Positions 1-59,279 of a stretch of 59,279 bases of DNA are shown in pieces. Made by a program: the position numbers and the translations under genes. The stretch's first letter is position 1; the number at the start of each line of letters is the position of its first letter. A model generated the notes under the pieces. It was not told where the DNA came from and ran no database searches. It saw only the letters and a program-made list of their open reading frames with translations. Origin of the DNA: Sumerlaeia bacterium (lineage in GTDB: Bacteria; Sumerlaeota; Sumerlaeia; SLMS01; JAHLLQ01); contig JAVJSW010000014.1 of NCBI GenBank assembly GCA_040219255.1, positions 1 through 59,279 on the forward strand. The letters run 5' to 3'.

Positions 1-128
1 GAAATCCTGGTCAAGCTGGGCGAGAAGCCCGAGCTGTCGGAAGACCTGATCGAAAAGATGCACAAGGCGTGCAAAGACTTCGCCGCGAAGTTCAACCCGG
101 ACTCCGAACCCGCCGCGGCCACCGCTCC

Positions 129-1649
<1,521 letters not shown>

Positions 1650-1775
1650 AGCTTGAAATCTCCAAATGGTCCCTTGGGGCCACGCGAACGGCCCGCTGGA
1701 ATCAGTGTTTCAGTCAGTTGGGGTCCCGTCGTCAAGGGACCCTCGAAAAAGTTCCGCCGCGAGGCGGAGATCGGG

Positions 1776-2330
1776 TCAAGCCACCTTGGCGTGCAGGAGT
1801 TTCTCCCGCAGCTTCGAAAGCTTGCCCGTCAGGCTGCTGTCGATCAGCAGGTCGCCGGACTTGAAAACGATCCCGCCGATCATCTTGTCATTCACCACAT
1901 AGTGAAGGTTCAATTTCTGGCCGGTGTAGTTTTCCAGGGTCTCTTGCAACCGTTGCTTCTCGTCGTCAGAGAGTGGCTTGGGCGTCGTCACCGACCCCTG
2001 GGCCATTCCCTGCTCTTGTTGATACAGGCGGTACACTTCCTTGAGCACGGGGATAATGATCCCCATGCGGTTCTTGCGGATGAGCAAGAGCAGGAAGTTC
2101 TTCAAGAGCACGGGGAACCGGTCCGCCGCGACCTTGTTGACGTACGCGACCTTGTCGTCGGTCGGCAAGTGGGGGCCTTGCAGGAAGACCCGCGCCGCGG
2201 GCGTCGCTTCGAGGCCTTGAGCCAACTCGCGAGCCTGCTCGGCCACGTCTTGCAGAACGCCTTGCCCCTTGGCCGCTCCGAAAAGAGCGAGGGCGTAGGG
2301 TTTGATGGCGGCAGGATCGAAGTCGTGCAT
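1776..2330 (-). CDS. atpH: ATP synthase F1 subunit delta
   Basis: PYALALF N-terminus, MIGGIVFKSGDLLIDSSL C-terminus; operon position. Confidence 0.95.
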   Translation of the reverse strand: MHDFDPAAIKPYALALFGAAKGQGVLQDVAEQARELAQGLEATPAARVFLQGPHLPTDDKVAYVNKVAADRFPVLLKNFLLLLIRKNRMGIIIPVLKEVYRLYQQEQGMAQGSVTTPKPLSDDEKQRLQETLENYTGQKLNLHYVVNDKMIGGIVFKSGDLLIDSSLTGKLSKLREKLLHAKVA

Positions 2331-2881
2331 CAGGCGTTCTCCGCTTTCTGGCCCTGCAAGTCATTGATGAATTGATTCACGAGGTCGCGCTGCTTCTGAT
2401 CGTCCATGTTGGCGTGGAGGAGCTTGCCGGTGGCGGCGAGCGTCATTTCCACGACGTCCTGGCGCAGTTGCAGTCTCGCCGTTTCGAGTTCCAGGCTCAT
2501 GTCCTGGCGGGCCTTGGAAACAATGCCTTCCGCTTCCTTGCGGGCGTGGGAGACAATGTCCTCGGCGGTCTTCTGACCGTCCTCGATGGCGGCGTTGATG
2601 CGTTCGCGCGCTTCCTCGTCGATGCGCCGGATGCGCTCTTCATAATCGGCCAGGATGGCGTTGGCCTCGGCGGTCTTGCGGTCGATCTCGTCGAACTGCG
2701 CGCTGATATGCTCGCGCCGTTCGTCGATCATCTGCAAGACCGGTCCCCATGCGTACTTCTTGAGTACCAGAAGAAGGAGCACGAAGCCGATGATGGCCAC
2801 GATAGCCTGAGCAATCAGTTCGCGAACCGGGCTGATGTGGGCCGCCGCTTCCGAGGCGGCCAAGAGCAAGAGCGAATCCAT
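2330..2881 (-). CDS. atpF: ATP synthase F0 subunit b
   Basis: N-terminal TM helix, LKKYAWGPVLQMIDERREHI, long charged coiled coil. Confidence 0.95.
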   Translation of the reverse strand: MDSLLLLAASEAAAHISPVRELIAQAIVAIIGFVLLLLVLKKYAWGPVLQMIDERREHISAQFDEIDRKTAEANAILADYEERIRRIDEEARERINAAIEDGQKTAEDIVSHARKEAEGIVSKARQDMSLELETARLQLRQDVVEMTLAATGKLLHANMDDQKQRDLVNQFINDLQGQKAENA

Positions 2882-3033
2882 TTCCGTATTCCTTTGGGGG
2901 AACCCGCGGGCGGGGCTATCCCATCATGTCAGATCCCCTGGCGCGGAATGTCCGCGCCAAAGGAGTGCACCAGGCGGCTGGCTTCTCGAAACCCTTCCGC
3001 GAGCCCTGAAGGCCCGCGGCGGAGCGCCGGGAA

Positions 3034-3267
3034 TTAGCCCTTGGGAACCAGGAACACGGAGATCAGGGCGTAGATGGCCAGAGCTTCGATGAAGGCGCAG
3101 CCAATGATCATCGCGATCTGGATCTTGCCGATCGCTTCGGGCTGGCGGCCCATGGCTTCCATGGCGCTGCTGATGGCCTTGCCAAGGCCCATGGCGGCTC
3201 CGAAAGCGGCGAGTGCGAGGCCCAGAGGATAGGCAAAAGCGAGAGCGGTTGCGGCATCGGTGAACAT
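3034..3267 (-). CDS. atpE: ATP synthase F0 subunit c
   Basis: 77-aa hairpin with RQPEA loop and FIEALAIY acidic residue. Confidence 0.97.
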   Translation of the reverse strand: MFTDAATALAFAYPLGLALAAFGAAMGLGKAISSAMEAMGRQPEAIGKIQIAMIIGCAFIEALAIYALISVFLVPKG

Positions 3268-3419
3268 ATTCTGTCGTTCTCCTCGAAGTTATCAGGTCCA
3301 GGACCTGTTTGGTTTTGGAGTGTGCGGCGCCGGGCCAACCCGGTGCCGATTCTACCTGAATTCGTTTGTGGCGCCCTGCGAGCGCCGCGCGCTTTCTTTC
3401 CTCCCTCAAACCCTGCCGA

Positions 3420-4502
3420 TCAATGGTGATCGTCGTGGTCGTGGGGAAGCATCATCATGATGTAAATCGCCGAAAGCATGGCGAACACCAAGGCCTGAAC
3501 GGTGGACAGGATCAACGCGAGGAATAGCAGCGGGAAGTGGAGCGGAATGCCGATCCAGGTCCCGATGACTTCCAGCCCGAAGGGCCGCAGGATCGCCTGC
3601 GTCAGCATCAGGCCGAGCATCACGAAGGAGCCGAGCAGAATGTCCTTGCCCAGAATGTTACCGAAAAGACGCAGCGAAAGGGAGAGAGGCTTGGCGAGGA
3701 ACTCGGAAATCAGTTCGATCACCAGGAACAGCGGCACCAGAAGCCAGCTCACCCCCGTCGGGCTGCCCATCAGGTGATAAACGTATTTGACCGGACCGAG
3801 CTTCACCAGGCCGGTGTACAGCGTGACGAGGAAGGTGCAGATCGCCAGGCTCAACGTGATGATGAACGAGGAGGACGGCGCCTTGAAAAAGGGCACGATG
3901 CCAAAGAGGTTCATAACCAGGATCAGGAGGAAAATCGTGCCGATGTAGGGCAAGTAGGCGCGGCCGTTGTGCTCGCCCAGGATGCCCTTGGTGAAACTGT
4001 CCATCCCGCTGACGATGCCTTCGATCGTGACCTGGCCGCGGTCCGGGCGCCGGAAGGCGTCGTCGCGGCGGGCGCGGAATTGCTTGGTCAGGGAAATCAT
4101 GCCCCAGGCGAGCACGAAGGCGGCGAGGGCAAACCAGAGGTGGTTTTCCCAGGGCGCCCGGCCGAAAATCGGCAGCGGGTCCTGCAACCGGCCTTTATGC
4201 AGGGTCTTGGCGACGGTATAGGCCGTGGAGTGCTGATCCACGTCCTTTTCTTTTTCCGCCATGATTTCGTAGAAGAGCCAGGTGGCGTTCGTCAGTTCCG
4301 GCGGATGCTCGGGGTCTGCCTTCGCTTTGGCCGCGTGCGTTTCTTCGCCATGTGGATCATAGCCGTGCGTTTCTCCGCTGGCGGAGGCCACTGTTTCCAG
4401 GTCCGACGCCGGCGTGCGGACGTCCCCGGAGACGGATGCGGTTCCGGCTTGGTGGCCGTCATGAGGCGCTTGCGAGGCGTTTGTCTGAGCGTTGTCAGCC
4501 AT
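3420..4502 (-). CDS. atpB: ATP synthase F0 subunit a, with long N-terminal extension
   Basis: AKPLSLSLRLFGNI and VQALVFAMLSAIYI motifs; start chosen at MADNAQ, overlapping the upstream stop. Confidence 0.95.
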   Translation of the reverse strand: MADNAQTNASQAPHDGHQAGTASVSGDVRTPASDLETVASASGETHGYDPHGEETHAAKAKADPEHPPELTNATWLFYEIMAEKEKDVDQHSTAYTVAKTLHKGRLQDPLPIFGRAPWENHLWFALAAFVLAWGMISLTKQFRARRDDAFRRPDRGQVTIEGIVSGMDSFTKGILGEHNGRAYLPYIGTIFLLILVMNLFGIVPFFKAPSSSFIITLSLAICTFLVTLYTGLVKLGPVKYVYHLMGSPTGVSWLLVPLFLVIELISEFLAKPLSLSLRLFGNILGKDILLGSFVMLGLMLTQAILRPFGLEVIGTWIGIPLHFPLLFLALILSTVQALVFAMLSAIYIMMMLPHDHDDHH

Positions 4503-4950
4503 CCGAAGGTCTTCCCAAGAGATCTGCCCGAGCCGAGTCGAGCTTTCCTTGAATCCGGGTCCGCAAAGGCGTCCCGCTCGAATACACATCCCTCACCGTG
4601 ACAATCAGGGCCGCGACGAAAAACGTCAGGAATCCAGCGAGAAACGCCGTGATTTCCAACCCCGCCTCTATCGCGTAGAGCAACAGAAGGACGATGAGGC
4701 CTAACTTGGCCGCGACCCAGAGGAGAGCGAAAAGTCCCTGGCGCGAGGTGACGGCCAGGAGAATCTTGGCGAGAAAAAACCAGTTGAACCACCCAAAAAG
4801 GGCCGCCGCGCAGTAGCGGGCGCTCCATTCGGGCCCGATCAGCAACCACGACGCCAGCGCCATCAGAAAACTGAGCGCGGCCGTGTTCACAAACAGGGCG
4901 TCAAGGGTGCGGTTCGGCATTTCTCCCTCTACGGTCTCACTCACTGTCAT
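4495..4950 (-). CDS. atpI: ATP synthase I-like membrane protein
   Basis: Four hydrophobic segments; directly upstream of atpB. Confidence 0.7.
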   Translation of the reverse strand: MTVSETVEGEMPNRTLDALFVNTAALSFLMALASWLLIGPEWSARYCAAALFGWFNWFFLAKILLAVTSRQGLFALLWVAAKLGLIVLLLLYAIEAGLEITAFLAGFLTFFVAALIVTVRDVYSSGTPLRTRIQGKLDSARADLLGRPSDG

Positions 4951-5179
4951 CCTTGCCGGAAGCCGAATCGTCTTCTTCCTGGCTGATGCGGCTGATTTGC
5001 CGGATTATGCGAACGGTTTCCCGAACTCCGATAAACAACCCGAGGGCCAAACCGATAAAAAAGCCTAACTCCGGCTTTTCGAAAAAGTGGCCGCCAGCCC
5101 ACCGGAAAATCAACGCCGTGATGACGGGACTTCCTACAAGAACGATGGGCAAGCCGAGGGCGAGACTCGCGCCCCGCAT
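4937..5179 (-). CDS. AtpZ/AtpI-family small membrane protein
   Basis: 80 aa, two TM helices, first gene of the atp operon. Confidence 0.7.
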   Translation of the reverse strand: MRGASLALGLPIVLVGSPVITALIFRWAGGHFFEKPELGFFIGLALGLFIGVRETVRIIRQISRISQEEDDSASGKDDSE

Positions 5180-5370
5180 CGACTTTCCACGTTCTTTCCA
5201 GTGATCGGGTTCGTACCCTATGGCGACCGCTCCAGTTTGACGCCCCGTGCGGTCCGCTTCCCACGAACCTCAGCGAGTGCGCCGGAAGGGGTAGAATTGC
5301 TGGGGGGCTGGAGCAAGGGAAAAGTCGGACAAGTTCGTGATTTTTTTCACAAACCTTCCCCGCCGAACCT

Positions 5371-6081
5371 TCACAAGTCCTCTTCCAACTCCTGGTAAGC
5401 CCAGCCTTCCACCTCGCCCAGGTACAGCCCGGGCCCCGCCACCTCGTACCGCTGGTTCGGATAGTACAGGAAGGCGTCGTCCTGCGACAGGCCGTCCGGC
5501 ACGTTCACGTGCAGAATCCAGGAATTGCCCCCGTGGCTGGTGCGCTGACTGGCGCGGCTTGGCGCGCTGAAATCGTTGTACTTGAAGAGCGGCGAAGCCC
5601 CCATGCCGGTCTCCGGTATGGCGGACAGATAGTCCGGAATGAGCTGACGGAGGTTCTCCGGCAGCGCTCCCTTCGCCTCCTCGTAGCGTTCGATCGCGTC
5701 GATCAGCGGCGCCGACCGCTGCGCAATGACTTGCAGTTTGCTCATCCGCATCTTCACCCCCATGGACCGCGGATTCACCACCGAAAACATCACCAGCGTC
5801 GTCAGAATTATCATCCCGCAACCGATCAGCCAGGCTTTCAGTTCGCGATGGAACACCCGCGTGCTGGCCAGGTGAAACAGCAGCGGCACCGGAATCAGCA
5901 CCAAGGAAGACAGCATAACCAGCAGCCACACGGTCTGCGCCACCATCAGGAGCAGATCGGTCCCGATGGGAGCCACCGTCATCCATTCGCCGAAGAGCAG
6001 GAGCACGTTGGTAGCGAGCGCCACCAACGTCCCCACTGCGATCGCAACCAAATATCGTCTACGGATAAACCGTCGAGCCAC
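5371..6081 (-). CDS. Hypothetical membrane protein (3 TM plus soluble domain with a pseudopilin-like segment)
   Basis: Hydrophobic N-half, then LIDAIERYEEAKGALPENLRQLIPDYLSAIP. Confidence 0.7.
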   Translation of the reverse strand: MARRFIRRRYLVAIAVGTLVALATNVLLLFGEWMTVAPIGTDLLLMVAQTVWLLVMLSSLVLIPVPLLFHLASTRVFHRELKAWLIGCGMIILTTLVMFSVVNPRSMGVKMRMSKLQVIAQRSAPLIDAIERYEEAKGALPENLRQLIPDYLSAIPETGMGASPLFKYNDFSAPSRASQRTSHGGNSWILHVNVPDGLSQDDAFLYYPNQRYEVAGPGLYLGEVEGWAYQELEEDL

Positions 6082-6163
6082 CCAAGTATCTCCTCGTCAT
6101 TTGTCGTTCTACACAATAATACGGCAAAAGGGACTCAAAAGGTCTGAGGGGTGTCAAGGCGGG

Positions 6164-6919
6164 CTATCGCTCCAGGTCCAGCGGCTGAGCGCCGGAGGAA
6201 GGCCGGACGCCGCGAAACGAGAGCCGGTGGAGCGGACAAGGCCCGTGCTCCGCCAAAGCGTCATAGTGCGCCGCCGTCGGGTAGCCCCGGTTCGTCCCCC
6301 ATCCGTATTGGGGAAAGCGTTCGTGGTAGCCGTCCATCAGCCGGTCGCGCTCTTCCTTGGCCAGGATCGACGCCGCGGCGATGCTGGCCGATCGGCGGTC
6401 GCCCTTGACCAGCGGGACCACCGGGCGCGCTTCGAGGGGCAGCCGCAGGGCGTCGCTGACGAGAGCCACGGGGACGGCCCCCGGGAAATCCCGGGCGAGC
6501 GCTTCAAGCGCCCGCGCCACCGCCAGCTCCGTCGCCCGCAGAATGTTCAAGCTGTCGATTTCCCGGTTGTCGGCGACGCCGACGCCATAGGCCAGGGCCT
6601 TGGCTTTGATGGCCTTCTCGAGGCGGGCTCGCTGAGCGCAGCTCAAGACTTTCGAATCGCCCAGGCCCGCGGGCCGGGAGCGGTTCAGATCGAAGACCAC
6701 CGCCGCGGCAACGACCGGACCGGCGAGAGGGCCGCGCCCCGCTTCGTCGACCCCGGCGACCAGCCCGCCGCCGTAGGCGTCGGACACGGCTTTTTCCGGC
6801 CGCGTGGAGGGCCGGCTCGGCAGCGGGCCCTTGGCTTTGTAAGGAGGGAGGGACGGTATCGGGCCGTCGAAGAGGTCGAGCGTCTGGGGAGTCGCGCGCG
6901 GCCTCCGGGAGCGAGGCAT
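6164..6919 (-). CDS. rnhB: Ribonuclease HII
   Basis: GVDEAGRGPLAGPVVAAAV, DSKVL, KGD, IAAASILAK, HRLSF. Confidence 0.97.
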   Translation of the reverse strand: MPRSRRPRATPQTLDLFDGPIPSLPPYKAKGPLPSRPSTRPEKAVSDAYGGGLVAGVDEAGRGPLAGPVVAAAVVFDLNRSRPAGLGDSKVLSCAQRARLEKAIKAKALAYGVGVADNREIDSLNILRATELAVARALEALARDFPGAVPVALVSDALRLPLEARPVVPLVKGDRRSASIAAASILAKEERDRLMDGYHERFPQYGWGTNRGYPTAAHYDALAEHGPCPLHRLSFRGVRPSSGAQPLDLER

Positions 6920-7224
6920 CAGTCTTTGCCGCCTCCGGGAATGTCGGTTCCGTCATTGACGGCTTCGCGGAAGGACTTGCCGGGTTTGAACGCCACGACG
7001 CGCTTTTCGGGAATGGAGATGGTTTCGCTGGTGCGGGGGTTCCGGCCCTGGCGCGCATTGCGCGTCTTGATGATAAAGGTGCCGAAACCGACCAGGGAGA
7101 CTTTCTCGCCTTTTTTCAGGGCGTCTTTCACACTGTCGAGGAAGATTTCGACCGCTTGGAAACACTCGTTTCGCGGACGTCCTGTTCTCTCCATCACCAA
7201 ATTGGCCACTTCTGCCTTCGTCAT
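6919..7224 (-). CDS. hup: HU/IHF-family DNA-binding protein
   Basis: MTKAEV...VSLVGFGTF...RQGRNPRTSETISIP...FKPGK, 101 aa. This is the real C-terminal part of the 6919..9384 track ORF; GGAGG RBS upstream. Confidence 0.95.
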   Translation of the reverse strand: MTKAEVANLVMERTGRPRNECFQAVEIFLDSVKDALKKGEKVSLVGFGTFIIKTRNARQGRNPRTSETISIPEKRVVAFKPGKSFREAVNDGTDIPGGGKD

Positions 7225-7467
7225 CGCGAAACCTCCAGGGCGGTGTCTTCCGAAGCGCCTGACCGGCAGCCGCTCATCAATGTCCTGTGGTCCTTTGTGT
7301 TCAGGACAGTTAGCAAGGGTCAAGCAGGAAACGTCGGAGGCAATGGGACTGAGGGGCGGGAAAGGCTCTTGCGTCCTGGACCGGGCCCCGTTCCACTTTT
7401 CCCATTCACCCAGGAGGGATCCCCTACGCTCGAGGGTTTTTTTGGTTCCCCAGCCCCCACTTCGCCT

Positions 7468-9342
7468 ATGAGTTCCACCGAAACGCTTTCCGCTCCCACT
7501 CCCACTCCCGCTCCGCTGGCCCCGATCACCGAGTCGCCCAACGAATTGACCGGTGACATCGATCTGGCGACTCCTCTGGAGATGGCGCGTCTCCTGCGCC
7601 AGAGCGACGCCCAGATCTTTTCCGGCTATGGCGGCCTGCCTTCCGTGATCGACGAACCCGTCGTCAACCACGCGGTCAACATGGCCCGCCAAACGGCCAA
7701 AGCCATCGCTGCCGGGGAAAAGGGCGCTGTCGTGATCAGCGGCGCCGGCACGAGCGGCCGCCTCGCCTGGTTCCTCAGCCGCAACTTCAACCGGCGCCTG
7801 CGCACCCTGGGCGCGGCGGAGGTCTTCCGCCCCCTCCTCGCCGGCGGCGCCCACGTGCTCGTCAAGTCCCTGGAAGGCGTCGAGGACGACCCGAAAACCG
7901 GTGTCACGGATTTGAACGCCGTCCTCAACAAAGGCGTCACCGCCGACGACGCGGCCCCGGGCGAGACGAACAAACCCGGACCCAACCTCTCCCATATCGT
8001 TTACGTCGGCATCACCTGCGGCCTGTCCGCCGCCTACACCGCCGGCCAGGTCAATTCCCTGCTCAACGACTCGCGCGCGTCGGTTGTCCTGCTGGGCTTC
8101 AACCCTCTGGATCGGGCGCGGCGCCTGACGATCGAGGGCTGGGACCGCACCTTCGCCGACATCGTGGAGGCGGGCCTGAAAGCGGCCGAGCAAGACCCGG
8201 CGCGCTTCATCCCCCTCGTTCCGGTTTACGGCCCGGAAGCCATCAAGGGTTCCACGCGCATGAAAGGCGGCAGCACGACCAAGCTGCTCCTGGAAGCGGT
8301 GTTTTCGCTGGCGATGGAAATCGCCGGCATGACGGAGAACGCCCCGGTGGACGAAGACTCGAGCGACGCCGTGCTGGTGGCCCGGCTGCGCGCCATGCTG
8401 CTTTCCTATCAGCGGGCCATCACCGCCGTTTACACCAACACCGAACAGATCGGCGAAATGATCCGTCTGGGCGGTGCGGCGCTGCGCTGCGGCGGCCAAA
8501 TCAGCTATATCGGCCGCGACACGGCCGGGTTCCTGGGCATCCTGGACGCCTCGGAATGCCCGCCCACCTTTGGCGCCCATCCCCGCGACGTGCGCGGCTA
8601 CATCCGCAGCGGCTGGCCCGAGCTGCTCGATGAAGAACGGGACTTCACCTATAAGGGCCCGGACTACGCCATCAGCCACGAGGCCTTTGAAAAGGACCGC
8701 CTCGAGGACCTGTCGCGCGGCGATTTCGTCCTCGGCATCGCCATCGGGGAAGTCGGCCCGAGTACGCTGGGCCTGATCGAAGCGGCTACCGAGTCGCGCG
8801 CCAGCGTCGCCCTGCTGCTCGTCGGCAAGCAGCGTCCGAGCAAGGAAAACCTGCCGAAAAACCTGGAGCACTTCTTCTTTGTCGAAGTACCCGAACTGGG
8901 CTTCGCGCCCGACTTCCACAACGTCGCGGAACTGGCCCTCAAGCTGTGCCTGAACGCGGTCTCCACCGGCGCCCATGTGCTGGTGGGCCGCGTCTATCAC
9001 AACCAGATGATCGACCTGCGGATTTCCAACACGAAGCTCTATCACCGGGCCATCGGCACCATCGCGCAGTTGGCCGAGACCAGCGAAGAGCTGGCCCGCG
9101 AAGCCGTTCATCGCGCCGCTTTCCGCAAGGATACGCTGAGCGCGGAAGAGCAGGACGCTCTGCCCAGCGCCATCATCAAACTGGTTGGCGACCGCTCCGG
9201 CGTGGTCCCCCTCGCACTGCTGCTCGCCATCGGCGGCACCACCGTCGAGGACGGACAGAAAGCCCTCGCCGCCGACCCGGTGGTGCGCCGCGTGGTGGAG
9301 AAGCAGCTCAAGAAAAAAGCCGAAGGCACCGCCGCGGCTTGA
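7468..9342 (+). CDS. Two-SIS-domain glucokinase regulatory protein (GKRP)-like / tandem MurQ-like protein
   Basis: PITESPNELT, SGAGTSGR, GPEAIKGSTRMKGGSTTK, LDASECPPTFG, LNAVSTGAHVLVGRVYHNQMIDLRISNTKL; 624 aa from ATG 7468. Confidence 0.9.
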   Translation: MSSTETLSAPTPTPAPLAPITESPNELTGDIDLATPLEMARLLRQSDAQIFSGYGGLPSVIDEPVVNHAVNMARQTAKAIAAGEKGAVVISGAGTSGRLAWFLSRNFNRRLRTLGAAEVFRPLLAGGAHVLVKSLEGVEDDPKTGVTDLNAVLNKGVTADDAAPGETNKPGPNLSHIVYVGITCGLSAAYTAGQVNSLLNDSRASVVLLGFNPLDRARRLTIEGWDRTFADIVEAGLKAAEQDPARFIPLVPVYGPEAIKGSTRMKGGSTTKLLLEAVFSLAMEIAGMTENAPVDEDSSDAVLVARLRAMLLSYQRAITAVYTNTEQIGEMIRLGGAALRCGGQISYIGRDTAGFLGILDASECPPTFGAHPRDVRGYIRSGWPELLDEERDFTYKGPDYAISHEAFEKDRLEDLSRGDFVLGIAIGEVGPSTLGLIEAATESRASVALLLVGKQRPSKENLPKNLEHFFFVEVPELGFAPDFHNVAELALKLCLNAVSTGAHVLVGRVYHNQMIDLRISNTKLYHRAIGTIAQLAETSEELAREAVHRAAFRKDTLSAEEQDALPSAIIKLVGDRSGVVPLALLLAIGGTTVEDGQKALAADPVVRRVVEKQLKKKAEGTAAA

Positions 9343-9437
9343 TCGGAACCCGCGGAGGTGCGAGGAGGATCGGCTCGACGGCACAATCCATCATGAGATC
9401 GCAAAGCGGTGACAGGTTCGATGGGCCTCTTGTATGG

Positions 9438-10034
9438 CTAGCCGGTAACTTTGGGCTGATACGGTTCCTCCTTGACCAAATGACACATCAACAACTTAAG
9501 AAAAAATAAAGGCAAGAACCACTCAAGTCCTTGAGGGGACTCTAAAACATAGATAGAGACTAGAAAAGCGCTTGTGTAAGCAGCTGCCGCCACCGGTCGC
9601 TGAAGATAGTGGGGCACTGCCAATATAGCCGTCGCCAATAGTATCAAGACCCCGCCGGAGATGACGAGCCAGGAAACGTTCCAACCCAGGTAAATCCAGG
9701 AGACTATCATCAGGTGGAGCAAATGGAGACTAGCGAAGCTCAGGTGTTTCCAAATTGTTTGCCCCTGGCGATGATACCAGCGTTTACCTGCCGAGGTCGA
9801 GTTGGTCACGATTCCGCCAGCAATATCAAAAGCCAGACCGGCGCATATTATATATTGAACCGCTGACCAATCCGCGGCCACGTTTCTCGCGTGTAGCGGA
9901 GCGGCGATCGCCGCAATAATTGGAAGCACGACTTGAAGACCGGCCTCCGGTCTTGTTGCACCGGGGCCGATAAAACGATCCAGAGCCCCAAGGATTCCCT
10001 TGCGCGGGGGTGGGTGATTCCAGTTGTCGATCAT
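9438..10034 (-). CDS. Hypothetical integral membrane protein (lower GC than neighbours)
   Basis: 198-aa hydrophobic ORF with DIAGGIVTNSTSAGKRWYH; visibly more AT-rich. Confidence 0.75.
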   Translation of the reverse strand: MIDNWNHPPPRKGILGALDRFIGPGATRPEAGLQVVLPIIAAIAAPLHARNVAADWSAVQYIICAGLAFDIAGGIVTNSTSAGKRWYHRQGQTIWKHLSFASLHLLHLMIVSWIYLGWNVSWLVISGGVLILLATAILAVPHYLQRPVAAAAYTSAFLVSIYVLESPQGLEWFLPLFFLKLLMCHLVKEEPYQPKVTG

Positions 10035-10139
10035 CTAGCTCCGAGACCTCCGAGGAGAACTTTCGCACTCCGCTGGCAGGAAAATCCCCTTTCCAATCCG
10101 CCTCAAGGTCAAAGAAAACCGGGCCCCCACGCCCAAGAC

Positions 10140-10961
10140 TTACCGCCCCTCCCCCTCCCACGCCCACAAATGATTCACCGGCCCGATGCCGTGCCCGACC
10201 GCGTAGGCGGCGCGCATGGCATTGAGCAGGTAGGCTGTCGCCTGCTACACAGCTTCCGCCAGCGGCGCCCCGCGCCCCAGCGCGCAGGCCAGCGCCGCGC
10301 TCAGGGTGCAGCCCGTGCCGTGCGTGTGGCGCGCGTCCAGCCGCGGCGCCCGGAATTCGCGAATCGCCGCTCCATCCCACAGCACATCCACCGACTCCTC
10401 CGCGTCGTCCAGGTGCCCGCCCTTCACCAGCACCGCCTCGCAACCCAGTTCGCCCAGCGCCCGGGCCGCCTCGCAGGCCTGCGCCACGGTGCGCACTTCC
10501 CCGCTCAACAGCGCCCCCGCCTCGTGCGCGTTCGGCGTCAGCAGCCGCGCCCGGGGGGCCAGCAGCTCCTTCAGCGCCGCGCTTGCATCCCCGGCCAGCA
10601 GCCGGTGCCCGCTCTTCGAAATCATCACCGGATCCACCACCACGTTACGCACGCCGTGGCGTTCCAGGGCGGCGGCGACTTCGGCGATAATCGGCGCGCT
10701 CGACAGCATCCCCGTCTTCGCCCCGTCGCAGCCGATGTCGCCCAGCACCGCGTCCAACTGCTCGCGGACAAAGGCCGCCGGGGCCTCGTGGACCGCCACG
10801 ACTCCGAGCGTGTTCTGAGCCGTCAGCGCCGTAATGACGCTCGCCCCGTAGCAGCGATGCGCCGCGATGGTTTTCAAGTCCGCCTGAATCCCCGCCCCGC
10901 CGCCGGAATCGCTGCCGGCGATGGTCAGGATGCGGGGCGGTGTGAGATGGGACTCCAACAT
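10140..10961 (-). pseudogene. thiD: Hydroxymethylpyrimidine/phosphomethylpyrimidine kinase with premature in-frame TAG at 10245-10247
   Basis: LTIAGSDSGGGAGIQADLKT, TPN, KGGH, THGTGCTLS. After the TAG the frame continues QATAYLLNAMRAAYAVGHGIGPVNH... to TAA at 10140. Confidence 0.85.
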
Positions 10962-10984
10962 ACGACGCTCATGCCTCCTAAAAA

Positions 10985-11012
10985 GGTCACAGGGGCGTCC
11001 CGCCCGTGACCC
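10985..11012. repeat. REP-like palindrome
   Basis: ggtcacaggggcgtcccgcccgtgaccc; same family as 25911-25933 and 31341-31363. Confidence 0.6.
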
Positions 11013-11151
11013 GCCAGCCTACTCCCACGCCCGTTTCCGCCAGAATAGGACGGCTCGGAAAAGGCAAAAACATCCGGTCTGCACTGGGCAAGAAATCGCC
11101 GCCGCACACGGGCGGAATGCGCCCTTGTGCGCAAAGGCGGTGGCCGCCGCC

Positions 11152-12450
11152 TTACAGCCCGGCGATCTCCCGCTTCGTCAGCGGGTCCGGGACCTGGGGG
11201 GCGGGGATGACTTTGTTCGCGGCGAGGTCCTGCTGGCCCGTGATGGTCAGCGGCGTGCCTTCCAGGACGAGTTCAAAGAGTTCCTCGACTTCCGGCGTCG
11301 TCAGGCCGATGCACCCGTTGCTGGCGTAGTGCCCGACCGTCTCCGGATGGATGGTGCCGTGGATGCCGAGGATGTCGCCTTCGAAGGCCATCCAGCGGGT
11401 GCCGAGTTCGTTGTTCGGATCGCCCGGCAGATAGACTCGCCCATCGCCGGGGCGCCAGGTCGGTTCGGTCTTCTTGTTCAGGATCTTGAACTCGCCGGTG
11501 GGCGTGGCGCCCGCTTCGCGGCCCGTGCGGACGTGGTAGCGCTTGAAGAACTCGCCGTGGTTGTAGACGACCAGCTCGTTCTTGGCGACGTCGCAGTGCA
11601 GCGAAAAGTCCGTGTTAGGGATGCGGAGCGTCTGGCCGACGCGCAGGCGCCGCGGGTCGTCGATGCCGTTGGCGCGCAGCACGAGTTCTTGGGTGATCTC
11701 GTGGCGCTTGGCGATCAGCCAGATGGAATCGCCGCTGGCGACCGTATAGGTCGTGTCGGCCCCGGTTTGCGAGTCGCCGCGAAAAAGCGCCGACAGGTTC
11801 ACCGCGCCCAGCAAATCCATCGCGGCCTTGCGGTCGTTGCCTTTCAGGCTGGGGTCCTTCAACGCCATCAGCAGGCGCCGGCGCGCGGCCGGTTCGTCGC
11901 CCACACCGATTTCCTGGCGCGCCAGGGCCAGTTGCAGCTTGGCCACGCCGGGGCGCTCCGGGTTCTTGCGGATGAAGCTCTCGACGGTTTGCAGCAACCC
12001 CGGCTCGGTCAGGCCCGCACTGGCGACTTTGCCCGACAAAGCCATCAGTTCGACCTCGTCCTTACGGGCAGAGTTCGGAAAGCGCTCGAGGAAAGCGTTC
12101 GCCTCCGCGGCCAGCCGGGCGTCCATGTTGGCGTCCTCCAGGGCTTCGAGGCGCAGCAGAGTGGCGGCTTCGGGAAGCTGCCCCCCCTTCTCGCCCGCGG
12201 CGACCTGATCGAGGAGCACGATGGCCTTGTCGGCCTGGTTGGTTTCGACCAGCTTGCCAGCGAGGGCGATCTGCTCGGCGGCGCCGGTCGAGGGCTCGAC
12301 GCCGGTGTCGCCCCGGCGCAGGCCATAAGCGGTCACGACGCCGCCCAGGGCCAGGATGGCTCCGGCGACGATGGCGATGTTGCGCAGTGAATTGCCCCGC
12401 CGGGGGCGGTCGGTGAAAAACGTGTCAGAGGAACGGGAAGAAAACGGCAC
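11152..12450 (-). CDS. LysM-containing L,D-transpeptidase (YkuD family) with TPR-like N-terminal region
   Basis: N-terminal TM, LysM YTVASGDSIWLIAKRH, catalytic GIHGT...SNGCI. Confidence 0.92.
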   Translation of the reverse strand: MPFSSRSSDTFFTDRPRRGNSLRNIAIVAGAILALGGVVTAYGLRRGDTGVEPSTGAAEQIALAGKLVETNQADKAIVLLDQVAAGEKGGQLPEAATLLRLEALEDANMDARLAAEANAFLERFPNSARKDEVELMALSGKVASAGLTEPGLLQTVESFIRKNPERPGVAKLQLALARQEIGVGDEPAARRRLLMALKDPSLKGNDRKAAMDLLGAVNLSALFRGDSQTGADTTYTVASGDSIWLIAKRHEITQELVLRANGIDDPRRLRVGQTLRIPNTDFSLHCDVAKNELVVYNHGEFFKRYHVRTGREAGATPTGEFKILNKKTEPTWRPGDGRVYLPGDPNNELGTRWMAFEGDILGIHGTIHPETVGHYASNGCIGLTTPEVEELFELVLEGTPLTITGQQDLAANKVIPAPQVPDPLTKREIAGL

Positions 12451-12580
12451 GGGAACGGGTGTCCTCTCGGGAGGGAGTGGCGCCGGGCGGACGGCAAACT
12501 CGCCGGACGCGGACAGGCCTCACCCGGTCGCAAGGGCGCGAACACTGTCAAGTTGGATGTGAGACCCCCCCGCGATCCTT

Positions 12581-12883
12581 CAACACAGAGGGCACAGAGG
12601 ACAGAGGTTCCACAGAGATCATTTAAAAGGTGTAGTTAGGAAAGTGAATTGGCTGCATCAAGTCAAACGAAATCAGAAGGATGCAAATGAATCCCAAAAC
12701 AGAATACTTGCCGGACCCAAATAAAGTCGCGGCAATTCTGGCATTTTCCTGCATTGATATTATCTTTTCAAAAGAATCGGCCGCCCTTTTCCAGTCATCC
12801 ATCCAGGAACCGAGGCCCGCCGGTTGTTTCGGCTAACTTCAAAAACGCCAATCATCTCTGCGTTCTCTGCGTCTCAGCGGTGA
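12581..12883. repeat. ~303-bp intergenic element bounded by CACAGAG / CTCTG(C/T)G periodic inverted repeats (copy 1)
   Basis: Left end caacacagagggcacagaggacagaggttccacagaga, right end tctctgcgttctctgcgtctcagcggtga, AT-rich core; homologous ends at 42830-43133. Confidence 0.75.
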
Positions 12884-13004
12884 TTACTTGAAGGATTAGG
12901 GAGCCCCCCGAAGGCCCGAAGGCGCCCGCGATTCTTGCACCCACCATCTCCGCGGGATTTCTTCCTTGAAAAACCCGGGGGAGGCGCTTGCGCACGAAGG
13001 CCCA

Positions 13005-15224
13005 TTACCCACGCGCGGAGGCTCCCTCCTCGCGGAGCCGAACCTTCCAGACCGTCAGAGCCTCCGCCTTGCCTTTGACGGACACGCCCGTCACCTTCTC
13101 GAGTTCGCAACCCAGGTCCTTGAAGACGGGGGCGTCCGGCCCGCCGATGTGGGCCAGGGTTCCATCGCCCGCCACAATTTCGTCCGTCGTCGCGAGGCCC
13201 TGGAGCCGCGACGCCAGATTCACCGCGTCGCCCAGCGCCGTGAACTCGATGCGGATACGGCGCCGGCCGACGATTCCGGTAATCGCCTCGCCGGTGTTGA
13301 CGCCCGCGCCGGTCGCCAGCCGGATGCCCAGCTCCTTCAGCTTCGGTTCCTCCGCCAGGCGATCCATCGCGCGCTGCACGTCCGCGGCGGCCCGCAGCGC
13401 CCGCTCCGCGTGGTTCGGCGCTTCCTCCGGCATGGCGCCGAACAGCGCCAGCACCGCGTCGCCCAGGAACTTGTTCACCTGGCCCTCGTGGCGGAACACG
13501 ATCTCGGAAACCGTGTCGTAGAACCGATCCAGGATCCCCAGCACCACATCGGCGTCGTGCGTCTCGGAAAGCGTCGTGTAACCCCGGATGTCGACAAACA
13601 GCACGCTGATCTCGCGCCGCGTGCCCCACAGGCTTTCGTTGGCGTAGTTGCGCAGAATCTCTTCGCCGATACGGGGGCTGACGGTGCGCAGGAAGACGTC
13701 CTTGACCAGACGCCGGTCGCGCTCGGCCACACCCACGATGTAGGCGAACAGCACGAGCGTCTGGGCCACCGTCGCGAAGACCGGCGCCGCCAGCGGCAGC
13801 ACCAGCCCCGCCCCGGCGAACAGCGCATAGTTCACCACGATATAGGCCACCAGCGCCAACGCCATCATCCGCGCCGCCCGGGCGAAAGGCAGCAGCCAGA
13901 AAATCATGCCCGCCAACACGCCCCCCGCCAGCAGGATCGAGAAGCGCGCGCCCATCGGCGGCAGCGTCAGAAAGTCCCGCCGCAGCACGTTGTCCAGGAT
14001 GTTGGCGTGCATGCCCACCATCGGAAACGCGGGCTGGAGCGGGATCGGCTCGATGTCGGTGGCGGCGCTGCCGGCCACCATCTCCCCCACCAGGACGATG
14101 GCGTCCTCCCAGGCCGCCGCCAGGCGCTGGCGCTTCGCTTCGTCGGACACATAGCCCGCCGCCGCCGAGAGGGCCACGCTCGTGCCCCGCCGCAGGAAGT
14201 CCTCCCCCTCGCGATAATTGATCAGGTACCGGCCCTTGCCATCGATCGGGATGGCGATGGGCGCGTCGGCGCGCTCGGTCGGATTGATCGTGATCGCCCG
14301 GCCCCACTCGATCTTCGTTTCCTCCCAATCGGCCCCATACCACACGTGCAGCGCCGCTAGGTCCAGGTTGGGGTACAGCCGCCCATTGTACTCGAACACC
14401 AGCGGCGCGCGCCGCACCACCGATTCCTCGGACTTGTCGATGTTGGCGATGCCGAGTGCATCCGCCGCCCCGATCAGCGATGGCGACAGGAAGTTCGACG
14501 ACTGCGCCACCATCGGGCTGGCCGCCTCGCCCGCTTCGAATTCCTTGCCCCATTCCAGCTCCATCCACCGCTCCACCAGCCGCCATCGCCAATAGCGCGT
14601 CCACGCCATCAGCCGCGCCATCTCCAGCCGGTCCTCCTCGCTCATCAGGGCCGATTTCTCCTCGATGTACCCGCTCAGCTTGTCCGAGTAATCGCGCAAC
14701 TGCTCCGACGCCAGCGTCATCAGCCGCGCCGTGTCGGTGGTCTTGCGGGCGATGTCGGCGACCGGTTCGAAATTCGGCGGGTTCTCTCCGGCGGGGGCTT
14801 CCCGGCGGAAATAATCGTCCACCTTATAGGCCAGCACCGCGTCCACCTCGCGCAGCCGCAACGCCAGCAGGTCGTCCTTGGGGCGCTCCTGTTCGAAGAA
14901 AATATCGAACACCACGAGCCCCACGCCCGCCTCGCGCAACGCCCGCAGAAGCTGCTGATGCGCCGCGCGGGTCGAGATTTCCTCGCCGATCTGGCGCGAG
15001 TCGAACTCCGTCAACCCCACCAACACCAGCTCCTCGGACAGCGGCTGGGGCGAGAGCCGGTTGCGCAGCCGCATCCGCACGTCGTACAGCCCCCACTCCG
15101 CGTCCTCCACCAGACCGATCGGCACCAACGCCAGCAGCAGCGCCGGAAACAGCGCCAGCGCCAGCGTCACCCCCAGGCTGGGGCGCGCGCTCGCTCGCTT
15201 CGGTCCGCGGGGCTTCTCGTCCAT
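13005..15224 (-). CDS. CHASE2-domain class III adenylate/guanylate cyclase
   Basis: YDVRMRLR, VVFDIFF, 3 TM, LFVDIRGYTTLSE, NKFLGDAVLALFG, GDAVNLASRL. Confidence 0.93.
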   Translation of the reverse strand: MDEKPRGPKRASARPSLGVTLALALFPALLLALVPIGLVEDAEWGLYDVRMRLRNRLSPQPLSEELVLVGLTEFDSRQIGEEISTRAAHQQLLRALREAGVGLVVFDIFFEQERPKDDLLALRLREVDAVLAYKVDDYFRREAPAGENPPNFEPVADIARKTTDTARLMTLASEQLRDYSDKLSGYIEEKSALMSEEDRLEMARLMAWTRYWRWRLVERWMELEWGKEFEAGEAASPMVAQSSNFLSPSLIGAADALGIANIDKSEESVVRRAPLVFEYNGRLYPNLDLAALHVWYGADWEETKIEWGRAITINPTERADAPIAIPIDGKGRYLINYREGEDFLRRGTSVALSAAAGYVSDEAKRQRLAAAWEDAIVLVGEMVAGSAATDIEPIPLQPAFPMVGMHANILDNVLRRDFLTLPPMGARFSILLAGGVLAGMIFWLLPFARAARMMALALVAYIVVNYALFAGAGLVLPLAAPVFATVAQTLVLFAYIVGVAERDRRLVKDVFLRTVSPRIGEEILRNYANESLWGTRREISVLFVDIRGYTTLSETHDADVVLGILDRFYDTVSEIVFRHEGQVNKFLGDAVLALFGAMPEEAPNHAERALRAAADVQRAMDRLAEEPKLKELGIRLATGAGVNTGEAITGIVGRRRIRIEFTALGDAVNLASRLQGLATTDEIVAGDGTLAHIGGPDAPVFKDLGCELEKVTGVSVKGKAEALTVWKVRLREEGASARG

Positions 15225-15629
15225 CCCTCACGCGATAGCCCGCTCCGGCACGAAGCACAAGCGGGGAAATACCCCCGTGTCCGGCCCTGATCCATGAACC
15301 AGACTCCGCGGAAGACAACGTTCCCATGGAGAAAAAAACTCGGCGGACTTCTTTGCGACAAGACATTTGGCTCTCCCAGGTTACCCGGACAAGGCATCGC
15401 TTTCCGCTGTGGAAGAACGTAACCTTCCTCGCGCCAAACGCCTTCGTGCCTTCGCGTCTCCGTAGTGAATTTCTTGTGGACCAGGGTTTACGATCCAGCA
15501 CACCGGTCCTTGGCGTCGATGAAACCAGCCGTCCTTGTATCCCCGCCGATCCGCGTCCGCCTCGTGCCCAACTGGCGGTCCCAGATCCCTTTAACGCCAG
15601 TCGTATCAGACATCCACCCGACCCCCGTT

Positions 15630-15722
15630 GTCTCATAAGTGCATCTTGTCGTTTTGGTTGGTTTTGTCTGTTTAGTTTATTTTGTCTATCTTGTCCCCGA
15701 GTTGCCACAAGAAGGGACAAAC
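15630..15722 (-). repeat. Dispersed ~57-bp repeat, diverged copy with internal duplication
   Basis: Minus strand gtttgtcccttcttgtgg...gggacaagatagacaaaataaact...gacaagatgcacttatgagac matches 24313-24369 and 27722-27778. Confidence 0.7.
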
Positions 15723-15910
15723 GAAAGGACCTGTGCGAGGCTCCTTCCCAGAAGTCAGACAAACCCCTCGCACAGGACACCGCAGCCATGACTCCCCTCG
15801 CCCCGCCCCGCCGCTCACGGCCACTTCCCACCGCCGCTCCGCGCGCCAATCCTCCTCGTCCCATTCCTCGCTTCGGGGCGGAAGCTGAGCGCCCCGCGGC
15901 CCCGGGCGTC

Positions 15911-16387
15911 TCACATATGGCAACTGCCCAGGCCCCGCCGCGCCAGATACTGCTGGTGGTACTCCTCGGCGGCGTGGAAGGGCTTGGCCGGTTCGATTTC
16001 CGTGACGATGGTGCGGCCGTTGAATTTCGGCGAAGCCTGAACCCGGTCGCGCACCGCCTCGGCGGCCGCTTTCTGTTCGTCCGAGTAGGTAAAAATGGCC
16101 GAGCGGTACTGGCTGCCCACATCCGGCCCCTGGCGGTTCTTCTGCGTCGGGTCGTGGCAGGCGAAGAACTTCTCGACGAGGGTCTCGTAGCTCACGCGCT
16201 CGGGATCGAACTCCACCCGCACCACCTCCGCGTGGCCGCTGCGGCCGGCGCAGACTTCGCGGTACGTGGGCTTTTCCGTGTGGCCGCCGCTGTAACCCAC
16301 GGTGGCGTCCAACACACCGGGAATGGCGCGGAAAGCGACTTCCACGCCCCAGAAACATCCGGCTCCAAACATGGCTTTTTCTGTCAT
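15911..16387 (-). CDS. msrA: Peptide-methionine (S)-S-oxide reductase
   Basis: [41 protein letters not shown]. Confidence 0.98.
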
Positions 16388-16630
16388 GACTGTGGTTCCT
16401 CCATAAGGAAACGACTTCCCCCAGTGAGGCGAAAACCGTGCTCAAGACACGGCCCGCCTCCAAAGGAAGGACCGGGCGCCCGGTTTTTTCTTTGGCTGGG
16501 CCATTCGAGGCTTGCCACAGCCCCTTGTCATAGCTAGGGCTGTCCCCTTTCCCAGGCCGCAACTTATTGCCGCTTCGCGCGGTGCCACACCGGTCTTCCA
16601 GCTTTTCCCCGTGGAGTCACCTTAGCGACC

Positions 16631-18709
<2,079 letters not shown>

Positions 18710-18711
18710 CC

Positions 18712-19989
18712 ATGCGTATGATACTCGCCGCCACCGCCGCGGGCTGGATGGCCCTGGCCGGAGCCGCCCCTGCCGGCGACGATCCCGTCCGCACCGGACT
18801 CGACGTCCTCGCCGCCGACCGCTTCGCCCTCCTCAAAACCCACGAAGCCGCCACCACGGCGCCCCTCGTCGGCCTTATCACGAACCAGAGCGGCCTCTCC
18901 CGCTCCGGCGAGCACATCCTCGACCTGATGCTGGAAAGCGGCGTCGCCGTCCAGGCCATCTTCGCCCCCGAACACGGCCTGCGTGGCGACATCGACCGCC
19001 CCTTCGACACCTACATCGACGAAGCCACCAGCCTCACCGTCCATAGCCTCTACGGCTCGAACAATCAGCGCCGCCCCGACGACGCCGACCTCGAGGGCCT
19101 CGACTATCTCGTCTTCGACATCCAGGACATCGGCGTCCGCTTCTACACCTACATCGCCACCATGGGCATCTGCATGGAAGCCGCCCAGGACCACGGCATC
19201 GACTTCGTCGTCCTCGACCGCCCCAACCCCATCGGCGGCCATTGGTTCGACGGCCCGATCCAGGACCCGGATCTCGTCGGCAACTTCACCGCCTTCCGCC
19301 CCATGCCCATCGTCCATGGCATGACCGTGGGCGAAGTCGCCCGCTTCTACACGGAAACGGACGACGAACTGGCGGTGGATCTCACCGTCGTCGAAATGGA
19401 GAATTGGAAGCGCGGCACCTTCTTCGACGAAACCGGCCTGCCGTGGGTCGATCCCTCGCCCAACATGCGGTCCGTGGCGGAGGAAATCCTCTACCCCCAG
19501 GTCGCCCTCACGGAATACAACCGCACCGTCAGTGTCGGCCGCGGCACGGAACGGCCCTTCGAGTACCTCGGCGCGCCCTGGATCGACGGCGACCGCCTGG
19601 CGGAGGAGCTTCGCGCTCGCGACTTGTCGGGCATCTGGGTTATGCGGACCACCTTCATGCCCCGCGCGCTGGATGTGACGGGCCGCGAGAACTACCCCTA
19701 TCAGTTCACGGAAACCGTCTGCCAGGGCGTGCGCTTCGTCGTCACCGACCGCGATGCGGTCAGGTCGGTCGAGCCGGGCCTGCACATCCTGCAGGTCCTC
19801 CAGGCCGTCGGCGGCGAGCGCTATGCGGAAGGTGGCGGCCTGCCCGCCAATCGGCGCCTCGTCGGCAGCGAAGCCGTCATCCAGGCTTTGGAAGCGGGCG
19901 AAGCCCCCGCCGCCATCGCCGAACGCTGGCGCCAGGACCCGGCGTTCGAGGCGTTTGCGCAAGCGCGGCAACGGGCGCTTCTGTACTGA
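18712..19989 (+). CDS. namZ: Exo-beta-N-acetylmuramidase NamZ (DUF1343) family, secreted
   Basis: Signal peptide, [50 protein letters not shown]. Confidence 0.9.
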
Positions 19990-20178
19990 TCAGGGCCCTG
20001 CTCCCCCCGCTTCGAAAACGACCTCCAGTTCCACCTGATGCACCGGGCAGCCGGGGCCATGGGCCTGTTCGCGGGCCTTCAGGAGGGCGGGAACGCCGAC
20101 CGCCGCCGCGGCCGACAGCAGGCCCAGGACCACCAGCAGTTCCGTCAGGGAAAATCCACGGGCAAATCGCTCAGTCAT
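19990..20178 (-). CDS. 62-aa prepilin-type N-terminal cleavage/methylation protein (mini-pilin)
   Basis: RG|FSLTELLVVLGLLSAAAAVGVPALLKAREQA class III signal; GAGGA RBS upstream. Confidence 0.75.
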   Translation of the reverse strand: MTERFARGFSLTELLVVLGLLSAAAAVGVPALLKAREQAHGPGCPVHQVELEVVFEAGGAGP

Positions 20179-20298
20179 GGTGGTTTGCGTCCTCTTGAGA
20201 AAAAGATGGCTTGGAAAAGAAGAACCAGGCAGAGCCCGCTCGCGGCAGGGGGCGGCCGGCGAGGGGATGCCTGGTTTCGCGATGGAAGCCGCGAGGGA

Positions 20299-21471
20299 TC
20301 AGTACCGCTCCCAGTTGCCCACCGACGCCCCGCCCGCGTCGATCACGACGCGGATCAGGCCGAAGTCCGAGGCCGCCGTGGCGATGAAGAGTTCGCTCTG
20401 CGTCGCCGTCAGGGCCCGGGCCTTCATGCCGCGCCAGAGCACCGGCTCCGCCGCGCCCAGCGCATTGCCCAGATCCGTGGCGATGTCGGCAAACGCGATG
20501 GCTCCAGTCACGTCCGTGGGAACGTCCGCGCCATCCCAGAGGACGATCTGCGCGGCCGCTTCGTCGAAGCCGTAGACCGTGCCGTTGCCGTCCACTTCCA
20601 GACCGTGAAGGTCCACACGGCTGCCGCCGGGCGTGAGCGCGTCGTCCCAGCCGAGAACCTCCGGGTCGATCGGGTCGGTGGCGGAGAGGCCCTCGATGGC
20701 CAGCAATTCGAAGTTGTCATGACCGAAGATGTAAATCGTGTCGTCCGAGGGATCGATGCCGACGGTTTCGGGGGGCAGTTCGCCGGTGATTTCATCGCCG
20801 GCGCCCGCGGCCGTGGCGGCCTTGAAATCATCGACGTCGAACAGATCGACTGCGGCGGGGCTGCCCGGGGTCGTGGTTTCGTCGATGAAAACGGTCTTCG
20901 GCTCGCCACCGGTCAGGACCTCGAACTCCTCGCCGAGGGCCCCGACGATGACGCCGGTGCTGGTGACGTCGTGGCTGTTCCAGCCCTGGATGCCGGGGCT
21001 GCTGACGAGCGTGGCGGCGGTGTAGGGCGAAGCGGAGGCGTCGATCTCGAACACCGTCCAGGGATCGCCGGGGGCCACCGCGTTGATGTCGCTGGCCAGC
21101 ACCAGGCGGTCGTTCGTGCTGTCGTAAACGAACTCGCCCACCAGGGTCAGGTTGCCGGACAGGCTCAGGTCCGTCAGGATCTGCGCCTCCGTCTTGACCC
21201 AATTGGCGGCCTTGCTGGTCAGGTCGATGTGCGCCACCGTCAGGGCGCCGGAGTCGTTGTGGATGATGAAGACCGTATTGCCGGGGCCGAGGGCCACGCC
21301 GTCCAACGCGGTGCTGGAAACGGTGACGCCGGCGTTGTCGAGAGCGGTTTCGATTTCCGCGACGGTGAGGGATTCGCCGGTGCTGGCGACGCTGAATTGG
21401 GCTTCGGATTTCGACGCCGCCGCGCAGCAGGCGCAGACCGCGAGAGCGGACAGAAGAGAACGGGATGTCAT
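20299..21471 (-). CDS. Secreted acidic beta-rich protein ending in SVGNWERY
   Basis: Sec signal MTSRSLLSALAVCACCAAASKSEA, AAGGAG RBS; 390 aa; real C-terminal part of the 20299..23073 track ORF. Confidence 0.85.
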   Translation of the reverse strand: MTSRSLLSALAVCACCAAASKSEAQFSVASTGESLTVAEIETALDNAGVTVSSTALDGVALGPGNTVFIIHNDSGALTVAHIDLTSKAANWVKTEAQILTDLSLSGNLTLVGEFVYDSTNDRLVLASDINAVAPGDPWTVFEIDASASPYTAATLVSSPGIQGWNSHDVTSTGVIVGALGEEFEVLTGGEPKTVFIDETTTPGSPAAVDLFDVDDFKAATAAGAGDEITGELPPETVGIDPSDDTIYIFGHDNFELLAIEGLSATDPIDPEVLGWDDALTPGGSRVDLHGLEVDGNGTVYGFDEAAAQIVLWDGADVPTDVTGAIAFADIATDLGNALGAAEPVLWRGMKARALTATQSELFIATAASDFGLIRVVIDAGGASVGNWERY

Positions 21472-21493
21472 GGGGTAAAGGGCTCCTTCGTTT

Positions 21494-21508
21494 TGAGAAC
21501 GATTTTCA
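21494..21508. promoter_or_regulatory. Fur-like 7-1-7 box
   Basis: TGAGAAC-G-ATTTTCA versus consensus TGATAAT-N-ATTATCA, in a divergent intergenic gap. Confidence 0.55.
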
Positions 21509-21557
21509 TTCCATGGGATTCGCACAGGGACTTCGCCCTTGACGAGGCCCGCGTCAA

Positions 21558-21572
21558 TGAGAATTGTTATCA
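21558..21572. promoter_or_regulatory. Fur-like 7-1-7 box
   Basis: TGAGAAT-T-GTTATCA, 12 of 14 arm positions match consensus, 25 bp upstream of the pilin ATG. Confidence 0.65.
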
Positions 21573-21597
21573 GTATCGCCCGCCGGAGAACCGCCCT

Positions 21598-22260
21598 ATG
21601 CGCCGCGCCTTTACCCTCATCGAACTCCTCATTGTCGTCGCCATCATCGCGATTCTGGCGGCCATCGCCGTGCCCAATTTTCTCGAAGCACAGGTCCGCA
21701 GCAAGGTCTCGCGGGTGAAGGCGGACATGCGCTCTCTGGCCACCGCCATGGAATCCTACGCGGTGGACAACAACAAGTATCCCATTCCGTCGAACGCCCT
21801 CGGCCAGTTCATCACCGATCCCGCCGGCGACAATACCGTCTCGCCCTACGAGACGAAAACGCCGATCCTGCTGACGACGCCGATCGCTTACCTGACCAGC
21901 CGCCAGACCGATCCCTTTGTCATTGTGCGCAACAGCGTCGAGCCGCCGCTCTACCACACGATCACCAAGGACTTCGTGGACCTGAAGCACGATACCAGCT
22001 CGACGAACTGGAAGATTTACTGGGCGATTTTCTTCGCCGAAACGTTCAATGGCATGTCGGCCCCGCCGGCCATCAGCTACTGGCTCCAGAGCTTCGGCCC
22101 CGATCAGGTTCACGACGCCAACGTGCCCCATGCCGCTGGCGGCCCCGTATTGGGCCCGCACGTGCATGGCAACGGGGCGATTTACGACCCGACGAACGGC
22201 ACCGTTTCCGGCGGCGACATCCACTACTTCGGCCCCGGCTACGGCTTCCCGGGGAGCTGA
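21598..22260 (+). CDS. Type IV pilin / T2SS pseudopilin-like protein
   Basis: MRRA|FTLIELLIVVAIIAILAAIAVPNFLEAQVRSKVSR, SFGPD, YDPTNGTVSGGDI; 220 aa. Confidence 0.92.
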   Translation: MRRAFTLIELLIVVAIIAILAAIAVPNFLEAQVRSKVSRVKADMRSLATAMESYAVDNNKYPIPSNALGQFITDPAGDNTVSPYETKTPILLTTPIAYLTSRQTDPFVIVRNSVEPPLYHTITKDFVDLKHDTSSTNWKIYWAIFFAETFNGMSAPPAISYWLQSFGPDQVHDANVPHAAGGPVLGPHVHGNGAIYDPTNGTVSGGDIHYFGPGYGFPGS

Positions 22261-22488
22261 TGGGGGCACGGGTTTGTCATCACCGAGTCGCTCCGCTTTC
22301 GGCCTGACCTCGATCTGTGCTTTCCGCGCCATCTGTGGCAAGAAATCATCGGAGGCCCATCCGTTCCAAAAATCCCCCTCGACTTTCACCCTGGAATGCC
22401 CACAACGCCAGCGTGACCGCCCCGGACGGCATTTGTCCTCAACCCCCGGCGGCTTGCGAGCGCGGAAGGGAGGCGCCATGGGCCCTCG

Positions 22489-23118
22489 ATGATTCAGGAA
22501 CAAAAGTCCGAGCGGCTCAGCCGCATACTCTCCGATCTGGAGCGCGAGGGATGGTGCCACCTCCCCGGGTTTCTCGACCAGGCGGAGACGGCCGTGCTGG
22601 CCAGCCAGGCCATGGCCAGTTGGCAGGACGGCGCGTTCGAGCAGGCCGCCGTCGGCCATGGCGCCGCGCGGCAGCTTCGTCCCGAAATCCGGTCCGACTA
22701 TATCCATTGGGTCGATCCCGCCGCCGCCACCGGCGCTCTCGGCGATTACCTGAATTTTCTCGAGGAGCTTCGCCTCGGCGCCAACCAGTCCTTCTTTCTC
22801 GGACTCTTCGATTACGAGGGGCATTTCGCCCTCTATCCCGCCGGGTCGTTCTATGCGGCGCATCTGGATAACTTCCGCAATCAGAGCCGCCGCATGCTGA
22901 CGTGCCTGCTGTACTTGAACCACGACTGGGTGCCGGAGCACGGCGGCGTGTTGCGGCTGTACACACAGTGGGAGCCGGAGGCGGAGAGGGCGTTTGTGGA
23001 TATCGAGCCGCGGGGCGGCACGCTGGTGGTCTTCGCGGCGGAGCGCTTCTATCATGAGGTCCTCCCGGCCCACAGCGAACGCTTGAGCCTGACGGGTTGG
23101 CTTTGCCGGCGCGATTGA
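22489..23118 (+). CDS. 2OG-Fe(II) oxygenase (prolyl-hydroxylase/SM-20-like)
   Basis: IRSDYIHW, YAAHLD (HxD), LYLN, HEVLP, RLSLTGW. Confidence 0.9.
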   Translation: MIQEQKSERLSRILSDLEREGWCHLPGFLDQAETAVLASQAMASWQDGAFEQAAVGHGAARQLRPEIRSDYIHWVDPAAATGALGDYLNFLEELRLGANQSFFLGLFDYEGHFALYPAGSFYAAHLDNFRNQSRRMLTCLLYLNHDWVPEHGGVLRLYTQWEPEAERAFVDIEPRGGTLVVFAAERFYHEVLPAHSERLSLTGWLCRRD

Positions 23119-23127
23119 CGCGCCGGT

Positions 23128-24258
23128 TCAGGGATTGAGCGCGAGCCCGATGAGCGCCGCCGAGCCGGTGGGGGCTTCGGTGGCGATGACGTCGAAGGCG
23201 ATTTTCCAGGGCGTGGCGCCGTCGCTGGCCCAGGCCAGTTCGATTTCGATGGTTTCCCGGTCCCCGGCGGCGGCGCGCAGCAGCGTGCCCGCCGCCGCAT
23301 GGCGCCGGTGATCCGCGGGAAAGGCGCGCAGGCGCACCGTGGGCGGTTCGCGCCCGGCGGGGTGCTCGGCGTGGACGCGGGCCACGATTCGATGGAGCCC
23401 GCGCGGCAGGGGATCGAGCGGGGCCTTCGATTCCCAGAAGGCGAAGCTGGGCGCGCCGGGTCTGACCTGATGCACCCGCAGGCCCATGGTGGTGTCGGGC
23501 AGCCGGGTAAGGGTGGCGCGGGCCGGGCCGTAGATGACCTCGCCGCTCCAGTGGTCCGGGTTGCGGTTCCGGGGATGGGCCAGCTCCTCGAAGGTGCGCA
23601 CCGGATCGGGCGGTTTTCGGCGCCATCGGATCTGATCCTCCAGCCATGGCAGCATGTCTCCGCGATGGAGGCGGACGGCGAAGTTGTTGTTCCGGCCGAT
23701 GGCTTGGGCGATGCCCACGAGACGGTGGCTGTCGGCGCCATCGATGCGCCAGAGGGGCGAGCCGCTGCTGCCAAAGGCGAGGTCCATGCGCGTGTGATAG
23801 TCGGCGCCGTCGGCCTCGACGCCGCCGGTCACGTGCATTTGCACGGGCGTCCCGGCGAGAGCGGCGGCGTCGGACGGATAGCCGGCGATGGCGCCGCGGA
23901 ATCCGGACGGCGGATGGCGGCCCGGTTCGAAGGCCACGGGCGGCCCGATGTCCCGGTGAACGTGGGCGAGGCGATAGACGCCGACGTCGAACTCGGGCGT
24001 TTCGCCGCCATTGATGTAGCGGGGGTGGACCATGCGTTCGAGGGCCAGCGCGTAGCCGAAAGGGTCGCGGGGCCAGGCTTCGCGGGGGCCAAAGGCCATC
24101 CAGCCGCGCCGCGTGCCCAGATGGGCGCAGGAAATGGCCGTTTCCGGGGTCAGGAGGGAAAAGGTCCCTCCCCAGCGGGTGGCCGAACCGACGGTGCGGT
24201 GGGGCCAGGCTTCGGTGCCGGCGATGATGAGGCGGTCGTCTTTTCCAAAGATACCCAT
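23128..24258 (-). CDS. Trypsin-like serine protease with C-terminal beta domain
   Basis: IFGKDDR, SCAHL, FDVGV, GYP, GSSGSP triad motifs. Confidence 0.75.
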   Translation of the reverse strand: MGIFGKDDRLIIAGTEAWPHRTVGSATRWGGTFSLLTPETAISCAHLGTRRGWMAFGPREAWPRDPFGYALALERMVHPRYINGGETPEFDVGVYRLAHVHRDIGPPVAFEPGRHPPSGFRGAIAGYPSDAAALAGTPVQMHVTGGVEADGADYHTRMDLAFGSSGSPLWRIDGADSHRLVGIAQAIGRNNNFAVRLHRGDMLPWLEDQIRWRRKPPDPVRTFEELAHPRNRNPDHWSGEVIYGPARATLTRLPDTTMGLRVHQVRPGAPSFAFWESKAPLDPLPRGLHRIVARVHAEHPAGREPPTVRLRAFPADHRRHAAAGTLLRAAAGDRETIEIELAWASDGATPWKIAFDVIATEAPTGSAALIGLALNP

Positions 24259-24312
24259 GATGCGTGACAGACTCCTGGGGTGGGATTGGGGGAGTCTGCC
24301 GCAAGTGGTTCC

Positions 24313-24369
24313 GTTTGTCCCCTCATGTGGAGACTAAGGAGCAAGAAAGACAAGATACACTTATCAGAC
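24313..24369 (+). repeat. Dispersed 57-bp repeat
   Basis: gtttgtcccctcatgtggag-N9-caagaaagacaagatacacttatcagac; both blocks identical at 27722-27778. Confidence 0.85.
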
Positions 24370-24511
24370 AAGATCGACAAGAAAGGGAACTCGGCTTGAC
24401 GAATGGAGAAGGGTGGACTTGGATTTCCCCAAGTTCTCCTTGTTTGTAGTGAAAGGCTCCATTGTCCCCCCCGATCCCAAGCGACTGTTGAAGCACCCAG
24501 GAGTGTCGACC

Positions 24512-25783
24512 ATGGCTGAAGCTGAAAAAAGTTCCGCGAAAACGTCCACCGCCGCGAAGAAATCCACGGCGGCGAAGAAAAAGTCAGCCTCGTCCGCGGG
24601 CCTGGAGAATTCCATCGCCTCCCTTGAGCAATCCGTCGCCGACCTGGGCCGGCGCCTGGACGAGGGGCTGGCTTCCATCACCGCCGCCGCGGCCGCCCAG
24701 CCCGCCCCCGCGGAGGCGCCCGCGGCGCCAGACTACACGCCGCAGCTCGCCGCTCTGGAGCAGCGCGTCAACGCCACGGCGGAGAAGCTGGCCGAGACGG
24801 ACGCGCACCTGAAAGCGGCGCTCGAGGCGCTCGGTCAGAAGGTCGACGCCCACGACCACAGCGGCGTTCACGGCCAGATTTTCGAGCGCTTGGACCATGT
24901 GCAGGGCGCGCTGGGCGACATCCAGGGCAAAGTCGCCCACCAGGATGCGGGCGCGGCGCTGGGGCCGGTGTTCGAACGCCTCGACCACCTGCAGGGCGCC
25001 ATCCACGGCCTTGAGCAAAAGGTGGCTGGGCAGGATGCGGGCCATGTCCACGGCCAACTCTTCGAACGGCTCGACCGCGTGCAGGACGCCCTGGGCACGA
25101 TCCACGGGCGCCTGCATGCGGAGGACGAAGCCGCCGCACATGAGCATCTGATCGAGCGGCTGCGGGAAGTTCACGTCTCCGTGGAAGCGGCCAAAGGACA
25201 GTCCGAAGCCGCCCGGCGCGCTCTGGAGAGCCACTCGGGGCCGCTGAACGACATGCGCGAAGGCATGGTCTCGATCACCGCGCGGCTCGATCATCAATCG
25301 GACAAACTCGACAAAATCGTGGACGCGATGGCGGCCGCGGTGACCGATATCCGAGCCACCGTGCACGGAGCCGACGCCGGGCCGAAACTGGCGCCGGTGC
25401 AGGAGAGCCTCGTTCAACTGAATCAGAAGGTCGAATCGATGGGGGCGGCGCTGCTGAAGGAAACGCAGCGCCTGAACCAGGTGAAGAGCGAGCTGGCCGA
25501 GGAACTGCGCGCCGTGATGTCGAGTACGGCAGACAGCATGCGCAACACGCATCAAACGTCGGAGGACAACATGGGCGCCACATTGGCGGCGCTTCAGTCG
25601 TCGGTGCAGAAGCTGTCAGCCAAACTCGACTCGTTGGAAGAAGCGAACCAGAGCAAGAAAGACCACGAGCCGCTGCTGCAGAAGCTTCAGGCGGATGTGG
25701 GCGGGGTGAAGACGCTGACGCTGATTCTCGTCTTCGTCATCCTCATCGTTCTCTTGGTGAATGTGTTCGGATTTTTCTTCTAA
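24512..25783 (+). CDS. Tail-anchored coiled-coil protein with His-rich 30-aa repeats
   Basis: Lys/Ala-rich N-terminus, FERLDH/RVQ repeats, single C-terminal TM helix; AGGAG RBS. Confidence 0.85.
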   Translation: MAEAEKSSAKTSTAAKKSTAAKKKSASSAGLENSIASLEQSVADLGRRLDEGLASITAAAAAQPAPAEAPAAPDYTPQLAALEQRVNATAEKLAETDAHLKAALEALGQKVDAHDHSGVHGQIFERLDHVQGALGDIQGKVAHQDAGAALGPVFERLDHLQGAIHGLEQKVAGQDAGHVHGQLFERLDRVQDALGTIHGRLHAEDEAAAHEHLIERLREVHVSVEAAKGQSEAARRALESHSGPLNDMREGMVSITARLDHQSDKLDKIVDAMAAAVTDIRATVHGADAGPKLAPVQESLVQLNQKVESMGAALLKETQRLNQVKSELAEELRAVMSSTADSMRNTHQTSEDNMGATLAALQSSVQKLSAKLDSLEEANQSKKDHEPLLQKLQADVGGVKTLTLILVFVILIVLLVNVFGFFF

Positions 25784-25804
25784 GTCAATAAAAATCAACG
25801 CATT

Positions 25805-25933
25805 GTAACACAGACTCTCCAGTCTGTGCATCCCCGGGCCTCGGGGACACAGGCAAGAGTGCCTGTGCCACATTTCGGCGGGGAACTCTTGGACGAGAAG
25901 CGCCGCGGGTCACGGGCGGGACGCCCGTGCTAC
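25805..25933. repeat. Cluster of three REP-like palindromes between convergent genes
   Basis: GTAA-cacagactctccagtctgtg, cacaggcaagagtgcctgtg-CCAC, cacgggcgggacgcccgtg-CTAC. Confidence 0.75.
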
Positions 25934-25937
25934 TTTT

Positions 25938-27494
25938 TTAGATCACCCGGTCGTACTCGCTCAAATCCATCGTCCAGACCCGGACGCCGCAGTAGCGCGC
26001 GCCTTCGGGGCAGATGGGTTTCGTGCCGGCCATGGCTCGCAGGGTGCAGGGCGGCAGAAGATAGCGGCCGATGTTAGGCTGGACCGCGCGGATTTGGTCG
26101 GCTTCATCGACGGAGGCTTTCCAGATTTCTTCTTGGGCGTTATAGCATAATCGCATTTCGTGTTTGTGGCGAAGGTTGAGAAGATCGGCGCTCTCAGTAA
26201 ATCGCACCGACGCCGCGTTGGGCAGGAGATAGAGAATGTGCTCGGGCGCGGCGCCGAGAGTCCGCAGTTTTTCCATCGCGTTCCAGGATTGCTCCATGAT
26301 GCCGGAGTAAATGCGCGCCGCCGTGTCGTCCATTTCGATCAATTGCGGGGTGATGTAATCCGGTTCGGCATCCACGTGGGCCGCCAGGATCGGGCGTGAC
26401 GCGGGAGTCATGCGGTGGCGCTGGTCCTGGCTGTCGGCGGTGTGCGAGATTTTCTTTTTGAAGGTATAGTGGGCGTGGAAGAGAGCGCGGCTGAGTTTGC
26501 TGACGGTGGTCAGGTTGAGCGACTCGCCGAGGAGCCGGTTGCGCCCCGGGTCGAGGGCCAGGCGGATCGCCTCGGCGTCCTTCAGGTCTGCCCGCGTCAG
26601 CCCTATGACCTCGCGCACGGCGTCGGCGACGAGGCTTTCGGCCTGGGGCGACCAGCCCACGAGGCGCGACGTGCGGCCGTCGAGGGCGGCGTCGAACTCG
26701 GCGCGGAAGGCGGTGGCTTTGGCGCCGGAGAGGAGTTGGGGCTCGTTGGCGAAGAACTCGGCTTCGGGAAAGGCGGCGGGGTCGAGGGGTTCCTGGAGCG
26801 TGATTTCGTAGTCGGGGTCGAATTCGAGGAGTTGGCGCACCATTTCGCCGACGATGGCGCGGGTTTCGTCGGGCACGTCCTGCTGCTCGCAGACACGCCA
26901 GTAGCGCAGCAGCGTGACGGCGGAAATCGTGTGGTACAGGTACGCCGTGGTGCCGACGGGCAGGACGTAGCGGGCGATTTCCTGGGCCTTTTTCTTTTTC
27001 GCGACGGCGTGCTTTTTGGCCATCCGTTCGCTGCGGGGAAATCGGGCGTGGAAGGCGGCGTCGGCGGGGCCGAGGAGGACTTCGCACAGCTCCTGATAGG
27101 CGGCGAACTGGGCTTCGGCGGTGCGGGCGAAGAGGGTTTGGGCCTCGGGCGTGGGGAGCTGCGGCGTCGTCATCGTGTCCGGCTTGACGGTGACGTAACG
27201 CTGGCTGACCTGCTCGCTGTTGTAGAAGGGGTGGGCGTGGAGGAACGACCAGATGAACTGGCGCGAGACGTTCTCCATGGCGAACTGGAAATGGGCGTGC
27301 TGAAAGGTGGTGTGGTGGCCCGCTTCGTAGATGGATTTGGCCAGGGGCGAGAACTTCTCGCGGTCGCCGACGGCGCCGTCGTCGATGATGCCCTTGCTGG
27401 AATAGCAGGTCCGGGCGGTGGCCACGGTGTTGCGAAAGGGGGTGGTGAAGGCCTTGTGCAGGCGGATCTGGGGGGGCGCTGAGAGGAAGGGCAT
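25938..27494 (-). CDS. thyX: FAD-dependent thymidylate synthase, tandem two-domain form
   Basis: AGHHTTFQH, VSR, SQRY, EIARYVLP in domain 1; QRHR and YLLPNA, MRLC...AQEEI in domain 2; 518 aa. Confidence 0.88.
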   Translation of the reverse strand: MPFLSAPPQIRLHKAFTTPFRNTVATARTCYSSKGIIDDGAVGDREKFSPLAKSIYEAGHHTTFQHAHFQFAMENVSRQFIWSFLHAHPFYNSEQVSQRYVTVKPDTMTTPQLPTPEAQTLFARTAEAQFAAYQELCEVLLGPADAAFHARFPRSERMAKKHAVAKKKKAQEIARYVLPVGTTAYLYHTISAVTLLRYWRVCEQQDVPDETRAIVGEMVRQLLEFDPDYEITLQEPLDPAAFPEAEFFANEPQLLSGAKATAFRAEFDAALDGRTSRLVGWSPQAESLVADAVREVIGLTRADLKDAEAIRLALDPGRNRLLGESLNLTTVSKLSRALFHAHYTFKKKISHTADSQDQRHRMTPASRPILAAHVDAEPDYITPQLIEMDDTAARIYSGIMEQSWNAMEKLRTLGAAPEHILYLLPNAASVRFTESADLLNLRHKHEMRLCYNAQEEIWKASVDEADQIRAVQPNIGRYLLPPCTLRAMAGTKPICPEGARYCGVRVWTMDLSEYDRVI

Positions 27495-27721
27495 GGCAGG
27501 CGAGGGACGACGGGGATGGGGTTTCGGAGAGAATGGGCCACAGGAGGGCGCGGGCGGTCTGCAAGAAAATGTCGGGGGAGCACCGGTTGGCGCATCGATG
27601 TTTGATATGGCTTGGCTTCGGCGAATCACCAAGTTCGGTTTCGGTGGGGCGGATGGGAGTGTCATGGCGGGCGGTGTCCTGTGCGAGGGGGCGATGAGGA
27701 GAGCGTCGCACAGGCCGGCTG

Positions 27722-27778
27722 GTTTGTCCCCTCATGTGGAGCTTACGGGACAAGAAAGACAAGATACACTTATCAGAC
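27722..27778 (+). repeat. Dispersed 57-bp repeat
   Basis: Second near-identical copy of 24313-24369. Confidence 0.85.
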
Positions 27779-28081
27779 TAAAGGGACAAAAGGCGCTTAG
27801 GGGCGGGTAAGTCTTGGAAAGGGAGGAGTTTGGAACCGCGGATGGACGCGGAGGGGCAAAGAAGCAGGGAGGGTGGCTGGCGGAGAAGAGAGGGTGGTGC
27901 TGGGCTTTTGCGCCTGAAGGCGGGACTACGAGCGGCTCGGCGGGAGGGAGGGGGGCGGGAGCTGTTCCAACGCCCGCTCTTGACGGCTCGCGCTGGGTGC
28001 GCCTAGCGTCTCGGACCCGTGTGGCGGGCTTCTCGCTCGCGCACAATTTTTTCCCAAGGACGGTCACAAGCCGTGTCCCAG

Positions 28082-30970
<2,889 letters not shown>

Positions 30971-31001
30971 CGGCGAAGCACGGAAGGAATCTGGACACAC
31001 G

Positions 31002-31295
31002 ATGGAAGCAGCACCCATGGAAACGGTCACGATCCTCATGATGGTCGGGATGGGCCTGGTGGTCTTGTCGGCGTTGCTGATGACCGCCTGCCAGATCTGG
31101 TATCTGGTCGAGATGTTCCGCGAGAGTATCTGGTGGGGCCTGGGCGGGTTGTTCTGCGGCGGGATCGTGGGCCTGATTTTCCTCTTCGCGAAATGGAGCA
31201 AAGCCTGGCCGCCGGTGGCGGCGAGCCTGCTGTGTTTCCCGCCGATGCTCATCGGGTTTCTGGTGATGTACGTCGAGTCGGCGACGGGGGTCTAG
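31002..31295 (+). CDS. Small hypothetical membrane protein
   Basis: 97 aa, three hydrophobic segments, FRESIWWGL motif; follows valS. Confidence 0.75.
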   Translation: MEAAPMETVTILMMVGMGLVVLSALLMTACQIWYLVEMFRESIWWGLGGLFCGGIVGLIFLFAKWSKAWPPVAASLLCFPPMLIGFLVMYVESATGV

Positions 31296-31340
31296 GGGCG
31301 GGGGCCGAGTCTGGTTCGAAAGCCGAAAAGCGTGGCTGGC

Positions 31341-31363
31341 CATGGGCGGGACGCCCATGTTAC
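31341..31363 (-). repeat. REP-like palindrome
   Basis: GTAA-catgggcgtcccgcccatg on the minus strand. Confidence 0.7.
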
Positions 31364-31489
31364 CCTTAAGATGGTTCTGCCTTAGATCCCGCCCACGCCG
31401 GCCCCGGGGAACCTGGGCACGGGTGATGCTGTCTCTCGGGGAGAGTAATCGTCGGCCAGACGCCGCCCCCCCTCAGGAGTATGATAAAC

Positions 31490-32902
31490 ATGACAATCAA
31501 GACCGCCCTCGTCCCCGCTTTTCTCGCGCTGGCGCTGACCGCGTCGGGCTGTAAGGATAAGCCGGAACCGGAGATCACCGAATCCACTTCGACGAATCGG
31601 GAGAACGTTCTCTTGGCCCAAGCCTCGCCCTCCGCCAACAGCGCCCAGCGCGAGCCCGGCTCGCAGCCTGCGACGCGGCCCGCTTCCCAGCCCGCCGCGG
31701 GATCCCCGGCGCCGCCGGTGCCTGTCAAACCCAAGCGCCAGGATGCCGCGGGCCAGGAGGTGCAGGACGTGCAGCCGAGCGACCCGGCGGCCTTCAACGG
31801 GTTCGCCTTCGATCTGCTGCGCGAGGTCGCGGCGGCCGCCGAGGGCGATGAGAACGTGCTGATTTCCCCAGCCAGCATCTCGACGATTCTGGCCCTGGTG
31901 GCGGACGGCGCGCGGGGGACTTCGCGCGAGCAAATGCTCGCCGCCCTCGGCGTGGAGACGCTGCCGGAGAAGCAGCCTTTCGGCTTTCTGAACGAGGCCG
32001 GCGACGTGGACGTAAACATGGCCAACGCGGTGTGGGTCGACGCCGGCTATTCGATCCGCGATGCGTTCGCGAAGCACGCGCGCGCAGACTACGGCGCGGA
32101 AATCGGAACGCTGGAACTCGACAGCGACGAAGCCGCCAAACTGATCAACGCCTGGGTCAAAGACAACACCAACGAGATGATCGAGAGCCTGGTGGATGGG
32201 CCGCTGGGCGATGACATGCGGGTGTACCTGGCGAACGCCGTGGCGTTCGAGGGCAAGTGGCGCGATCCCTTCCAGGAGGCCCACACCAAGGACAAGCCGT
32301 TCCACCTGGCCAATGGCGATTCGGTGCAGGTGCCGCTGATGACGCGGACGGGAATGATCCGCTATACCGAAGCCGCGATGCCCGGCGGCGAAGGTCAGGT
32401 GCAAGTGGTGGAGCTGGAGTATGGCGAAGGCGGCGGCTATTCGATGATCGCCATGCTGCCGCCGCAGGATCAGGACGTGGTGGAGCTGGTGTCCAGCCTG
32501 GACGCGGCGGCCTGGGAGGAGCTGACGGGTCAGCTCCGGCGCCAGGACGGCACGGTGACGATCCCGCGGCTGGAGTATTCTTTCAAGAAAATCCTGAACC
32601 AACCCTTGCAGGACCTGGGCATGACGGCGCCGTTCCACAAGGGTCAGGCGAATTTCGATGGCATGGGCGAGAACCTCTTCATCGGCGAGGTGGTGCATAA
32701 GGCCTACATCGAAATGAACGAAGAAGGTACGCGCGCCGCCGCCGCCACCGGCGTCGGGATGCGCGCCACATCAGCCAGCATCACACCTCCATTCCATTTC
32801 CTGGCGGACCGGCCCTACGTGTACTTCATCGCGACGCGCGGCGGCGGGGCGAAAGTCCCGGCGGTGCTGTTCTCGGGCGTGGTGAAAAACCCGAAGGGCT
32901 GA
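31490..32902 (+). CDS. Serpin-family lipoprotein
   Basis: Lipobox LTASG|C, NVLISPASI, INAWVKDNT, NAVAFEGKW, hinge EEGTRAAAATG, FLADRPY. Confidence 0.93.
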   Translation: MTIKTALVPAFLALALTASGCKDKPEPEITESTSTNRENVLLAQASPSANSAQREPGSQPATRPASQPAAGSPAPPVPVKPKRQDAAGQEVQDVQPSDPAAFNGFAFDLLREVAAAAEGDENVLISPASISTILALVADGARGTSREQMLAALGVETLPEKQPFGFLNEAGDVDVNMANAVWVDAGYSIRDAFAKHARADYGAEIGTLELDSDEAAKLINAWVKDNTNEMIESLVDGPLGDDMRVYLANAVAFEGKWRDPFQEAHTKDKPFHLANGDSVQVPLMTRTGMIRYTEAAMPGGEGQVQVVELEYGEGGGYSMIAMLPPQDQDVVELVSSLDAAAWEELTGQLRRQDGTVTIPRLEYSFKKILNQPLQDLGMTAPFHKGQANFDGMGENLFIGEVVHKAYIEMNEEGTRAAAATGVGMRATSASITPPFHFLADRPYVYFIATRGGGAKVPAVLFSGVVKNPKG

Positions 32903-33363
32903 TGGCCGAAGGTTTCCAGCGCGAGCGTGGGTGAACGGCTGGGTCTGGAGGATTTCCTTCGCGGCGCAGGCGTGGCCGGCTGACCTGTTCGAGCGGCCTT
33001 TTTCACATTTGATGAAAAAGACTGCCCCCATCCTCACGTACAGAATCGACATATAGATTTTTTTATTGCTGGCTTCGTGTCAGGCGAAACTATCGATGAG
33101 TGCTTTCGGCGATCTGCGCGCGAAGATCTGGCTTCGCACTCCCTTTGGCGCCAGCGATGTTACATAGTCGCATGGAGGGGAGCGGGTCAGGAACTGTTCT
33201 CCATTCGAGCGACTGTGCAAAGGGGAGTTCATTCTCTTTAAAAAGACGACATGGTGGGCTATGGCAACACACGGCAGACCATGACTCGTTGAATTCATTG
33301 CACCTGAACGATGGCCCTTCGATCACGTCGATTACGGGTTGACGGACGTGAACCCTTCCGGTT

Positions 33364-33372
33364 TGTTATAAT
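33364..33372 (+). promoter_or_regulatory. Extended -10 promoter element
   Basis: TGTTATAAT (TGnTATAAT) 52 bp upstream of ATG 33425. Confidence 0.5.
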
Positions 33373-33424
33373 TATACTGCACCCATTGCTGTTTTCACGT
33401 TCGCCGTTTCTCAAGGCCGGAGCT

Positions 33425-36400
33425 ATGAATTTGCCCAAGATCGACTTGTCCCGGATCCGATCTCTGTCGCGAGCCGCCTGTGCGGGCGGGGCGGCGGTGG
33501 GGGTGGTTCTCGCGCTGGCGTCTCCCGCCGCGGCCGGGGAAAAGCTCGCCGCGGTGAACGGTGACGCCGTGGCCGATGCGGCGGATGTGATCCGCGCCGC
33601 CGGTGAGATCGGCCAGAGCGGTGGCATCGCGCCGTCTGCCCGGCAAATCCCGCTCGACCTCAACGAGGACGGCCTCGCCGACGCTCGCGATGTGGCCAGC
33701 GGAAGCGAGATCCTGGCGGGGATTCTCGATCCGCCGGTGGCCTTTCAGATCACCGCGCCGCCCCCGGAGCTGACCCTCACCGCCGATGAGCGCCTCCTGA
33801 TCGAAGGCACCGTCGACGGGCCCGCGGAAATCTTGATCGGCAGCCTGTCCCTCGGCGAGCGAGACGGCGCTTTCGCCTACCCGGTCACGCTCTTGGAGGG
33901 CCTCAACGTCTTCACGGTGCAGGCGCTCGCGCCGGGCGCCGAGGGCTTCGCCGGACCGGCCAAAGACATTTCGATCATCCTGGACAAGACGCCGCCGGGC
34001 CTGGTGCTGACCGCTCCGGCGCATCGCCAGGCATTTTCGCGGCTGACCGCCACCGTTTCGGGCAACGTCAGCGACAACAACGGCGCCTTGCCCGGCCTGG
34101 GCGCCCGCGTGTTCGATGGGGAAAAGGGAACCACGCTTCCCGCGCCCGGGCTTTCCGTGCGGATCACCGCGCTGACCTATCCGGCGGGCGATGTGGTCGA
34201 GGAGAGAACCATCACCCCGGATGTCTTCGGCGATTTCTCCACCGGCATCACCCTGGCCAAGGGCCTCAACGACGTGCGGGTCACCGCCATCGACGCCGTG
34301 GGGCTGGAGAACACGGCCACCGTGCGGGTGCGAACGTTCCTCTCCGATCCCGTGAGCGCCGAGTCCGCGGGAGGTGCCCGCATCGAGCTGCCGGAGGGAG
34401 CCTTCCCGAAAGAAGAAATGGCGGTGCGGGTCTTTGACATAACGACCGCCGAGATCGAGCAGGCCATCGGTTTCGAACTCGAATCGCTGCCACCGGGCGG
34501 AGGCCTCGACGATTTCGCCGAGGGGCTCATCGTCCTGCCCAACGCGATGATGGTCGAGGTCGAGAACGGCCCGCCGCGGGGCGCCCCTCAGTTCCAGGAA
34601 GTGCCCGCCCTCTCGATTCCCAACGTCACCCAGGCGGACAATTCGATGCCGCTTTGGATCTTTCAGGTCCAGCCGGACCGGGACGGCGACGGCCAACCCG
34701 AGCTGACACTGGTTTCGCGCGCCGAGGCTTCGGAGGACGGGAGCGTCATTCGCCCCATCGTCGGCGGCACGGGGGCGGTGGACGCCATTTTGCCCGGCGC
34801 CTTCGCGGCCGGGAACGATCGCTTTGGAGAACCGGACCTCTTTCAGGTCGAGAACGCGAAGGCCGTGCGGGACCTGAAAGACCGGCTGCGGGGGCGCGCG
34901 CCGAAGGCGATGCGCGGCGCCAACGTGGCGGTCGCGACCTTCAGCTCCGCCGCCGGGGAATCGCGGCAAGCCATTGCGACGCCCGTGCCCGAGGCGGTGC
35001 GGCTCTCCGCCCCCCATTGGGGTCCCCTGGCCAAGGCGCCCGCGCGCTTCGCCACCAAGGGCCAGGATGTCACCACTATCGTGATCGACGATTTCGACGA
35101 CGGCGACCTGCTCAACGAACTCGATCCGCCGGGGCTCGTTTCCCTGATCGAGACCGGGTCCTCGATCCCCGATTCGGACGATCCCATCGCCGCCGAGGGC
35201 ATCGACACGAACGACCTTCCGGGCCAGGGCTCGGGCGGCACCGGCGGCCTGCGGATGCGTGGCACCTTCGGCCCCGCCAATCCGTCGGGGGAAGCGCTCA
35301 TCAGCCTCTCGCTCCTCGGCTATGGCGCCGCGTTTCAACTTGGCGGGTTCCAGGGCCTCGAACTGGTTCTCGACATGCGCTCCCTCACCCCCGGCGTGTC
35401 TTACGAGGTCCGCCTCGAGGACGGCTCCGGCGGCGGGCGCTTCGTTCCGGTCACTATCGGTCCGGACTATTCGGCCGTGGTGGTCCCGGTGGACGAGATG
35501 GGGCCCGAATTGGACCTTGGCGACCTGCGCCGCATCGTGATCCGCGCCACCGGCGGCGCGGGCACGCGCGTCGATCTCTCCATCGACAATGTGCGCCTGC
35601 GGGGCGAGGAACTGGCCGCACCGCCCGCGCCCACGCCACCGCCCACGATCACCCCGACGGCATCGATCACGGCCACGCCGAGTTCGACCGCGACGGCGAC
35701 GCCGACGGAGCCCGCACCGACGCAAACGCCCCCGCCGACGATGACGGCGACGCCTCCGCCGCCGACTCCTCCGCCGACGCCGGGTCCCACCGATCCGCCT
35801 CCGCCGCCCGAGTTCACGCCGCCTCCCACCGCGCCGCCGACGGTTCCACCCACGCCGACGCCGGACCCGCAACTCGAAACCCAAGTCACCTTCTACTGCT
35901 GCGCCGCATCGGCCATCATTCCCTTCGCCGGCGAGGTGAAGTGCGAAGACGACGACAACGTCTTGCAGCAGCGCCTGCGCGAGTGCATCGCCATCGAACG
36001 CCAGAAGCTGCAGGATCTGCTGGAGCAGTCGCGGCTGCTCAAAGAAGCGCTGAACGAAGCCAACGGCCGCATGACGCGCGGCTATCAGAACGCGCTCGGC
36101 GTGGTGGAATTCGACAACGGGAACTTCATTCCGGTCCCGTTCTTCGGCAGTATTTTCCGCGCCATCACCTACAAACCGGGCGCGCCCAAGGGTGTCTCCG
36201 GCAGCCAGGCGCAGGAAGCGATCCGGCAGGCGGCGCTGTTGAAAACGGGATTGCTGGCGACCGACAACGTGCGGCGCACCGCGGGCGATCTGCGGGCCAT
36301 CGCGGGCAGCGGCAGCGCCGATCAGATCGCCGGTGCGCGTCTCGGTGTCACAGGCCGCAGTCTGCGCGACATCGCCAACTACTACACCGCCGTGCCCAAC

Positions 36401-38302
36401 AACGAACTGCCCGCGCGCCTGCGCACCCGTGACGGCTTCCGCGATGGCTACGCCAAATCCAAAGCCGCCCTGAATCTTCTGGCCGCCGGCATGGACATTC
36501 ACGACTGGGGCGATGGATGGGGCGACGCCGCCGAAATCGAGGGCCAGATCGTCAGCACCGACATCCAGATCGAGTTCACCCTGCGCCGCTACAAGCAGCT
36601 CATCAATTGCGACCGCGGCAGCAACGCCTGGCTCGACTGCGATCCGGAAAAGGGCGGCGCCGGAGAGACTTTCGATCTGGAGGCCCTGCTGAGCGAGAAG
36701 CCGGAGTTGCGCCGCCGTCTCGCCCGTGTCGAAGCCCGGAAGCGCGAAGCGGCCCGCATCTCCGCCGCCATCGACTTCTTTCAGCAGCAGGTTGAGACCT
36801 TCGCCACTGGTATGGAATCGTTGCGCCTAGCTTGCGACATTTCGCTGCGAAACGACGCTCTCTTCGCTGAATTCGAGAAGGGCAACGTGCCGCTGGCGGA
36901 ACTGCGCGCCGCCGCCCAGTCCGAAGCCGACGCTCTCTCCGCCACCGCATTCAACTTGCAGACCGTGTTCCAGAACGCCGACGCGGTGAGCGACCAATAC
37001 CTGATCGCCTCGGAAGCCATCCACATGGTTCAGCAAGGACAGGCGCGGGCCGACCGCGTGGAGTCGCGCGCCGAGGCCTCCATCGATGTTGCCGCGTTCC
37101 TCGAACGGGGCGACGAAGGCGTTGTCGTCAGCCTGCCCGGTATCGAGGACGGCAATCGCGAGGGCGCCGTGGTTTCCACCCGCGGCGGCGGATTCGTCGG
37201 CTACCGCTTCGCCCGCGCCCAACGCCAGGGCGACACGGTGACCTTCTCGGCGGTGAACACCACGGCCCAGGCGCGCTCGCGGATGTCGCTCTTCACCGGT
37301 TCCACCCCTGTCAGTTTCCCCAGCCAGACCTACCAGTTCACCCCGAGCCAGACCGTCTCCTACGATGGTTTTGCCGATTTGGGCCGCATTCAACTGAGTC
37401 TGAACGGGCTCAATGACGATTTCGGCGTCGATCCGCCGGAGACGACCCTGGAAATCCCGGACGCCAGCCAGAAGGGCGATGGCGCCGCGGACCTTGTCCT
37501 GCCACCCGGAGCCCCCTTCTTCCTGCGGGCCCGCGCCGACGACAACACCGCCATCTTCACCACCCGCGCCCGCATCGATGGCGTGCCCACGGAAGCCATC
37601 GGCAGCGAAGACGATCCGCAAAGCCCCGACCCCTACACCTTTGGGGCCTATTTCCTGACGCCGGAGCTGGAGGGCGAAGGCGTTCAGACCTTCACCGTCC
37701 AGGCCGAGGCGATGGACTTGGCGGGCAACCGCTCCTTGTCCGCTGAAGGCACCGTGGCGGTGGATGAAGACGCCCCCCTGCTCCTGGAAGTCTCCCCTCG
37801 CCAGGCCTTCACCTCGACCGACGGCCCGGCCCTCAACTATAGCGCGACCCTTCGCGAGACGGGCGAGCCGCTCGCCGACCCGATCTGGTTCGTGGAAGGC
37901 ACTCTCGGCGGCAACGCCCGCGTTGGCTTCATCGACGAGGAAGGGCGATACACGCCGCCGCGAAGCACCCACCGCACGGTGCAAGCCTTTGAAATCCAGG
38001 TCCTCAGCGAAGCCGATCCGACCCTGATCGGGCTTGCCACGGTGGGCATCGCCGAACCCTTCGGCGTTTTCGACAGCCTGGTCGTCAACAACCGGGCGTC
38101 CGATTCGATCTACAAAGGCTACGTCGTCAGCCCGATGGCCACCGTGCTCAATCTGGGAGTCGAGTTGTTCGACCGCGCCACGGTGCTGAACCTCCAGCCG
38201 CGCCGGCTCGACCGCGCCACCGTTGTCAATCCCTATGAAGCCCCCGCGCTCTCGGGTCACGGTGTCTCGCCGCCCGTCACCGTGGAGTCCCCCGAACCAT
38301 GA
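33425..38302 (+). CDS. Large secreted multidomain surface protein (dockerin-like pair, Ig-like domains, CBM-like domain, Pro/Thr linker, helical domain)
   Basis: Signal peptide, VNGDAVADAADV / DLNEDGLADARDV, LLEGLNVF/LAKGLNDV, IDDFDDG...IDNVRL, long P/T tract; 1625 aa. Confidence 0.85.
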   Translation: MNLPKIDLSRIRSLSRAACAGGAAVGVVLALASPAAAGEKLAAVNGDAVADAADVIRAAGEIGQSGGIAPSARQIPLDLNEDGLADARDVASGSEILAGILDPPVAFQITAPPPELTLTADERLLIEGTVDGPAEILIGSLSLGERDGAFAYPVTLLEGLNVFTVQALAPGAEGFAGPAKDISIILDKTPPGLVLTAPAHRQAFSRLTATVSGNVSDNNGALPGLGARVFDGEKGTTLPAPGLSVRITALTYPAGDVVEERTITPDVFGDFSTGITLAKGLNDVRVTAIDAVGLENTATVRVRTFLSDPVSAESAGGARIELPEGAFPKEEMAVRVFDITTAEIEQAIGFELESLPPGGGLDDFAEGLIVLPNAMMVEVENGPPRGAPQFQEVPALSIPNVTQADNSMPLWIFQVQPDRDGDGQPELTLVSRAEASEDGSVIRPIVGGTGAVDAILPGAFAAGNDRFGEPDLFQVENAKAVRDLKDRLRGRAPKAMRGANVAVATFSSAAGESRQAIATPVPEAVRLSAPHWGPLAKAPARFATKGQDVTTIVIDDFDDGDLLNELDPPGLVSLIETGSSIPDSDDPIAAEGIDTNDLPGQGSGGTGGLRMRGTFGPANPSGEALISLSLLGYGAAFQLGGFQGLELVLDMRSLTPGVSYEVRLEDGSGGGRFVPVTIGPDYSAVVVPVDEMGPELDLGDLRRIVIRATGGAGTRVDLSIDNVRLRGEELAAPPAPTPPPTITPTASITATPSSTATATPTEPAPTQTPPPTMTATPPPPTPPPTPGPTDPPPPPEFTPPPTAPPTVPPTPTPDPQLETQVTFYCCAASAIIPFAGEVKCEDDDNVLQQRLRECIAIERQKLQDLLEQSRLLKEALNEANGRMTRGYQNALGVVEFDNGNFIPVPFFGSIFRAITYKPGAPKGVSGSQAQEAIRQAALLKTGLLATDNVRRTAGDLRAIAGSGSADQIAGARLGVTGRSLRDIANYYTAVPNNELPARLRTRDGFRDGYAKSKAALNLLAAGMDIHDWGDGWGDAAEIEGQIVSTDIQIEFTLRRYKQLINCDRGSNAWLDCDPEKGGAGETFDLEALLSEKPELRRRLARVEARKREAARISAAIDFFQQQVETFATGMESLRLACDISLRNDALFAEFEKGNVPLAELRAAAQSEADALSATAFNLQTVFQNADAVSDQYLIASEAIHMVQQGQARADRVESRAEASIDVAAFLERGDEGVVVSLPGIEDGNREGAVVSTRGGGFVGYRFARAQRQGDTVTFSAVNTTAQARSRMSLFTGSTPVSFPSQTYQFTPSQTVSYDGFADLGRIQLSLNGLNDDFGVDPPETTLEIPDASQKGDGAADLVLPPGAPFFLRARADDNTAIFTTRARIDGVPTEAIGSEDDPQSPDPYTFGAYFLTPELEGEGVQTFTVQAEAMDLAGNRSLSAEGTVAVDEDAPLLLEVSPRQAFTSTDGPALNYSATLRETGEPLADPIWFVEGTLGGNARVGFIDEEGRYTPPRSTHRTVQAFEIQVLSEADPTLIGLATVGIAEPFGVFDSLVVNNRASDSIYKGYVVSPMATVLNLGVELFDRATVLNLQPRRLDRATVVNPYEAPALSGHGVSPPVTVESPEP

Positions 38303-38352
38303 ATTACCAAAGCTTAGCCTCTCTCGTACACCTTTCCAGGAGTCTCCGACCC

Positions 38353-39732
38353 ATGACCCGACGCCATCGCCCGTCCTCCTTATTTTCCCTCGCGGTCCTC
38401 GCTTTCGCTCTGCCGCTCTCCGCCCAGAACGAAGGTGTCTTCGTCAGCGGCTCCACCGGAGACGATGGCGCCTTCGCCCCCGATGCCGACATCGAAATCC
38501 TCGTGAACCAGCCGGTCTATCACTTCACAACCATCACCATTCCGGAAGACGTTACCGTCACCTTTGCGAAAGACGGCAACAATTACCCGGTGGTGTGGCT
38601 GGCGACACAGGATGTGTCGATCGCGGGGACGGTGGATGTGAGCGGCTCGAGCGTAGTCGATTCCAGCGGCGCTGTCGGCGGGCCTGGTGGCTACGACGGC
38701 GGCGACGGCGGTTTGGTCTCCACCAACAACCCCGATCTCACGCAGCACGCCCAGCCCGGGCAGGGCCCCGGCGGCGCGCTGGACGTCGACGCCGATGGGC
38801 GTCATGGCTCTGGCGGGGGCTTTTCGACACTGGGAGGCACCGGCACCACCGCCCGTGGCGGACAGGTTTACGGCAACGCCTTCGCGGTGCCGCTACTGGG
38901 CGGTTCCGGAGGCGCCGGCGGGGGATGGAGTTCATCCGGAGCGGGCGGCGGGGGAGGCGGCGGCGGCGGTGCGCTGCACATCGCCTCCTCGACCCGGATC
39001 ACGGTCACGGGCACTCTTCTCGCCAACGGTGGTAACGGATTTCGATTCAATGGCTCCTCACTGAGCGGCGGCGGCGGCAGTGGCGGAACGATCAAGCTTC
39101 AGGCCAACACATTGACCGTCAGCGAGAACGCCACCCTTTCCGCGCGAGGAGGCGCGCCAGAGGCCGCCAACGGCTTTGGCGCCCCCGGCCGCATCCGACT
39201 GGAAGCCTTCAACCGCGACATTGCACCGCCCACCGACGCCATGGCCGTGCGCTTCCCCGCGTCCAGCTCCGGCCCGCCCATCGCCATCCAACTCCCCGAC
39301 GACTACCCCGGCCTGCGCATCGTTTCCGTCGACGGCCAGCAGATCGTAAACCCCAGCGGCCAGCCGACCCAGCCTGACCTGATGCTGATGACCGCCGGCG
39401 AGGTCACGATCGAACTCGCCGCGTCCAATATCCCCACCGGCATCCAGCCCCGCGTGCTCCTGATCCCGGTGGACGCCCCCACGGTCGTGGTGGATGCCAC
39501 GCCGCTGGAGGGCACGCTCGAATCCTCCACCGCCAGCGCCACCGTCATCTTCCCCCCCGGCGTCACCCAGATCGTCGCCTCCACCTCGTTTGCACCCGCC
39601 GGCAAGAAGGTTGCCCCCAACGGCGAAGAAATCACCGAAGTGGCCGTCGAAACCGACGCCAGCGGCCAGACCCGCACCACCTGGGTGACGGAATCGGGAG
39701 CCCGCCTGACACCCGGCTCTTCGACGCGATAG
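38353..39732 (+). CDS. Secreted glycine-rich protein
   Basis: Signal peptide, SGSTGDDGAF, YHFTTITIP, LLGGSGGAGG, GGGSGGTIKL; co-oriented with the giant protein; AGGAG RBS. Confidence 0.85.
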   Translation: MTRRHRPSSLFSLAVLAFALPLSAQNEGVFVSGSTGDDGAFAPDADIEILVNQPVYHFTTITIPEDVTVTFAKDGNNYPVVWLATQDVSIAGTVDVSGSSVVDSSGAVGGPGGYDGGDGGLVSTNNPDLTQHAQPGQGPGGALDVDADGRHGSGGGFSTLGGTGTTARGGQVYGNAFAVPLLGGSGGAGGGWSSSGAGGGGGGGGGALHIASSTRITVTGTLLANGGNGFRFNGSSLSGGGGSGGTIKLQANTLTVSENATLSARGGAPEAANGFGAPGRIRLEAFNRDIAPPTDAMAVRFPASSSGPPIAIQLPDDYPGLRIVSVDGQQIVNPSGQPTQPDLMLMTAGEVTIELAASNIPTGIQPRVLLIPVDAPTVVVDATPLEGTLESSTASATVIFPPGVTQIVASTSFAPAGKKVAPNGEEITEVAVETDASGQTRTTWVTESGARLTPGSSTR

Positions 39733-39820
39733 CGCGCTGGGCGAGGCGGCGAGCCGCGCCAGGTCCAGCTATTCCTGGTTGTAATCGGCGCTCTCGGGCA
39801 GGGCAACGACCCCCGAGAGG

Positions 39821-39985
39821 ACGGGCTGCACGCTGAGCGCGGCGTTGGCCTGCGCGCTGGGGCGCGGGGCGCCGCTGGCGGAAGCTGTGGAGCAGGCGAA
39901 AGCCTACCTGCTCAACGCCATGCGCGCCGCCTACGCGGTCGGGCACGGCATCGGGCCGGTGAATCGTGGGCGTGGGAGGGGGAGG
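39821..39985 (+). pseudogene. thiD: Duplicated 3' fragment of thiD
   Basis: Matches the reverse complement of ~10148-10316 with 5 substitutions and a 4-bp deletion; has GAG where the main copy has TAG. Confidence 0.9.
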
Positions 39986-40027
39986 AGGGCCAGAAATAGG
40001 CCGAAGCCTTTTCTCTGGCCCCAAGCC

Positions 40028-42730
40028 TTACTCGAACAACATCCAGCCATCCAGACTGCTCGGCGTGCCGAAGAAGTTCATGGCGGCGGTCATGACATCG
40101 TCGCGGTCGATTTGATCGACGATGGTTTCGAAGGGGAAGCCGAGGAACACGACTTTGCCGCCGCCGTTGGAGCCATCGTAGGTGACGGCCGCGTTACCGC
40201 CGGAACCGCCGCTGTAGGTCATGGCGGCGATGGCTCCGGTGCCGGTGGGCGTCAGCATGTCGGGGAAATTGACGTCGTAAGTGCCGTTCGTGCCGTTGTC
40301 GAAGGTCAGCGAGGCGACGCCGCTGAAGATCGAACCGCCGGCGCCCGCCGCGGTGTAGGTGGCGGCGTCATCTCCCGCATAGGCGGCGAAGAGCACATTG
40401 TTCATAAAGGCGCGGTCGGCGGTCGAGGGGCCGGAAGGACGGTCGAGGTCCCAGGCGATCTCCGAGCCGCTGACGAAGAGATGCCCGCCGCCGGTCTGGA
40501 AGGCTTCCACCAAGGGTTGCTCGGCGTCACTGAAGGCTTCGTCGATGGTGGATTCTTCGCCGAGGACATAAACAGCGGCGAAGTAGCTGGCGAGGTCGAT
40601 GGTGCCGTCCTCGATCATTTCATTGGCGACGGTATCGACGCTGCGGCCGCTGGGGATGCTGGCGGCGGTGATGGCGGCGAAATCGTGACTCTCGTTATCG
40701 GCGTTGTCGCTGTAAGTGTTCCAGCGATCGAAGCCATCGACCACCAGGATTTGCGCCGGGCTGGAGCCGACGACGGCCTGGAAGACGTCGGAGGTCTTGG
40801 TTTCGCCGCCGGGGCCTTCGGCGGTGACGCGGTAGTTGCGGCGCTGGCCCGCGGCGAGGCTCGATTCCTCGAAATAAAGAGGGATGAAGCGCACGGCGGC
40901 CGGGTTCATGCGGTCGTCGGCGCCGGTGGTGACCTGCAAAGCGTTCGCGAAGGCGACGCTGTGGCCCTGGCCGGGCACGAAATCGAAGGTGCCGACGCCG
41001 CGCCAGCGATCACCGGCGGTCTGCTCGGACAGCTCGAAGACACTGGAGCGGATGCCGTCGGCATCGTTGAAGGTCACTGTGGTGCCGGGGGCGTTGGCGC
41101 TGGCGAAATCGAAGCAGGTGACATCGACCCGGTAGCGGCCTTGGGCCAGCCCGGACGGCGCGAAGGTCGCCGTGCCGTTGCCCGTGGTGGGGCGGATGAA
41201 GCGCGAGCCGACGGCGCCGGAGAGGCCCGGGGCGGTGCTGTGGGCCGAGCTGTTCTCGAACCCGCCGGTGTCGCTGTAGTCGGCGTTGTTGAGGCCACCG
41301 GCGCCGGACTCGATGATGTAGGCGGGGGCCACGGAGGCGGCGGGGGCAAGGGGTTGGCCCTGATCCGCGGCGTACACTTCGTAGCCGTCGGTGACGACGG
41401 CGGGGTTGCTCCACTCGACGCGGACGGTGCCGCCGCCCTGGTTCAGAACGGCCAGGGTGTTGGGCGAGAAGGGCGGGTAGTCCTCGCCCAGGACGCGCAC
41501 CACATCGTCGATGGCGTCGCGGGTGGTGGTGACGGCGATCGGTTCGCCGCCCGTGTCGGCGCCCGGAGTGTTGGCGTAAATCGAGAAGAGGTAGCGATCT
41601 CCATCCAGCGGATGATCGATGTAGCCAGAGAGCGAGACGACGCCGGAGTTGGGCAGTGTGCCTGTCTTGGCGTGGACATCGCCCGCAAGGGTGCCGCCGA
41701 GGCGGCTGCCAAGGGTTCCATCGACGGCGCTGATGGGCAGCGTGTCGTCGTAAGTCGGATGGTTGGCCAGCATGTAGCGGATGGTGTCCACCGTCTGGCG
41801 GGCCGAGAAGAAGTTGTCGCGCGAGAGGCCACTTCCATCGGCCTGAGCGGCGCCGGTGTTATCGACCCCGGCGGTGTTCTGGAGCCAATCGAGGACGGCG
41901 GTTTCGCCGGCGGCGAAGCTGCTGGTGCCGGAATCGACATAGCCGAGGTGCATCAGGAAGAGGTCGGCCATCACGTTGTGGCTGACCTTATTGAGAATGC
42001 GCGCGCAGCCGAACAGGTCGAGGTCGTCGCCGTAGCCGTTCTGCAGGGCGTCGCTCTGATAGGTGACCAGAAGCGTCGATCCGCCGGGAATCGTAAAGGT
42101 GTCGAAACCGGCGGAGTTGATGACCGAGCCGAAGCTGACGCCGTTGTCGATGAGTGCCGAGCGGAACGCCACGGCGGCTTCGCGATTGAGTTCGTCCTGG
42201 GCGGTGAACTGGTGACCTTCGCTGGTCGAGCCATAGTTGTAAATCATGGCGCCGTAGCCTTCGACGCGGCCGTTGATGGTATCGACACCGGCGGACTTGA
42301 CCAGGGCGGCGATGGCCTGGAGGGCGGCGTCGGCGTTGCCGCTGCCGAAGACCGAGGTGTTCCAGGACGGGTCGTGTTCGCTGATCAGAACGATGTCGCC
42401 ATTGAGCGTACCAGCCGACAGGGTGCCATCGTAGTAGACGCGCGTTTCGAAGGTGTAGGTCTCGCCCAGGATGCCGAAGGCGGCTGCCGTGGTGAAAATC
42501 TTCGTGTTGGACGCCGGAATGTGGGGGACATCGGCGTTGCGGTCGTAGTAGATGGTCGAACCATCTTCATCCTCGAAGAGAATGGTCCACTCGTAATCGA
42601 GGATGGTGGCTTCATCGAGGAGGTCGTCGATTTCCTCCGGGATGGTTTGGCCGGGCAGAGTCGCAGCCAGGCAGAGAGCCGAGGCTAACCCCAATGGGAT
42701 GAGGTCTCGGCCAAATGGGAAGAACGGCAT
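40028..42730 (-). CDS. dacB: D-Ala-D-Ala carboxypeptidase/endopeptidase (PBP4, peptidase S13) with extra C-terminal domains, ending SSLDGWMLFE
   Basis: Signal peptide, PASNTK (SxxK), SHN, DGSGLSR, AKTGTL; then FN3-like and further domains. Confidence 0.9.
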   Translation of the reverse strand: MPFFPFGRDLIPLGLASALCLAATLPGQTIPEEIDDLLDEATILDYEWTILFEDEDGSTIYYDRNADVPHIPASNTKIFTTAAAFGILGETYTFETRVYYDGTLSAGTLNGDIVLISEHDPSWNTSVFGSGNADAALQAIAALVKSAGVDTINGRVEGYGAMIYNYGSTSEGHQFTAQDELNREAAVAFRSALIDNGVSFGSVINSAGFDTFTIPGGSTLLVTYQSDALQNGYGDDLDLFGCARILNKVSHNVMADLFLMHLGYVDSGTSSFAAGETAVLDWLQNTAGVDNTGAAQADGSGLSRDNFFSARQTVDTIRYMLANHPTYDDTLPISAVDGTLGSRLGGTLAGDVHAKTGTLPNSGVVSLSGYIDHPLDGDRYLFSIYANTPGADTGGEPIAVTTTRDAIDDVVRVLGEDYPPFSPNTLAVLNQGGGTVRVEWSNPAVVTDGYEVYAADQGQPLAPAASVAPAYIIESGAGGLNNADYSDTGGFENSSAHSTAPGLSGAVGSRFIRPTTGNGTATFAPSGLAQGRYRVDVTCFDFASANAPGTTVTFNDADGIRSSVFELSEQTAGDRWRGVGTFDFVPGQGHSVAFANALQVTTGADDRMNPAAVRFIPLYFEESSLAAGQRRNYRVTAEGPGGETKTSDVFQAVVGSSPAQILVVDGFDRWNTYSDNADNESHDFAAITAASIPSGRSVDTVANEMIEDGTIDLASYFAAVYVLGEESTIDEAFSDAEQPLVEAFQTGGGHLFVSGSEIAWDLDRPSGPSTADRAFMNNVLFAAYAGDDAATYTAAGAGGSIFSGVASLTFDNGTNGTYDVNFPDMLTPTGTGAIAAMTYSGGSGGNAAVTYDGSNGGGKVVFLGFPFETIVDQIDRDDVMTAAMNFFGTPSSLDGWMLFE

Positions 42731-42829
42731 GAGTCGTCTCCTTGAGCGTCAGATTGAAAAATGTCATAGTAAAGAAACTATTTGCGGGCAAGCGGAGAGT
42801 GCCGGGGGTTGGGGAGGTCGGAGAGCCCT

Positions 42830-43133
42830 CACCACAGAGTGCACAGAGATCAGAGGCTTCACAGAGAAGCAGTAAAATGTCCTGGTAGCTGAAACTCCAG
42901 GATTCATAATTTCAATTATCTGCAATCTATTTGCACAACCATTGTCAGGAAGTTTCACTCATACACAAAGAAAGGATCCGGGTAGTTCTGATGATTTTTG
43001 CAATCTTTTCAATTTCTGAAGAAAATGGTGCCAACACTCTCGAGTCACCCCGGCAAAAGGTTGCGTTTAGTTTTTGATTCACTTAAGCTCCCCTGCGGCA
43101 AACCTCTCCGTGTCCTCTGTGGCTCTGTGGTGA
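42830..43133. repeat. ~304-bp intergenic element bounded by CACAGAG / CTCTGTG periodic inverted repeats (copy 2)
   Basis: Left caccacagagtgcacagagatcagaggcttcacagaga, right tctccgtgtcctctgtggctctgtggtga; near-identical length to copy 1. Confidence 0.75.
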
Positions 43134-43262
43134 ATTTTGTGAAGGAGTGGGGCCTGTGACATCCCCCACCTTACGCCTTGTTTTTCGAGGCGGGGTGGGC
43201 GTATAGACTGGGGAAACTGGCGCCCGCGCCGCCGCGGGGTCAGGGGGAGTGTTTCCGAGATC

Positions 43263-45023
43263 ATGGCCGTTTCCACCGATGCACCGACGCCGTTGCGCGA
43301 TCGTTATCCTTTGCTCGATTATTTGGCGCTCTATCGCCCCTATCGCGGGCGGGTGGCTTTGGCTGTGTCCATCGCCTGTCTCAAGCACGCGCCAGTGCTG
43401 CTGCTGCCGATGTACACCGCTTATATCTTCGACGTGGCGATTCCGATCGGGTCGGTGGAGGACGTGCTGCTGTGCGCGGTGGGCATGGTGGCGATGCTGG
43501 TGGCGAACGTGTGCCTGCATCCGATTTTCATCCGCCTGTGGAGCCACGCCCGCCGCGAAGTCGCCCTGGACCTGCGGGCCCGGGTTTGTAACCGAATCCA
43601 GCAACTCGTCTTCAGCTACTACGACACGGCGAGCAGCGGCCGCCTGCACAGCAAAGTCATGCAGGACGTGGAAAAGCTGGAGAACCTGGGCCGCGTGCTG
43701 ATCGATCCGCTGCTGCTGATGGGGCTGACGGCGCTGGCGGCGCTGAGCATCGTGGCGTTTATCGAGCCGATTTTCTGTGTCGTGCTGGTGCTGGCGCTGC
43801 CGATTTGCCTCTTGCAGCGGCGGCTGATGTCGCGGCGGGTCGAGGAGCGGTTTCAAACCCTGCGCGTGGAGCAGGAAAAGCTGAACGCGGAAGTGACGGA
43901 AATGATCGGCATGGTGCCGCTGGCCCGCGCCCACGCCACGGAGGCCGAGGACCTGCGGCGCGTCGATTCGCGCCTCGGCGCCGTGCGCGACCAGGGCCTG
44001 CGCGCCGACTGGTTCCAGCACCTCTTTCAAAGCCAGGTCTGGTTTACCATGCAGAACGTCAGCGTGGTGGTCATCGTGCTGGGTTCGCTGCTGGTGATCT
44101 GGGGGCGGATGAGCCTGGGCGAGGTCGTCATGTTCATGTCACTGGTGATGATGAGCCTCGGCGGGATCAACGCGCTGTTCAGCCAGATGGAAGTTTTCTA
44201 CGGCGCCAGCGAAGCGATGCGCTCCATCAACGAGGTGCTGAACAATCCGCAAGTCGAGCAAAACGAGGGCAAACCGGCGCTGCCGCCGTTGCGCGGCGAG
44301 ATCGCCTTCGACGCCGTGACCTTCGCCTACCCGGGCACCGCCGAACCCGTCTTGCGTAGTGCCTCGCTGACCGTCGAGGCGTGCCAGACAGTGGCCCTGG
44401 TGGGACCCAGCGGCGCGGGCAAGTCCACCTTTATCAAGCTGCTCCTCGGGCTCTACCAACCGCAGAAGGGCGCGGTGCGGATCGACGGCTACGACCTGCG
44501 CGAGGCGGACCTGCGGACCCTGCGGCGCCAGGTCGGCGTCGTGACCCAGGAGACCTTCCTCTTCAACGGCACCATCGGCGACAACCTGTGCCATGGTCTG
44601 GGCGATGTGCCCCGCGACCGCATCGAGTGGGCGGCGGAGCAGGCCAACGCGCACGACTTCATTTCGGCGTTGGAGAAGGGTTACGACACGGAAATCGGCG
44701 ACCGCGGGGTGCGGCTCTCCGGCGGCCAGAAGCAGCGCCTCTCCATCGCCCGGGCGCTGCTGCGCAACCCGCGGCTGCTGTTGCTCGACGAAGCCACCAG
44801 CGCCCTCGACAGCGAAAGCGAGCGCCTTGTACAGGAAGCGCTGGAGCGGCTGATGGACGGCCGGACCACCTTCCTGATCGCCCACCGCCTCTCCACCGTG
44901 CGCCACGCCGACCGCATCCTGGTCTTCGATCAGGGCCGCATCGTCGAAGACGGCCCGCACGAAGAGTTGCTGGCCCGCAAAGGCGTATACGCGCGTCTGG
45001 TGGAGTTGCAGACGGTGGCGTAG
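43263..45023 (+). CDS. ABC exporter, fused permease/ATP-binding protein
   Basis: N-terminal TMD, GPSGAGKST, LSGGQKQR, LLDEATSALD, IAHRLST. Confidence 0.96.
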   Translation: MAVSTDAPTPLRDRYPLLDYLALYRPYRGRVALAVSIACLKHAPVLLLPMYTAYIFDVAIPIGSVEDVLLCAVGMVAMLVANVCLHPIFIRLWSHARREVALDLRARVCNRIQQLVFSYYDTASSGRLHSKVMQDVEKLENLGRVLIDPLLLMGLTALAALSIVAFIEPIFCVVLVLALPICLLQRRLMSRRVEERFQTLRVEQEKLNAEVTEMIGMVPLARAHATEAEDLRRVDSRLGAVRDQGLRADWFQHLFQSQVWFTMQNVSVVVIVLGSLLVIWGRMSLGEVVMFMSLVMMSLGGINALFSQMEVFYGASEAMRSINEVLNNPQVEQNEGKPALPPLRGEIAFDAVTFAYPGTAEPVLRSASLTVEACQTVALVGPSGAGKSTFIKLLLGLYQPQKGAVRIDGYDLREADLRTLRRQVGVVTQETFLFNGTIGDNLCHGLGDVPRDRIEWAAEQANAHDFISALEKGYDTEIGDRGVRLSGGQKQRLSIARALLRNPRLLLLDEATSALDSESERLVQEALERLMDGRTTFLIAHRLSTVRHADRILVFDQGRIVEDGPHEELLARKGVYARLVELQTVA

Positions 45024-45047
45024 AGGAGGCGGGTTGCGGGGCTGGCC

Positions 45048-46577
45048 TTACTGGCGCGTGCGGTTCTCGCCGGGCAGGCGGTCGCGCAGGCGTGCGCGGG
45101 GGGATGCATCACCGGCTGCGGAGAGTTCGGGCTCCCATCGTTGGGCCAAGGTCTTCGAGTCCTCGGGGAAGAGAATGGCGGCGTAGGAGAGCAGGCGGAC
45201 TTTCTGGCGCGGGTTGAGGCCGGGTTCCTTCTCTCGGACAAAAGCCTGGAACTGTTCGCGGTGTGTCGAACTCTCCGGCGAGTTGGCGGCGGCCCAGGCG
45301 CCGATGGTGTCCTGAGTTTCCCGGGCCGAATTCAGGGCGGTCTGAGCCAGGAGAGCGGGCGGTGCGGGCAACCCGGCGTCCCACAGGATCTGGGCGCCGC
45401 GCTGGATGTCTTCGACGGTTGCCTGGCTGAGGTCTTCTTCCGGATGGGTGGGGGCGGAGACCGTTACAGTCTGCGGGGCCGCAGGAGGTAAGGGAGCGGG
45501 CGCGGGTTTCCCGAGCACGGCCCAGGCGCCGCCGGCGAGGGCGGCCAGCACGAACGTGGCGGCAAGGCGGGGAAACCAGGGGCTGCGCCGAGGCCGGGGG
45601 ATCGGGGTTTGAGGGAGCGGGAGCGCTGGTTCCTTAAGAGCGGGGAGCAGGACCCGAAGGTCGGCGACCGCCTCGGACCACTCGGCATAGCGCTCGTCCG
45701 GGTCTTTGGCGGTCAATTTCTTGAGAAGGCGAACGAGGCCACCGTCGGCGACGGTCTCCCAGGTGCTGGGGATGGGCAGCGGTGTGTTGGCGTGGTGATA
45801 GAGGACCTTCAGAGGGGTTTGGCGGGCGTAGGGGGCGTGACCGGCGAGAAGGGAGAAGAAAGTGCAGCCGAGAGAGTACATGTCGGACCGTGCGTCGGCC
45901 GGGCCGCCATAGGCCTGCTCGGGAGCCATGTAGGCGGGTGTGCCGACGAGGGTGCCGGACTGCGTCAGGCCGCTGTCCAGGTCGAGGCGCTTGGCGAGGC
46001 CGAAGTCCATAATTTTGAGAGTTCCATCCTCGCAGAGGAACAGATTGGCGGGTTTGATGTCGCGATGGATGACGTGGCGGGAGGCGGCGTAGGCAAGGCC
46101 CTCGGCGGCGGTAAGGATGAGGCGGAGGGCTTCGCGCGGTTCCATCGGGCCGGTGGCGCGAATCCGTTGCGAGAGGTCCTGGCCCGTAAGGAATTCCATG
46201 GCGATGAACGGCAGCCCCTGGGCTTCGCCGAGACTGTAGACGTTGGCGATGGCGGGATGGCTGAGGCGGGCGGCGGCGCGGGCTTCGGTGCGCATGCGCT
46301 CGGCGAGGACCGGATAGCGGGCGACGCGGGGCGAGATGATCTTGAGCGCGACGGTACGTTCAAGGGTTTCGTCCCAGGCCGCGAAGACGCAGCCCATGCC
46401 TCCCGAGCCGACCGGGCGGAGCAGGCGGAAGTTGCCGAAGCGGGCGGGAAAATGACTGCCATCGCCAAAGGGATTCTCGGATGAATCGAGAGGGCTGGTG
46501 AGTTCAGCATCGTCCCATTGGGTATCGATAGGGGACGATATGGAACGGCCGGGGGCGGTCGGGACGTGATGGTTCAT
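45048..46577 (-). CDS. Hanks-type Ser/Thr protein kinase, membrane-anchored
   Basis: GSGGMG, VALK, HRDIKPAN, DFGLAK, GTPAYMAPEQ, one TM. Confidence 0.95.
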   Translation of the reverse strand: MNHHVPTAPGRSISSPIDTQWDDAELTSPLDSSENPFGDGSHFPARFGNFRLLRPVGSGGMGCVFAAWDETLERTVALKIISPRVARYPVLAERMRTEARAAARLSHPAIANVYSLGEAQGLPFIAMEFLTGQDLSQRIRATGPMEPREALRLILTAAEGLAYAASRHVIHRDIKPANLFLCEDGTLKIMDFGLAKRLDLDSGLTQSGTLVGTPAYMAPEQAYGGPADARSDMYSLGCTFFSLLAGHAPYARQTPLKVLYHHANTPLPIPSTWETVADGGLVRLLKKLTAKDPDERYAEWSEAVADLRVLLPALKEPALPLPQTPIPRPRRSPWFPRLAATFVLAALAGGAWAVLGKPAPAPLPPAAPQTVTVSAPTHPEEDLSQATVEDIQRGAQILWDAGLPAPPALLAQTALNSARETQDTIGAWAAANSPESSTHREQFQAFVREKEPGLNPRQKVRLLSYAAILFPEDSKTLAQRWEPELSAAGDASPRARLRDRLPGENRTRQ

Positions 46578-46772
46578 GGGGAAAAAGCCTCCAATCCGGG
46601 GATTCCGGGACGAGCGGGTCTCACAGGGAAAGGAAGAGAGGAAGAACGGTGCCATCGAGCGAGAAAAAAATCCCCCTTTTCAAGCGGACGGGGATTGGCA
46701 TAGGAGTTTTCCACAGGCAGACACGTTCCCCATTCCAAGTTCCCGTTGTGGCCTGCGAGAAGATCTGGACCG

Positions 46773-47528
46773 ATGAACCCAAACGACTTAGAGAGTTACC
46801 TGTCCGCCACGCTGGGCCGCCCGGTGGCGCTGCGGATCAATACGAACAAGCGGTCGATCGTGAGCAGCCGGGCGGGCTCGCGGAGCCGCGAACTCCGGGC
46901 GAGCATCCACCGGCTGTTCCTGGACGCGCCGTTGCCGGTCCTGTCTGCGCTGGCGGATTTCTTGAGGAATCCGGGGCCGGAGAGCCGGGCGGTGCTGCGC
47001 GAATACTTCACCGATTGGGAACAACGCCAGCCCCAGCCTTCGGCGCCAGTGACGCGGGGGCTGCGGCGGGGCGAGACGGCGCGGGGCCGTTTTGTGGACC
47101 TGAAGCCGAGGGCGGCGGCGATCGGCCGGGATTACTTCGGGGGCGGGCTGGATTTCGACATTTGCTGGGGCAAACCGTGGACGCCGCGACGCGGCCAGAG
47201 CACGATCCGCCTGGGGGTGTGGGTGCCGGACCGGCGGTTGGTGCGGATTCACCGGGCGCTGGATTCGCCGTTCGTGCCGGATTTTTTCCGCGATTATGTG
47301 ATCTACCACGAACTTTGTCACGCGGCCCTGCCCAGCCGGCGCGACCGCGCCACAGGCCGCATGCTGCACCACACGGAAGCCTTCTACGCTCTCGAACGCC
47401 AGTTCCGCCATTATGAGGAAGCGATCCGCTGGCAGGAGCAGAACCTGGACCGGCTGCTGCGTGGGAAGTTGGAGATGGCGGTGAAGGGGCAGAGCGGAAG
47501 TCTTCAGATTCAGCGGGCTGGCTCGTGA
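46773..47528 (+). CDS. SprT/YgjP-like zinc metalloprotease
   Basis: IRLG, IHRALD, YVIYHELCH, HHTEAFYALE. Confidence 0.8.
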   Translation: MNPNDLESYLSATLGRPVALRINTNKRSIVSSRAGSRSRELRASIHRLFLDAPLPVLSALADFLRNPGPESRAVLREYFTDWEQRQPQPSAPVTRGLRRGETARGRFVDLKPRAAAIGRDYFGGGLDFDICWGKPWTPRRGQSTIRLGVWVPDRRLVRIHRALDSPFVPDFFRDYVIYHELCHAALPSRRDRATGRMLHHTEAFYALERQFRHYEEAIRWQEQNLDRLLRGKLEMAVKGQSGSLQIQRAGS

Positions 47529-47546
47529 CAGAGCGGGGCCCGGCTT

Positions 47547-48335
47547 TTACTCCCCGCCCAACGCGTTGAACACGCCGCCGAGGACCGAGCCTTCGCCCTG
47601 GGACTTGCCGCCGCCTTGGGGGGCGGCTTTGAAGATGCGGCCGGCGAGGCGGCTGAACGGCAGCGATTGCATGAACACGCGCCCGGGCCCACGCATGATG
47701 GCCAGGAAGAGGCCTTCGCCTCCGAAGAAGGCGGATTTGAGTTTCTGCATTTCGATGTCGTACTGCACCGATTCCTGGAACGCGACGAGACAGCCGGTGT
47801 CGAGGCGCAGGACCTCGTTGGGGCCCAGGTCTTTGTGGTGGATCGTGCCGCCGGCGTGGATAAAGGCGAGGCCGTCGCCTTCGAGTTTCTGGAGGATGAA
47901 ACCTTCGCCGCCGAAGAGGCCGGCGCCGAAGCGCTTGTTGAACGCGAGGCCGACGTTGATGCCGTCGGCGCTGCAAAGGTAACTGTCCTTCTGGCAGAGC
48001 ATGGTGCCGTACTGAGCGAGGTCGAGGGGGACGATCTTGCCCGGATAGGGTGCGGCGAAGGCGACGATTTGCTTGCCCGCGCCCCGATTGGTGAAGGTGG
48101 CGAGGAAAAGCGATTCGCCGGTGGCGAGGCGTTTGGCGCCGCTCATCAGTTTGCCCATGAGGCCCTTGTTCTGGTCCTCGGGGTTGCCAAATCGGGTTTC
48201 GGCCACGATGCCTTGCTCCATGTACATCATGGCGCCGGCTTCGGAGATGACGGTTTCGCCCGGGTCGAGGATGATTTCCACGAACTGCATTTCCGAGCCG
48301 TGCAGGTTGTATTCGATTTCATGTGCTCTTGGCAT
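47547..48335 (-). CDS. AIM24 / TIGR00266 family protein
   Basis: MQFVEIILDPGETVISEAGAM, TGESLF, FGGEGFILQKLEGDG, QSLPFSRLA. Confidence 0.92.
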   Translation of the reverse strand: MPRAHEIEYNLHGSEMQFVEIILDPGETVISEAGAMMYMEQGIVAETRFGNPEDQNKGLMGKLMSGAKRLATGESLFLATFTNRGAGKQIVAFAAPYPGKIVPLDLAQYGTMLCQKDSYLCSADGINVGLAFNKRFGAGLFGGEGFILQKLEGDGLAFIHAGGTIHHKDLGPNEVLRLDTGCLVAFQESVQYDIEMQKLKSAFFGGEGLFLAIMRGPGRVFMQSLPFSRLAGRIFKAAPQGGGKSQGEGSVLGGVFNALGGE

Positions 48336-48421
48336 GTGTTGAGCCTCCGCGCGAGAGAAAGAATGTCGCAGCCCTTTTAGGACCGGTCCGGGTTGCGGAC
48401 CAAGCTCTTTTCCCTCCCGGT

Positions 48422-49300
48422 TCAGTAGAGATCCCAATGAGGGACGGAGGTCGTCGTTTCGTTTTGCAGCGGCACCGCTTCGGCGACCGCTCCGGAATCG
48501 GCGCGAAGCGCGACGGGAGCGCCCGCGGCCGGGGGCGTTGGCAGGGCGAAGCGGACGAGGCGGTCGGTCCATTCGAGGACGGTGCCGTCGACTTCCGACC
48601 CATTGACGAGGACGGCGCCGGTGCCCTGGGAGTTGCCGAAGCGGTAGCCTTTGACGCGAAGTTCGATCGGCGCCGCCGCCTGCTTGGCGGGAACGGCGAG
48701 GCGGGCGCTGGAGATGGCCAGTTCGGTGACGGCGCCGCCGAAGCGGGCGACGATGTCGTCACCGCTGACGGTGCCGTCGGGGCCGAGGCTAACGATGGCG
48801 TAGCGGTCGAAGTCGTCGCCGTAGAGGTCGAGGGAAACGGTCCCGGAACGCGGCACCGCCAGCCCCAGCGGCGTGAAGAAGTAGTAGGGCTCGCCCCAGG
48901 GATCGAGGGGCGAGCCTTCATCGTAGGGGTCGGTGGGGCCGGTGACGTCGTCATTGGTGAAGGCGGTCAGGTAGGGGCCCTGCCATCCGGAGAAGGGATC
49001 GAAGGGGTCGGGCTGGAGAATCACCCGTGAGGGTTCGAAGCGGCCGGCGGCGGGGCGGAGCACGAGGGCGCCCCCATCGAAGTTGATCCAATCGAACTCG
49101 TAAGTGTCGGTGGGGCCAGGCAGATCGTCGAGGTTTTCGATGGTCGTGTAGGTACCGGTGTCGATGGCGACCTGCTCCATGGCGCCGGCGATGTTGGCGG
49201 TTTCGACGATGGCGGCGGTGACGCTGGCGGATTGGGCGCTGGCGCAGACCGGCGCCGCCAGAAACACCATAGCGGAAGCGATTGCGGGAAGTGACCTCAC
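48422..49300 (-). CDS. Secreted protein with GspG-like pseudopilin head plus IPT/TIG-like domain, ending SVPHWDLY
   Basis: Sec-type signal (start uncertain), WQGPYL, PLDPWGEPY, SLGPDG...DDI, then VKGYRFGNSQGTGAVLV...WTD. Confidence 0.8.
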   Translation of the reverse strand: MRSLPAIASAMVFLAAPVCASAQSASVTAAIVETANIAGAMEQVAIDTGTYTTIENLDDLPGPTDTYEFDWINFDGGALVLRPAAGRFEPSRVILQPDPFDPFSGWQGPYLTAFTNDDVTGPTDPYDEGSPLDPWGEPYYFFTPLGLAVPRSGTVSLDLYGDDFDRYAIVSLGPDGTVSGDDIVARFGGAVTELAISSARLAVPAKQAAAPIELRVKGYRFGNSQGTGAVLVNGSEVDGTVLEWTDRLVRFALPTPPAAGAPVALRADSGAVAEAVPLQNETTTSVPHWDLY

Positions 49301-49390
49301 GAGTGCTCGACACCCCAAAAAAAAATCCGGAGACCGGCCCGGTCCCTGGATTCAGGGGTTAGCAAAGATGTGGCCTCTCTGGCAATCGGA

Positions 49391-49738
49391 TCAGTCGCCG
49401 ACGCCGGCGCCGCGCTTGTTGGTGTCGTCGAGGAGGCGGCGCTCGAGGGGGGACTGGCGGAGGCGGTTGACGGTGGCGTAGTAGGGCTTTTTCTTGATGC
49501 TGTGGATGGCGACGTCGATGTGGCGGCTCATGGGGTGGACGCCTTCGACGCGGCGGGGCTGCTCGGTGAGGCCGAGAGCGTTGCGCTTGAGGTAATGATC
49601 GAGGGTGGCGTCGGGGTCGTCGGAGAAGACCGAGATCAACTGGCCCAGGTTACAAGTGCCGGTCCAGACGACGACGCGATAAACCACGCCGTCGTACTGC
49701 TCGTCGATTTTCTTGTTTCCCATGAGGGTCATTTTCAT
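49391..49738 (-). CDS. Hypothetical protein
   Basis: 115-aa ORF with host-like codon usage filling the gap. Confidence 0.65.
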   Translation of the reverse strand: MKMTLMGNKKIDEQYDGVVYRVVVWTGTCNLGQLISVFSDDPDATLDHYLKRNALGLTEQPRRVEGVHPMSRHIDVAIHSIKKKPYYATVNRLRQSPLERRLLDDTNKRGAGVGD

Positions 49739-49858
49739 GGTGCGCGTTCACCCTTTTGGCGGAGGACGTTCGCCGCGGGACCGGGAGTTATCCGGAAGGG
49801 CGCGGCGGGGCGGAGTATGGGAAACCGGTCTCTCGGCGAACAAGGGGAAAAACGCGGG

Positions 49859-50557
49859 TTACCAGGTCCAGGAGCGTTCCATGGCGATCTGGGATGGATC
49901 GACGAGTTCGGGAACGTCGGCGGAGTACTCGAAGTGGATGGGGACGCTGATGGTGAACGCTTCGAGTTGGTCGTGCTCGGCGGCGGCCAGATCGGTGCCG
50001 CCGGAGGTTTGCAGGACCGAGCCGGAGGCGGGATCGGCGGATTGGCCGGATTCGGCGGGCAGGAGGCGGATTTCCCGCACGGCGACCGCCCGGTAGGTGG
50101 AAGTGGAGGAGAAGGCGGGCTGCCAGTCTTCCCCGTAGGTTTCGCGGAGTTGGGTGAGCGCGATGGTCTCGACGGTGTCGAGAATCATGGGGATGCTTTC
50201 TTCCGGCGCGGAGAGTTCCAGGGCGAGGAGCTGATAGTCCCGGTCGGCACGGGCTACCGGCTGGGTGGGGGAAAGTTCGACGAAGCCGGCTTCGCTCTCG
50301 ACAGCGAGACGAGTGAGGCGCAGGAGGCGGGCCGGCTGGGTGCACTGAACTTCGATGACGGCGGTGGCGGCGCGGTCTTCAGAGGCGGTGGAGTCGGCCG
50401 GCTCGTCGGGAACGAGGCCGCCGGCGTGAGTTGTTTCTACGAAACGGGGAGGGAGTGCCCAGGGACCGTTGTCACTGGCGATAGGGGCAGCGAAAGCAAC
50501 GGGAGCGAGAAGGCAGGTTGCCAATGAAAGGTGGAGAATCGGACGTGGGAAAAACAT
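49859..50557 (-). CDS. Hypothetical secreted protein
   Basis: Signal-peptide-like MFFPRPILHLSLATCLLAPVAFA; 232 aa. Confidence 0.65.
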   Translation of the reverse strand: MFFPRPILHLSLATCLLAPVAFAAPIASDNGPWALPPRFVETTHAGGLVPDEPADSTASEDRAATAVIEVQCTQPARLLRLTRLAVESEAGFVELSPTQPVARADRDYQLLALELSAPEESIPMILDTVETIALTQLRETYGEDWQPAFSSTSTYRAVAVREIRLLPAESGQSADPASGSVLQTSGGTDLAAAEHDQLEAFTISVPIHFEYSADVPELVDPSQIAMERSWTW

Positions 50558-50725
50558 GAGTGCGTACCCTCGGTCGGGCTCATTCTTCAGATGTCGAAAA
50601 AGAATGGTCGATTCCGAGTTGAGCAAAAGCTTGGCCCAATGTCACCACAAAACGGTCCATAAAATCGATCGGAGGTTGTAAACCGTTCCAGGTTTGAAAT
50701 CCAATGCTCAAATGCGAAGCTGAGG

Positions 50726-52447
50726 TTAATCGGCGGCGAAAGGCTCTTGCCGCGGCTCCAAGGCCTCCAGCATTCCCGAGACCTCTTGTCCCAGTTCGTC
50801 CGAGCCCCAATCCCCGGGGAGCCCGATGGTGCCTTCGTAGCTGGGAATGGCGGGGGCGTATCCTTCCACCAACTGCAAGGCCAGTTCCCGCTCCACCTGG
50901 GGCAGGAGTTGGAGCGATCGTTTGGCGGCGGGCGTTTCGGGGAAATGACGCACGATGGTGTCGAGGGTTTGCCACGCTTCGCCGCTGCGGCCGAGGAAGA
51001 AAGCGCGCTGGGCCATTTGGAAGAAAGCTTCGGCCTGGTAAGGGCGGCGCTCGCGCTCGATCACCTTTTCCTGCCGCGCGGCTTCGGCCAATTTCCTGGC
51101 ACGTTCCACGATAGGGGACTCGCGGTCGGGATCTAAATCCATTCGATTACAGAGATTGATGGTTTCGTCCATTAATCCCTGTTCAAAAGCAGCCACCGCT
51201 TGGTCAAAAAGATCCAGATCGCGTCGCGATTTGATCAGTTCCGCCTGCTCATCCGCCAAATCCTTCAGCGAATCGTTCTTCTGCAAGTCCTCCAGCAGGG
51301 TCAGCGCTTCCTCATACAGCCCATCGCCGGCCGCTTCCTGAGCCAGTTCGAAGAGCCCGACGGGGTCGGAGAATTCGAGTTCTTCGCGCCGCAGGAAGAA
51401 TCGTGATCGGAGATGCAGGGTCTGGAGGCTTTCCGGGCGCAGGCCCTCGGGAACGGCGGAGACGAGTTCCAGGGCCCGCGCCGCGTCGCCCTGGCGAAGG
51501 GCCAACCGGGCCTCGATTTCGATCAGTTCGTGCAGGGCCGCGTAGCCCTCGACCGGCATTCGAGGAATGACGTCGCGGGTGAGCCAGTGGCGGGCTTGTT
51601 CGAAGGCGGTGGCGTTGGCGGCCCAGACCACCATCTGGCGCAGCACGACCCGCGTGCGATTGCGCGCGGTGGCGGGAGCGAGGGGATAGAGGTCCGCGGC
51701 CAGGACGCGAAGCGCCTCGCCGTAGTCCTGGCGGTCGCGCGCGGCGGCGGCGGCGGCCAAGTGGGCCATTGCGGCCTGGCGCGAGGCGCCCTCGGGTTCG
51801 ATGCGCCGAAGCCACTCGATCTGGCGCAGCGCCTCCTCGTATTCTCCCGCCAGGACGAATTCCCGGATCGAACGCCGCAGGGCACCCCGTGAGAAGTCGG
51901 ACAGGCGCGGGTCGGATGCGACTTTTTCCGGATCGAGAGTGAAGAGGAGTTCGGACGCGGAGCCATCGGCGCCCAACATCACGAGCCCCCGCGCGAGCGC
52001 CAGAGTTCCCGAAGTCTCGGTCACGCCCAGTTCCCCCAAGTCCCGCAGAGCCTCGATGGCCTGGGCAGCGGGGCCCGGGCCGGCCTTGCGCGCCTCGCGC
52101 AGGATCGCCCCCTCGCTTTCCCAAACCGCCCGGTCCATCGCCTCCGGCGCGGCCCCGCCGACCCGGGCCGAGTCAATTGCCGCCAGAGCCTGGTCGAAGC
52201 GGCCGCGGGCAAAAGCGTGGCGGGCCTCCTTCAGCGCGTTCTCCGCCCCCCCCTCGCGCTCGATTTTCGCGATCGCCGACCGCGAAAGCGTCACCTGACC
52301 CGAGGGCAATTGCAGGACGACGCGCGAATCCGTCTCATGACGGATCACGCCGTCGAGACGATTGCCGTTTCGCAACACCACCGTGTCCGCCACGGCAGAG
52401 CCAGCCAAGCCCATCACCATCGCCGCCAGCGCCAGGCGCCGGGCCAC
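50726..52447 (-). CDS. Secreted TPR-repeat protein (start uncertain)
   Basis: Signal peptide, ADTVVLRNGNRLDG small beta domain, helical repeats, FPETPAA. Confidence 0.8.
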   Translation of the reverse strand: MARRLALAAMVMGLAGSAVADTVVLRNGNRLDGVIRHETDSRVVLQLPSGQVTLSRSAIAKIEREGGAENALKEARHAFARGRFDQALAAIDSARVGGAAPEAMDRAVWESEGAILREARKAGPGPAAQAIEALRDLGELGVTETSGTLALARGLVMLGADGSASELLFTLDPEKVASDPRLSDFSRGALRRSIREFVLAGEYEEALRQIEWLRRIEPEGASRQAAMAHLAAAAAARDRQDYGEALRVLAADLYPLAPATARNRTRVVLRQMVVWAANATAFEQARHWLTRDVIPRMPVEGYAALHELIEIEARLALRQGDAARALELVSAVPEGLRPESLQTLHLRSRFFLRREELEFSDPVGLFELAQEAAGDGLYEEALTLLEDLQKNDSLKDLADEQAELIKSRRDLDLFDQAVAAFEQGLMDETINLCNRMDLDPDRESPIVERARKLAEAARQEKVIERERRPYQAEAFFQMAQRAFFLGRSGEAWQTLDTIVRHFPETPAAKRSLQLLPQVERELALQLVEGYAPAIPSYEGTIGLPGDWGSDELGQEVSGMLEALEPRQEPFAAD

Positions 52448-52652
52448 TTCCCATCGTCTCGAACTAAGCACCTCGATTCGCCGCCCCTCTCCGCAGGTTC
52501 CGTCTCCCCTCATCCCCCCATCGGACCACACCCGGCAAGCCCCAAAGGAGGAAAGGGCATTGGAAGAAAAAATCCGCCGATTGCCACTTGACATGGAGCG
52601 ATCCCTCTGCTCCCCTCTTCCTCCGCTTGGCGAGAGATCGCCACGCCAGCCG

Positions 52653-52730
<78 letters not shown>

Positions 52731-52758
52731 TTTTTCTTCCTTGAATTTGTTAGAGTTA

Positions 52759-52795
52759 GCCTGCCGCCACAACTTGGCGGCGGCTTTCCTTTTTT
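52759..52795 (+). terminator. Intrinsic terminator-like hairpin downstream of the tRNA
   Basis: gccgcca-caact-tggcggc stem followed by a T-rich tract. Confidence 0.6.
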
Positions 52796-53004
52796 GGCGG
52801 CGTTGCAAAACTTTGCAAAACTCCGGGAGTGACCGGCCTCTACTTTTGGGGTTTGAGCACCCCGTCCTGTCGACCCGTCTATCGACCGTCGCGAGCCTAT
52901 TCCGTCCCCAATTACAGCTCGCCGAGAGAATTCTGGGCCCGGGACTTTTGCGCGTTTTTGACAAAAGCAGGAGGAGGAGTGAGGCCGCTGCTGACCATCC
53001 CAGG

Positions 53005-53049
53005 TCCGGTTGGCCCGGTTGGTCAGGTTGGTTAGGTTGGTCAGGTGGA
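53005..53049 (+). repeat. Five tandem 9-bp units ((t/c)(c/t)(a/c)ggttgg; last unit degenerate)
   Basis: tccggttgg cccggttgg tcaggttgg ttaggttgg tcaggtgga, just past the integrase stop. Confidence 0.75.
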
Positions 53050-53068
53050 TCGGGGATGCGAAGGGAAC

Positions 53069-54256
53069 TCAGTCGGATTCCTTAGCTGCTTCATGCGCCT
53101 GCAGCGCGGCTTCGATTGGACTCACCACCCGCTCCCGGAGAACGGCCATCTTCTCGTCCAGATCTTGCCGTTCACCTTTCGTTGCTGTGGTCAACCGGCA
53201 GACGTAGTGGCGCGCGGTGACGCTCTGGGGGGCGTGGCCGACGTACTGTTCCCAGACATCGTTGCGAATTCCCTTCTGGCTGGCGAAGGTGGGAAGGGCA
53301 TTGCGCAGATCTTTAGGGCTCCAATCGAGGTCCGGATTGAACTCGCGGATGGCGGAGCGTACCTGGCTGCTGTAGCCAGTATATTCTGTATAAGGGCCAC
53401 CGAGTTTGCCAACGACGACCGTGTCTTTGACGTTCTGGACCTTAGTGCGGCGTTTTCGTTCGAGTTGCAGGGCCCTCGCGCGGTGAAGAGCGTCCAGGAG
53501 GCGGGAGCAGACGGGAATGACGCGGTTGCGGTACTCGTTCTTGGTCTTGCCGGAGACTTCGATGAGACCGCGCTCGAGATCGACTTTGTCCCATGTGAGC
53601 CGGAGAGCTTCCTGGAGTTGGAGGCCAGCCAGTCCCTGGAGCGCGGGTCCGGCCTCAAGCCACCCGCGATGATCCGCAAGCCAGTCGAGAAAGTCGGCAA
53701 CGTCGGTCAGATAGACGCTCGCCGGGGGATTGACCGTCTTGGAACTGATTCCGAGATTTGTGGCGATATCAGGCAGCCCATACTCGGCGGCCATGTAGGA
53801 GGAAGTCTGGATAATTGGCTGAAGATAAAGGCGCTGAGTATTTGGAGCCTTGTCCTTGTGAAGATCTGCGTACTCTCGGATGATCGAACGGGACAGGTCT
53901 TGCCACTGGGTGGCCGAGGGATGCTTCTCGCCCAACCAATCCAGAAAACGTTCCCATGCCGAGAGCCAGTCTTTGGTGGCTTTCTCACCCCGGCGGGACC
54001 GATCAAAGGTCTCATTGGCGGCATCGACCACACTGGGGCCCAACTCCTCTTCTTCTGGATCGGGAAGCCCGGCGATCTTCAGAGCTTCGGCTTTGGCATT
54101 CTCAAGCGTATCCGCATCAAATTGCCGTCTTCGATATTTGGCGTAACTCCCGAGCCTGACTTGCCAGAGGTGTTCTCTTTTTTTGCTCTTGTACAGATTG
54201 AACTTTGGCTCTTTGAGTACAAGTGTCCATCTTTTCGACGTGTTTGGTCTTGGCAT
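53069..54256 (-). CDS. Tyrosine recombinase / phage-type integrase with atypical catalytic motifs
   Basis: AGLQLQEALRLTWDKVDL, KTKN..R.IP, KDLR, VGH....VTARHY. Confidence 0.88.
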   Translation of the reverse strand: MPRPNTSKRWTLVLKEPKFNLYKSKKREHLWQVRLGSYAKYRRRQFDADTLENAKAEALKIAGLPDPEEEELGPSVVDAANETFDRSRRGEKATKDWLSAWERFLDWLGEKHPSATQWQDLSRSIIREYADLHKDKAPNTQRLYLQPIIQTSSYMAAEYGLPDIATNLGISSKTVNPPASVYLTDVADFLDWLADHRGWLEAGPALQGLAGLQLQEALRLTWDKVDLERGLIEVSGKTKNEYRNRVIPVCSRLLDALHRARALQLERKRRTKVQNVKDTVVVGKLGGPYTEYTGYSSQVRSAIREFNPDLDWSPKDLRNALPTFASQKGIRNDVWEQYVGHAPQSVTARHYVCRLTTATKGERQDLDEKMAVLRERVVSPIEAALQAHEAAKESD

Positions 54257-54506
54257 CTTCTTCGTCCTTCGTTGTGTGTTTCTGTGGTCTTTTCTCAGAT
54301 CGTTCTCTTCCTACGCCTTCGATTGCCTGGAGCACTGTTTTCCCCAGGTAGAATCCTCCTACAGAGACCGCTCCGTGCTTTCTCAGTTCTTGCATAGTGT
54401 GGCCGCAAAAAATCTTGGTAATATCCTTGCATCGATATAGGCCATTCGGATGGATCAGAATGGCGGGAATGTGCGCGTTGCCGTCGGAAGTGCCACATTC
54501 TGTCAT
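54117..54506 (-). CDS. Putative excisionase-like small DNA-binding protein
   Basis: GAGGAG RBS, GLYRCKDITKIF...LRKHG...FYLGKTVLQAI, directly upstream of and overlapping the integrase. Confidence 0.45.
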   Translation of the reverse strand: MTECGTSDGNAHIPAILIHPNGLYRCKDITKIFCGHTMQELRKHGAVSVGGFYLGKTVLQAIEGVGRERSEKRPQKHTTKDEEDAKTKHVEKMDTCTQRAKVQSVQEQKKRTPLASQARELRQISKTAI

Positions 54507-56145
54507 GGGATTCTTCTCCTCTTCCCAATTTTTCAAAGCGGTTATAGTTGCCTAGACCTGCTGACTGAGCTGATGGCGTTCTCAGCAAAGAGAATAAGGC
54601 AATCATATCGGCGCAGGTGGATGGGAGATCGTGGTCTTGACCAAGCGACTTCGCAGGGGCTGAGGAGGTTGATGGACTTCCTCCATAATGACGTGACTTA
54701 CCAACACTCGCCAAATAATCTGAAAATTCTCTCTGCTCCCCAGTCTCAGTAAACAGAGGTGTCTCTTCGCCTTCACGTGCATCCAGCACCCGAAAGGCTA
54801 CTCTTGCTTTCTTGGCCGCTACTTCCCAAGGTTTGCTAATCCACTTGGCAACTTCTGCAGTAGCTTTCCGAAAATTCCGTTTCCCCTTTCGTACCATTCC
54901 TTCCGAGGCATCAATCATGAGTGATTTTTGCAGAACATCACCACATCTGGTCCGGATAAGCCATGAGGTCATTTGCTTCCAGAGTTTGTTGAAGTAATTG
55001 ACTGACTTCCCCGAATACTTATCGCGGAATGCATCGACAATCTGTTGTGATTCAGTCACTCCAGAAAACGTTTCAAGGAATTCGAGCAACTTGGGGCTCA
55101 TCTCAGCTTCTGGGACCAAGCCCAAATCCTGTTCGAGCTTCTCCGTCCCGATGACCTGCAGATCGTCAAGTTGCTTGAACGAGAATCGGCCTGCCTTGGC
55201 AATTTTATTGAGACCTTTGCTGTTGAGCCTGATTTCAACGCGTGTCACGTCGCCTCGAAGTTCAGAGTCAACTGAGCAGAACTCAAATCCTCTCGCCTCC
55301 AACTGTTGCCTTTTCGAGTAAAAGACGATTGAATAATCCGATCCAGGCATTGTCAGCGTTGGTATATTCTTCCATTCGGGTTTATCGCCACTTGTATTGG
55401 CCTTTAAGTTGCCGACATGACAGTTGGCCTTACGCTTTCGATTGCGGCGCATGTACCCATAGCATTCGGTGATTTCTGAATCAGATGTCTGCACCTGTGT
55501 AAAAATGTCGAGCCGCGTGATCTCTCGATTCTGAAGAGACCAATCTCTCGGAGCAAATCCGGCTTCCTGGAGTATGCTTTCCACACAGTGAAATGCGTCA
55601 TCAAGCTCCTCCTGCGAGGTGATCATCTGGCCATTATGCCCAAACAGTACTCTAGGCAGCTCAGCTTCGCAGTAGGAGTAAAACGTGCCTGTCTTCGGCT
55701 GGTAAATGCAATAGATACGCAAGCCTGAGGAGGCCTGATGACGGTACTCTCTTTGGCGCCCTTTTCTCTTACTTTGCCATCCAGGGGGACAGTGGTGGCT
55801 ATCCTCTTTCACAAAGGGGAAAATGAACCGGACTGTATCGGGTGAAAAGGTGAGTTTCGATGAGAAATCGGATGTAACAGGCATCTTGCTGGGCCTTCTC
55901 TTGAATTTCATAGAGAATAAGGCCTGGACTTCATGTGCTTTCAGCCACCCTTCGATAGTCTCGACGTCGAGACTGCCATCTTGAGGGAAAAAGTGCTGGG
56001 CGACGAACCATCGACTGTTCTTGAATATCGGATCTGTTCGAGAAAGGAGGCCCATAGCGCCAAGCTTCGAGAAGCTGCACTCCATATACGAGAGCCTCCA
56101 TCTCAATTCGATTGGCTTTGAAGCGTATTGCTCGCCCTGGGTCAC
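54295..56145 (-). CDS. Phage/plasmid rolling-circle replication initiator (gene II/X, CRI-like); true start possibly 55911
   Basis: ELPRVLFGHN, ITRLDI, IVFYSK, VTRVEIRL motifs in the expected order. Confidence 0.7.
   Translation of the reverse strand: MTQGEQYASKPIELRWRLSYMECSFSKLGAMGLLSRTDPIFKNSRWFVAQHFFPQDGSLDVETIEGWLKAHEVQALFSMKFKRRPSKMPVTSDFSSKLTFSPDTVRFIFPFVKEDSHHCPPGWQSKRKGRQREYRHQASSGLRIYCIYQPKTGTFYSYCEAELPRVLFGHNGQMITSQEELDDAFHCVESILQEAGFAPRDWSLQNREITRLDIFTQVQTSDSEITECYGYMRRNRKRKANCHVGNLKANTSGDKPEWKNIPTLTMPGSDYSIVFYSKRQQLEARGFEFCSVDSELRGDVTRVEIRLNSKGLNKIAKAGRFSFKQLDDLQVIGTEKLEQDLGLVPEAEMSPKLLEFLETFSGVTESQQIVDAFRDKYSGKSVNYFNKLWKQMTSWLIRTRCGDVLQKSLMIDASEGMVRKGKRNFRKATAEVAKWISKPWEVAAKKARVAFRVLDAREGEETPLFTETGEQREFSDYLASVGKSRHYGGSPSTSSAPAKSLGQDHDLPSTCADMIALFSLLRTPSAQSAGLGNYNRFEKLGRGEESHDRMWHFRRQRAHSRHSDPSEWPISMQGYYQDFLRPHYARTEKARSGLCRRILPGENSAPGNRRRRKRTI
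55957..55974. promoter_or_regulatory. Perfect palindrome AGTCTCGACGTCGAGACT (copy 1)
   Basis: Exact 18-bp palindrome; core repeated at 56590 and 57307. Confidence 0.75.
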
Positions 56146-56589
56146 TGGGAAGACACTTCGGTCAGGCCCCGGTCAGCAGGGACCTCAACGCACTTTCAAG
56201 TGTGTAGAAAGCGCGGGATCATTCTCACTAAACATCGGTCAACACTGCGGCCGATTCGGCAAGACACATGCTGTTTGCGAGCTCTTCAGTCATAGCGGTT
56301 CACTGCAGGTACTTTGCTCTCATGCCTTCCACTATCATCTAGCGACTGTAGATAAGGTCTATACTTGATTGAGTTCGCGTTGCGCGCCAGTGAGCCCTTG
56401 CCAATAGCAGAATGGGGAAAACCGGCCGGAAACCGCCATGAGACTGCAACTATCCTGCTCCCACAATCAGTTTTGTCAGGCAACCCATCCGCGTTCGCCT
56501 TGACCGTTAAAGACCACCAAAGAAACTTGACTCTCGAATCAACCGAGTGAAGGCTCTCGAATCTGCCCTGTAGAATCGGGAGTCAACAG

Positions 56590-56607
56590 AGTCTCGACGT
56601 CGAGACT
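56590..56607. promoter_or_regulatory. Perfect palindrome AGTCTCGACGTCGAGACT (copy 2)
   Basis: Exact copy in the Rep/PolA-like intergenic region. Confidence 0.75.
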
Positions 56608-57306
56608 GCAGGAATTTACAGAGAGCGGAGCATGTAGCTTGTCTTTCTATCGGAGTTTGGGCACGGTAGCGAAGAATCTGAAGTTCTTTAGAGCGAATAA
56701 CATTGCAATAATACATAAGAATTGGGACCGTTCAAAGGAAGACCTAGGTTCACCTTTCCGTAGGTAGAGGGTGAAACGGACGAAAGTCGGCCTCACTGTA
56801 CTCTTCAAGAGCGAAGTAGTTCAAATTCGCAACTCAGAGTTTTTCTATTCGTCGTCTCTCTGCGGTTATCATCGTCAGCCATGCACTCACGGCCAGTCGC
56901 CCGCCCTGCTCACCGCCCACCCACAATCAGTCATGCCCAGCACAGCCCGGACCGCCCATTGCCCAGAACCCGTTATTGATAGCATTCCATCTGCTTGCAT
57001 CAAGGGGAGGCCTCTTTTTTGGCTAGGTGCCATCGCCGTGCCAGGCGACTAGGTGTACAAGCCCCCCACCCTCGAAATCGAGCCTTTGGTTTTTTATGGC
57101 ATTCAATAGTGGCCGAGACGTTTCTGGACTTTTTTTCAAACTGGCCAAATCGAATTTTTCTCTTCGCGGGTCTTTGCCAATCAGGCTATCCCCTACTCCT
57201 CACGATCCATGTCCTCCCTTCCTGCCGGTATTCAAGACGATAGCTTAGTCCGAAGATCTCGGCTTTTTCAGGGAATCGTCTGCATATCGAGACTTGACCC
57301 TCGGTA

Positions 57307-57322
57307 GTCTCGACGTCGAGAC
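57307..57322. promoter_or_regulatory. Perfect palindrome GTCTCGACGTCGAGAC (copy 3)
   Basis: 16-bp core 20 bp upstream of the PolA-like ORF; extra half-site tcgagact at 57287-57294. Confidence 0.75.
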
Positions 57323-57342
57323 AAGTAGCCAATAGTCCTCGT

Positions 57343-59142
57343 GTGGCACTTTGGGCACGCCTCAAAGCCTTCGCAGGCGGTTCGCCTTTCACAAAGCCCA
57401 AGTCGATGGCTGGATTCTCCCTCCAAATCATCAGCCAGCGTTATACGCCCTGCATTAGGCTGCACAATTCTGGGAGAAGAGGAAGATCAACCTGTTTGGA
57501 TTCAGCTATGCGTGAGGCTCCTCAAAGTGGGAAAATGGTTGGTTGGAAAATCCCCAAGAACAGCCCCATCCCGGACGCCTTCCCCGTTCCCGTAGCGACC
57601 GCGAGGATCCTCCTTGGGCGAATGCCTGTCCTATCCGCGGAAGGCCCCCTCAATCGCTCAGAGAGAAGGTTCTTGTTCTGCGTGGCCTTCTCTCAGTTTT
57701 CCTTCTTCCCTCGAAGTCCTGAGAACACCACCCTCTCTATACCTTACCAGCAATATGGGCGAGGGCTTCGAAGCAAGCTTTCACGATTGAGAAGGATGGG
57801 ATTGCTGGAGTTGTCGGACTACGTTCCTCCAGCTGATGGAATAGAGGGAAGGTGTACCGAAGCATGGTGTAGCAATCAAGTGATCGAAAGTTTTCGAATT
57901 GCTTTTGAAGTCTTCTTGGACCGGGCCGAAACTGCTGAGATCTTCGTCGATCTTCTTGATTGCGGGAACTGGATTCACACTCCGCCCAGGATAAAGCACA
58001 AGCCAGGAGATCGACCATCATCTTACAATGACAAACCCCTGTTGAGGGAGGTGCTTCGATTCTGGCAAGATGTTGGAGGCATTGCCAATGCCGATCAAAT
58101 TACACGATGGCTGGACCGATCGCGGGAGGAGATTTCGGAGCTCAAGCGAGAGGGGAAACCCGAGGCAGCTGAGGCGCGCCGGGCCAAATATCTCGGCGAT
58201 CTATGCCAAGCCTATCAAATTCAGGTCCAGATGACCCGTAGATCGGGGCACGAGATCCACTATAGACACAGCCACCGCGTCCAGTCGTCCGGAAGGTTGT
58301 ACGAACCCGGTCTGCAGGCCTGCTCAAATCTTATGAAGGACTTTGCCTTCTCTTTGAGCGATCGGGAAATTTACAACTACGATCTCAAGGATTCGCAGTT
58401 GCGTATCCTGTTGCGGGTCATCGATATCGTCAATAGTCTGTCGCCAGGCGAGACCTCGAAAATCGACAAGAGCGTTCTTCAAGAGTATCTCGAAAGAGAC
58501 CGGAGTGAGCATATGCAGGCCGCAGGTCTGAATCCCGACTTTCGCAAAGACGTCAAACTCTACAAGAGAGTCGTCACAAGCCTGCAATTTGGCGCTCCCC
58601 TTCCTGGGCGTTTTTCGGTCGATGTCCCGTCCATTCAGGATCTCAGAAAAGGAAGAACCTCGGCAATCACTTCGGCAATTCTGCTCCACTCAAACCGGCG
58701 TACTTGGCGGGCGATAGAAATCTGGAAGGATTTGAAGCCAATCGTTGAGCCCTTGGCCAGAACCGTCTTCAAGCCGCTTCGCGCCGCTTTGAGAAAAGAA
58801 CTACCCAGGTATCGCAATGAGGAGTTCGACGTATTGCTTCAGGTCAAAAGCGGCCGAGGTGGCAAGGTCGTAAGAAACGCCTGTGGCTGCACGATGCGGA
58901 TTTCGAACAATTCCCTGAGCGCCGCAGAGGGCCGGCGTGTTCTCGCCTTCTTGACCCAAGGGGCCGAGGCAGCCCTTATCCACGGCATTACGCTCCATTG
59001 CGCGGAGCTCGATGGCGTCTCTCCGCTCTCCAACCAACACGACGGACTGGTCACCGACGGCGAGATTCCTGAGGATGTCATTGCGGAAGAGGCTCAGCGC
59101 CTTGGGCTGGAAGAGGTTGTTTTGCGGCACAAGGGGTTCTAG
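57343..59142 (+). CDS. Divergent family-A polymerase-like protein without recognisable exonuclease domain (start uncertain)
   Basis: SSGRLY...LQ, motif A YDLKDSQLRIL, motif B YKRVVTSLQFGA, TQGAEA, motif C NQHDGLV. Confidence 0.7.
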   Translation: MALWARLKAFAGGSPFTKPKSMAGFSLQIISQRYTPCIRLHNSGRRGRSTCLDSAMREAPQSGKMVGWKIPKNSPIPDAFPVPVATARILLGRMPVLSAEGPLNRSERRFLFCVAFSQFSFFPRSPENTTLSIPYQQYGRGLRSKLSRLRRMGLLELSDYVPPADGIEGRCTEAWCSNQVIESFRIAFEVFLDRAETAEIFVDLLDCGNWIHTPPRIKHKPGDRPSSYNDKPLLREVLRFWQDVGGIANADQITRWLDRSREEISELKREGKPEAAEARRAKYLGDLCQAYQIQVQMTRRSGHEIHYRHSHRVQSSGRLYEPGLQACSNLMKDFAFSLSDREIYNYDLKDSQLRILLRVIDIVNSLSPGETSKIDKSVLQEYLERDRSEHMQAAGLNPDFRKDVKLYKRVVTSLQFGAPLPGRFSVDVPSIQDLRKGRTSAITSAILLHSNRRTWRAIEIWKDLKPIVEPLARTVFKPLRAALRKELPRYRNEEFDVLLQVKSGRGGKVVRNACGCTMRISNNSLSAAEGRRVLAFLTQGAEAALIHGITLHCAELDGVSPLSNQHDGLVTDGEIPEDVIAEEAQRLGLEEVVLRHKGF

Positions 59143-59279
59143 GCTTTGTCTGACAAAAGGATTTTGAGGAAAGTGAGGACGAATGCGAGCTGAATCATGG
59201 CGACGAAATTGGCGCCCAGCTTTTCGTACCTGGTTGCGATGCGGCGGTTCTCTTTGAGGTGTCCGTTGCGGCGCTCGAC
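59139..59279 (-). mobile_element. 3' end of an IS5-family transposase and IS terminus
   Basis: VERRNGHLKENRRIATRYEKLGANFVAMIQLA...SDKA*; the stop lies in a CTAG shared with the PolA-like stop. Confidence 0.85.

Follow-up and report, generated by a model that had tools for sequence, protein, structure and literature searches.

Between a gene for a secreted protein (sec390) and the divergent gene for a pilin-like protein (pilin220), the genome of a Candidatus Sumerlaeota bacterium carries a short gap with two inverted repeats, which raises the question of which regulator reads these repeats, in response to which metal, and what the two proteins would do under its control. An earlier note on this DNA had taken the repeats for Fur boxes and the genes around them for a module of iron or metal capture. 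The features of the locus within the window, i.e. the whole analysed stretch of 59,279 nucleotides, are collected in Table 1. In agreement with that note the window holds no TonB receptor, and the sole PF00593 match of the genome lies on contig C33.

Table 1. Features of the divergent locus, given in positions of the window
Feature	Position	Strand	Length	Remarks
Mini-prepilin ORF	19993-20178	-	62 aa	N_methyl E 9.7e-5
sec390, secreted protein gene	20302-21471	-	390 aa	
Gap shared by sec390 and pilin220	21472-21597		126 bp	
Box 1, putative Zur type, TGAGAACGATTTTCA	21494-21508	.		22 nt upstream of the sec390 start codon
Box 2, putative Zur type, TGAGAATTGTTATCA	21558-21572	.		25 nt upstream of the pilin220 start codon
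pilin220, pilin-like protein gene	21598-22257	+	220 aa	N_methyl and partial T2SSG domain (Pfam)
2OG-Fe(II) oxygenase	22489-23115	+		2OG-FeII_Oxy_3, PF13640 E 2.3e-21

Both 7-1-7 inverted repeats that had been described for the gap are present, and when read from the sequence each shows complementarity at five of its seven arm positions. Box 1 lies directly 5' of the AAGGAG ribosome-binding site of sec390. A TTGACG hexamer (21539-21544) resembling a -35 element lies 13 nt upstream of box 2; a TTGACG/TTGACA hexamer upstream of box 2 was also read by eye in the comparison of loci, and a consensus promoter scan of positions 19900-22600 returned no sigma-70-type site at its threshold. With 55% GC vs 63.6% for the genome, the gap is comparatively AT-rich, and the box centre AATNAT, judged by eye, overlaps the position expected for a -10 element, as would also be the case if the palindromes were ordinary AT-rich promoter elements serving no dedicated repressor. 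Against such a chance origin, a joint degenerate box pattern matches the window at box 1 and box 2 only, and none of 100 window shuffles matched.

For the genome-wide scan proposed in the earlier note, the motif TGADAATNATTHTCA was derived solely from the sites at zigA, znuA and a Fur-family gene, leaving out the boxes of the window. In the 5.35-Mb genome this motif occurs exactly three times, upstream of zigA, of a ZnuA/ABC/ABC-3 operon and of the Fur-family gene, and with one mismatch again only three times, namely at box 1, at box 2 and in the C65 AT-rich island gene (iid expectation: 0.01 exact and 0.5 one-mismatch sites). Five of the six sites with zero or one mismatch thus precede zinc genes, the regulator gene or the sec390/pilin220 pair, a distribution that likewise speaks against ordinary promoter sequence. 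The C65 site, lying within its gene, was taken as a chance match. At two mismatches the genome holds 33 sites. The neighbours of five of them were annotated, giving DUF4832/DUF4874 with a small tagged protein in one case and a methyltransferase, an ABC-2 system, exbD-tonB and an unknown protein in the others; since none of these five is clearly a zinc gene, the two-mismatch sites were not counted.

The classical 7-1-7 core consensus of Fur is TGATAAT-N-ATTATCA, from which box 2 departs by two mismatches and box 1 by three. This likeness, together with the presence of two Fur-family genes and the ability of histidine clusters to bind other metals, would suit an iron-sensing Fur that binds the boxes of a gene pair for iron capture. 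However, all other strong sites of the genome stand at zinc genes or at the regulator gene, while the best site at the feoAAB locus shows five mismatches to the box and the best one near the sole TonB-dependent receptor four. Moreover, a genome scan for TGA-N9-TCA palindromes gave no distinct class of Fur-like sites. Because the box marks zigA, the znuA-type operon with its His-loop protein and the Fur-family gene, and neither feoAAB nor the TonB-dependent receptor, we assign it to a Zur (zinc) regulon and not to iron Fur. The original claim of Fur boxes hence holds in that the boxes are operators of the Fur-family type and belong to a response to metal limitation; iron control of the pair itself appears improbable to us.

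As had been anticipated, the genome encodes Fur-family regulators, with two PF01475 matches above the Pfam cut-off: a 131-aa protein on contig C11 and another protein on C39. The best box in the genome lies 26 nt before the start codon of the C11 gene, which suggests that this gene is autoregulated, and with its own gene bearing that box the 131-aa protein is likely the repressor of the boxes. It has no PDB sequence match, and a search of 24 relatives at E <= 1e-15 gave no match either, a threshold which may be too strict for 131 aa. For both Fur-family proteins the PerR and Fur models of NCBIfam outrank Zur, PerR coming first and all scores being below the cut-offs. This ranking would suit a manganese- or peroxide-sensing (Mur/PerR-like) regulator with manganese or mixed-metal control and an ABC system that imports manganese, as would the MntC/MntA scores of that system, which come near those of AztC/AztA; the binding protein scores 206 bits with AztC (zinc) and, nearly as high, 191 bits with MntC (manganese), all of these again below the cut-offs. 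Two observations speak against this view. ZigA passes the NF038288 equivalog (608 bits, cut-off 600), and the ZnuA-type binding protein carries a long His-rich loop, a hallmark of zinc-specific ZnuA-type binding proteins that manganese-type ones lack. Manganese or mixed-metal control is thus, in our judgement, even more improbable than iron control, and Zur-type zinc control of the pair, as far as sequence can tell, very probable.

A homolog of sec390 is present in 13 of 60 relatives, and in 11 of these 13 a full-length orthologous pilin adjoins it, ten times divergently and once convergently, so that the pilin/sec390 pair is kept together in Candidatus Sumerlaeota. The boxes are conserved at these orthologous loci as well, bearing out a further expectation of the earlier note. 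In eight of the ten divergent loci the shared gap contains box-like palindromes, and the core GAGAAT-N1-2-ATTCTC, allowing at most one mismatch, has 8 matches in 2,200 nt of gap vs 0 in 40,955 nt of other locus DNA. The box 1 position is also occupied by a box in L012, L013 and L014, and the box 2 position in L012, L013, L014, L016 and L017 with zero or one mismatch. In the gaps of L015, L020 and L023 a 6-2-6 variant takes the place of the 7-1-7 form, and the gaps of the remaining two divergent loci (L018 and L021) show no recognisable box. Across genera the boxes hold the same positions while the flanking DNA diverges, which leaves the already disfavoured reading as chance promoter sequence with next to no probability.

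This type of box is also seen at zinc genes of the relatives. The zigA box of G003, TGAGAATCATTCTCA, is identical to the pilin box of the same genome, the znuA box of G021 is TGAGAATCGTTCTCA, and the zigA loci L031 and L033 show variant palindromes when read by eye. Nine zigA loci of the relatives have 330 nt or more of sequence upstream, and in six of them no box match was found within 330 nt (L027, L030, L032, L034, L036 and L037), some of these perhaps being internal operon genes. Upstream of znuA a box is found in one of seven loci (L051); in five others (L045-L049) znuA follows a small gene carrying a C-P-L-C motif, and L050 is truncated by the end of its contig.

The pilin itself begins with a prepilin N-terminus (MRR-AFTLIELL), a class III signal with cleavage/methylation motif and Glu5, and scores above the cut-off with N_methyl (29.8 vs 21.2 bits), with TIGR02532 (32.4 vs 16.3 bits) and, over part of the domain, with T2SSG (27.7 vs 21 bits). 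The GspG equivalog TIGR01710 is matched over residues 3-84 only and below its cut-off (54.5 bits vs 88.85). The AF2 model has a pLDDT of 93, and neither model nor head has a Foldseek match at E <= 0.001. With one prepilin peptidase, 8 secretin and 18 T2SSE matches above their cut-offs, the genome is equipped for prepilin processing and assembly. None of the matches to secretin, T2SSE ATPase and prepilin peptidase lies on the contig of the window. Pilin220 is one of about 45 paralogs in its genome; its adjacent orthologs are 49-77% identical, vs at most 49% for the full-length genome paralogs. The His-rich loop pointed out in the earlier note is present; it contains H172, H178, H188 and H190 and is flanked by the GPD and YDPTNGT motifs. 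This four-His motif is lineage-specific: it is invariant in 12 of 12 locus-linked pilin copies, occurs in 63 of the 66 best database homologs (pilin220 of the window included), and none of the other 44 aligned paralog ORFs of the genome has it. In some homologs, e.g. P0081, P0091, P0101 and P0123, the loop is expanded by runs of His, Asp and Glu. As a separate observation, these runs resemble the His-rich loop of the ZnuA-type protein.

The partner protein sec390 carries a signal peptide and belongs to a small family, with homologs in 24 clusters among 5.8 billion proteins; all homolog names shown read 'hypothetical protein', and the two that bear an organism name belong to Candidatus Sumerlaeia. 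No Pfam or NCBIfam family is matched at E 0.01, and no paralog exists in the genome. By its AF2 structure (pLDDT 87.7), sec390 models as a six-bladed beta-propeller: Foldseek returns Pizza6, PknD, SMP-30 and NHL propellers at E of about 1e-10 with a TM by target of about 0.7, the Atlas structure rows giving TM 0.57-0.62. Likeness to the SMP-30/gluconolactonase/LRE and NHL families is at fold level only, as none of them gives a Pfam match at E <= 0.01; nor was a catalytic motif found. The blades repeat conserved His, Asp and Glu residues; H71, H251, D287 and H289 are invariant and WRG346-348 is nearly so.

That pilin and secreted protein belong together, as the earlier note had proposed, follows from their conserved neighbourhood and is supported by the structure prediction of the pair suggested there. 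The pilin220-sec390 complex reached a median score of 0.65, compared to 0.00 for the best of three controls; this value is attained by 116 of 157 solved complexes and by 2 of 215 mismatched pairs, counts that are only rough because our own alignments were used. The runs share at least 70% of their contacts, with a partner pLDDT of at least 73. The sec390 propeller is thus predicted to dock on the head of pilin220, whereby the confident part of the interface mostly avoids the His cluster and takes in only A180 there.

Not all components of the originally proposed module belong to it. The 62-aa mini-pilin does show a prepilin N-terminal motif and a coding-like codon-position GC, and the 2OG-Fe(II) oxygenase gene is likewise real, but neither lies beside the pair in any of the relatives' loci (0/15 and 0/11 for both). 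A terminator-like hairpin (20238-20226, minus strand) separates the mini-pilin ORF from sec390, such hairpins being no commoner than in shuffles, and a 228-bp gap lacking a box separates the oxygenase from the pilin220 gene. The description of sec390 as tagged holds in a looser form. Its ending S-V-x-N-W-x-x-Y is conserved. The exact ending SVGNWERY does not recur in the genome; of 4536 long coding-like ORFs, 38 terminate in the looser pattern V-x-x-W-x-x-[YFLMIW] plus 0-2 residues, compared to 1-6 ORFs when the pattern is shifted 5 to 100 residues inward. The motif ends sec390 with no hydrophobic helix, and the curated sorting-signal models of NCBIfam and Pfam (PEP-CTERM, LPXTG, T9SS CTD etc.) give no match to the protein. 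The C-terminal tag is real genome-wide, and it is unlinked to pilins: a pilin-like gene is found within 3 kb of five of the 38 tagged ORFs, at a random mean of 2.0 and maximum of 8, so that a general pairing of pilins with tagged proteins is not supported. Within 450 bp upstream, a tagged neighbour occurs for only two other pilin paralogs (C71 and C43).

Taken as a whole, we favour, as somewhat better than an even proposition, a Zur-repressed envelope module in which pilin and propeller, with both boxes as Zur operators, serve zinc capture. When zinc is sufficient, the Fur-family repressor would sit on one box before each gene and block both promoters; when zinc is scarce, sec390 and pilin220 would be expressed along with zigA and the znuA-type ABC importer. 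The His loop of pilin220 may then bind Zn2+, retain it close to the membrane or on a pseudopilus-like fibre and hand it over to the ZnuA-type binding protein of the importer. Considered alone, the capture function falls a little short of an even chance in our estimate. The pair could instead be Zur-regulated for a zinc-sparing or adaptive surface function, e.g. as a zinc-independent substitute for an envelope protein, in a change of adhesin or motility, or as a propeller-fold hydrolase on a pilin anchor, the His cluster being structural or serving another ligand. It is generally known that zinc-independent paralogs and behaviour genes are frequent in Zur regulons. PMC8248653 concerns chemotaxis and congregation genes under Zur regulation. 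The size of the pilin220 paralog family, the fold that sec390 has in common with SMP-30/gluconolactonase-type metal hydrolases and the distance of the predicted interface from most of the His cluster point in the same direction. Yet, the Zur-linked pilin copy gains histidines rather than losing metal ligands, the loops of its homologs expand into H/D/E runs typical of zinc-capturing loops, and sec390 has no genome paralog that it could replace. We consider a function other than capture unlikely, if far less so than iron or manganese control.

Beyond zinc capture as such, one may speculate that a prepilin scaffold has been turned into a zinc 'fishing rod' in Sumerlaeota, a doubtful extension to which we give slightly less credence than to a non-capture function. 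Here, the His-cluster pilin would be incorporated into a pseudopilus-like fibre or cap it, with the propeller docked on the pilin head, and both together would make a retractable or envelope-spanning device that picks up Zn2+ beyond the inner membrane and passes it on to ZnuA. If so, metal could be acquired across a diderm envelope with no TonB-dependent receptor, and the dozens of pilin-like paralogs would represent exchangeable ligand-capture heads distinguished by their GPD-YDPTNGT loop. Even zinc binding by the pilin alone would establish a new metal-capture scaffold, and the hypervariable loop of the paralogs might then be a general ligand-binding site. This prediction is cheaply testable with recombinant proteins and needs no cultivation of the organism. 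The PVC group and related phyla show similar expansions of pilin-like proteins, and the present locus offers a first concrete, testable role for one member of these large unexplained expansions. Furthermore, zinc-starvation regulons are known mainly from cultured Proteobacteria, Firmicutes and Actinobacteria, and the one described here is a clean and computable example for an uncultured phylum.

Compared to known Zur regulons (ZnuABC, COG0523/ZigA), the present one shares the palindromic Fur-family-type operator overlapping promoters, its occurrence at znuA, zigA and a Fur-family gene, and the use of one operator per gene in a divergent promoter. It differs in stemming from an uncultured Candidatus Sumerlaeota MAG and in a regulator too divergent for sequence models to name it Zur. 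Within the coverage of our literature search, no counterpart of the pilin/sec390 pair is known among Zur targets, and neither a Zur-regulated pilin-like protein nor a report on Sumerlaeota pilins came up. The sec390 propeller is alike in fold to SMP-30, gluconolactonase, NHL, PknD-sensor and 'choice-of-anchor I' propellers and shares no sequence family with them. With GspG and type IV pilins, pilin220 has the prepilin N-terminus, Glu5 and the partial T2SSG domain in common, and Foldseek gives weak rows to PulG/EpsG and type IV pilins; its variable loop ahead of the C-terminal strands occupies the place of the calcium site of GspG. The failed equivalog, the head without a Foldseek match at E <= 0.001, the large number of paralogs and the lack of adjacent assembly genes set it apart. 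Envelope zinc capture is carried out by zinc-starvation-induced proteins such as ZinT and the streptococcal Pht histidine-triad proteins, and by the His-rich loop of ZnuA. Zcp/DUF4198 is described in PMC12663993 as a further envelope zinc-capture protein induced by zinc starvation. To these systems pilin220 bears no sequence or family relationship, being built on a prepilin-type scaffold with a class III signal peptide. What it shares with them is the probable regulation by zinc starvation, a conserved His cluster on an exported protein with H/D/E-rich expansions among its homologs, and, provided that the cluster binds zinc, an assumed transfer of the metal to a binding protein of the ZnuA type.

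Each gene of the divergent pair sec390 (secreted 390-aa protein) and pilin220 (pilin-like 220-aa protein) has a very probable Zur-type operator of its own, which computation finds kept across genera and within one regulon with zigA and znuABC. The locus spans positions 19990-23118 of the window and holds four genes, with both of the 7-1-7 palindromes described in an earlier note present in the gap between sec390 and pilin220, box 1 on the sec390 side and box 2 on the pilin220 side. A degenerate pattern built jointly from the two boxes matches nothing else in the window and had no match in any of 100 shuffles. The start codon of sec390 lies 22 nt past the end of box 1, with an AAGGAG ribosome-binding site directly 3' of the box, and that of pilin220 lies 25 nt past the end of box 2. 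A TTGACG hexamer can be read from the sequence 13 nt before the start of box 2 and, judged by eye, the centre of this box (AATNAT) takes the expected -10 position 17 nt after the hexamer; a generic sigma-70 promoter scan of 19900-22600 returned nothing at the scan threshold.

Features of the sec390-pilin220 locus and the best further palindromes of the genome (contig:position outside the window)
Feature	Position	Strand	Sequence or remark
Prepilin-like ORF (mini-pilin)	19993-20178	-	62 aa
sec390, secreted protein	20302-21471	-	390 aa
sec390-pilin220 gap	21472-21597		126 bp; 55% GC (genome 63.6%)
Box 1	21494-21508		TGAGAACGATTTTCA
Box 2	21558-21572		TGAGAATTGTTATCA
pilin220, pilin-like protein	21598-22257	+	220 aa
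2OG-Fe(II) oxygenase	22489-23115	+	
Palindrome	C18:67171		upstream of ZigA gene (zinc metallochaperone GTPase; NCBIfam equivalog passed, 608 bits, cut-off 600)
Palindrome	C46:94423		upstream of ZnuA / ABC ATPase / ABC-3 permease operon
Palindrome	C11:51668		26 nt before start codon of one of two Fur-family genes

The earlier note had taken the boxes for Fur boxes of a module for iron or metal capture. A Fur-family regulator is indeed encoded, as two proteins of the 5.35-Mb genome (83 contigs, the window being contig C14) pass the Pfam cut-off; the company of the boxes, on the other hand, points to zinc and not to iron. When all TGA-N9-TCA words of the genome were scanned for Fur/Zur-like palindromes, the best ones besides the two in the window were found at three places, namely in front of zigA, a znuA-type operon and a Fur-family gene. 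The motif TGADAATNATTHTCA, derived from these three outside sites alone with the window boxes excluded, matches the genome exactly only at the same three sites and with one mismatch at three more, two of which are box 1 and box 2 (expected under an iid model: 0.01 exact sites and 0.5 with one mismatch). In the ZnuA-type binding protein there is a long loop rich in His, the hallmark of zinc-specific proteins in this family of transporters. The feoAAB locus (best site 5 mismatches) and the surroundings of the sole TonB-dependent receptor of the genome (best site 4 mismatches) hold no comparable box. This distribution argues that the window boxes are very probably operators of a zinc (Zur-type) regulon and not of an iron Fur regulon. 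Against the Zur reading it has to be weighed that curated models name neither Fur-family protein as Zur, that the one encoded on C11 has no PDB sequence match and no match at E <= 1e-15 in 24 relatives, and that the ABC binding protein scores alike for AztC (zinc) and MntC (manganese), both below the cut-offs. Among the pilin paralogs of the genome, a box with 0-1 mismatches is found only at pilin220 and at no other pilin gene. Taken as a regulon, this is a Zur system of the usual sort in an unusual phylum; what is out of the ordinary is the pair under its control.

The remaining one-mismatch site sits inside a gene of an AT-rich island (C65:83950-85790, corresponding to 5933-7768 of the excised locus L006; 611 aa, low GC in a 64% GC genome) and was not accepted as a real operator. 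The island looks horizontally acquired, and the box in it is probably due to chance. Elsewhere in the genome, at C49:142787 (about position 3001 of locus L038), GGAGAATCATTCTCT has a perfectly palindromic core of 13 bp and may be a weaker Zur site. It is flanked, at a distance of 54 nt, by a gene for a secreted DUF4874/DUF4832 protein and, at 101 nt on the other side, by one for a 252-aa protein with a sec390-like C-terminal ending.

A search of 60 related genomes gave sec390 homologs in 13; the loci found in a named genome collection all (11 of 11) belong to Candidatus Sumerlaeota or Sumerlaeia MAGs, and close protein homologs likewise bear these names. A full-length pilin gene adjoins the sec390 homolog in 11 of the 13 relatives, divergently in ten and convergently in one (L019). 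The other two are G050, where the locus edge holds a pilin N-terminus about 1.2 kb from the sec390 homolog, and G024, where the sec390 match is fragmentary and sits at the end of a contig. The adjoining pilins are 49-77% identical to pilin220, compared with at most 49% for full-length paralogs within the window's genome, which argues from sequence identity that they are a distinct orthologous subfamily tied to sec390. The boxes are kept in the shared gap of eight of the ten divergent loci: three (L012, L013, L014) have two boxes each with at most one mismatch, two (L016, L017) a single pilin-side box that fits the scanning consensus TGAGAATNATTNTCA without mismatch, and three (L015 of G014, L020 of G020 and L023 of G053) a GAGAAT-NN-ATTCTC variant spaced 6-2-6 instead of 7-1-7; the gaps of L018 and L021 hold no recognisable box. 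A search for the core GAGAAT-N1-2-ATTCTC allowing at most one mismatch gave 8 hits in the 2,200 nt of gaps and none in the 40,955 nt that make up the rest of these loci. Neither the mini-pilin nor the 2OG-Fe(II) oxygenase, which the earlier note had listed with the pair, nor NamZ or any other gene of the window lies beside the pair in any relative examined. The conserved module is sec390, pilin220 and their gap.

The link to zinc genes also recurs outside the window's genome, the zigA box of G003 (TGAGAATCATTCTCA) being identical to the box before the G003 pilin and the znuA box of G021 (TGAGAATCGTTCTCA) being of the same type; the zigA and znuA upstream regions of the other relatives showed no box within the stretch examined. 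The carriers of the 6-2-6 box are more distant Sumerlaeota. In G014 the zigA upstream palindrome shares, by eye, its ends (ATTGA...TCAAT, 20 nt long) with the gap of the pair; variant palindromes are read by eye in the zigA upstream regions L031 and L033. Regulator and operator spacing may have changed in concert. In several relatives, znuA is preceded by a small gene, directly upstream in five of seven loci (L045-L049 of G006, G007, G002, G001 and G004) and absent at the znuA of the window's genome; its product ends in conserved C-P-L-C ... C ... H/C motifs and may be a different metal-responsive regulator or chaperone. Three relatives (L053, L058 and L060) have one more pilin paralog, with 39-49% identity, past the Zur-linked pilin gene as seen from sec390; no such paralog occupies this position in the window's genome.

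The pilin220 protein has a prepilin cleavage/methylation motif and a partial T2SSG domain and failed the GspG equivalog model. Pilin-like genes are expanded in the genome: prepilin-motif ORFs of at least 100 residues number 56, of which 45, pilin220 included, are of similar length (165-260 residues from motif to stop). Common to the paralogs are the N-terminal helix and two motifs, GPD and the C-terminal YDPTNGTxSxGD, with a hypervariable loop between the two. Within this loop, the pattern H-x5-H-x7-9-H-x-H (H172, H178, H188 and H190 in pilin220) is confined to the sec390-linked subfamily, being present in all 12 locus-linked copies and in 63 of the 66 top-ranking database homologs, a count that includes pilin220 itself. 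Further homologs carry long His/Asp/Glu-rich runs in its place, similar in composition to the His-rich loop in the ZnuA-type protein of this genome. In metagenomic homologs such as P0081, P0091, P0101 and P0123, runs of 15-30 His/Asp/Glu replace the four-His loop, and another subfamily has a fixed HD...PGH...GDG version. The AF2 model of pilin220 is confident (pLDDT 93); a Foldseek search with its head domain gave no match at E <= 0.001. Judged by gene content, with 8 secretin, 18 T2SSE ATPase and only 1 prepilin peptidase match over cut-off, the genome is equipped to process and assemble prepilins; none of these genes is on the window's contig.

The sec390 protein carries a signal peptide, whose A-x-A-type cleavage site is kept in orthologs. 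Searches of Pfam and NCBIfam assigned it to no family, and its homologs form only 24 clusters, whose source names, where shown, all read 'hypothetical protein'. Its AF2 model (pLDDT 87.7) is a six-bladed beta-propeller with designed Pizza6 propellers, the PknD sensor domain, SMP-30/gluconolactonase and NHL as best Foldseek matches (E about 1e-10); Atlas leads (SGL and choice-of-anchor I families) agree. Invariant residues include H71, H251, D287 and H289, and many acidic residues as well as WRG346-348 are nearly invariant; from the repeat pattern we infer that the three histidines lie on one propeller face. The label 'tagged', given to sec390 earlier for its C-terminal SVGNWERY, holds in a looser form: V-x-x-W-x-x-[YFLMIW] plus 0-2 residues ends 38 of 4536 long coding-like ORFs of the genome, compared with only 1-6 ORFs at inward-shifted positions. 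The ending is usually preceded by Ser or Ala, is kept in sec390 orthologs and in the window also closes a minus-strand ORF ending at about 48424; a fuller form reads [S/A]-[S/N]-V-x-[D/N/E]-W-x-x-[Y/F/L]-[E/D]?. In sec390 it matches no curated sorting-signal model. The ending is followed by no transmembrane helix and shows no enrichment beside pilin genes in the genome, and pilin/tagged-protein pairing as a wider pattern is not supported. It may serve Sumerlaeota as a signal for export or attachment that has not been described before.

A complex of mature sec390 (24-390) with the pilin head (28-220), predicted from separate alignments for each, scored a median of 0.65 compared with 0.00 for the best of three controls. 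Among solved complexes 116 of 157 attain the score mark, compared with 2 of 215 among mismatched pairs; the counts are rough here as custom alignments were used. At least 70% of contacts agree between runs, with partner pLDDT of at least 73. The confident interface joins a helix of the pilin (131-148) to propeller loops 72-77, 107-111, 128-136 and 182-186 and includes only A180 of the His loop. The prediction supports binding of the two proteins, which the earlier note had proposed to act together.

In the mechanism we propose, a Fur-family repressor would occupy both boxes in the presence of zinc and occlude the two promoters, and in its absence sec390 and pilin220 would both be expressed. 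Less certainly, the pilin head may bind Zn2+ through the four-His cluster and carry the propeller partner, the complex being held at the inner membrane by the N-terminal helix of the pilin or in a pseudopilus-like fibre, where it could concentrate zinc for the ZnuA-type binding protein. To our knowledge, no prepilin-type protein with a histidine cluster has been described as Zur-controlled, and a full-text literature search, at the level of titles and abstract openings, returned none. Functional analogues of the pair, all of them without sequence relationship to it, would be the capture proteins induced by zinc starvation, namely ZinT, the Pht proteins, the ZnuA loop and Zcp.

Follow-up and report, generated by a model that had tools for sequence, protein, structure and literature searches.

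A short C-terminal W-x-x-[YF] tail on diverse exported proteins of Sumerlaeota and a second candidate phylum

Three tailed proteins in the window

The stretch of DNA analysed, referred to here as the window, comprises 59,279 nucleotides from a Sumerlaeia bacterium (GCA_040219255.1 JAVJSW010000014.1:1-59279). Three open reading frames within it, listed in Table 1, end in a similar tail, their C-termini being ...GGASVGNWERY* in cargo 1, ...GTPSSLDGWMLFE in cargo 2, and ...TTTSVPHWDLY in cargo 3. The N-termini of all three were found to be signal-peptide-like with a heuristic of our own. It had been predicted originally that these dissimilar proteins share a terminal motif in addition to their Sec-type signals and that the cytoplasmic proteins of the window do not end in this way; reading frames, strand, and C-termini were all confirmed, and the window gene call places the tail on 3 of 12 signal-peptide-like proteins and on 0 of the 25 others.

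Table 1. Tailed proteins of the window and the positions of their tails
Feature	Position	Strand	Description
Cargo 1	20299..21471	-	390-aa exported six-bladed beta-propeller protein, tailed
Tail of cargo 1 (GGASVGNWERY)	20302..20334	-	short small-residue linker, then V-x-x-W-x-x-Y
Cargo 2	40028..42730	-	900-aa exported PBP4/DacB-like protein, tailed
Domains of cargo 2			Peptidase_S13, Golvesin_C, and a 270-aa domain without family assignment
Tail of cargo 2 (SSLDGWMLFE)	40031..40060	-	G-W-M-L-[YF] subtype plus one extra acidic residue
Cargo 3	48422..49318	-	298 aa (282 aa if the later start is used); exported pseudopilin-like protein with TIG domain, tailed
Tail of cargo 3 (TSVPHWDLY)	48425..48451	-	

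Cargo 1 has no family match in Pfam or NCBIfam. Its AF2 model (pLDDT 84.8) contains a fold extending to about residue 378, for which Foldseek returned six-bladed propellers; residues 383-390 have pLDDT values below 50 and are devoid of secondary structure. Cargo 3 gave a weak match to the T2SSG profile, and its AF2 model (pLDDT 88.1) matched TIG-type domains and a T2SS chain in Foldseek. The mean pLDDT over the final 10 residues of this model is 54, and a short helical turn is seen at W-D-L. In both modelled cargoes (1 and 3), the tail is predicted to be a free, disordered appendix that is not docked. The subtype of tail found on cargo 2 also closes around ten further proteins of the genome. 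The usual substrate of a PBP4-like enzyme such as cargo 2 is periplasmic, which makes this protein a poor fit with an export signal.

Frequency, cargo range, and conservation of the tail

For a genome-wide count of the tail, crude heuristics of our own, rather than a validated predictor, were used to call signal peptides and genes (3829 over 5.35 Mb). The tail spans about eight residues with the consensus [AS]-[SA]-V-x-[DNG]-W-x-[LMIV]-[YF], followed by 0-2 further residues. Trp is invariant and Tyr/Phe nearly so, with V at -3, W at 0, [YF] at +3, and [DNG] at -1. A position matrix with a threshold of at least 9 bits gave 62 C-terminal matches (about 1.6% of the 3829 genes) versus 3 at an internal control offset in the same proteins, 40-44 residues from the end. 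The simpler pattern W-x-x-[YF]-x?-stop was present in 38 of 967 signal-peptide-like proteins versus 24 of 2862 others (Fisher odds ratio 4.8, p 1.6e-9), and extrapolating from how often W-x-x-[YF] occurs inside these proteins gives an expected C-terminal count of 2.7. A proteome scan with the regular expression that accompanied the original prediction bore out the proposed enrichment, with 10 signal-peptide-like proteins versus 4 others (odds ratio 7.5, p 3.6e-4). Signal-peptide-like N-termini were assigned to 58 of the 62 tagged proteins: 45 with the start as called, and a further 13 when a different in-frame start was allowed, a rescue that also succeeds in 103 of 400 untagged controls.

The stop codon lies 0-4 residues past the W-x-x-[YF] core in all 62 tagged proteins. 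Among the 38 seed proteins, 24 end on the aromatic residue and 14 add an extra variable residue, mostly E, D, Q, or N, in line with the earlier description of a tail that has neither a transmembrane helix nor a basic end. The core is preceded by a flexible linker of Pro, Gly, Ser, Thr, and Ala. By BLAST, the 62 proteins fall into 42 mutually unrelated clusters, 37 of which are singletons with unrelated preceding domains; some tagged proteins have a common C-terminal domain of ~120 or ~200 aa that ends in the motif. The cargo ranges from a subtilase and a PBP4-like enzyme to lamin-tail, DNRLRE/CBM96, FG-GAP/TSP3, SdrD-B, and propeller proteins, with many tagged proteins belonging to no family at all.

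The motif was found to be conserved in orthologues of all three cargoes, in which the Trp and the aromatic residue are retained while linker and cargo diverge. The linker varies among cargo 1 orthologues, of whose 14 complete C-termini 13 retain both V and W, and W-[MVIF]-[LIMF]-x plus 0-2 residues ends 10 of 13 full-length orthologues of cargo 2. For cargo 3, W-x-x-[YF] is retained phylum-wide in 25 of 27 complete orthologue C-termini and in all 29 of the other database homologues (31-47% identity), most of the homologues having an extra variable polar or charged residue after the aromatic. Whatever domain precedes it, the tail occupies the extreme C-terminus.

Searches at the DNA level for V-x-x-W-x-h-[YF]-stop gave 1038 matches versus 442 for the reversed control in 75 Sumerlaeota genomes, and 1672 versus 496 in 35 genomes of a second phylum. 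The excess is present in most Sumerlaeota genomes and stronger still in the second phylum; the tag had been thought to be lineage-specific, a view that does not hold now that a second phylum proves to carry it in larger numbers. Two unrelated genomes showed no excess of the pattern over its control (2 versus 7 and 3 versus 5). When a stricter pattern was run against 185,579 species genomes, 10 matches ended open reading frames of at least 150 aa with a true stop, and 8 of these 10 came from records titled Sumerlaeota or BRC1. Genomes of the second phylum may encode several hundred tagged proteins each, a figure extrapolated from the sensitivity of the DNA pattern, which finds 8 of the 62 tagged genes here, and from the ~108 matches versus ~21 for the control in the richest genomes of that phylum.

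Possible role of the tail

Exported proteins of this bacterium do carry a real C-terminal tag that has not been described before, and this part of the proposed sorting tag stands; the accompanying role in export or anchoring can be offered only conditionally, and no reader was found. Tagged proteins are probably sorted or docked by their tail, and the reading favoured here, with a probability of roughly 0.55, is that of a linear motif read in trans that fixes the localisation of Sec-exported proteins. The cargo would first cross the inner membrane via Sec. The tail, carried on its flexible linker at the extreme C-terminus, would then act as a short linear recognition motif for a trans-acting component of the envelope, and reading would either let the cargo pass through the outer membrane or keep it at the envelope or cell surface, or do both.

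Every candidate tried as the reader either failed or did not discriminate. Within three genes on either side of tagged genes lie genes for pilin-like and kinase-like proteins, AAA/GspE-like ATPases (4 of the genome's 17), ECF sigma factors, LacI regulators, and ABC sugar-binding proteins; nothing in these neighbourhoods was specific, save one locus. At this locus, on contig C34, a GspE/F/G/H-K/L-like operon is immediately preceded, on the same strand, by two genes ending in W-x-x-Y-E and one for a 667-aa exported protein. The 270-aa domain of cargo 2, which is amplified in tail-rich families of Sumerlaeota, was rejected as a receptor, being found in 6 of 35 genomes of the second phylum, five times weakly and the sixth time in a genome without tail excess. 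An Oar-like CarboxypepD_reg/TonB-dependent barrel, encoded next to a tagged gene and considered together with an Omp85 and ExbBD/TonB, was rejected too: full-length orthologues of this barrel were seen in just 9 of 75 genomes, and the tail-richest family lacks them altogether. The family of cargo 3 was likewise discarded as a common part of the machine, with 0 of 35 genomes of the second phylum containing it and synteny not conserved.

A reader may not be needed if one face of a two-turn helix, made up of Trp, an aromatic, and one or two aliphatic residues, dips into the membrane or LPS interface as a minimal anchor and so loosely holds exported proteins at the envelope. C-terminal amphipathic anchors exist in some DD-carboxypeptidases, and one of the cargoes is PBP4-like. 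The spacing of V(-3), W(0), and [YF](+3) around an invariant Trp would suit a single helical face, as would the helical turn modelled in cargo 3, and a lipid target would easily serve very many cargoes per genome. Such an anchor would, however, have just four or five hydrophobic residues at its disposal, its flanks, with [DN] ahead of W and E/D/Q behind the aromatic, are of acidic or amide rather than basic character and are poorly suited to anionic bacterial lipids, and the positional specificity of the motif (V at -3, [DNG] at -1) is more like that of protein recognition. We regard this explanation as unlikely.

It is similarly improbable that the tail directs export through a secretin-based, T2SS-like pathway. 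The C34 locus, with its W-x-x-Y-E genes upstream of a T2SS-like operon, points in this direction, and the models of cargoes 1 and 3 indicate folded soluble proteins. Secretins, which are also consistent with such a pathway, were found in 75 of 75 Sumerlaeota genomes and are therefore uninformative as a discriminator, whereas their copy number runs opposite to tail abundance, falling to its minimum of 2-4 where tails abound most and peaking at 8-13 in families that have few of them. The connection with pilins or a T2SS-like apparatus in the original prediction was not upheld: the genome contains 44 pilin-like genes, and 9 of the 62 tagged genes have one within 3 genes, compared with 8.9% at baseline among proteins with signal peptides (p 0.12). 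Matches to the T2SSK model, which is unspecific and also hits Bacillus and others, are rarest in the tail-richest family (f15, 3 of 13 genomes), and no GspC-type protein was seen among the PDZ proteins found.

There is only a slim chance that a periplasmic PDZ protease or chaperone (HtrA, CtpA, or M28-PDZ) recognises the tail as its C-terminal ligand, for the purpose of processing or quality control instead of sorting. Classic PDZ ligands are hydrophobic or aromatic C-termini, and candidate partners are encoded in this genome: three proteins of HtrA type, one of them having four PDZ domains, an S41 CtpA, and a pair of M28-PDZ peptidases, with the gene for one of the pair adjoining a tagged gene. 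Recognition of a hydrophobic last residue nonetheless seems hard to reconcile with the variable polar or charged residue that follows the aromatic in 14 of 38 seeds and in most of the cargo 3 family, and the four-PDZ HtrA was rejected as the reader, being missing from the tail-richest families (0 of 13 genomes in f15 and 0 of 3 in f13). As HtrA and CtpA are ubiquitous, they cannot explain a tag confined to two phyla. Least probable is that the tail has no role in trans and is a structural or stabilising end-cap in cis, as the shared C-terminal domains of some tagged proteins might suggest, or a mimic of the outer-membrane beta-signal, outer-membrane barrels typically having aromatic C-termini, because singletons make up nearly all of the clusters, the tail is predicted to be undocked, and the cargoes are soluble folds.

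Comparison with known sorting systems

The tail may be compared with several described C-terminal signals. Like the beta-signal, a C-terminal aromatic strand read by BAM, it has an aromatic residue at or next to the C-terminus. The three window cargoes are not barrels, however, comprising a propeller, a pseudopilin-like protein with a TIG domain, and a PBP4-like protein, and the hydrophobic residues of the tail do not alternate. Mimicry of the beta-signal was rejected, since the two Omp85 proteins and the TonB-dependent barrel of this genome end in ...RLRGGF, ...FGFQFGL, and ...GLSASF, unlike the tail.

Type I dockerins (PF00404) resemble the tail in being C-terminal additions to diverse secreted proteins, but they form a duplicated Ca-binding fold of ~60-70 residues with a known cohesin partner, compared with the ~8 residues of the tail. 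PF00404 was matched four times across the genome, and by none of the three window cargoes. In two proteins, a cargo 1 orthologue (L028) and a paralogue of the domain in cargo 2 (L054), a dockerin-like module stands in the place of the tail. In a dockerin-rich relative, 3 of 19 dockerin proteins have homologues here and none of these is tagged, so that the argument for a swap of modules comes down to those two cases. Across the phylum, dockerin counts and tail excess were not anticorrelated (Spearman -0.10, p 0.41).

A step beyond the periplasm likewise awaits the numerous and varied Sec-exported soluble proteins that bear the T9SS CTD (TIGR04183/PF18962). This CTD is a folded domain of ~70-100 residues, in contrast to a disordered tail that is, as had been noted, far shorter. 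TIGR04183 gave a single weak, internal match of 29 bits in the whole genome, on an untagged protein, and SprA_N (PF14349) gave no match in the genome, nor in any of 14 control genomes.

The tripartite signals (LPXTG/sortase, PEP-CTERM/exosortase, GlyGly-CTERM/rhombosortase, and MYXO-CTERM/myxosortase) similarly place a short C-terminal signature on dozens of unrelated signal-peptide cargoes within restricted lineages. Such signals combine a signature with a transmembrane helix and an Arg-rich cluster (10.1101/2023.06.07.544157). The tail differs from them in having neither a hydrophobic transmembrane segment after the signature nor a basic Arg/Lys cluster. TIGR02595 (PEP-CTERM) had no match in the genome, the same search being silent in the controls too. 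Searches of NCBIfam returned 0 relevant matches when 13 tagged proteins were submitted at full length, and again 0 for 10 tails of 40 aa taken alone (E up to 10). No model in NCBIfam or Pfam describes the tail, and neither does the literature searched, in agreement with the original view that it has no characterised counterpart.

We tentatively suggest, at somewhat less than even odds, that the tail is the address label of a localisation pathway without a described counterpart: a label of ~eight residues, free of any transmembrane segment, served by unrecognised machinery and common to Sumerlaeota and at least one other candidate phylum. These phyla are uncultured polymer degraders, and the tail would offer a simple sequence rule for predicting which proteins are sent to one envelope or extracellular compartment. 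Its quantitative phyletic profile over two phyla could be used for finding the reader. C-terminal address tags have repeatedly led to envelope machines, among them the sortases, exosortases, rhombosortase, myxosortase, and T9SS, and the architecture of the tail is unlike that of all such known tag systems.

A C-terminal tag on exported proteins

The three proteins of the window said to end in a common tag were found as described (see the table), and by our own gene call this tail, [AS]-[SA]-V-x-[DNG]-W-x-[LMIV]-[YF] with 0–2 further residues, closed 3 of 12 signal-peptide-like proteins in the window vs 0 of 25 others, in keeping with the original observation that no cytoplasmic protein of the window has such an end. 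Cargo 2 is a PBP4/DacB-type peptidase (Peptidase_S13, E 1e-50; TIGR00666 over its cut-off) that also contains a Golvesin_C domain and ~280 C-terminal residues matching no family in Pfam or NCBIfam. In the same libraries, cargo 1 matched no family and cargo 3 gave weak T2SSG/GspG-like matches only.

Coordinates of the tagged proteins and of loci considered in the search for a reader
Feature	Location	Strand	Description
Protein 1 (cargo 1)	window 20299–21471	minus	390 aa; C-terminus GGASVGNWERY
Protein 2 (cargo 2)	window 40028–42730	minus	900 aa; DacB-like; C-terminus GTPSSLDGWMLFE
Protein 3 (cargo 3)	window 48422–49318	minus	298 aa; C-terminus TTTSVPHWDLY
270-aa domain	window 40061–40888	minus	DacB-like residues ~615–890; no Pfam/NCBIfam match
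Pilin-like ORF	window 19990–20178	minus	62 aa; directly adjoins cargo 1
TonB-dependent barrel locus (L154)	contig C33:601–13587		only such barrel of the genome
T2SS-like operon	contig C34:6134–24700		GspE, GspF, GspG-like, minor pseudopilins, GspL-like
HtrA gene	contig C34:26259–27917		after the T2SS-like operon
Four-PDZ HtrA-type protease (L073)	contig C42:167662–169764		

Across the whole genome that holds the window (G000; 5.35 Mb, 83 contigs, 63.6% GC; 3829 genes by our own crude codon-usage caller), W-x-x-[YF]-x?-stop was found on 38 of 967 signal-peptide-like proteins vs 24 of 2862 others (odds ratio 4.8, p = 1.6e-9), with 2.7 W-x-x-[YF] ends expected from the internal frequency in the same proteins. 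The regular expression of the original prediction was also enriched on signal-peptide proteins, as had been proposed (10 vs 4 others, p = 3.6e-4). With the Trp as position 0, the aligned tails have [AS] at −5, [SA] at −4, V at −3, [GDN] at −1, [LV] at +2, and [YF] at +3, followed by nothing in 24 of 38 and by one residue, mostly acidic or amide, in the other 14. A position matrix with a threshold of at least 9 bits gave 62 C-terminal matches in G000, compared with 3 when the same proteins were scored 40–44 residues from the end; a W-x-[MILV]-[LIV]-[DE] variant closes ~10 further proteins. A signal-peptide-like N-terminus was present in 45 of the 62 at the called start and in 13 more at another in-frame start, a rescue that also succeeds in 103 of 400 untagged controls; 4 had none.

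All-against-all BLAST grouped the 62 tagged proteins in 42 clusters, including 37 singletons, which bears out the claim that the tail is carried by dissimilar proteins. Seven tagged proteins form a group with a common C-terminal domain of ~120 aa, and three form another, with a ~200-aa domain that has the tail at its end. Pfam found no family in 13 of 23 tagged proteins scanned; the types recovered were a subtilase, a lamin-tail-domain protein, a 2483-aa FG-GAP/TSP3 protein, SdrD-B-like and VCPO-like proteins, an SGL-type propeller, DNRLRE/CBM96, and the PBP4-like enzyme.

AlphaFold2 confidently models cargo 1 as a six-bladed propeller (mean pLDDT 84.8) in which residues 383–390 score below 50 and are without secondary structure. 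The model of cargo 3 (pLDDT 88.1) consists of a pseudopilin-like domain and a TIG domain; its last ten residues average a pLDDT of 54 and include a single helical turn, at W-D-L. Since the tail is unstructured in both models, it is predicted not to be part of a fold and to hang free on its linker as a linear motif. The globular part of cargo 3 is GspG-type (DPWGEPYYF), with an ordinary Sec signal peptide replacing the prepilin leader and the TIG domain fused.

Conservation and distribution across two phyla

Among 75 genomes of the window's phylum, cargo 1 was matched in 15, and V/L-x-x-W is kept in 13 of 14 complete, distinct C-termini, 11 of which end W-x-x-[YF] plus 0–6 residues and 2 W-M-[IM]-[ML]-[ND]. 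In the alignment the tail V is invariant, the W nearly so, and the 4–6-residue linker variable; one orthologue (L028, genome G031) has a dockerin-like module of ~90 aa in place of the tail. W-[MVIF]-[LIMF]-x plus 0–2 residues closes 10 of 13 full-length cargo 2 orthologues, the other three having an extra ~95–103 aa that ends ...GLVLF, ...GIVLH, or ...SISIY. For cargo 3, W-x-x-[YF] plus 0–1 residue closes 25 of 27 complete orthologue C-termini, including those of the otherwise tail-poor families f7, f9, and f10; of the other two, one has lost the Trp and the second is extended differently. All 29 other cargo 3 homologues from a 5.8-billion-protein collection (31–47% identity; unnamed or "hypothetical") keep a W-x-x-[YFL] end. 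The predicted conservation in orthologues therefore held for each cargo. Most families of the phylum have a clear cargo 3 orthologue (E ~1e-30 or better), without conserved neighbours, and none was found in the second phylum described below.

The DNA pattern V-x-x-W-x-h-[YF]-stop gave 11 matches in G000, 8 of them tagged gene ends, and 1038 in the 75 genomes vs 442 for a reversed-pattern control; 54 genomes were above their own control, and 33 were so at least 2-fold with at least 10 matches. Richness peaks in family f15 (e.g. 66 vs 6 and 57 vs 9); f5, f7, f10, f16, and most of f11 lack an excess. Because cargo 3 tails exist also in families without pattern excess, the profile across the phylum is quantitative, not presence/absence.

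We also searched one genome per species (185,579 species) for a stricter pattern, [AS]-S-V-x-D-W-x-[LF]-Y-stop. Ten of the 47 matches close ORFs of at least 150 aa with a true stop: 8 in Sumerlaeota- or BRC1-titled records, 1 in an unclassified MAG, and 1, probably by chance, in a Burkholderiaceae MAG; the remaining matches fall in short frames or terminate at TGG. The first pattern is even more frequent in the phylum to which the unclassified MAG belongs (35 genomes, 4–8 Mb; 1672 vs 496 for the control; 33 of 35 genomes above control), and no excess was seen in two unrelated genomes (2 vs 7 and 3 vs 5). In one second-phylum genome, sampled matches close 25 frames of at least 277 aa (23 distinct genes, several families), 20 of the frames having a signal-peptide-like start when scanned in the same lenient way. 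The original observation is confirmed and reaches further: ~60–70 heterogeneous proteins exported by Sec in one Sumerlaeota genome carry this genuine C-terminal tag, which is conserved and disordered and is common to both phyla.

Possible function and candidate readers

The tail is most likely (probability of about 0.55) a label that would act after Sec export, when a trans-acting reader would recognise it and bring about localisation or docking of the cargo. No reader was found among the candidates tried, which were drawn from adjacency, the T2SS, the 270-aa domain, the TonB-dependent barrel, HtrA, and the cargo 3 family. Alternatively, the tail may be an interfacial anchor that requires no reader.

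The tail may also be a T2SS-specific signal, the original prediction having suggested a pilin- or T2SS-like machine as a possible reader. Two W-x-x-Y-E-ending genes and a gene for a 667-aa exported protein lie just upstream of the T2SS-like operon on contig C34, on the same strand, and this locus is suggestive of a T2SS link. However, secretins are universal across the phylum and T2SSK-model matches are rarest in the tail-richest family; the pilin link is not supported, pilin adjacency to tagged genes not being enriched. G000 contains 44 pilin-like genes, ~35 of them almost identical at the N-terminus (FTLIELLIVVAIIAILAAIAVPNFLEAQ...) and many with a ...G-D-[IV]-x-R end.

Were the tail a PDZ-protease ligand, the four-PDZ HtrA would be a candidate partner; it is present in f1, f4, f11, and some of f10 and f16, and was rejected because it is missing from the tail-richest families, being absent from f13 and f15. 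A purely cis-acting element, needing nothing in trans, is the least likely reading.

Two further candidates for the trans-acting reader were set aside. Within Sumerlaeota, the 270-aa domain of cargo 2 follows tail richness; it was rejected because the second phylum has almost none of it, as is also true of f7, f9, f10, f11, and f16. In many Sumerlaeota families it is heavily amplified (9–14 matches per genome), often in tandem within one ORF with Pro/Thr linkers between copies. The sole second-phylum genome with strong matches (G104; six, best E 4e-56) has no tail excess (11 vs 14), and its matches suggest transfer or a mixed bin. The TonB-dependent barrel is flanked by a tagged gene on one side and a second Omp85-family gene on the other, after which come ExbB/ExbD/TonB-like genes, and it begins with a CarboxypepD_reg-like N-terminus that we take to be Oar-like; full-length orthologues are patchy (only 9 of 75 genomes), and it was rejected. 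C-termini of G000's own barrel proteins are unlike the tail.

Comparison with known sorting signals

A search for PEP-CTERM gave no match in G000, its control also being silent, and the genome contains four dockerins and one weak internal T9SS-CTD match. One genus of the window's own family is dockerin-rich, with 33 and 24 PF00404 matches in G031 and G032 vs 4 in G000, and shows little tail excess. Two cases (loci L028 and L054) suggest that tail and dockerin may be interchangeable; genome-wide correlation is absent, and in a direct swap test 3 of 19 dockerin proteins of one relative had homologues in G000, none of them tagged.

Neither 13 complete tagged proteins nor 10 tails taken alone as 40-aa sequences (E up to 10) had a relevant match in NCBIfam, and Pfam gave nothing at the tails of the tagged proteins scanned. 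No such tail was found by full-text search of the literature, in passages including those of PMC8092238 and PMC9324843. Neither the family libraries nor the papers searched contain the tag, in agreement with the proposal that it matches no described sorting family. Known small C-terminal signals are described in the Haft preprint as tripartite, consisting of a signature, a TM helix, and an Arg cluster (10.1101/2023.06.07.544157).

Follow-up and report, generated by a model that had tools for sequence, protein, structure and literature searches.

A probable mosaic integrative island at a tRNA-Arg gene that encodes a rolling-circle initiator-like protein and a TV-Pol-family polymerase

The window analyzed here, 59,279 nucleotides of a Sumerlaeia bacterium, is the whole of one contig (C14), and its right end carries foreign-looking DNA next to a tRNA-Arg gene. 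On balance, we regard this DNA as a mosaic integrative island, damaged by insertion sequences, in which an integrase-Rep module and a TV-Pol module were probably brought together. The first module would consist of a tyrosine integrase and a divergent nicking initiator of the Rep_trans/Phage_CRI superfamily, and the second of a minimal family-A polymerase of the TV-Pol (Transposon-Virus polymerase) family, with an extra N-terminal domain as in the integrase-linked subset of that family. As originally predicted, an initiator-like protein of the rolling-circle type and a minimal family-A polymerase are encoded in one element.

The integration target is a single tRNA-Arg gene (anticodon ACG) at 52654-52730 on the plus strand, identified with ARAGORN and by Rfam RF00005 (65.1 bits). 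Exact-match extension and blastn-short located attL at 52684-52731, a 48-nt direct repeat made up of the 3' part of the tRNA gene plus 1 nt. An identical copy in the right orientation lies on a second contig of the assembly (C24:3098-3145; 47/47 and 48/48 in blastn-short) and, judged by its sequence, is a plausible attR. The suggestion that an integrative element sits at this tRNA, and that a second copy of the tRNA 3' end should be sought on another contig, was thus borne out. Between the two repeats the visible parts of the island are C14:52732-59279 and C24:1-3097, so that the Rep-like and polymerase genes both fall between attL and the candidate attR, as would be expected for one element. 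The GC content of 54000-59000 is 0.48-0.55, below that of the upstream DNA (0.60-0.71) and of the whole genome (0.636), in agreement with the lower GC noted at the outset. The genes themselves differ (integrase 0.57, Rep core 0.48, polymerase 0.54), which speaks against a single mosaic element working as a unit.

At least two IS elements interrupt the island, whose assembly is incomplete. An IS5-family transposase gene is represented by its 3' end (59139-59279, minus strand; NF033580, E 9.9e-10; PF13586), which reaches from the polymerase stop codon to the end of contig C14; this fragment is 99.3% identical to C30:158-297. The ends of C14 and C24 at their unassembled joint carry different IS elements. 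This copy of the island may have lost its mobility, given its two IS insertions. On C24 there are also the remnant of an integrase and another att-like copy in inverted orientation, so the attR there could be that of an older neighbouring island; paralogous ORFs flank this attR on both sides.

The first gene after the tRNA encodes a tyrosine recombinase of 395 aa (53069-54256, minus strand), which matched PF00589 (E 4.2e-10; 40.1 bits against a cut-off of 27.1) and the integrase family phrog_1 (E 8.5e-24), confirming the integrase call. The neighbouring 139-aa ORF (54117-54536, minus strand) overlaps the 3' end of the Rep-like ORF and the 5' end of the integrase gene. It had been called Xis-like, a label that we found unsupported: no Pfam, PHROG or NCBIfam family matched, hhalign gave a probability of 0.5% against four HTH_17 proteins, and the best Atlas score was 0.76. 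Its codon-position GC (0.54/0.41/0.53) fits coding in its frame, and this pattern is the sole evidence for preferring that frame over the overlapping Rep frame.

The Rep-like ORF (P0003, 596 aa; 54298-56085, minus strand) is a gene call within a long ORF at 54295-56145 on the same strand, and its catalytic-domain-like part spans approximately residues 60-400 (about 54900-55911). It contains the motifs ELPRVLFGHNG (from residue 142), ITRLDIF (189), VFYSKRQQ (254) and TRVEIRL (281), with Tyr256 of VFYSKRQQ as the candidate catalytic tyrosine. In comparisons with clusters labelled PF05144, which are its closest labelled look-alikes in the Atlas, feature similarity was 0.93 and structural TM 0.55-0.64 by row but only 0.36-0.39 by query. 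BLASTP linked it to a PF05144-positive protein (E 2e-8), and hhalign gave E 2.1e-4 over 181 columns with a probability of 46%. The profile of that BLASTP partner in turn matches the solved Rep structures 4CIJ, 4CWE and 4CWC, and the motifs of the ORF are in register with IRIYNKKQERK and WRVEIELK of solved RepDE (4CWE). The link to Rep_trans/Phage_CRI is thus transitive and weak, and the remote but consistent likeness suggests a very divergent rolling-circle-type initiator of this superfamily. The gpII/X-like Rep originally proposed therefore stands as a remote relationship seen by Atlas, BLASTP, hhalign and motifs, whereas no Pfam or other curated model is passed by the ORF. A six-frame search of the genome for PF05144 and PF02486 gave no match even at E <= 10, and a word-seeded search of a 5.8-billion-protein collection yielded no homologues of the ORF.

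With Rep_trans (PF02486; pT181-family RepC/RepD; 4CIJ, 4CWC, 4CWE) and Phage_CRI (PF05144; filamentous phage gpII) initiators, the ORF shares the order and register of three motifs (T-R-x-D, [IVF]-Y-[DNS]-K and R-x-E-x-x-L), the approximate size of the catalytic part, and an adjoining integrase, as in the related genome G045. Unlike them, it is 596 aa long instead of about 280-420 aa, with approximately 200 extra residues at the C-terminus. Over these last ~200 codons the coding GC periodicity is lost and another ORF overlaps, so the gene may be decaying.

Between the Rep-like ORF and the longest polymerase ORF lie about 1.26 kb (56086-57342), close to the 1.2 kb of non-coding DNA first described. 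With 57535 or 57622 as the most likely polymerase start, the gene-free stretch is probably 1.45-1.5 kb. In this divergent intergenic region (56086-57534), Pfam and Rfam scans recognized no gene: none of 11 small ORFs gave a Pfam match better than E 0.085, and no Rfam family was found. The region presumably holds promoters and an origin. An 18-bp perfect palindrome, AGTCTCGACGTCGAGACT, occurs at the 5' end of the Rep-like ORF, either inside it or immediately before it (55957-55974), in the middle of the region (56590-56607) and ahead of the polymerase ORF (57305-57322, one mismatch), with a degenerate copy at 57275-57294. That the same palindrome precedes both genes favors one element. However, the palindrome has three further copies on contig C8, in a low-GC islet unrelated to the island, and therefore ties Rep and polymerase to no regulon of their own. 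Comparison with M13 (V00604) revealed a motif resembling the core of its (+) origin at 57098-57145 on the plus strand (TTCAATAGTGG, a gap, then TGGACTTTTTTTCAAACTGG), occurring once in the 5.35-Mb genome. This motif was chosen post hoc and is a lead only; its alignment score was equalled by 8/500 and 31/1000 shuffles and is not significant, and no replication origin was identified in the island.

The polymerase gene (57343-59142, plus strand) was characterized by homologue alignment, an AF2 model, Foldseek/VIA searches and profile comparison. The longest ORF has 599 aa and the gene caller starts at 57811 (P0001, 443 aa); the N-terminal domain aligns upstream of this called start, making 57535 or 57622 the likely start. 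Homologues numbered 384 at E <= 1e-3. Across an alignment of 70 sequences the GR, D, K and HDG residues are invariant (G161, R162, D191, K252, D411 and G412 in P0001), and none of the 70 aligned homologues matched a Pfam polymerase family. The AF2 model built from these homologues (pLDDT 87.3, pTM 0.88) retrieved family-A DNA polymerases in 50/50 Foldseek matches listed and 50/50 VIA entries listed (Z 15-18), with 5dkt as the best structural match (Z 18.3, rmsd 4.1, 312 residues aligned). The PolA-like gene of the original prediction is therefore real, and its modelled product has a family-A polymerase fold. All invariant residues are intact in the island protein and the C-terminus is complete, with the K-x-F ending of its homologues.

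The original prediction had not assigned the combination to a named class, but its polymerase is a member of the TV-Pol family described by Iyer, Abhiman and Aravind in 2008 (Biol Direct 3:39, PMC2579912). The homologue profile matched Microcystis phage Ma-LMM01 at MAP_030 (E 2.8e-36), the single match in that phage and an ORF adjoining two transposase genes, and the same paper names Ma-LMM01 as a phage carrying a TV-Pol element. TV-Pols, their link to integrases and their proposed primase-polymerase role are thus already in print. They are described there as minimal family-A polymerases of small mobile elements, found beside lambda-type integrases or resolvases. Like them, the island protein is a minimal core without exonuclease domains, with the invariant GR hairpin residue, two palm aspartates and the fingers lysine. 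It matches the subset with an extra N-terminal helical domain, which is linked to lambda-type integrases, resolvases or transposases, and an integrase lies within the same small island, here at a tRNA. In our searches a recombinase was found near the polymerase homologue at 10/20 loci by Pfam scan, as well as in the related genomes G035 and G036 and on contig C41 of the same genome; homologues elsewhere adjoin tyrosine or serine recombinases, HTH_17 and Rha/KilAC-type genes. The partners given in the Results and discussion of PMC2579912 are D5-like helicases, recombinases, transposases and Bro-N/KilA-C proteins, with no rolling-circle initiator among them, although its supplement may list further neighbours. 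The island differs in having a Rep_trans/CRI-like gene and in lacking a helicase.

Casposons, pipolins and polintons, which like the island are integrative and carry their own DNA polymerase gene, use family-B polymerases, unlike the family-A fold found here. Closer in this respect are the CcPol-MP or PolA-SSB primases of SCCmec and other Bacillota elements (Bebel et al. 2020, PMC7581432; Rice 2023, PMC10061031), integrative elements that also encode a family-A polymerase domain. Priming has been proposed for TV-Pols (PMC2579912); among the sources cited here, the distant CcPol-MP complex, which makes primers de novo (PMC7581432), is the only biochemical evidence that family-A enzymes of integrative elements do so. 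CcPol-MP depends on a small OB-fold protein whose gene follows immediately downstream, where the island has the IS5 fragment. A helicase and serine recombinases are associated with CcPol-MP, whereas the island shows no helicase and a tyrosine integrase.

In the proposed mechanism, the island would leave the chromosome as a circle excised by the integrase. An origin within the 1.4-kb intergenic region would be nicked by Rep through the tyrosine of VFYSKR, and rolling-circle synthesis would be carried out by the host replisome and a host helicase. By analogy, the TV-Pol may act as the island's own primase-polymerase, using the single strand that is displaced as the template on which to start its complement.

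A Rep-like gene was found beside the polymerase at 0/61 other TV-Pol loci, so there is no comparative support for the two working together. Checking for co-occurrence elsewhere had been part of the original prediction, and by that measure the count speaks against a class. A recurring combination was not found: the related genome G045 has Int-HTH_17-Rep without TV-Pol, while G035, G036 and C41 have tRNA-Int-TV-Pol without Rep. These observations also fit a less probable alternative, in which a tRNA hot spot received an Int-(Xis)-Rep island and a TV-Pol element or its remnant, by stacking or by recombination; the two would not cooperate, and the copy would be decaying. The unequal GC, the two IS insertions, the Rep tail without coding periodicity and the stacked remnants at the same att on C24 (integrase fragment, inverted att copy, paralogous ORFs around attR) agree with it. 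Against it, no att remnant longer than 9 nt was found between the integrase and the end of C14, the polymerase is intact in its invariant residues and C-terminus, the Rep-like ORF is open across 596 codons, and both genes are preceded by the shared palindrome.

Since Rep_trans proteins serve ICEs and IMEs as relaxases, the Rep-like protein could also be a MOB_T-type relaxase. Plasmid primases that act in the recipient are known, and TV-Pol would likewise prime the complement of the transferred strand there, with the island as an integrative mobilizable element using a helper's mating pore. The Rep_trans likeness and the presence of an integrase without conjugation genes are compatible with this reading, and Rep_trans-family relaxases of ICEs and IMEs have been published; we nevertheless consider it improbable, as those MOB_T relaxases are described in Firmicutes (PMC6499999, PMC7563843, PMC5704250) and the nearest labelled look-alikes are Phage_CRI clusters and not relaxases.

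The visible ORFs contained no capsid, conjugation or helicase family in Pfam, PHROG and NCBIfam scans, as had been noted for capsid and conjugation genes. That they border an ordinary prophage or ICE with its bulk in the unassembled gap is very improbable: the island is indeed split between two or more contigs, both breaks being marked by IS elements, and an N-terminally cut 597-aa ORF on C24 weakly resembles Peptidase_G2 (tail-spike chaperone; E 2.8e-4, below cut-off), but none of three C24 ORFs tested had a PHROG match, scans of the visible 9.6 kb gave no match to a capsid, terminase, portal or T4SS family, and the TV-Pol islands of relatives are compact, a few kb spanning tRNA, integrase and polymerase.

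We return to the mosaic island. Its kind of polymerase has been known since 2008. The pairing with an initiator, seen at none of the 61 other TV-Pol loci, looks like a one-off modular recombination of two known modules and not a conserved class.

The genome assembly comprises 83 contigs with 5.35 Mb and a GC content of 63.6%, and the window is all of contig C14. The only tRNA gene that ARAGORN found in it was a tRNA-Arg(ACG) at 52654-52730 on the forward strand, with which Rfam concurred. Downstream of this gene the GC fraction dropped from 0.60-0.71 to 0.48-0.55. The original prediction had described an integrative element at this site and had proposed looking for an attR copy of the tRNA 3' end on the adjacent contig. 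An exact copy of C14:52684-52731, consisting of the final 47 nt of the tRNA plus 1 base, was found on contig C24 at 3098-3145, in the same orientation and without the tRNA 5' half. This 48-nt repeat plausibly represents an attL/attR pair, in which case the visible island would consist of C14:52732-59279 and C24:1-3097. A tyrosine recombinase gene (53069-54256, reverse strand; PF00589, E 4.2e-10; phrog_1, E 8.5e-24), the tRNA-Arg target and the repeat on C24 all agree with the integrative nature that had been proposed.

Beyond the candidate attR, C24 carries an integrase C-terminal remnant (3555-4016; PF00589, E 7.4e-6), a second, inverted att-like copy (4359-4426; 92.6% identity over 68 nt, including 20 nt similar to the left end of the island) and a paralogue (4807-5289) of the 248-aa ORF of the island itself (2031-2777). 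C24:3098-5289 is a pile of island remnants at one att, and because the locus is such a stacking site the assignment of attR is plausible and not certain. A search for an internal att remnant within the C14 part gave no match above 9 nt. Contig C14 breaks off within a transposase gene of the IS5 family, of which it has the 3' end (59139-59279; NF033580, E 9.9e-10); the sole other copy in the genome is at C30:158-297. The first ~141 nt of C24 are common to about 20 contig ends, and on contig C19 this repeat continues into an ORF that, judged by eye, resembles an IS transposase helper. Since C14 and C24 end in different IS, the gap between them contains two distinct IS or more and may contain further DNA.

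Two further observations concern these contigs. The right part of the island holds a 597-aa ORF (C24:110-1903) that starts inside the multi-copy IS end and is probably cut at its N-terminus; it gave a weak match, under the cut-off, to Peptidase_G2 (tail-spike intramolecular chaperone; E 2.8e-4) and no PHROG match. At the other end of the window, blastn matched positions 1-242 to the reverse complement of the same stretch at 96.7%; they form a long hairpin-like inverted duplication that is possibly an assembly artefact.

The polymerase ORF spans 57343-59142 on the forward strand in its longest version (599 aa), and the gene-caller version has 443 aa. The 599-aa ORF gave no match in Pfam, PHROG or NCBIfam, and no exonuclease family appeared in the Pfam scan. 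A word-seeded search recovered one homologue; an exhaustive phmmer search of 1.84 billion cluster representatives recovered 384 at E <= 1e-3, with 111 at E <= 1e-10. Seventy of the 384, this protein among them, were aligned, and residues are numbered here by the 443-aa protein. No Pfam polymerase family was found in any of the 70 sequences, and hmmsearch of their profile against PDB sequences returned two matches at E <= 1, neither of them a polymerase. As HMMER found no polymerase link, the family-A assignment rests on fold and motifs. Invariant in the alignment were G161 and R162 (SSGRL), D191 (NYDLKDSQLR), K252, N356, Q383, E386, and D411 and G412 (NQHDG), with G261 nearly so. We take these residues to be the TxxGR, A, B and C motifs of family-A polymerases. 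The protein also reads R245-K-D-V-K249, which leaves K252 and K249 as candidates for the fingers-motif lysine. Motif A (DLKDSQLR) contains a nearly invariant glutamine, Q196, encoded at window position 58396, which by alignment to DYSQIELR of Klenow presumably occupies the position of the steric-gate glutamate; a glutamine at this putative site could bear on sugar selectivity (dNTP vs NTP).

A single-sequence AF2 model of the polymerase was unusable (pLDDT 37), and the model built by AlphaFold2 with the alignment was used instead (pLDDT 87.3, pTM 0.88). All 50 matches listed by Foldseek against PDB were family-A DNA polymerases (best E 1.5e-6). The best 50 VIA-align matches were likewise all family-A enzymes, including apicoplast Pol, Klenow, Pol theta, T7 DNA polymerase, Bst and Taq; the best was 5dkt (Z 18.3, rmsd 4.1, 312 residues aligned), and Z was still 14.9 at rank 50. 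Residues ~60-443 of the model superposed only on family-A polymerase domains, over ~300-330 aligned residues. In a viral structure library, the best matches were uncharacterised phage proteins of 400-620 aa, followed by phage Pol I, with a virophage (Zamilon) replication protein at rank 50. No match was obtained by tblastn against phages, and a single partial one, on Calothrix plasmid AP018296, against plasmids. The C-terminus of the protein is complete, ending in K-G-F where its homologues have K-P-F. The stop codon is supplied by the IS5, which begins there and thus hides the native downstream gene. The N-terminal domain of the homologues aligned with residues encoded from ~57649, upstream of the called start, and the most likely start is 57535 or 57622.

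The TV-Pol family was defined by Iyer, Abhiman and Aravind in 2008 (PMC2579912). The available part of that paper describes minimal family-A polymerases that lack nuclease domains and whose conserved features are a hairpin with an Arg, two Asp in the palm and the fingers motif RxxxK, the Arg ahead of the palm being absolutely conserved. It proposes that they act as primase-polymerases. It also describes a subset with an extra N-terminal helical domain, found in small mobile elements and accompanied by a resolvase, a lambda-type integrase or a transposase (PMC2579912). The island polymerase likewise has a family-A thumb, palm and fingers core without an exonuclease domain, and G161, R162, D191 and D411 are invariant among its aligned homologues. 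It has the N-terminal domain of the subset, as aligned to the homologues, and an integrase lies in the same island. The island polymerase is a TV-Pol. Microcystis phage Ma-LMM01 is named as host of a TV-Pol element in the same part of the paper (PMC2579912), and the profile of the homologues of the island polymerase matched exactly one ORF of that phage (AB231700), MAP_030 at 22746-24266 (E 2.8e-36), which adjoins two annotated transposases.

The surroundings of other TV-Pol genes were similar in kind. A tyrosine or serine recombinase was present in 10 of the 20 homologue loci that were Pfam-scanned (145 ORFs, from 20 of 24 loci), and others of the 20 had HTH_17, Rha/KilAC or restriction-modification genes. 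In a phylum sample of 75 species genomes, three were positive for the TV-Pol profile, that of the window included; in the other two the order was tRNA-Gly, integrase and polymerase (G035) and tRNA-Gly, integrase, HTH_17 gene and polymerase (G036). The genome of the window has a second TV-Pol, a 655-aa ORF on contig C41 (16350-17882, loci L038 and L041; profile E 2.6e-32), in a low-GC stretch that also contains two tyrosine integrases as well as an ORF matching an AEP-TOTE primase domain (E 6e-7). According to the accessible part of PMC7581432, CcPol-MP is the only proposed TV-Pol that has been biochemically tested; this distant relative from SCCmec requires a small partner protein for de novo priming (PMC7581432; PMC10061031, in part). 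In CcPol-MP and PolA-SSB systems an OB-fold partner lies directly downstream and a helicase is linked, whereas here IS5 occupies that position, and no helicase families were found in the visible island. Helicases are among the partners named in the available part of PMC2579912, and the island has a rolling-circle-type initiator in their place.

This initiator is a Rep-like ORF of 596 aa, called at 54298-56085 on the reverse strand. The cut-off of no curated family model was reached: neither the whole protein nor its 539-aa core matched PF02486 or PF05144 at E <= 0.1 or E <= 1, and a six-frame PF05144 search of the genome gave no candidate. Word-seeded searches found only the protein itself among 8000 candidates scored at near lengths and no homologue among 329 at shorter lengths; phmmer of the core against PDB gave nothing at E <= 10. 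Across the phylum, PF05144 was detected in 1 of 75 genomes, and the Rep-like protein as query gave two weak matches besides its own locus. The Atlas feature score of the protein was 0.93, with 21 of 30 feature matches carrying the label set of PF05144-labelled clusters, and its low-confidence Atlas model (pLDDT 0.54) gave TM values of 0.55-0.64 by row and 0.36-0.39 by query over residues ~60-410.

Closer evidence came from a 282-aa protein of G045, a genome of the same order. This protein passed the cut-off of PF05144 (25.2 bits, cut-off 21.7), nearly passed that of PF02486 (28.6 bits vs 29.6) and matched phrog_453, a replication initiation protein. Residues 100-199 of the Rep-like protein matched it by BLASTP (E 2e-8), and hhalign of the core with the PF05144-positive proteins of G045 and G059 gave E 2.1e-4 (probability 46%) across 181 columns, in which four blocks were in register. 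Neither the core nor the G045 protein had a tblastn match in phages. The two-protein profile matched the solved Rep_trans structures 4CIJ (E 1.7e-7), 4CWE and 4CWC, with I-Y-D-K aligned to RIYNKKQERK and R-F-E-L to WRVEIELK of 4CWE; VFYSKRQQ and TRVEIRL of the Rep-like protein in turn aligned with VAIYDKGKE and LRFELRL of the G045 protein. The tyrosine of the I-Y-[ND]-K-type motif, VFYSKRQQ in the Rep-like protein, is presumably the catalytic one, and TRVEIRL corresponds to the conserved R-x-E-x-x-L strand. This evidence is indirect and agrees across tools, suggesting that the protein is related to Rep_trans/Phage_CRI initiators. A three-motif pattern written post hoc occurred, among 1258 translations, only in the Rep-like proteins from which it came; its specificity backs the negative co-occurrence screen and is not independent support for the Rep relation.

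The last ~200 Rep codons (54298-54900) did not show the GC2-low/GC3-high pattern of the other coding regions of the island, and the final ~80 overlap a 139-aa ORF (54117-54536, reverse strand) in another frame. Possible explanations are a disordered tail, read-through and decay following a frameshift; the composition and overlap of these codons count against full Rep function. The frame of the 139-aa ORF shows the GC1/GC2/GC3 pattern of the confident genes of the island, which the overlapping Rep frame lacks; with this pattern present, the ORF may be a genuine small gene. Pfam, PHROGs and NCBIfam gave no match for it, the Atlas scored it at 0.76 at best, and hhalign against four HTH_17 proteins from TV-Pol loci gave a probability of 0.5%. 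The integrase, the Rep-like gene and the polymerase-like gene were as read in the original prediction; the "Xis-like" label of the 139-aa ORF was not supported.

In the region between the divergent Rep and polymerase genes (56086-57534), Rfam gave no family and none of the small ORFs was Pfam-positive. A perfect palindrome of 18 bp, AGTCTCGACGTCGAGACT, stands at 55957-55974 and 56590-56607, and with one mismatch at 57305-57322. Both genes have copies on their upstream side, and the sequences that flank the copies are dissimilar. Elsewhere in the 5.35-Mb genome it was found, with up to two mismatches, only three times, at 8668, 10000 and 11257 of contig C8 (L028), in a 3-kb low-GC islet with genes unrelated to the island. 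All copies sit in intergenic, promoter-like places, and the palindrome is probably the operator of some regulator. The C8 islet, which adjoins a CRISPR-associated (Cas_NE0113) gene and a DEAD-box/RecQ-like helicase gene, codes for a poly-gamma-glutamate hydrolase-like protein; three further ORFs in it had no family match. A stretch at 57098-57145, TTCAATAGTGG...CAAACTGG (also written TTCAATAGTGG...TGGACTTTTTTTCAAACTGG), resembles the core of the M13 (+)-origin (V00604). Its alignment score was equalled in 8 of 500 and 31 of 1000 shuffles; the likeness is not significant and serves as a lead only.

We then compared the pairing of Rep and TV-Pol with 61 other TV-Pol loci (24 from species genomes, 3 from the phylum, 28 metagenomic and 6 viral), the search in species genomes being run with a 12-sequence polymerase alignment. 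A few of these duplicate one record, and 16 of the 58 loci fetched are shorter than 4 kb. Co-occurrence of the two genes elsewhere, the test set in the original prediction, was not borne out: a Rep-like gene was detected at 0 of the 61 loci by BLASTP with Rep or by phmmer, and neither the small Rep profile nor the motif pattern revealed one. Neither PF05144 nor PF02486 was found among the 145 + 23 Pfam-scanned ORFs. Conversely, the G045 island (contig C4, L077, 5331-16955) contains an integrase, a 225-aa ORF, an HTH_17 excisionase-like gene, the Rep_trans/Phage_CRI initiator and a 150-aa ORF, followed by a sigma-54 activator and a complete type I restriction-modification system. By its gene content this is an Int-Xis-Rep backbone without the polymerase, and the TV-Pol profile had no match in the whole G045 genome. 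A Rep island without TV-Pol and 61 TV-Pol loci without Rep indicate that the modules are separable. The pairing is unique so far, and a literature search found no paper treating TV-Pol together with rolling-circle replication.

The comparative evidence points to a chance mosaic of Rep and TV-Pol. As for how the genes might act, the most likely course by analogy with their families would be that the island first excises, that Rep nicks it and host enzymes carry out rolling-circle copying, and that the TV-Pol primes the complementary strand. It is improbable, in our estimate, that the island is a self-contained rolling-circle replicon in which a Rep_trans/CRI-type nickase and a TV-Pol primase-polymerase form a joint replication module, with Rep providing a 3'-OH that the TV-Pol extends, or the TV-Pol priming the displaced strand. 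Of the features of an integrative mobilizable element with a Rep_trans (MOB_T) relaxase, which would also have an oriT and depend on a helper T4SS, the island has the integrase and the likeness to Rep_trans. Casposons, pipolins and polintons have a family-B DNA polymerase, whereas the island polymerase has a family-A fold. An inovirus prophage is not supported by the 9.6 kb seen on either side of the unassembled gap between C14 and C24, in which no coat, Zot-like assembly ATPase or ssDNA-binding gene was found beside the gpII-like gene.

If a joint replication module did exist, the family-B self-synthesising elements would gain their first family-A counterpart in this island, which would also be the first rolling-circle element with its own complementary-strand primase; cooperation of Rep and TV-Pol would explain a rolling-circle element without a host-primed single-strand origin. 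A primase-polymerase role in small mobile elements has been proposed for TV-Pols since 2008, in the available part of the defining paper (PMC2579912), and the link of such a polymerase with an integrase is already published; the Rep partner is new and is a single example. The island adds a TV-Pol member from a poorly sampled phylum, with a neighbour of a type unreported for this family, a rolling-circle-type initiator. Its main value lies in the correct annotation of three unannotated genes and in a concrete, testable pair of enzymes.
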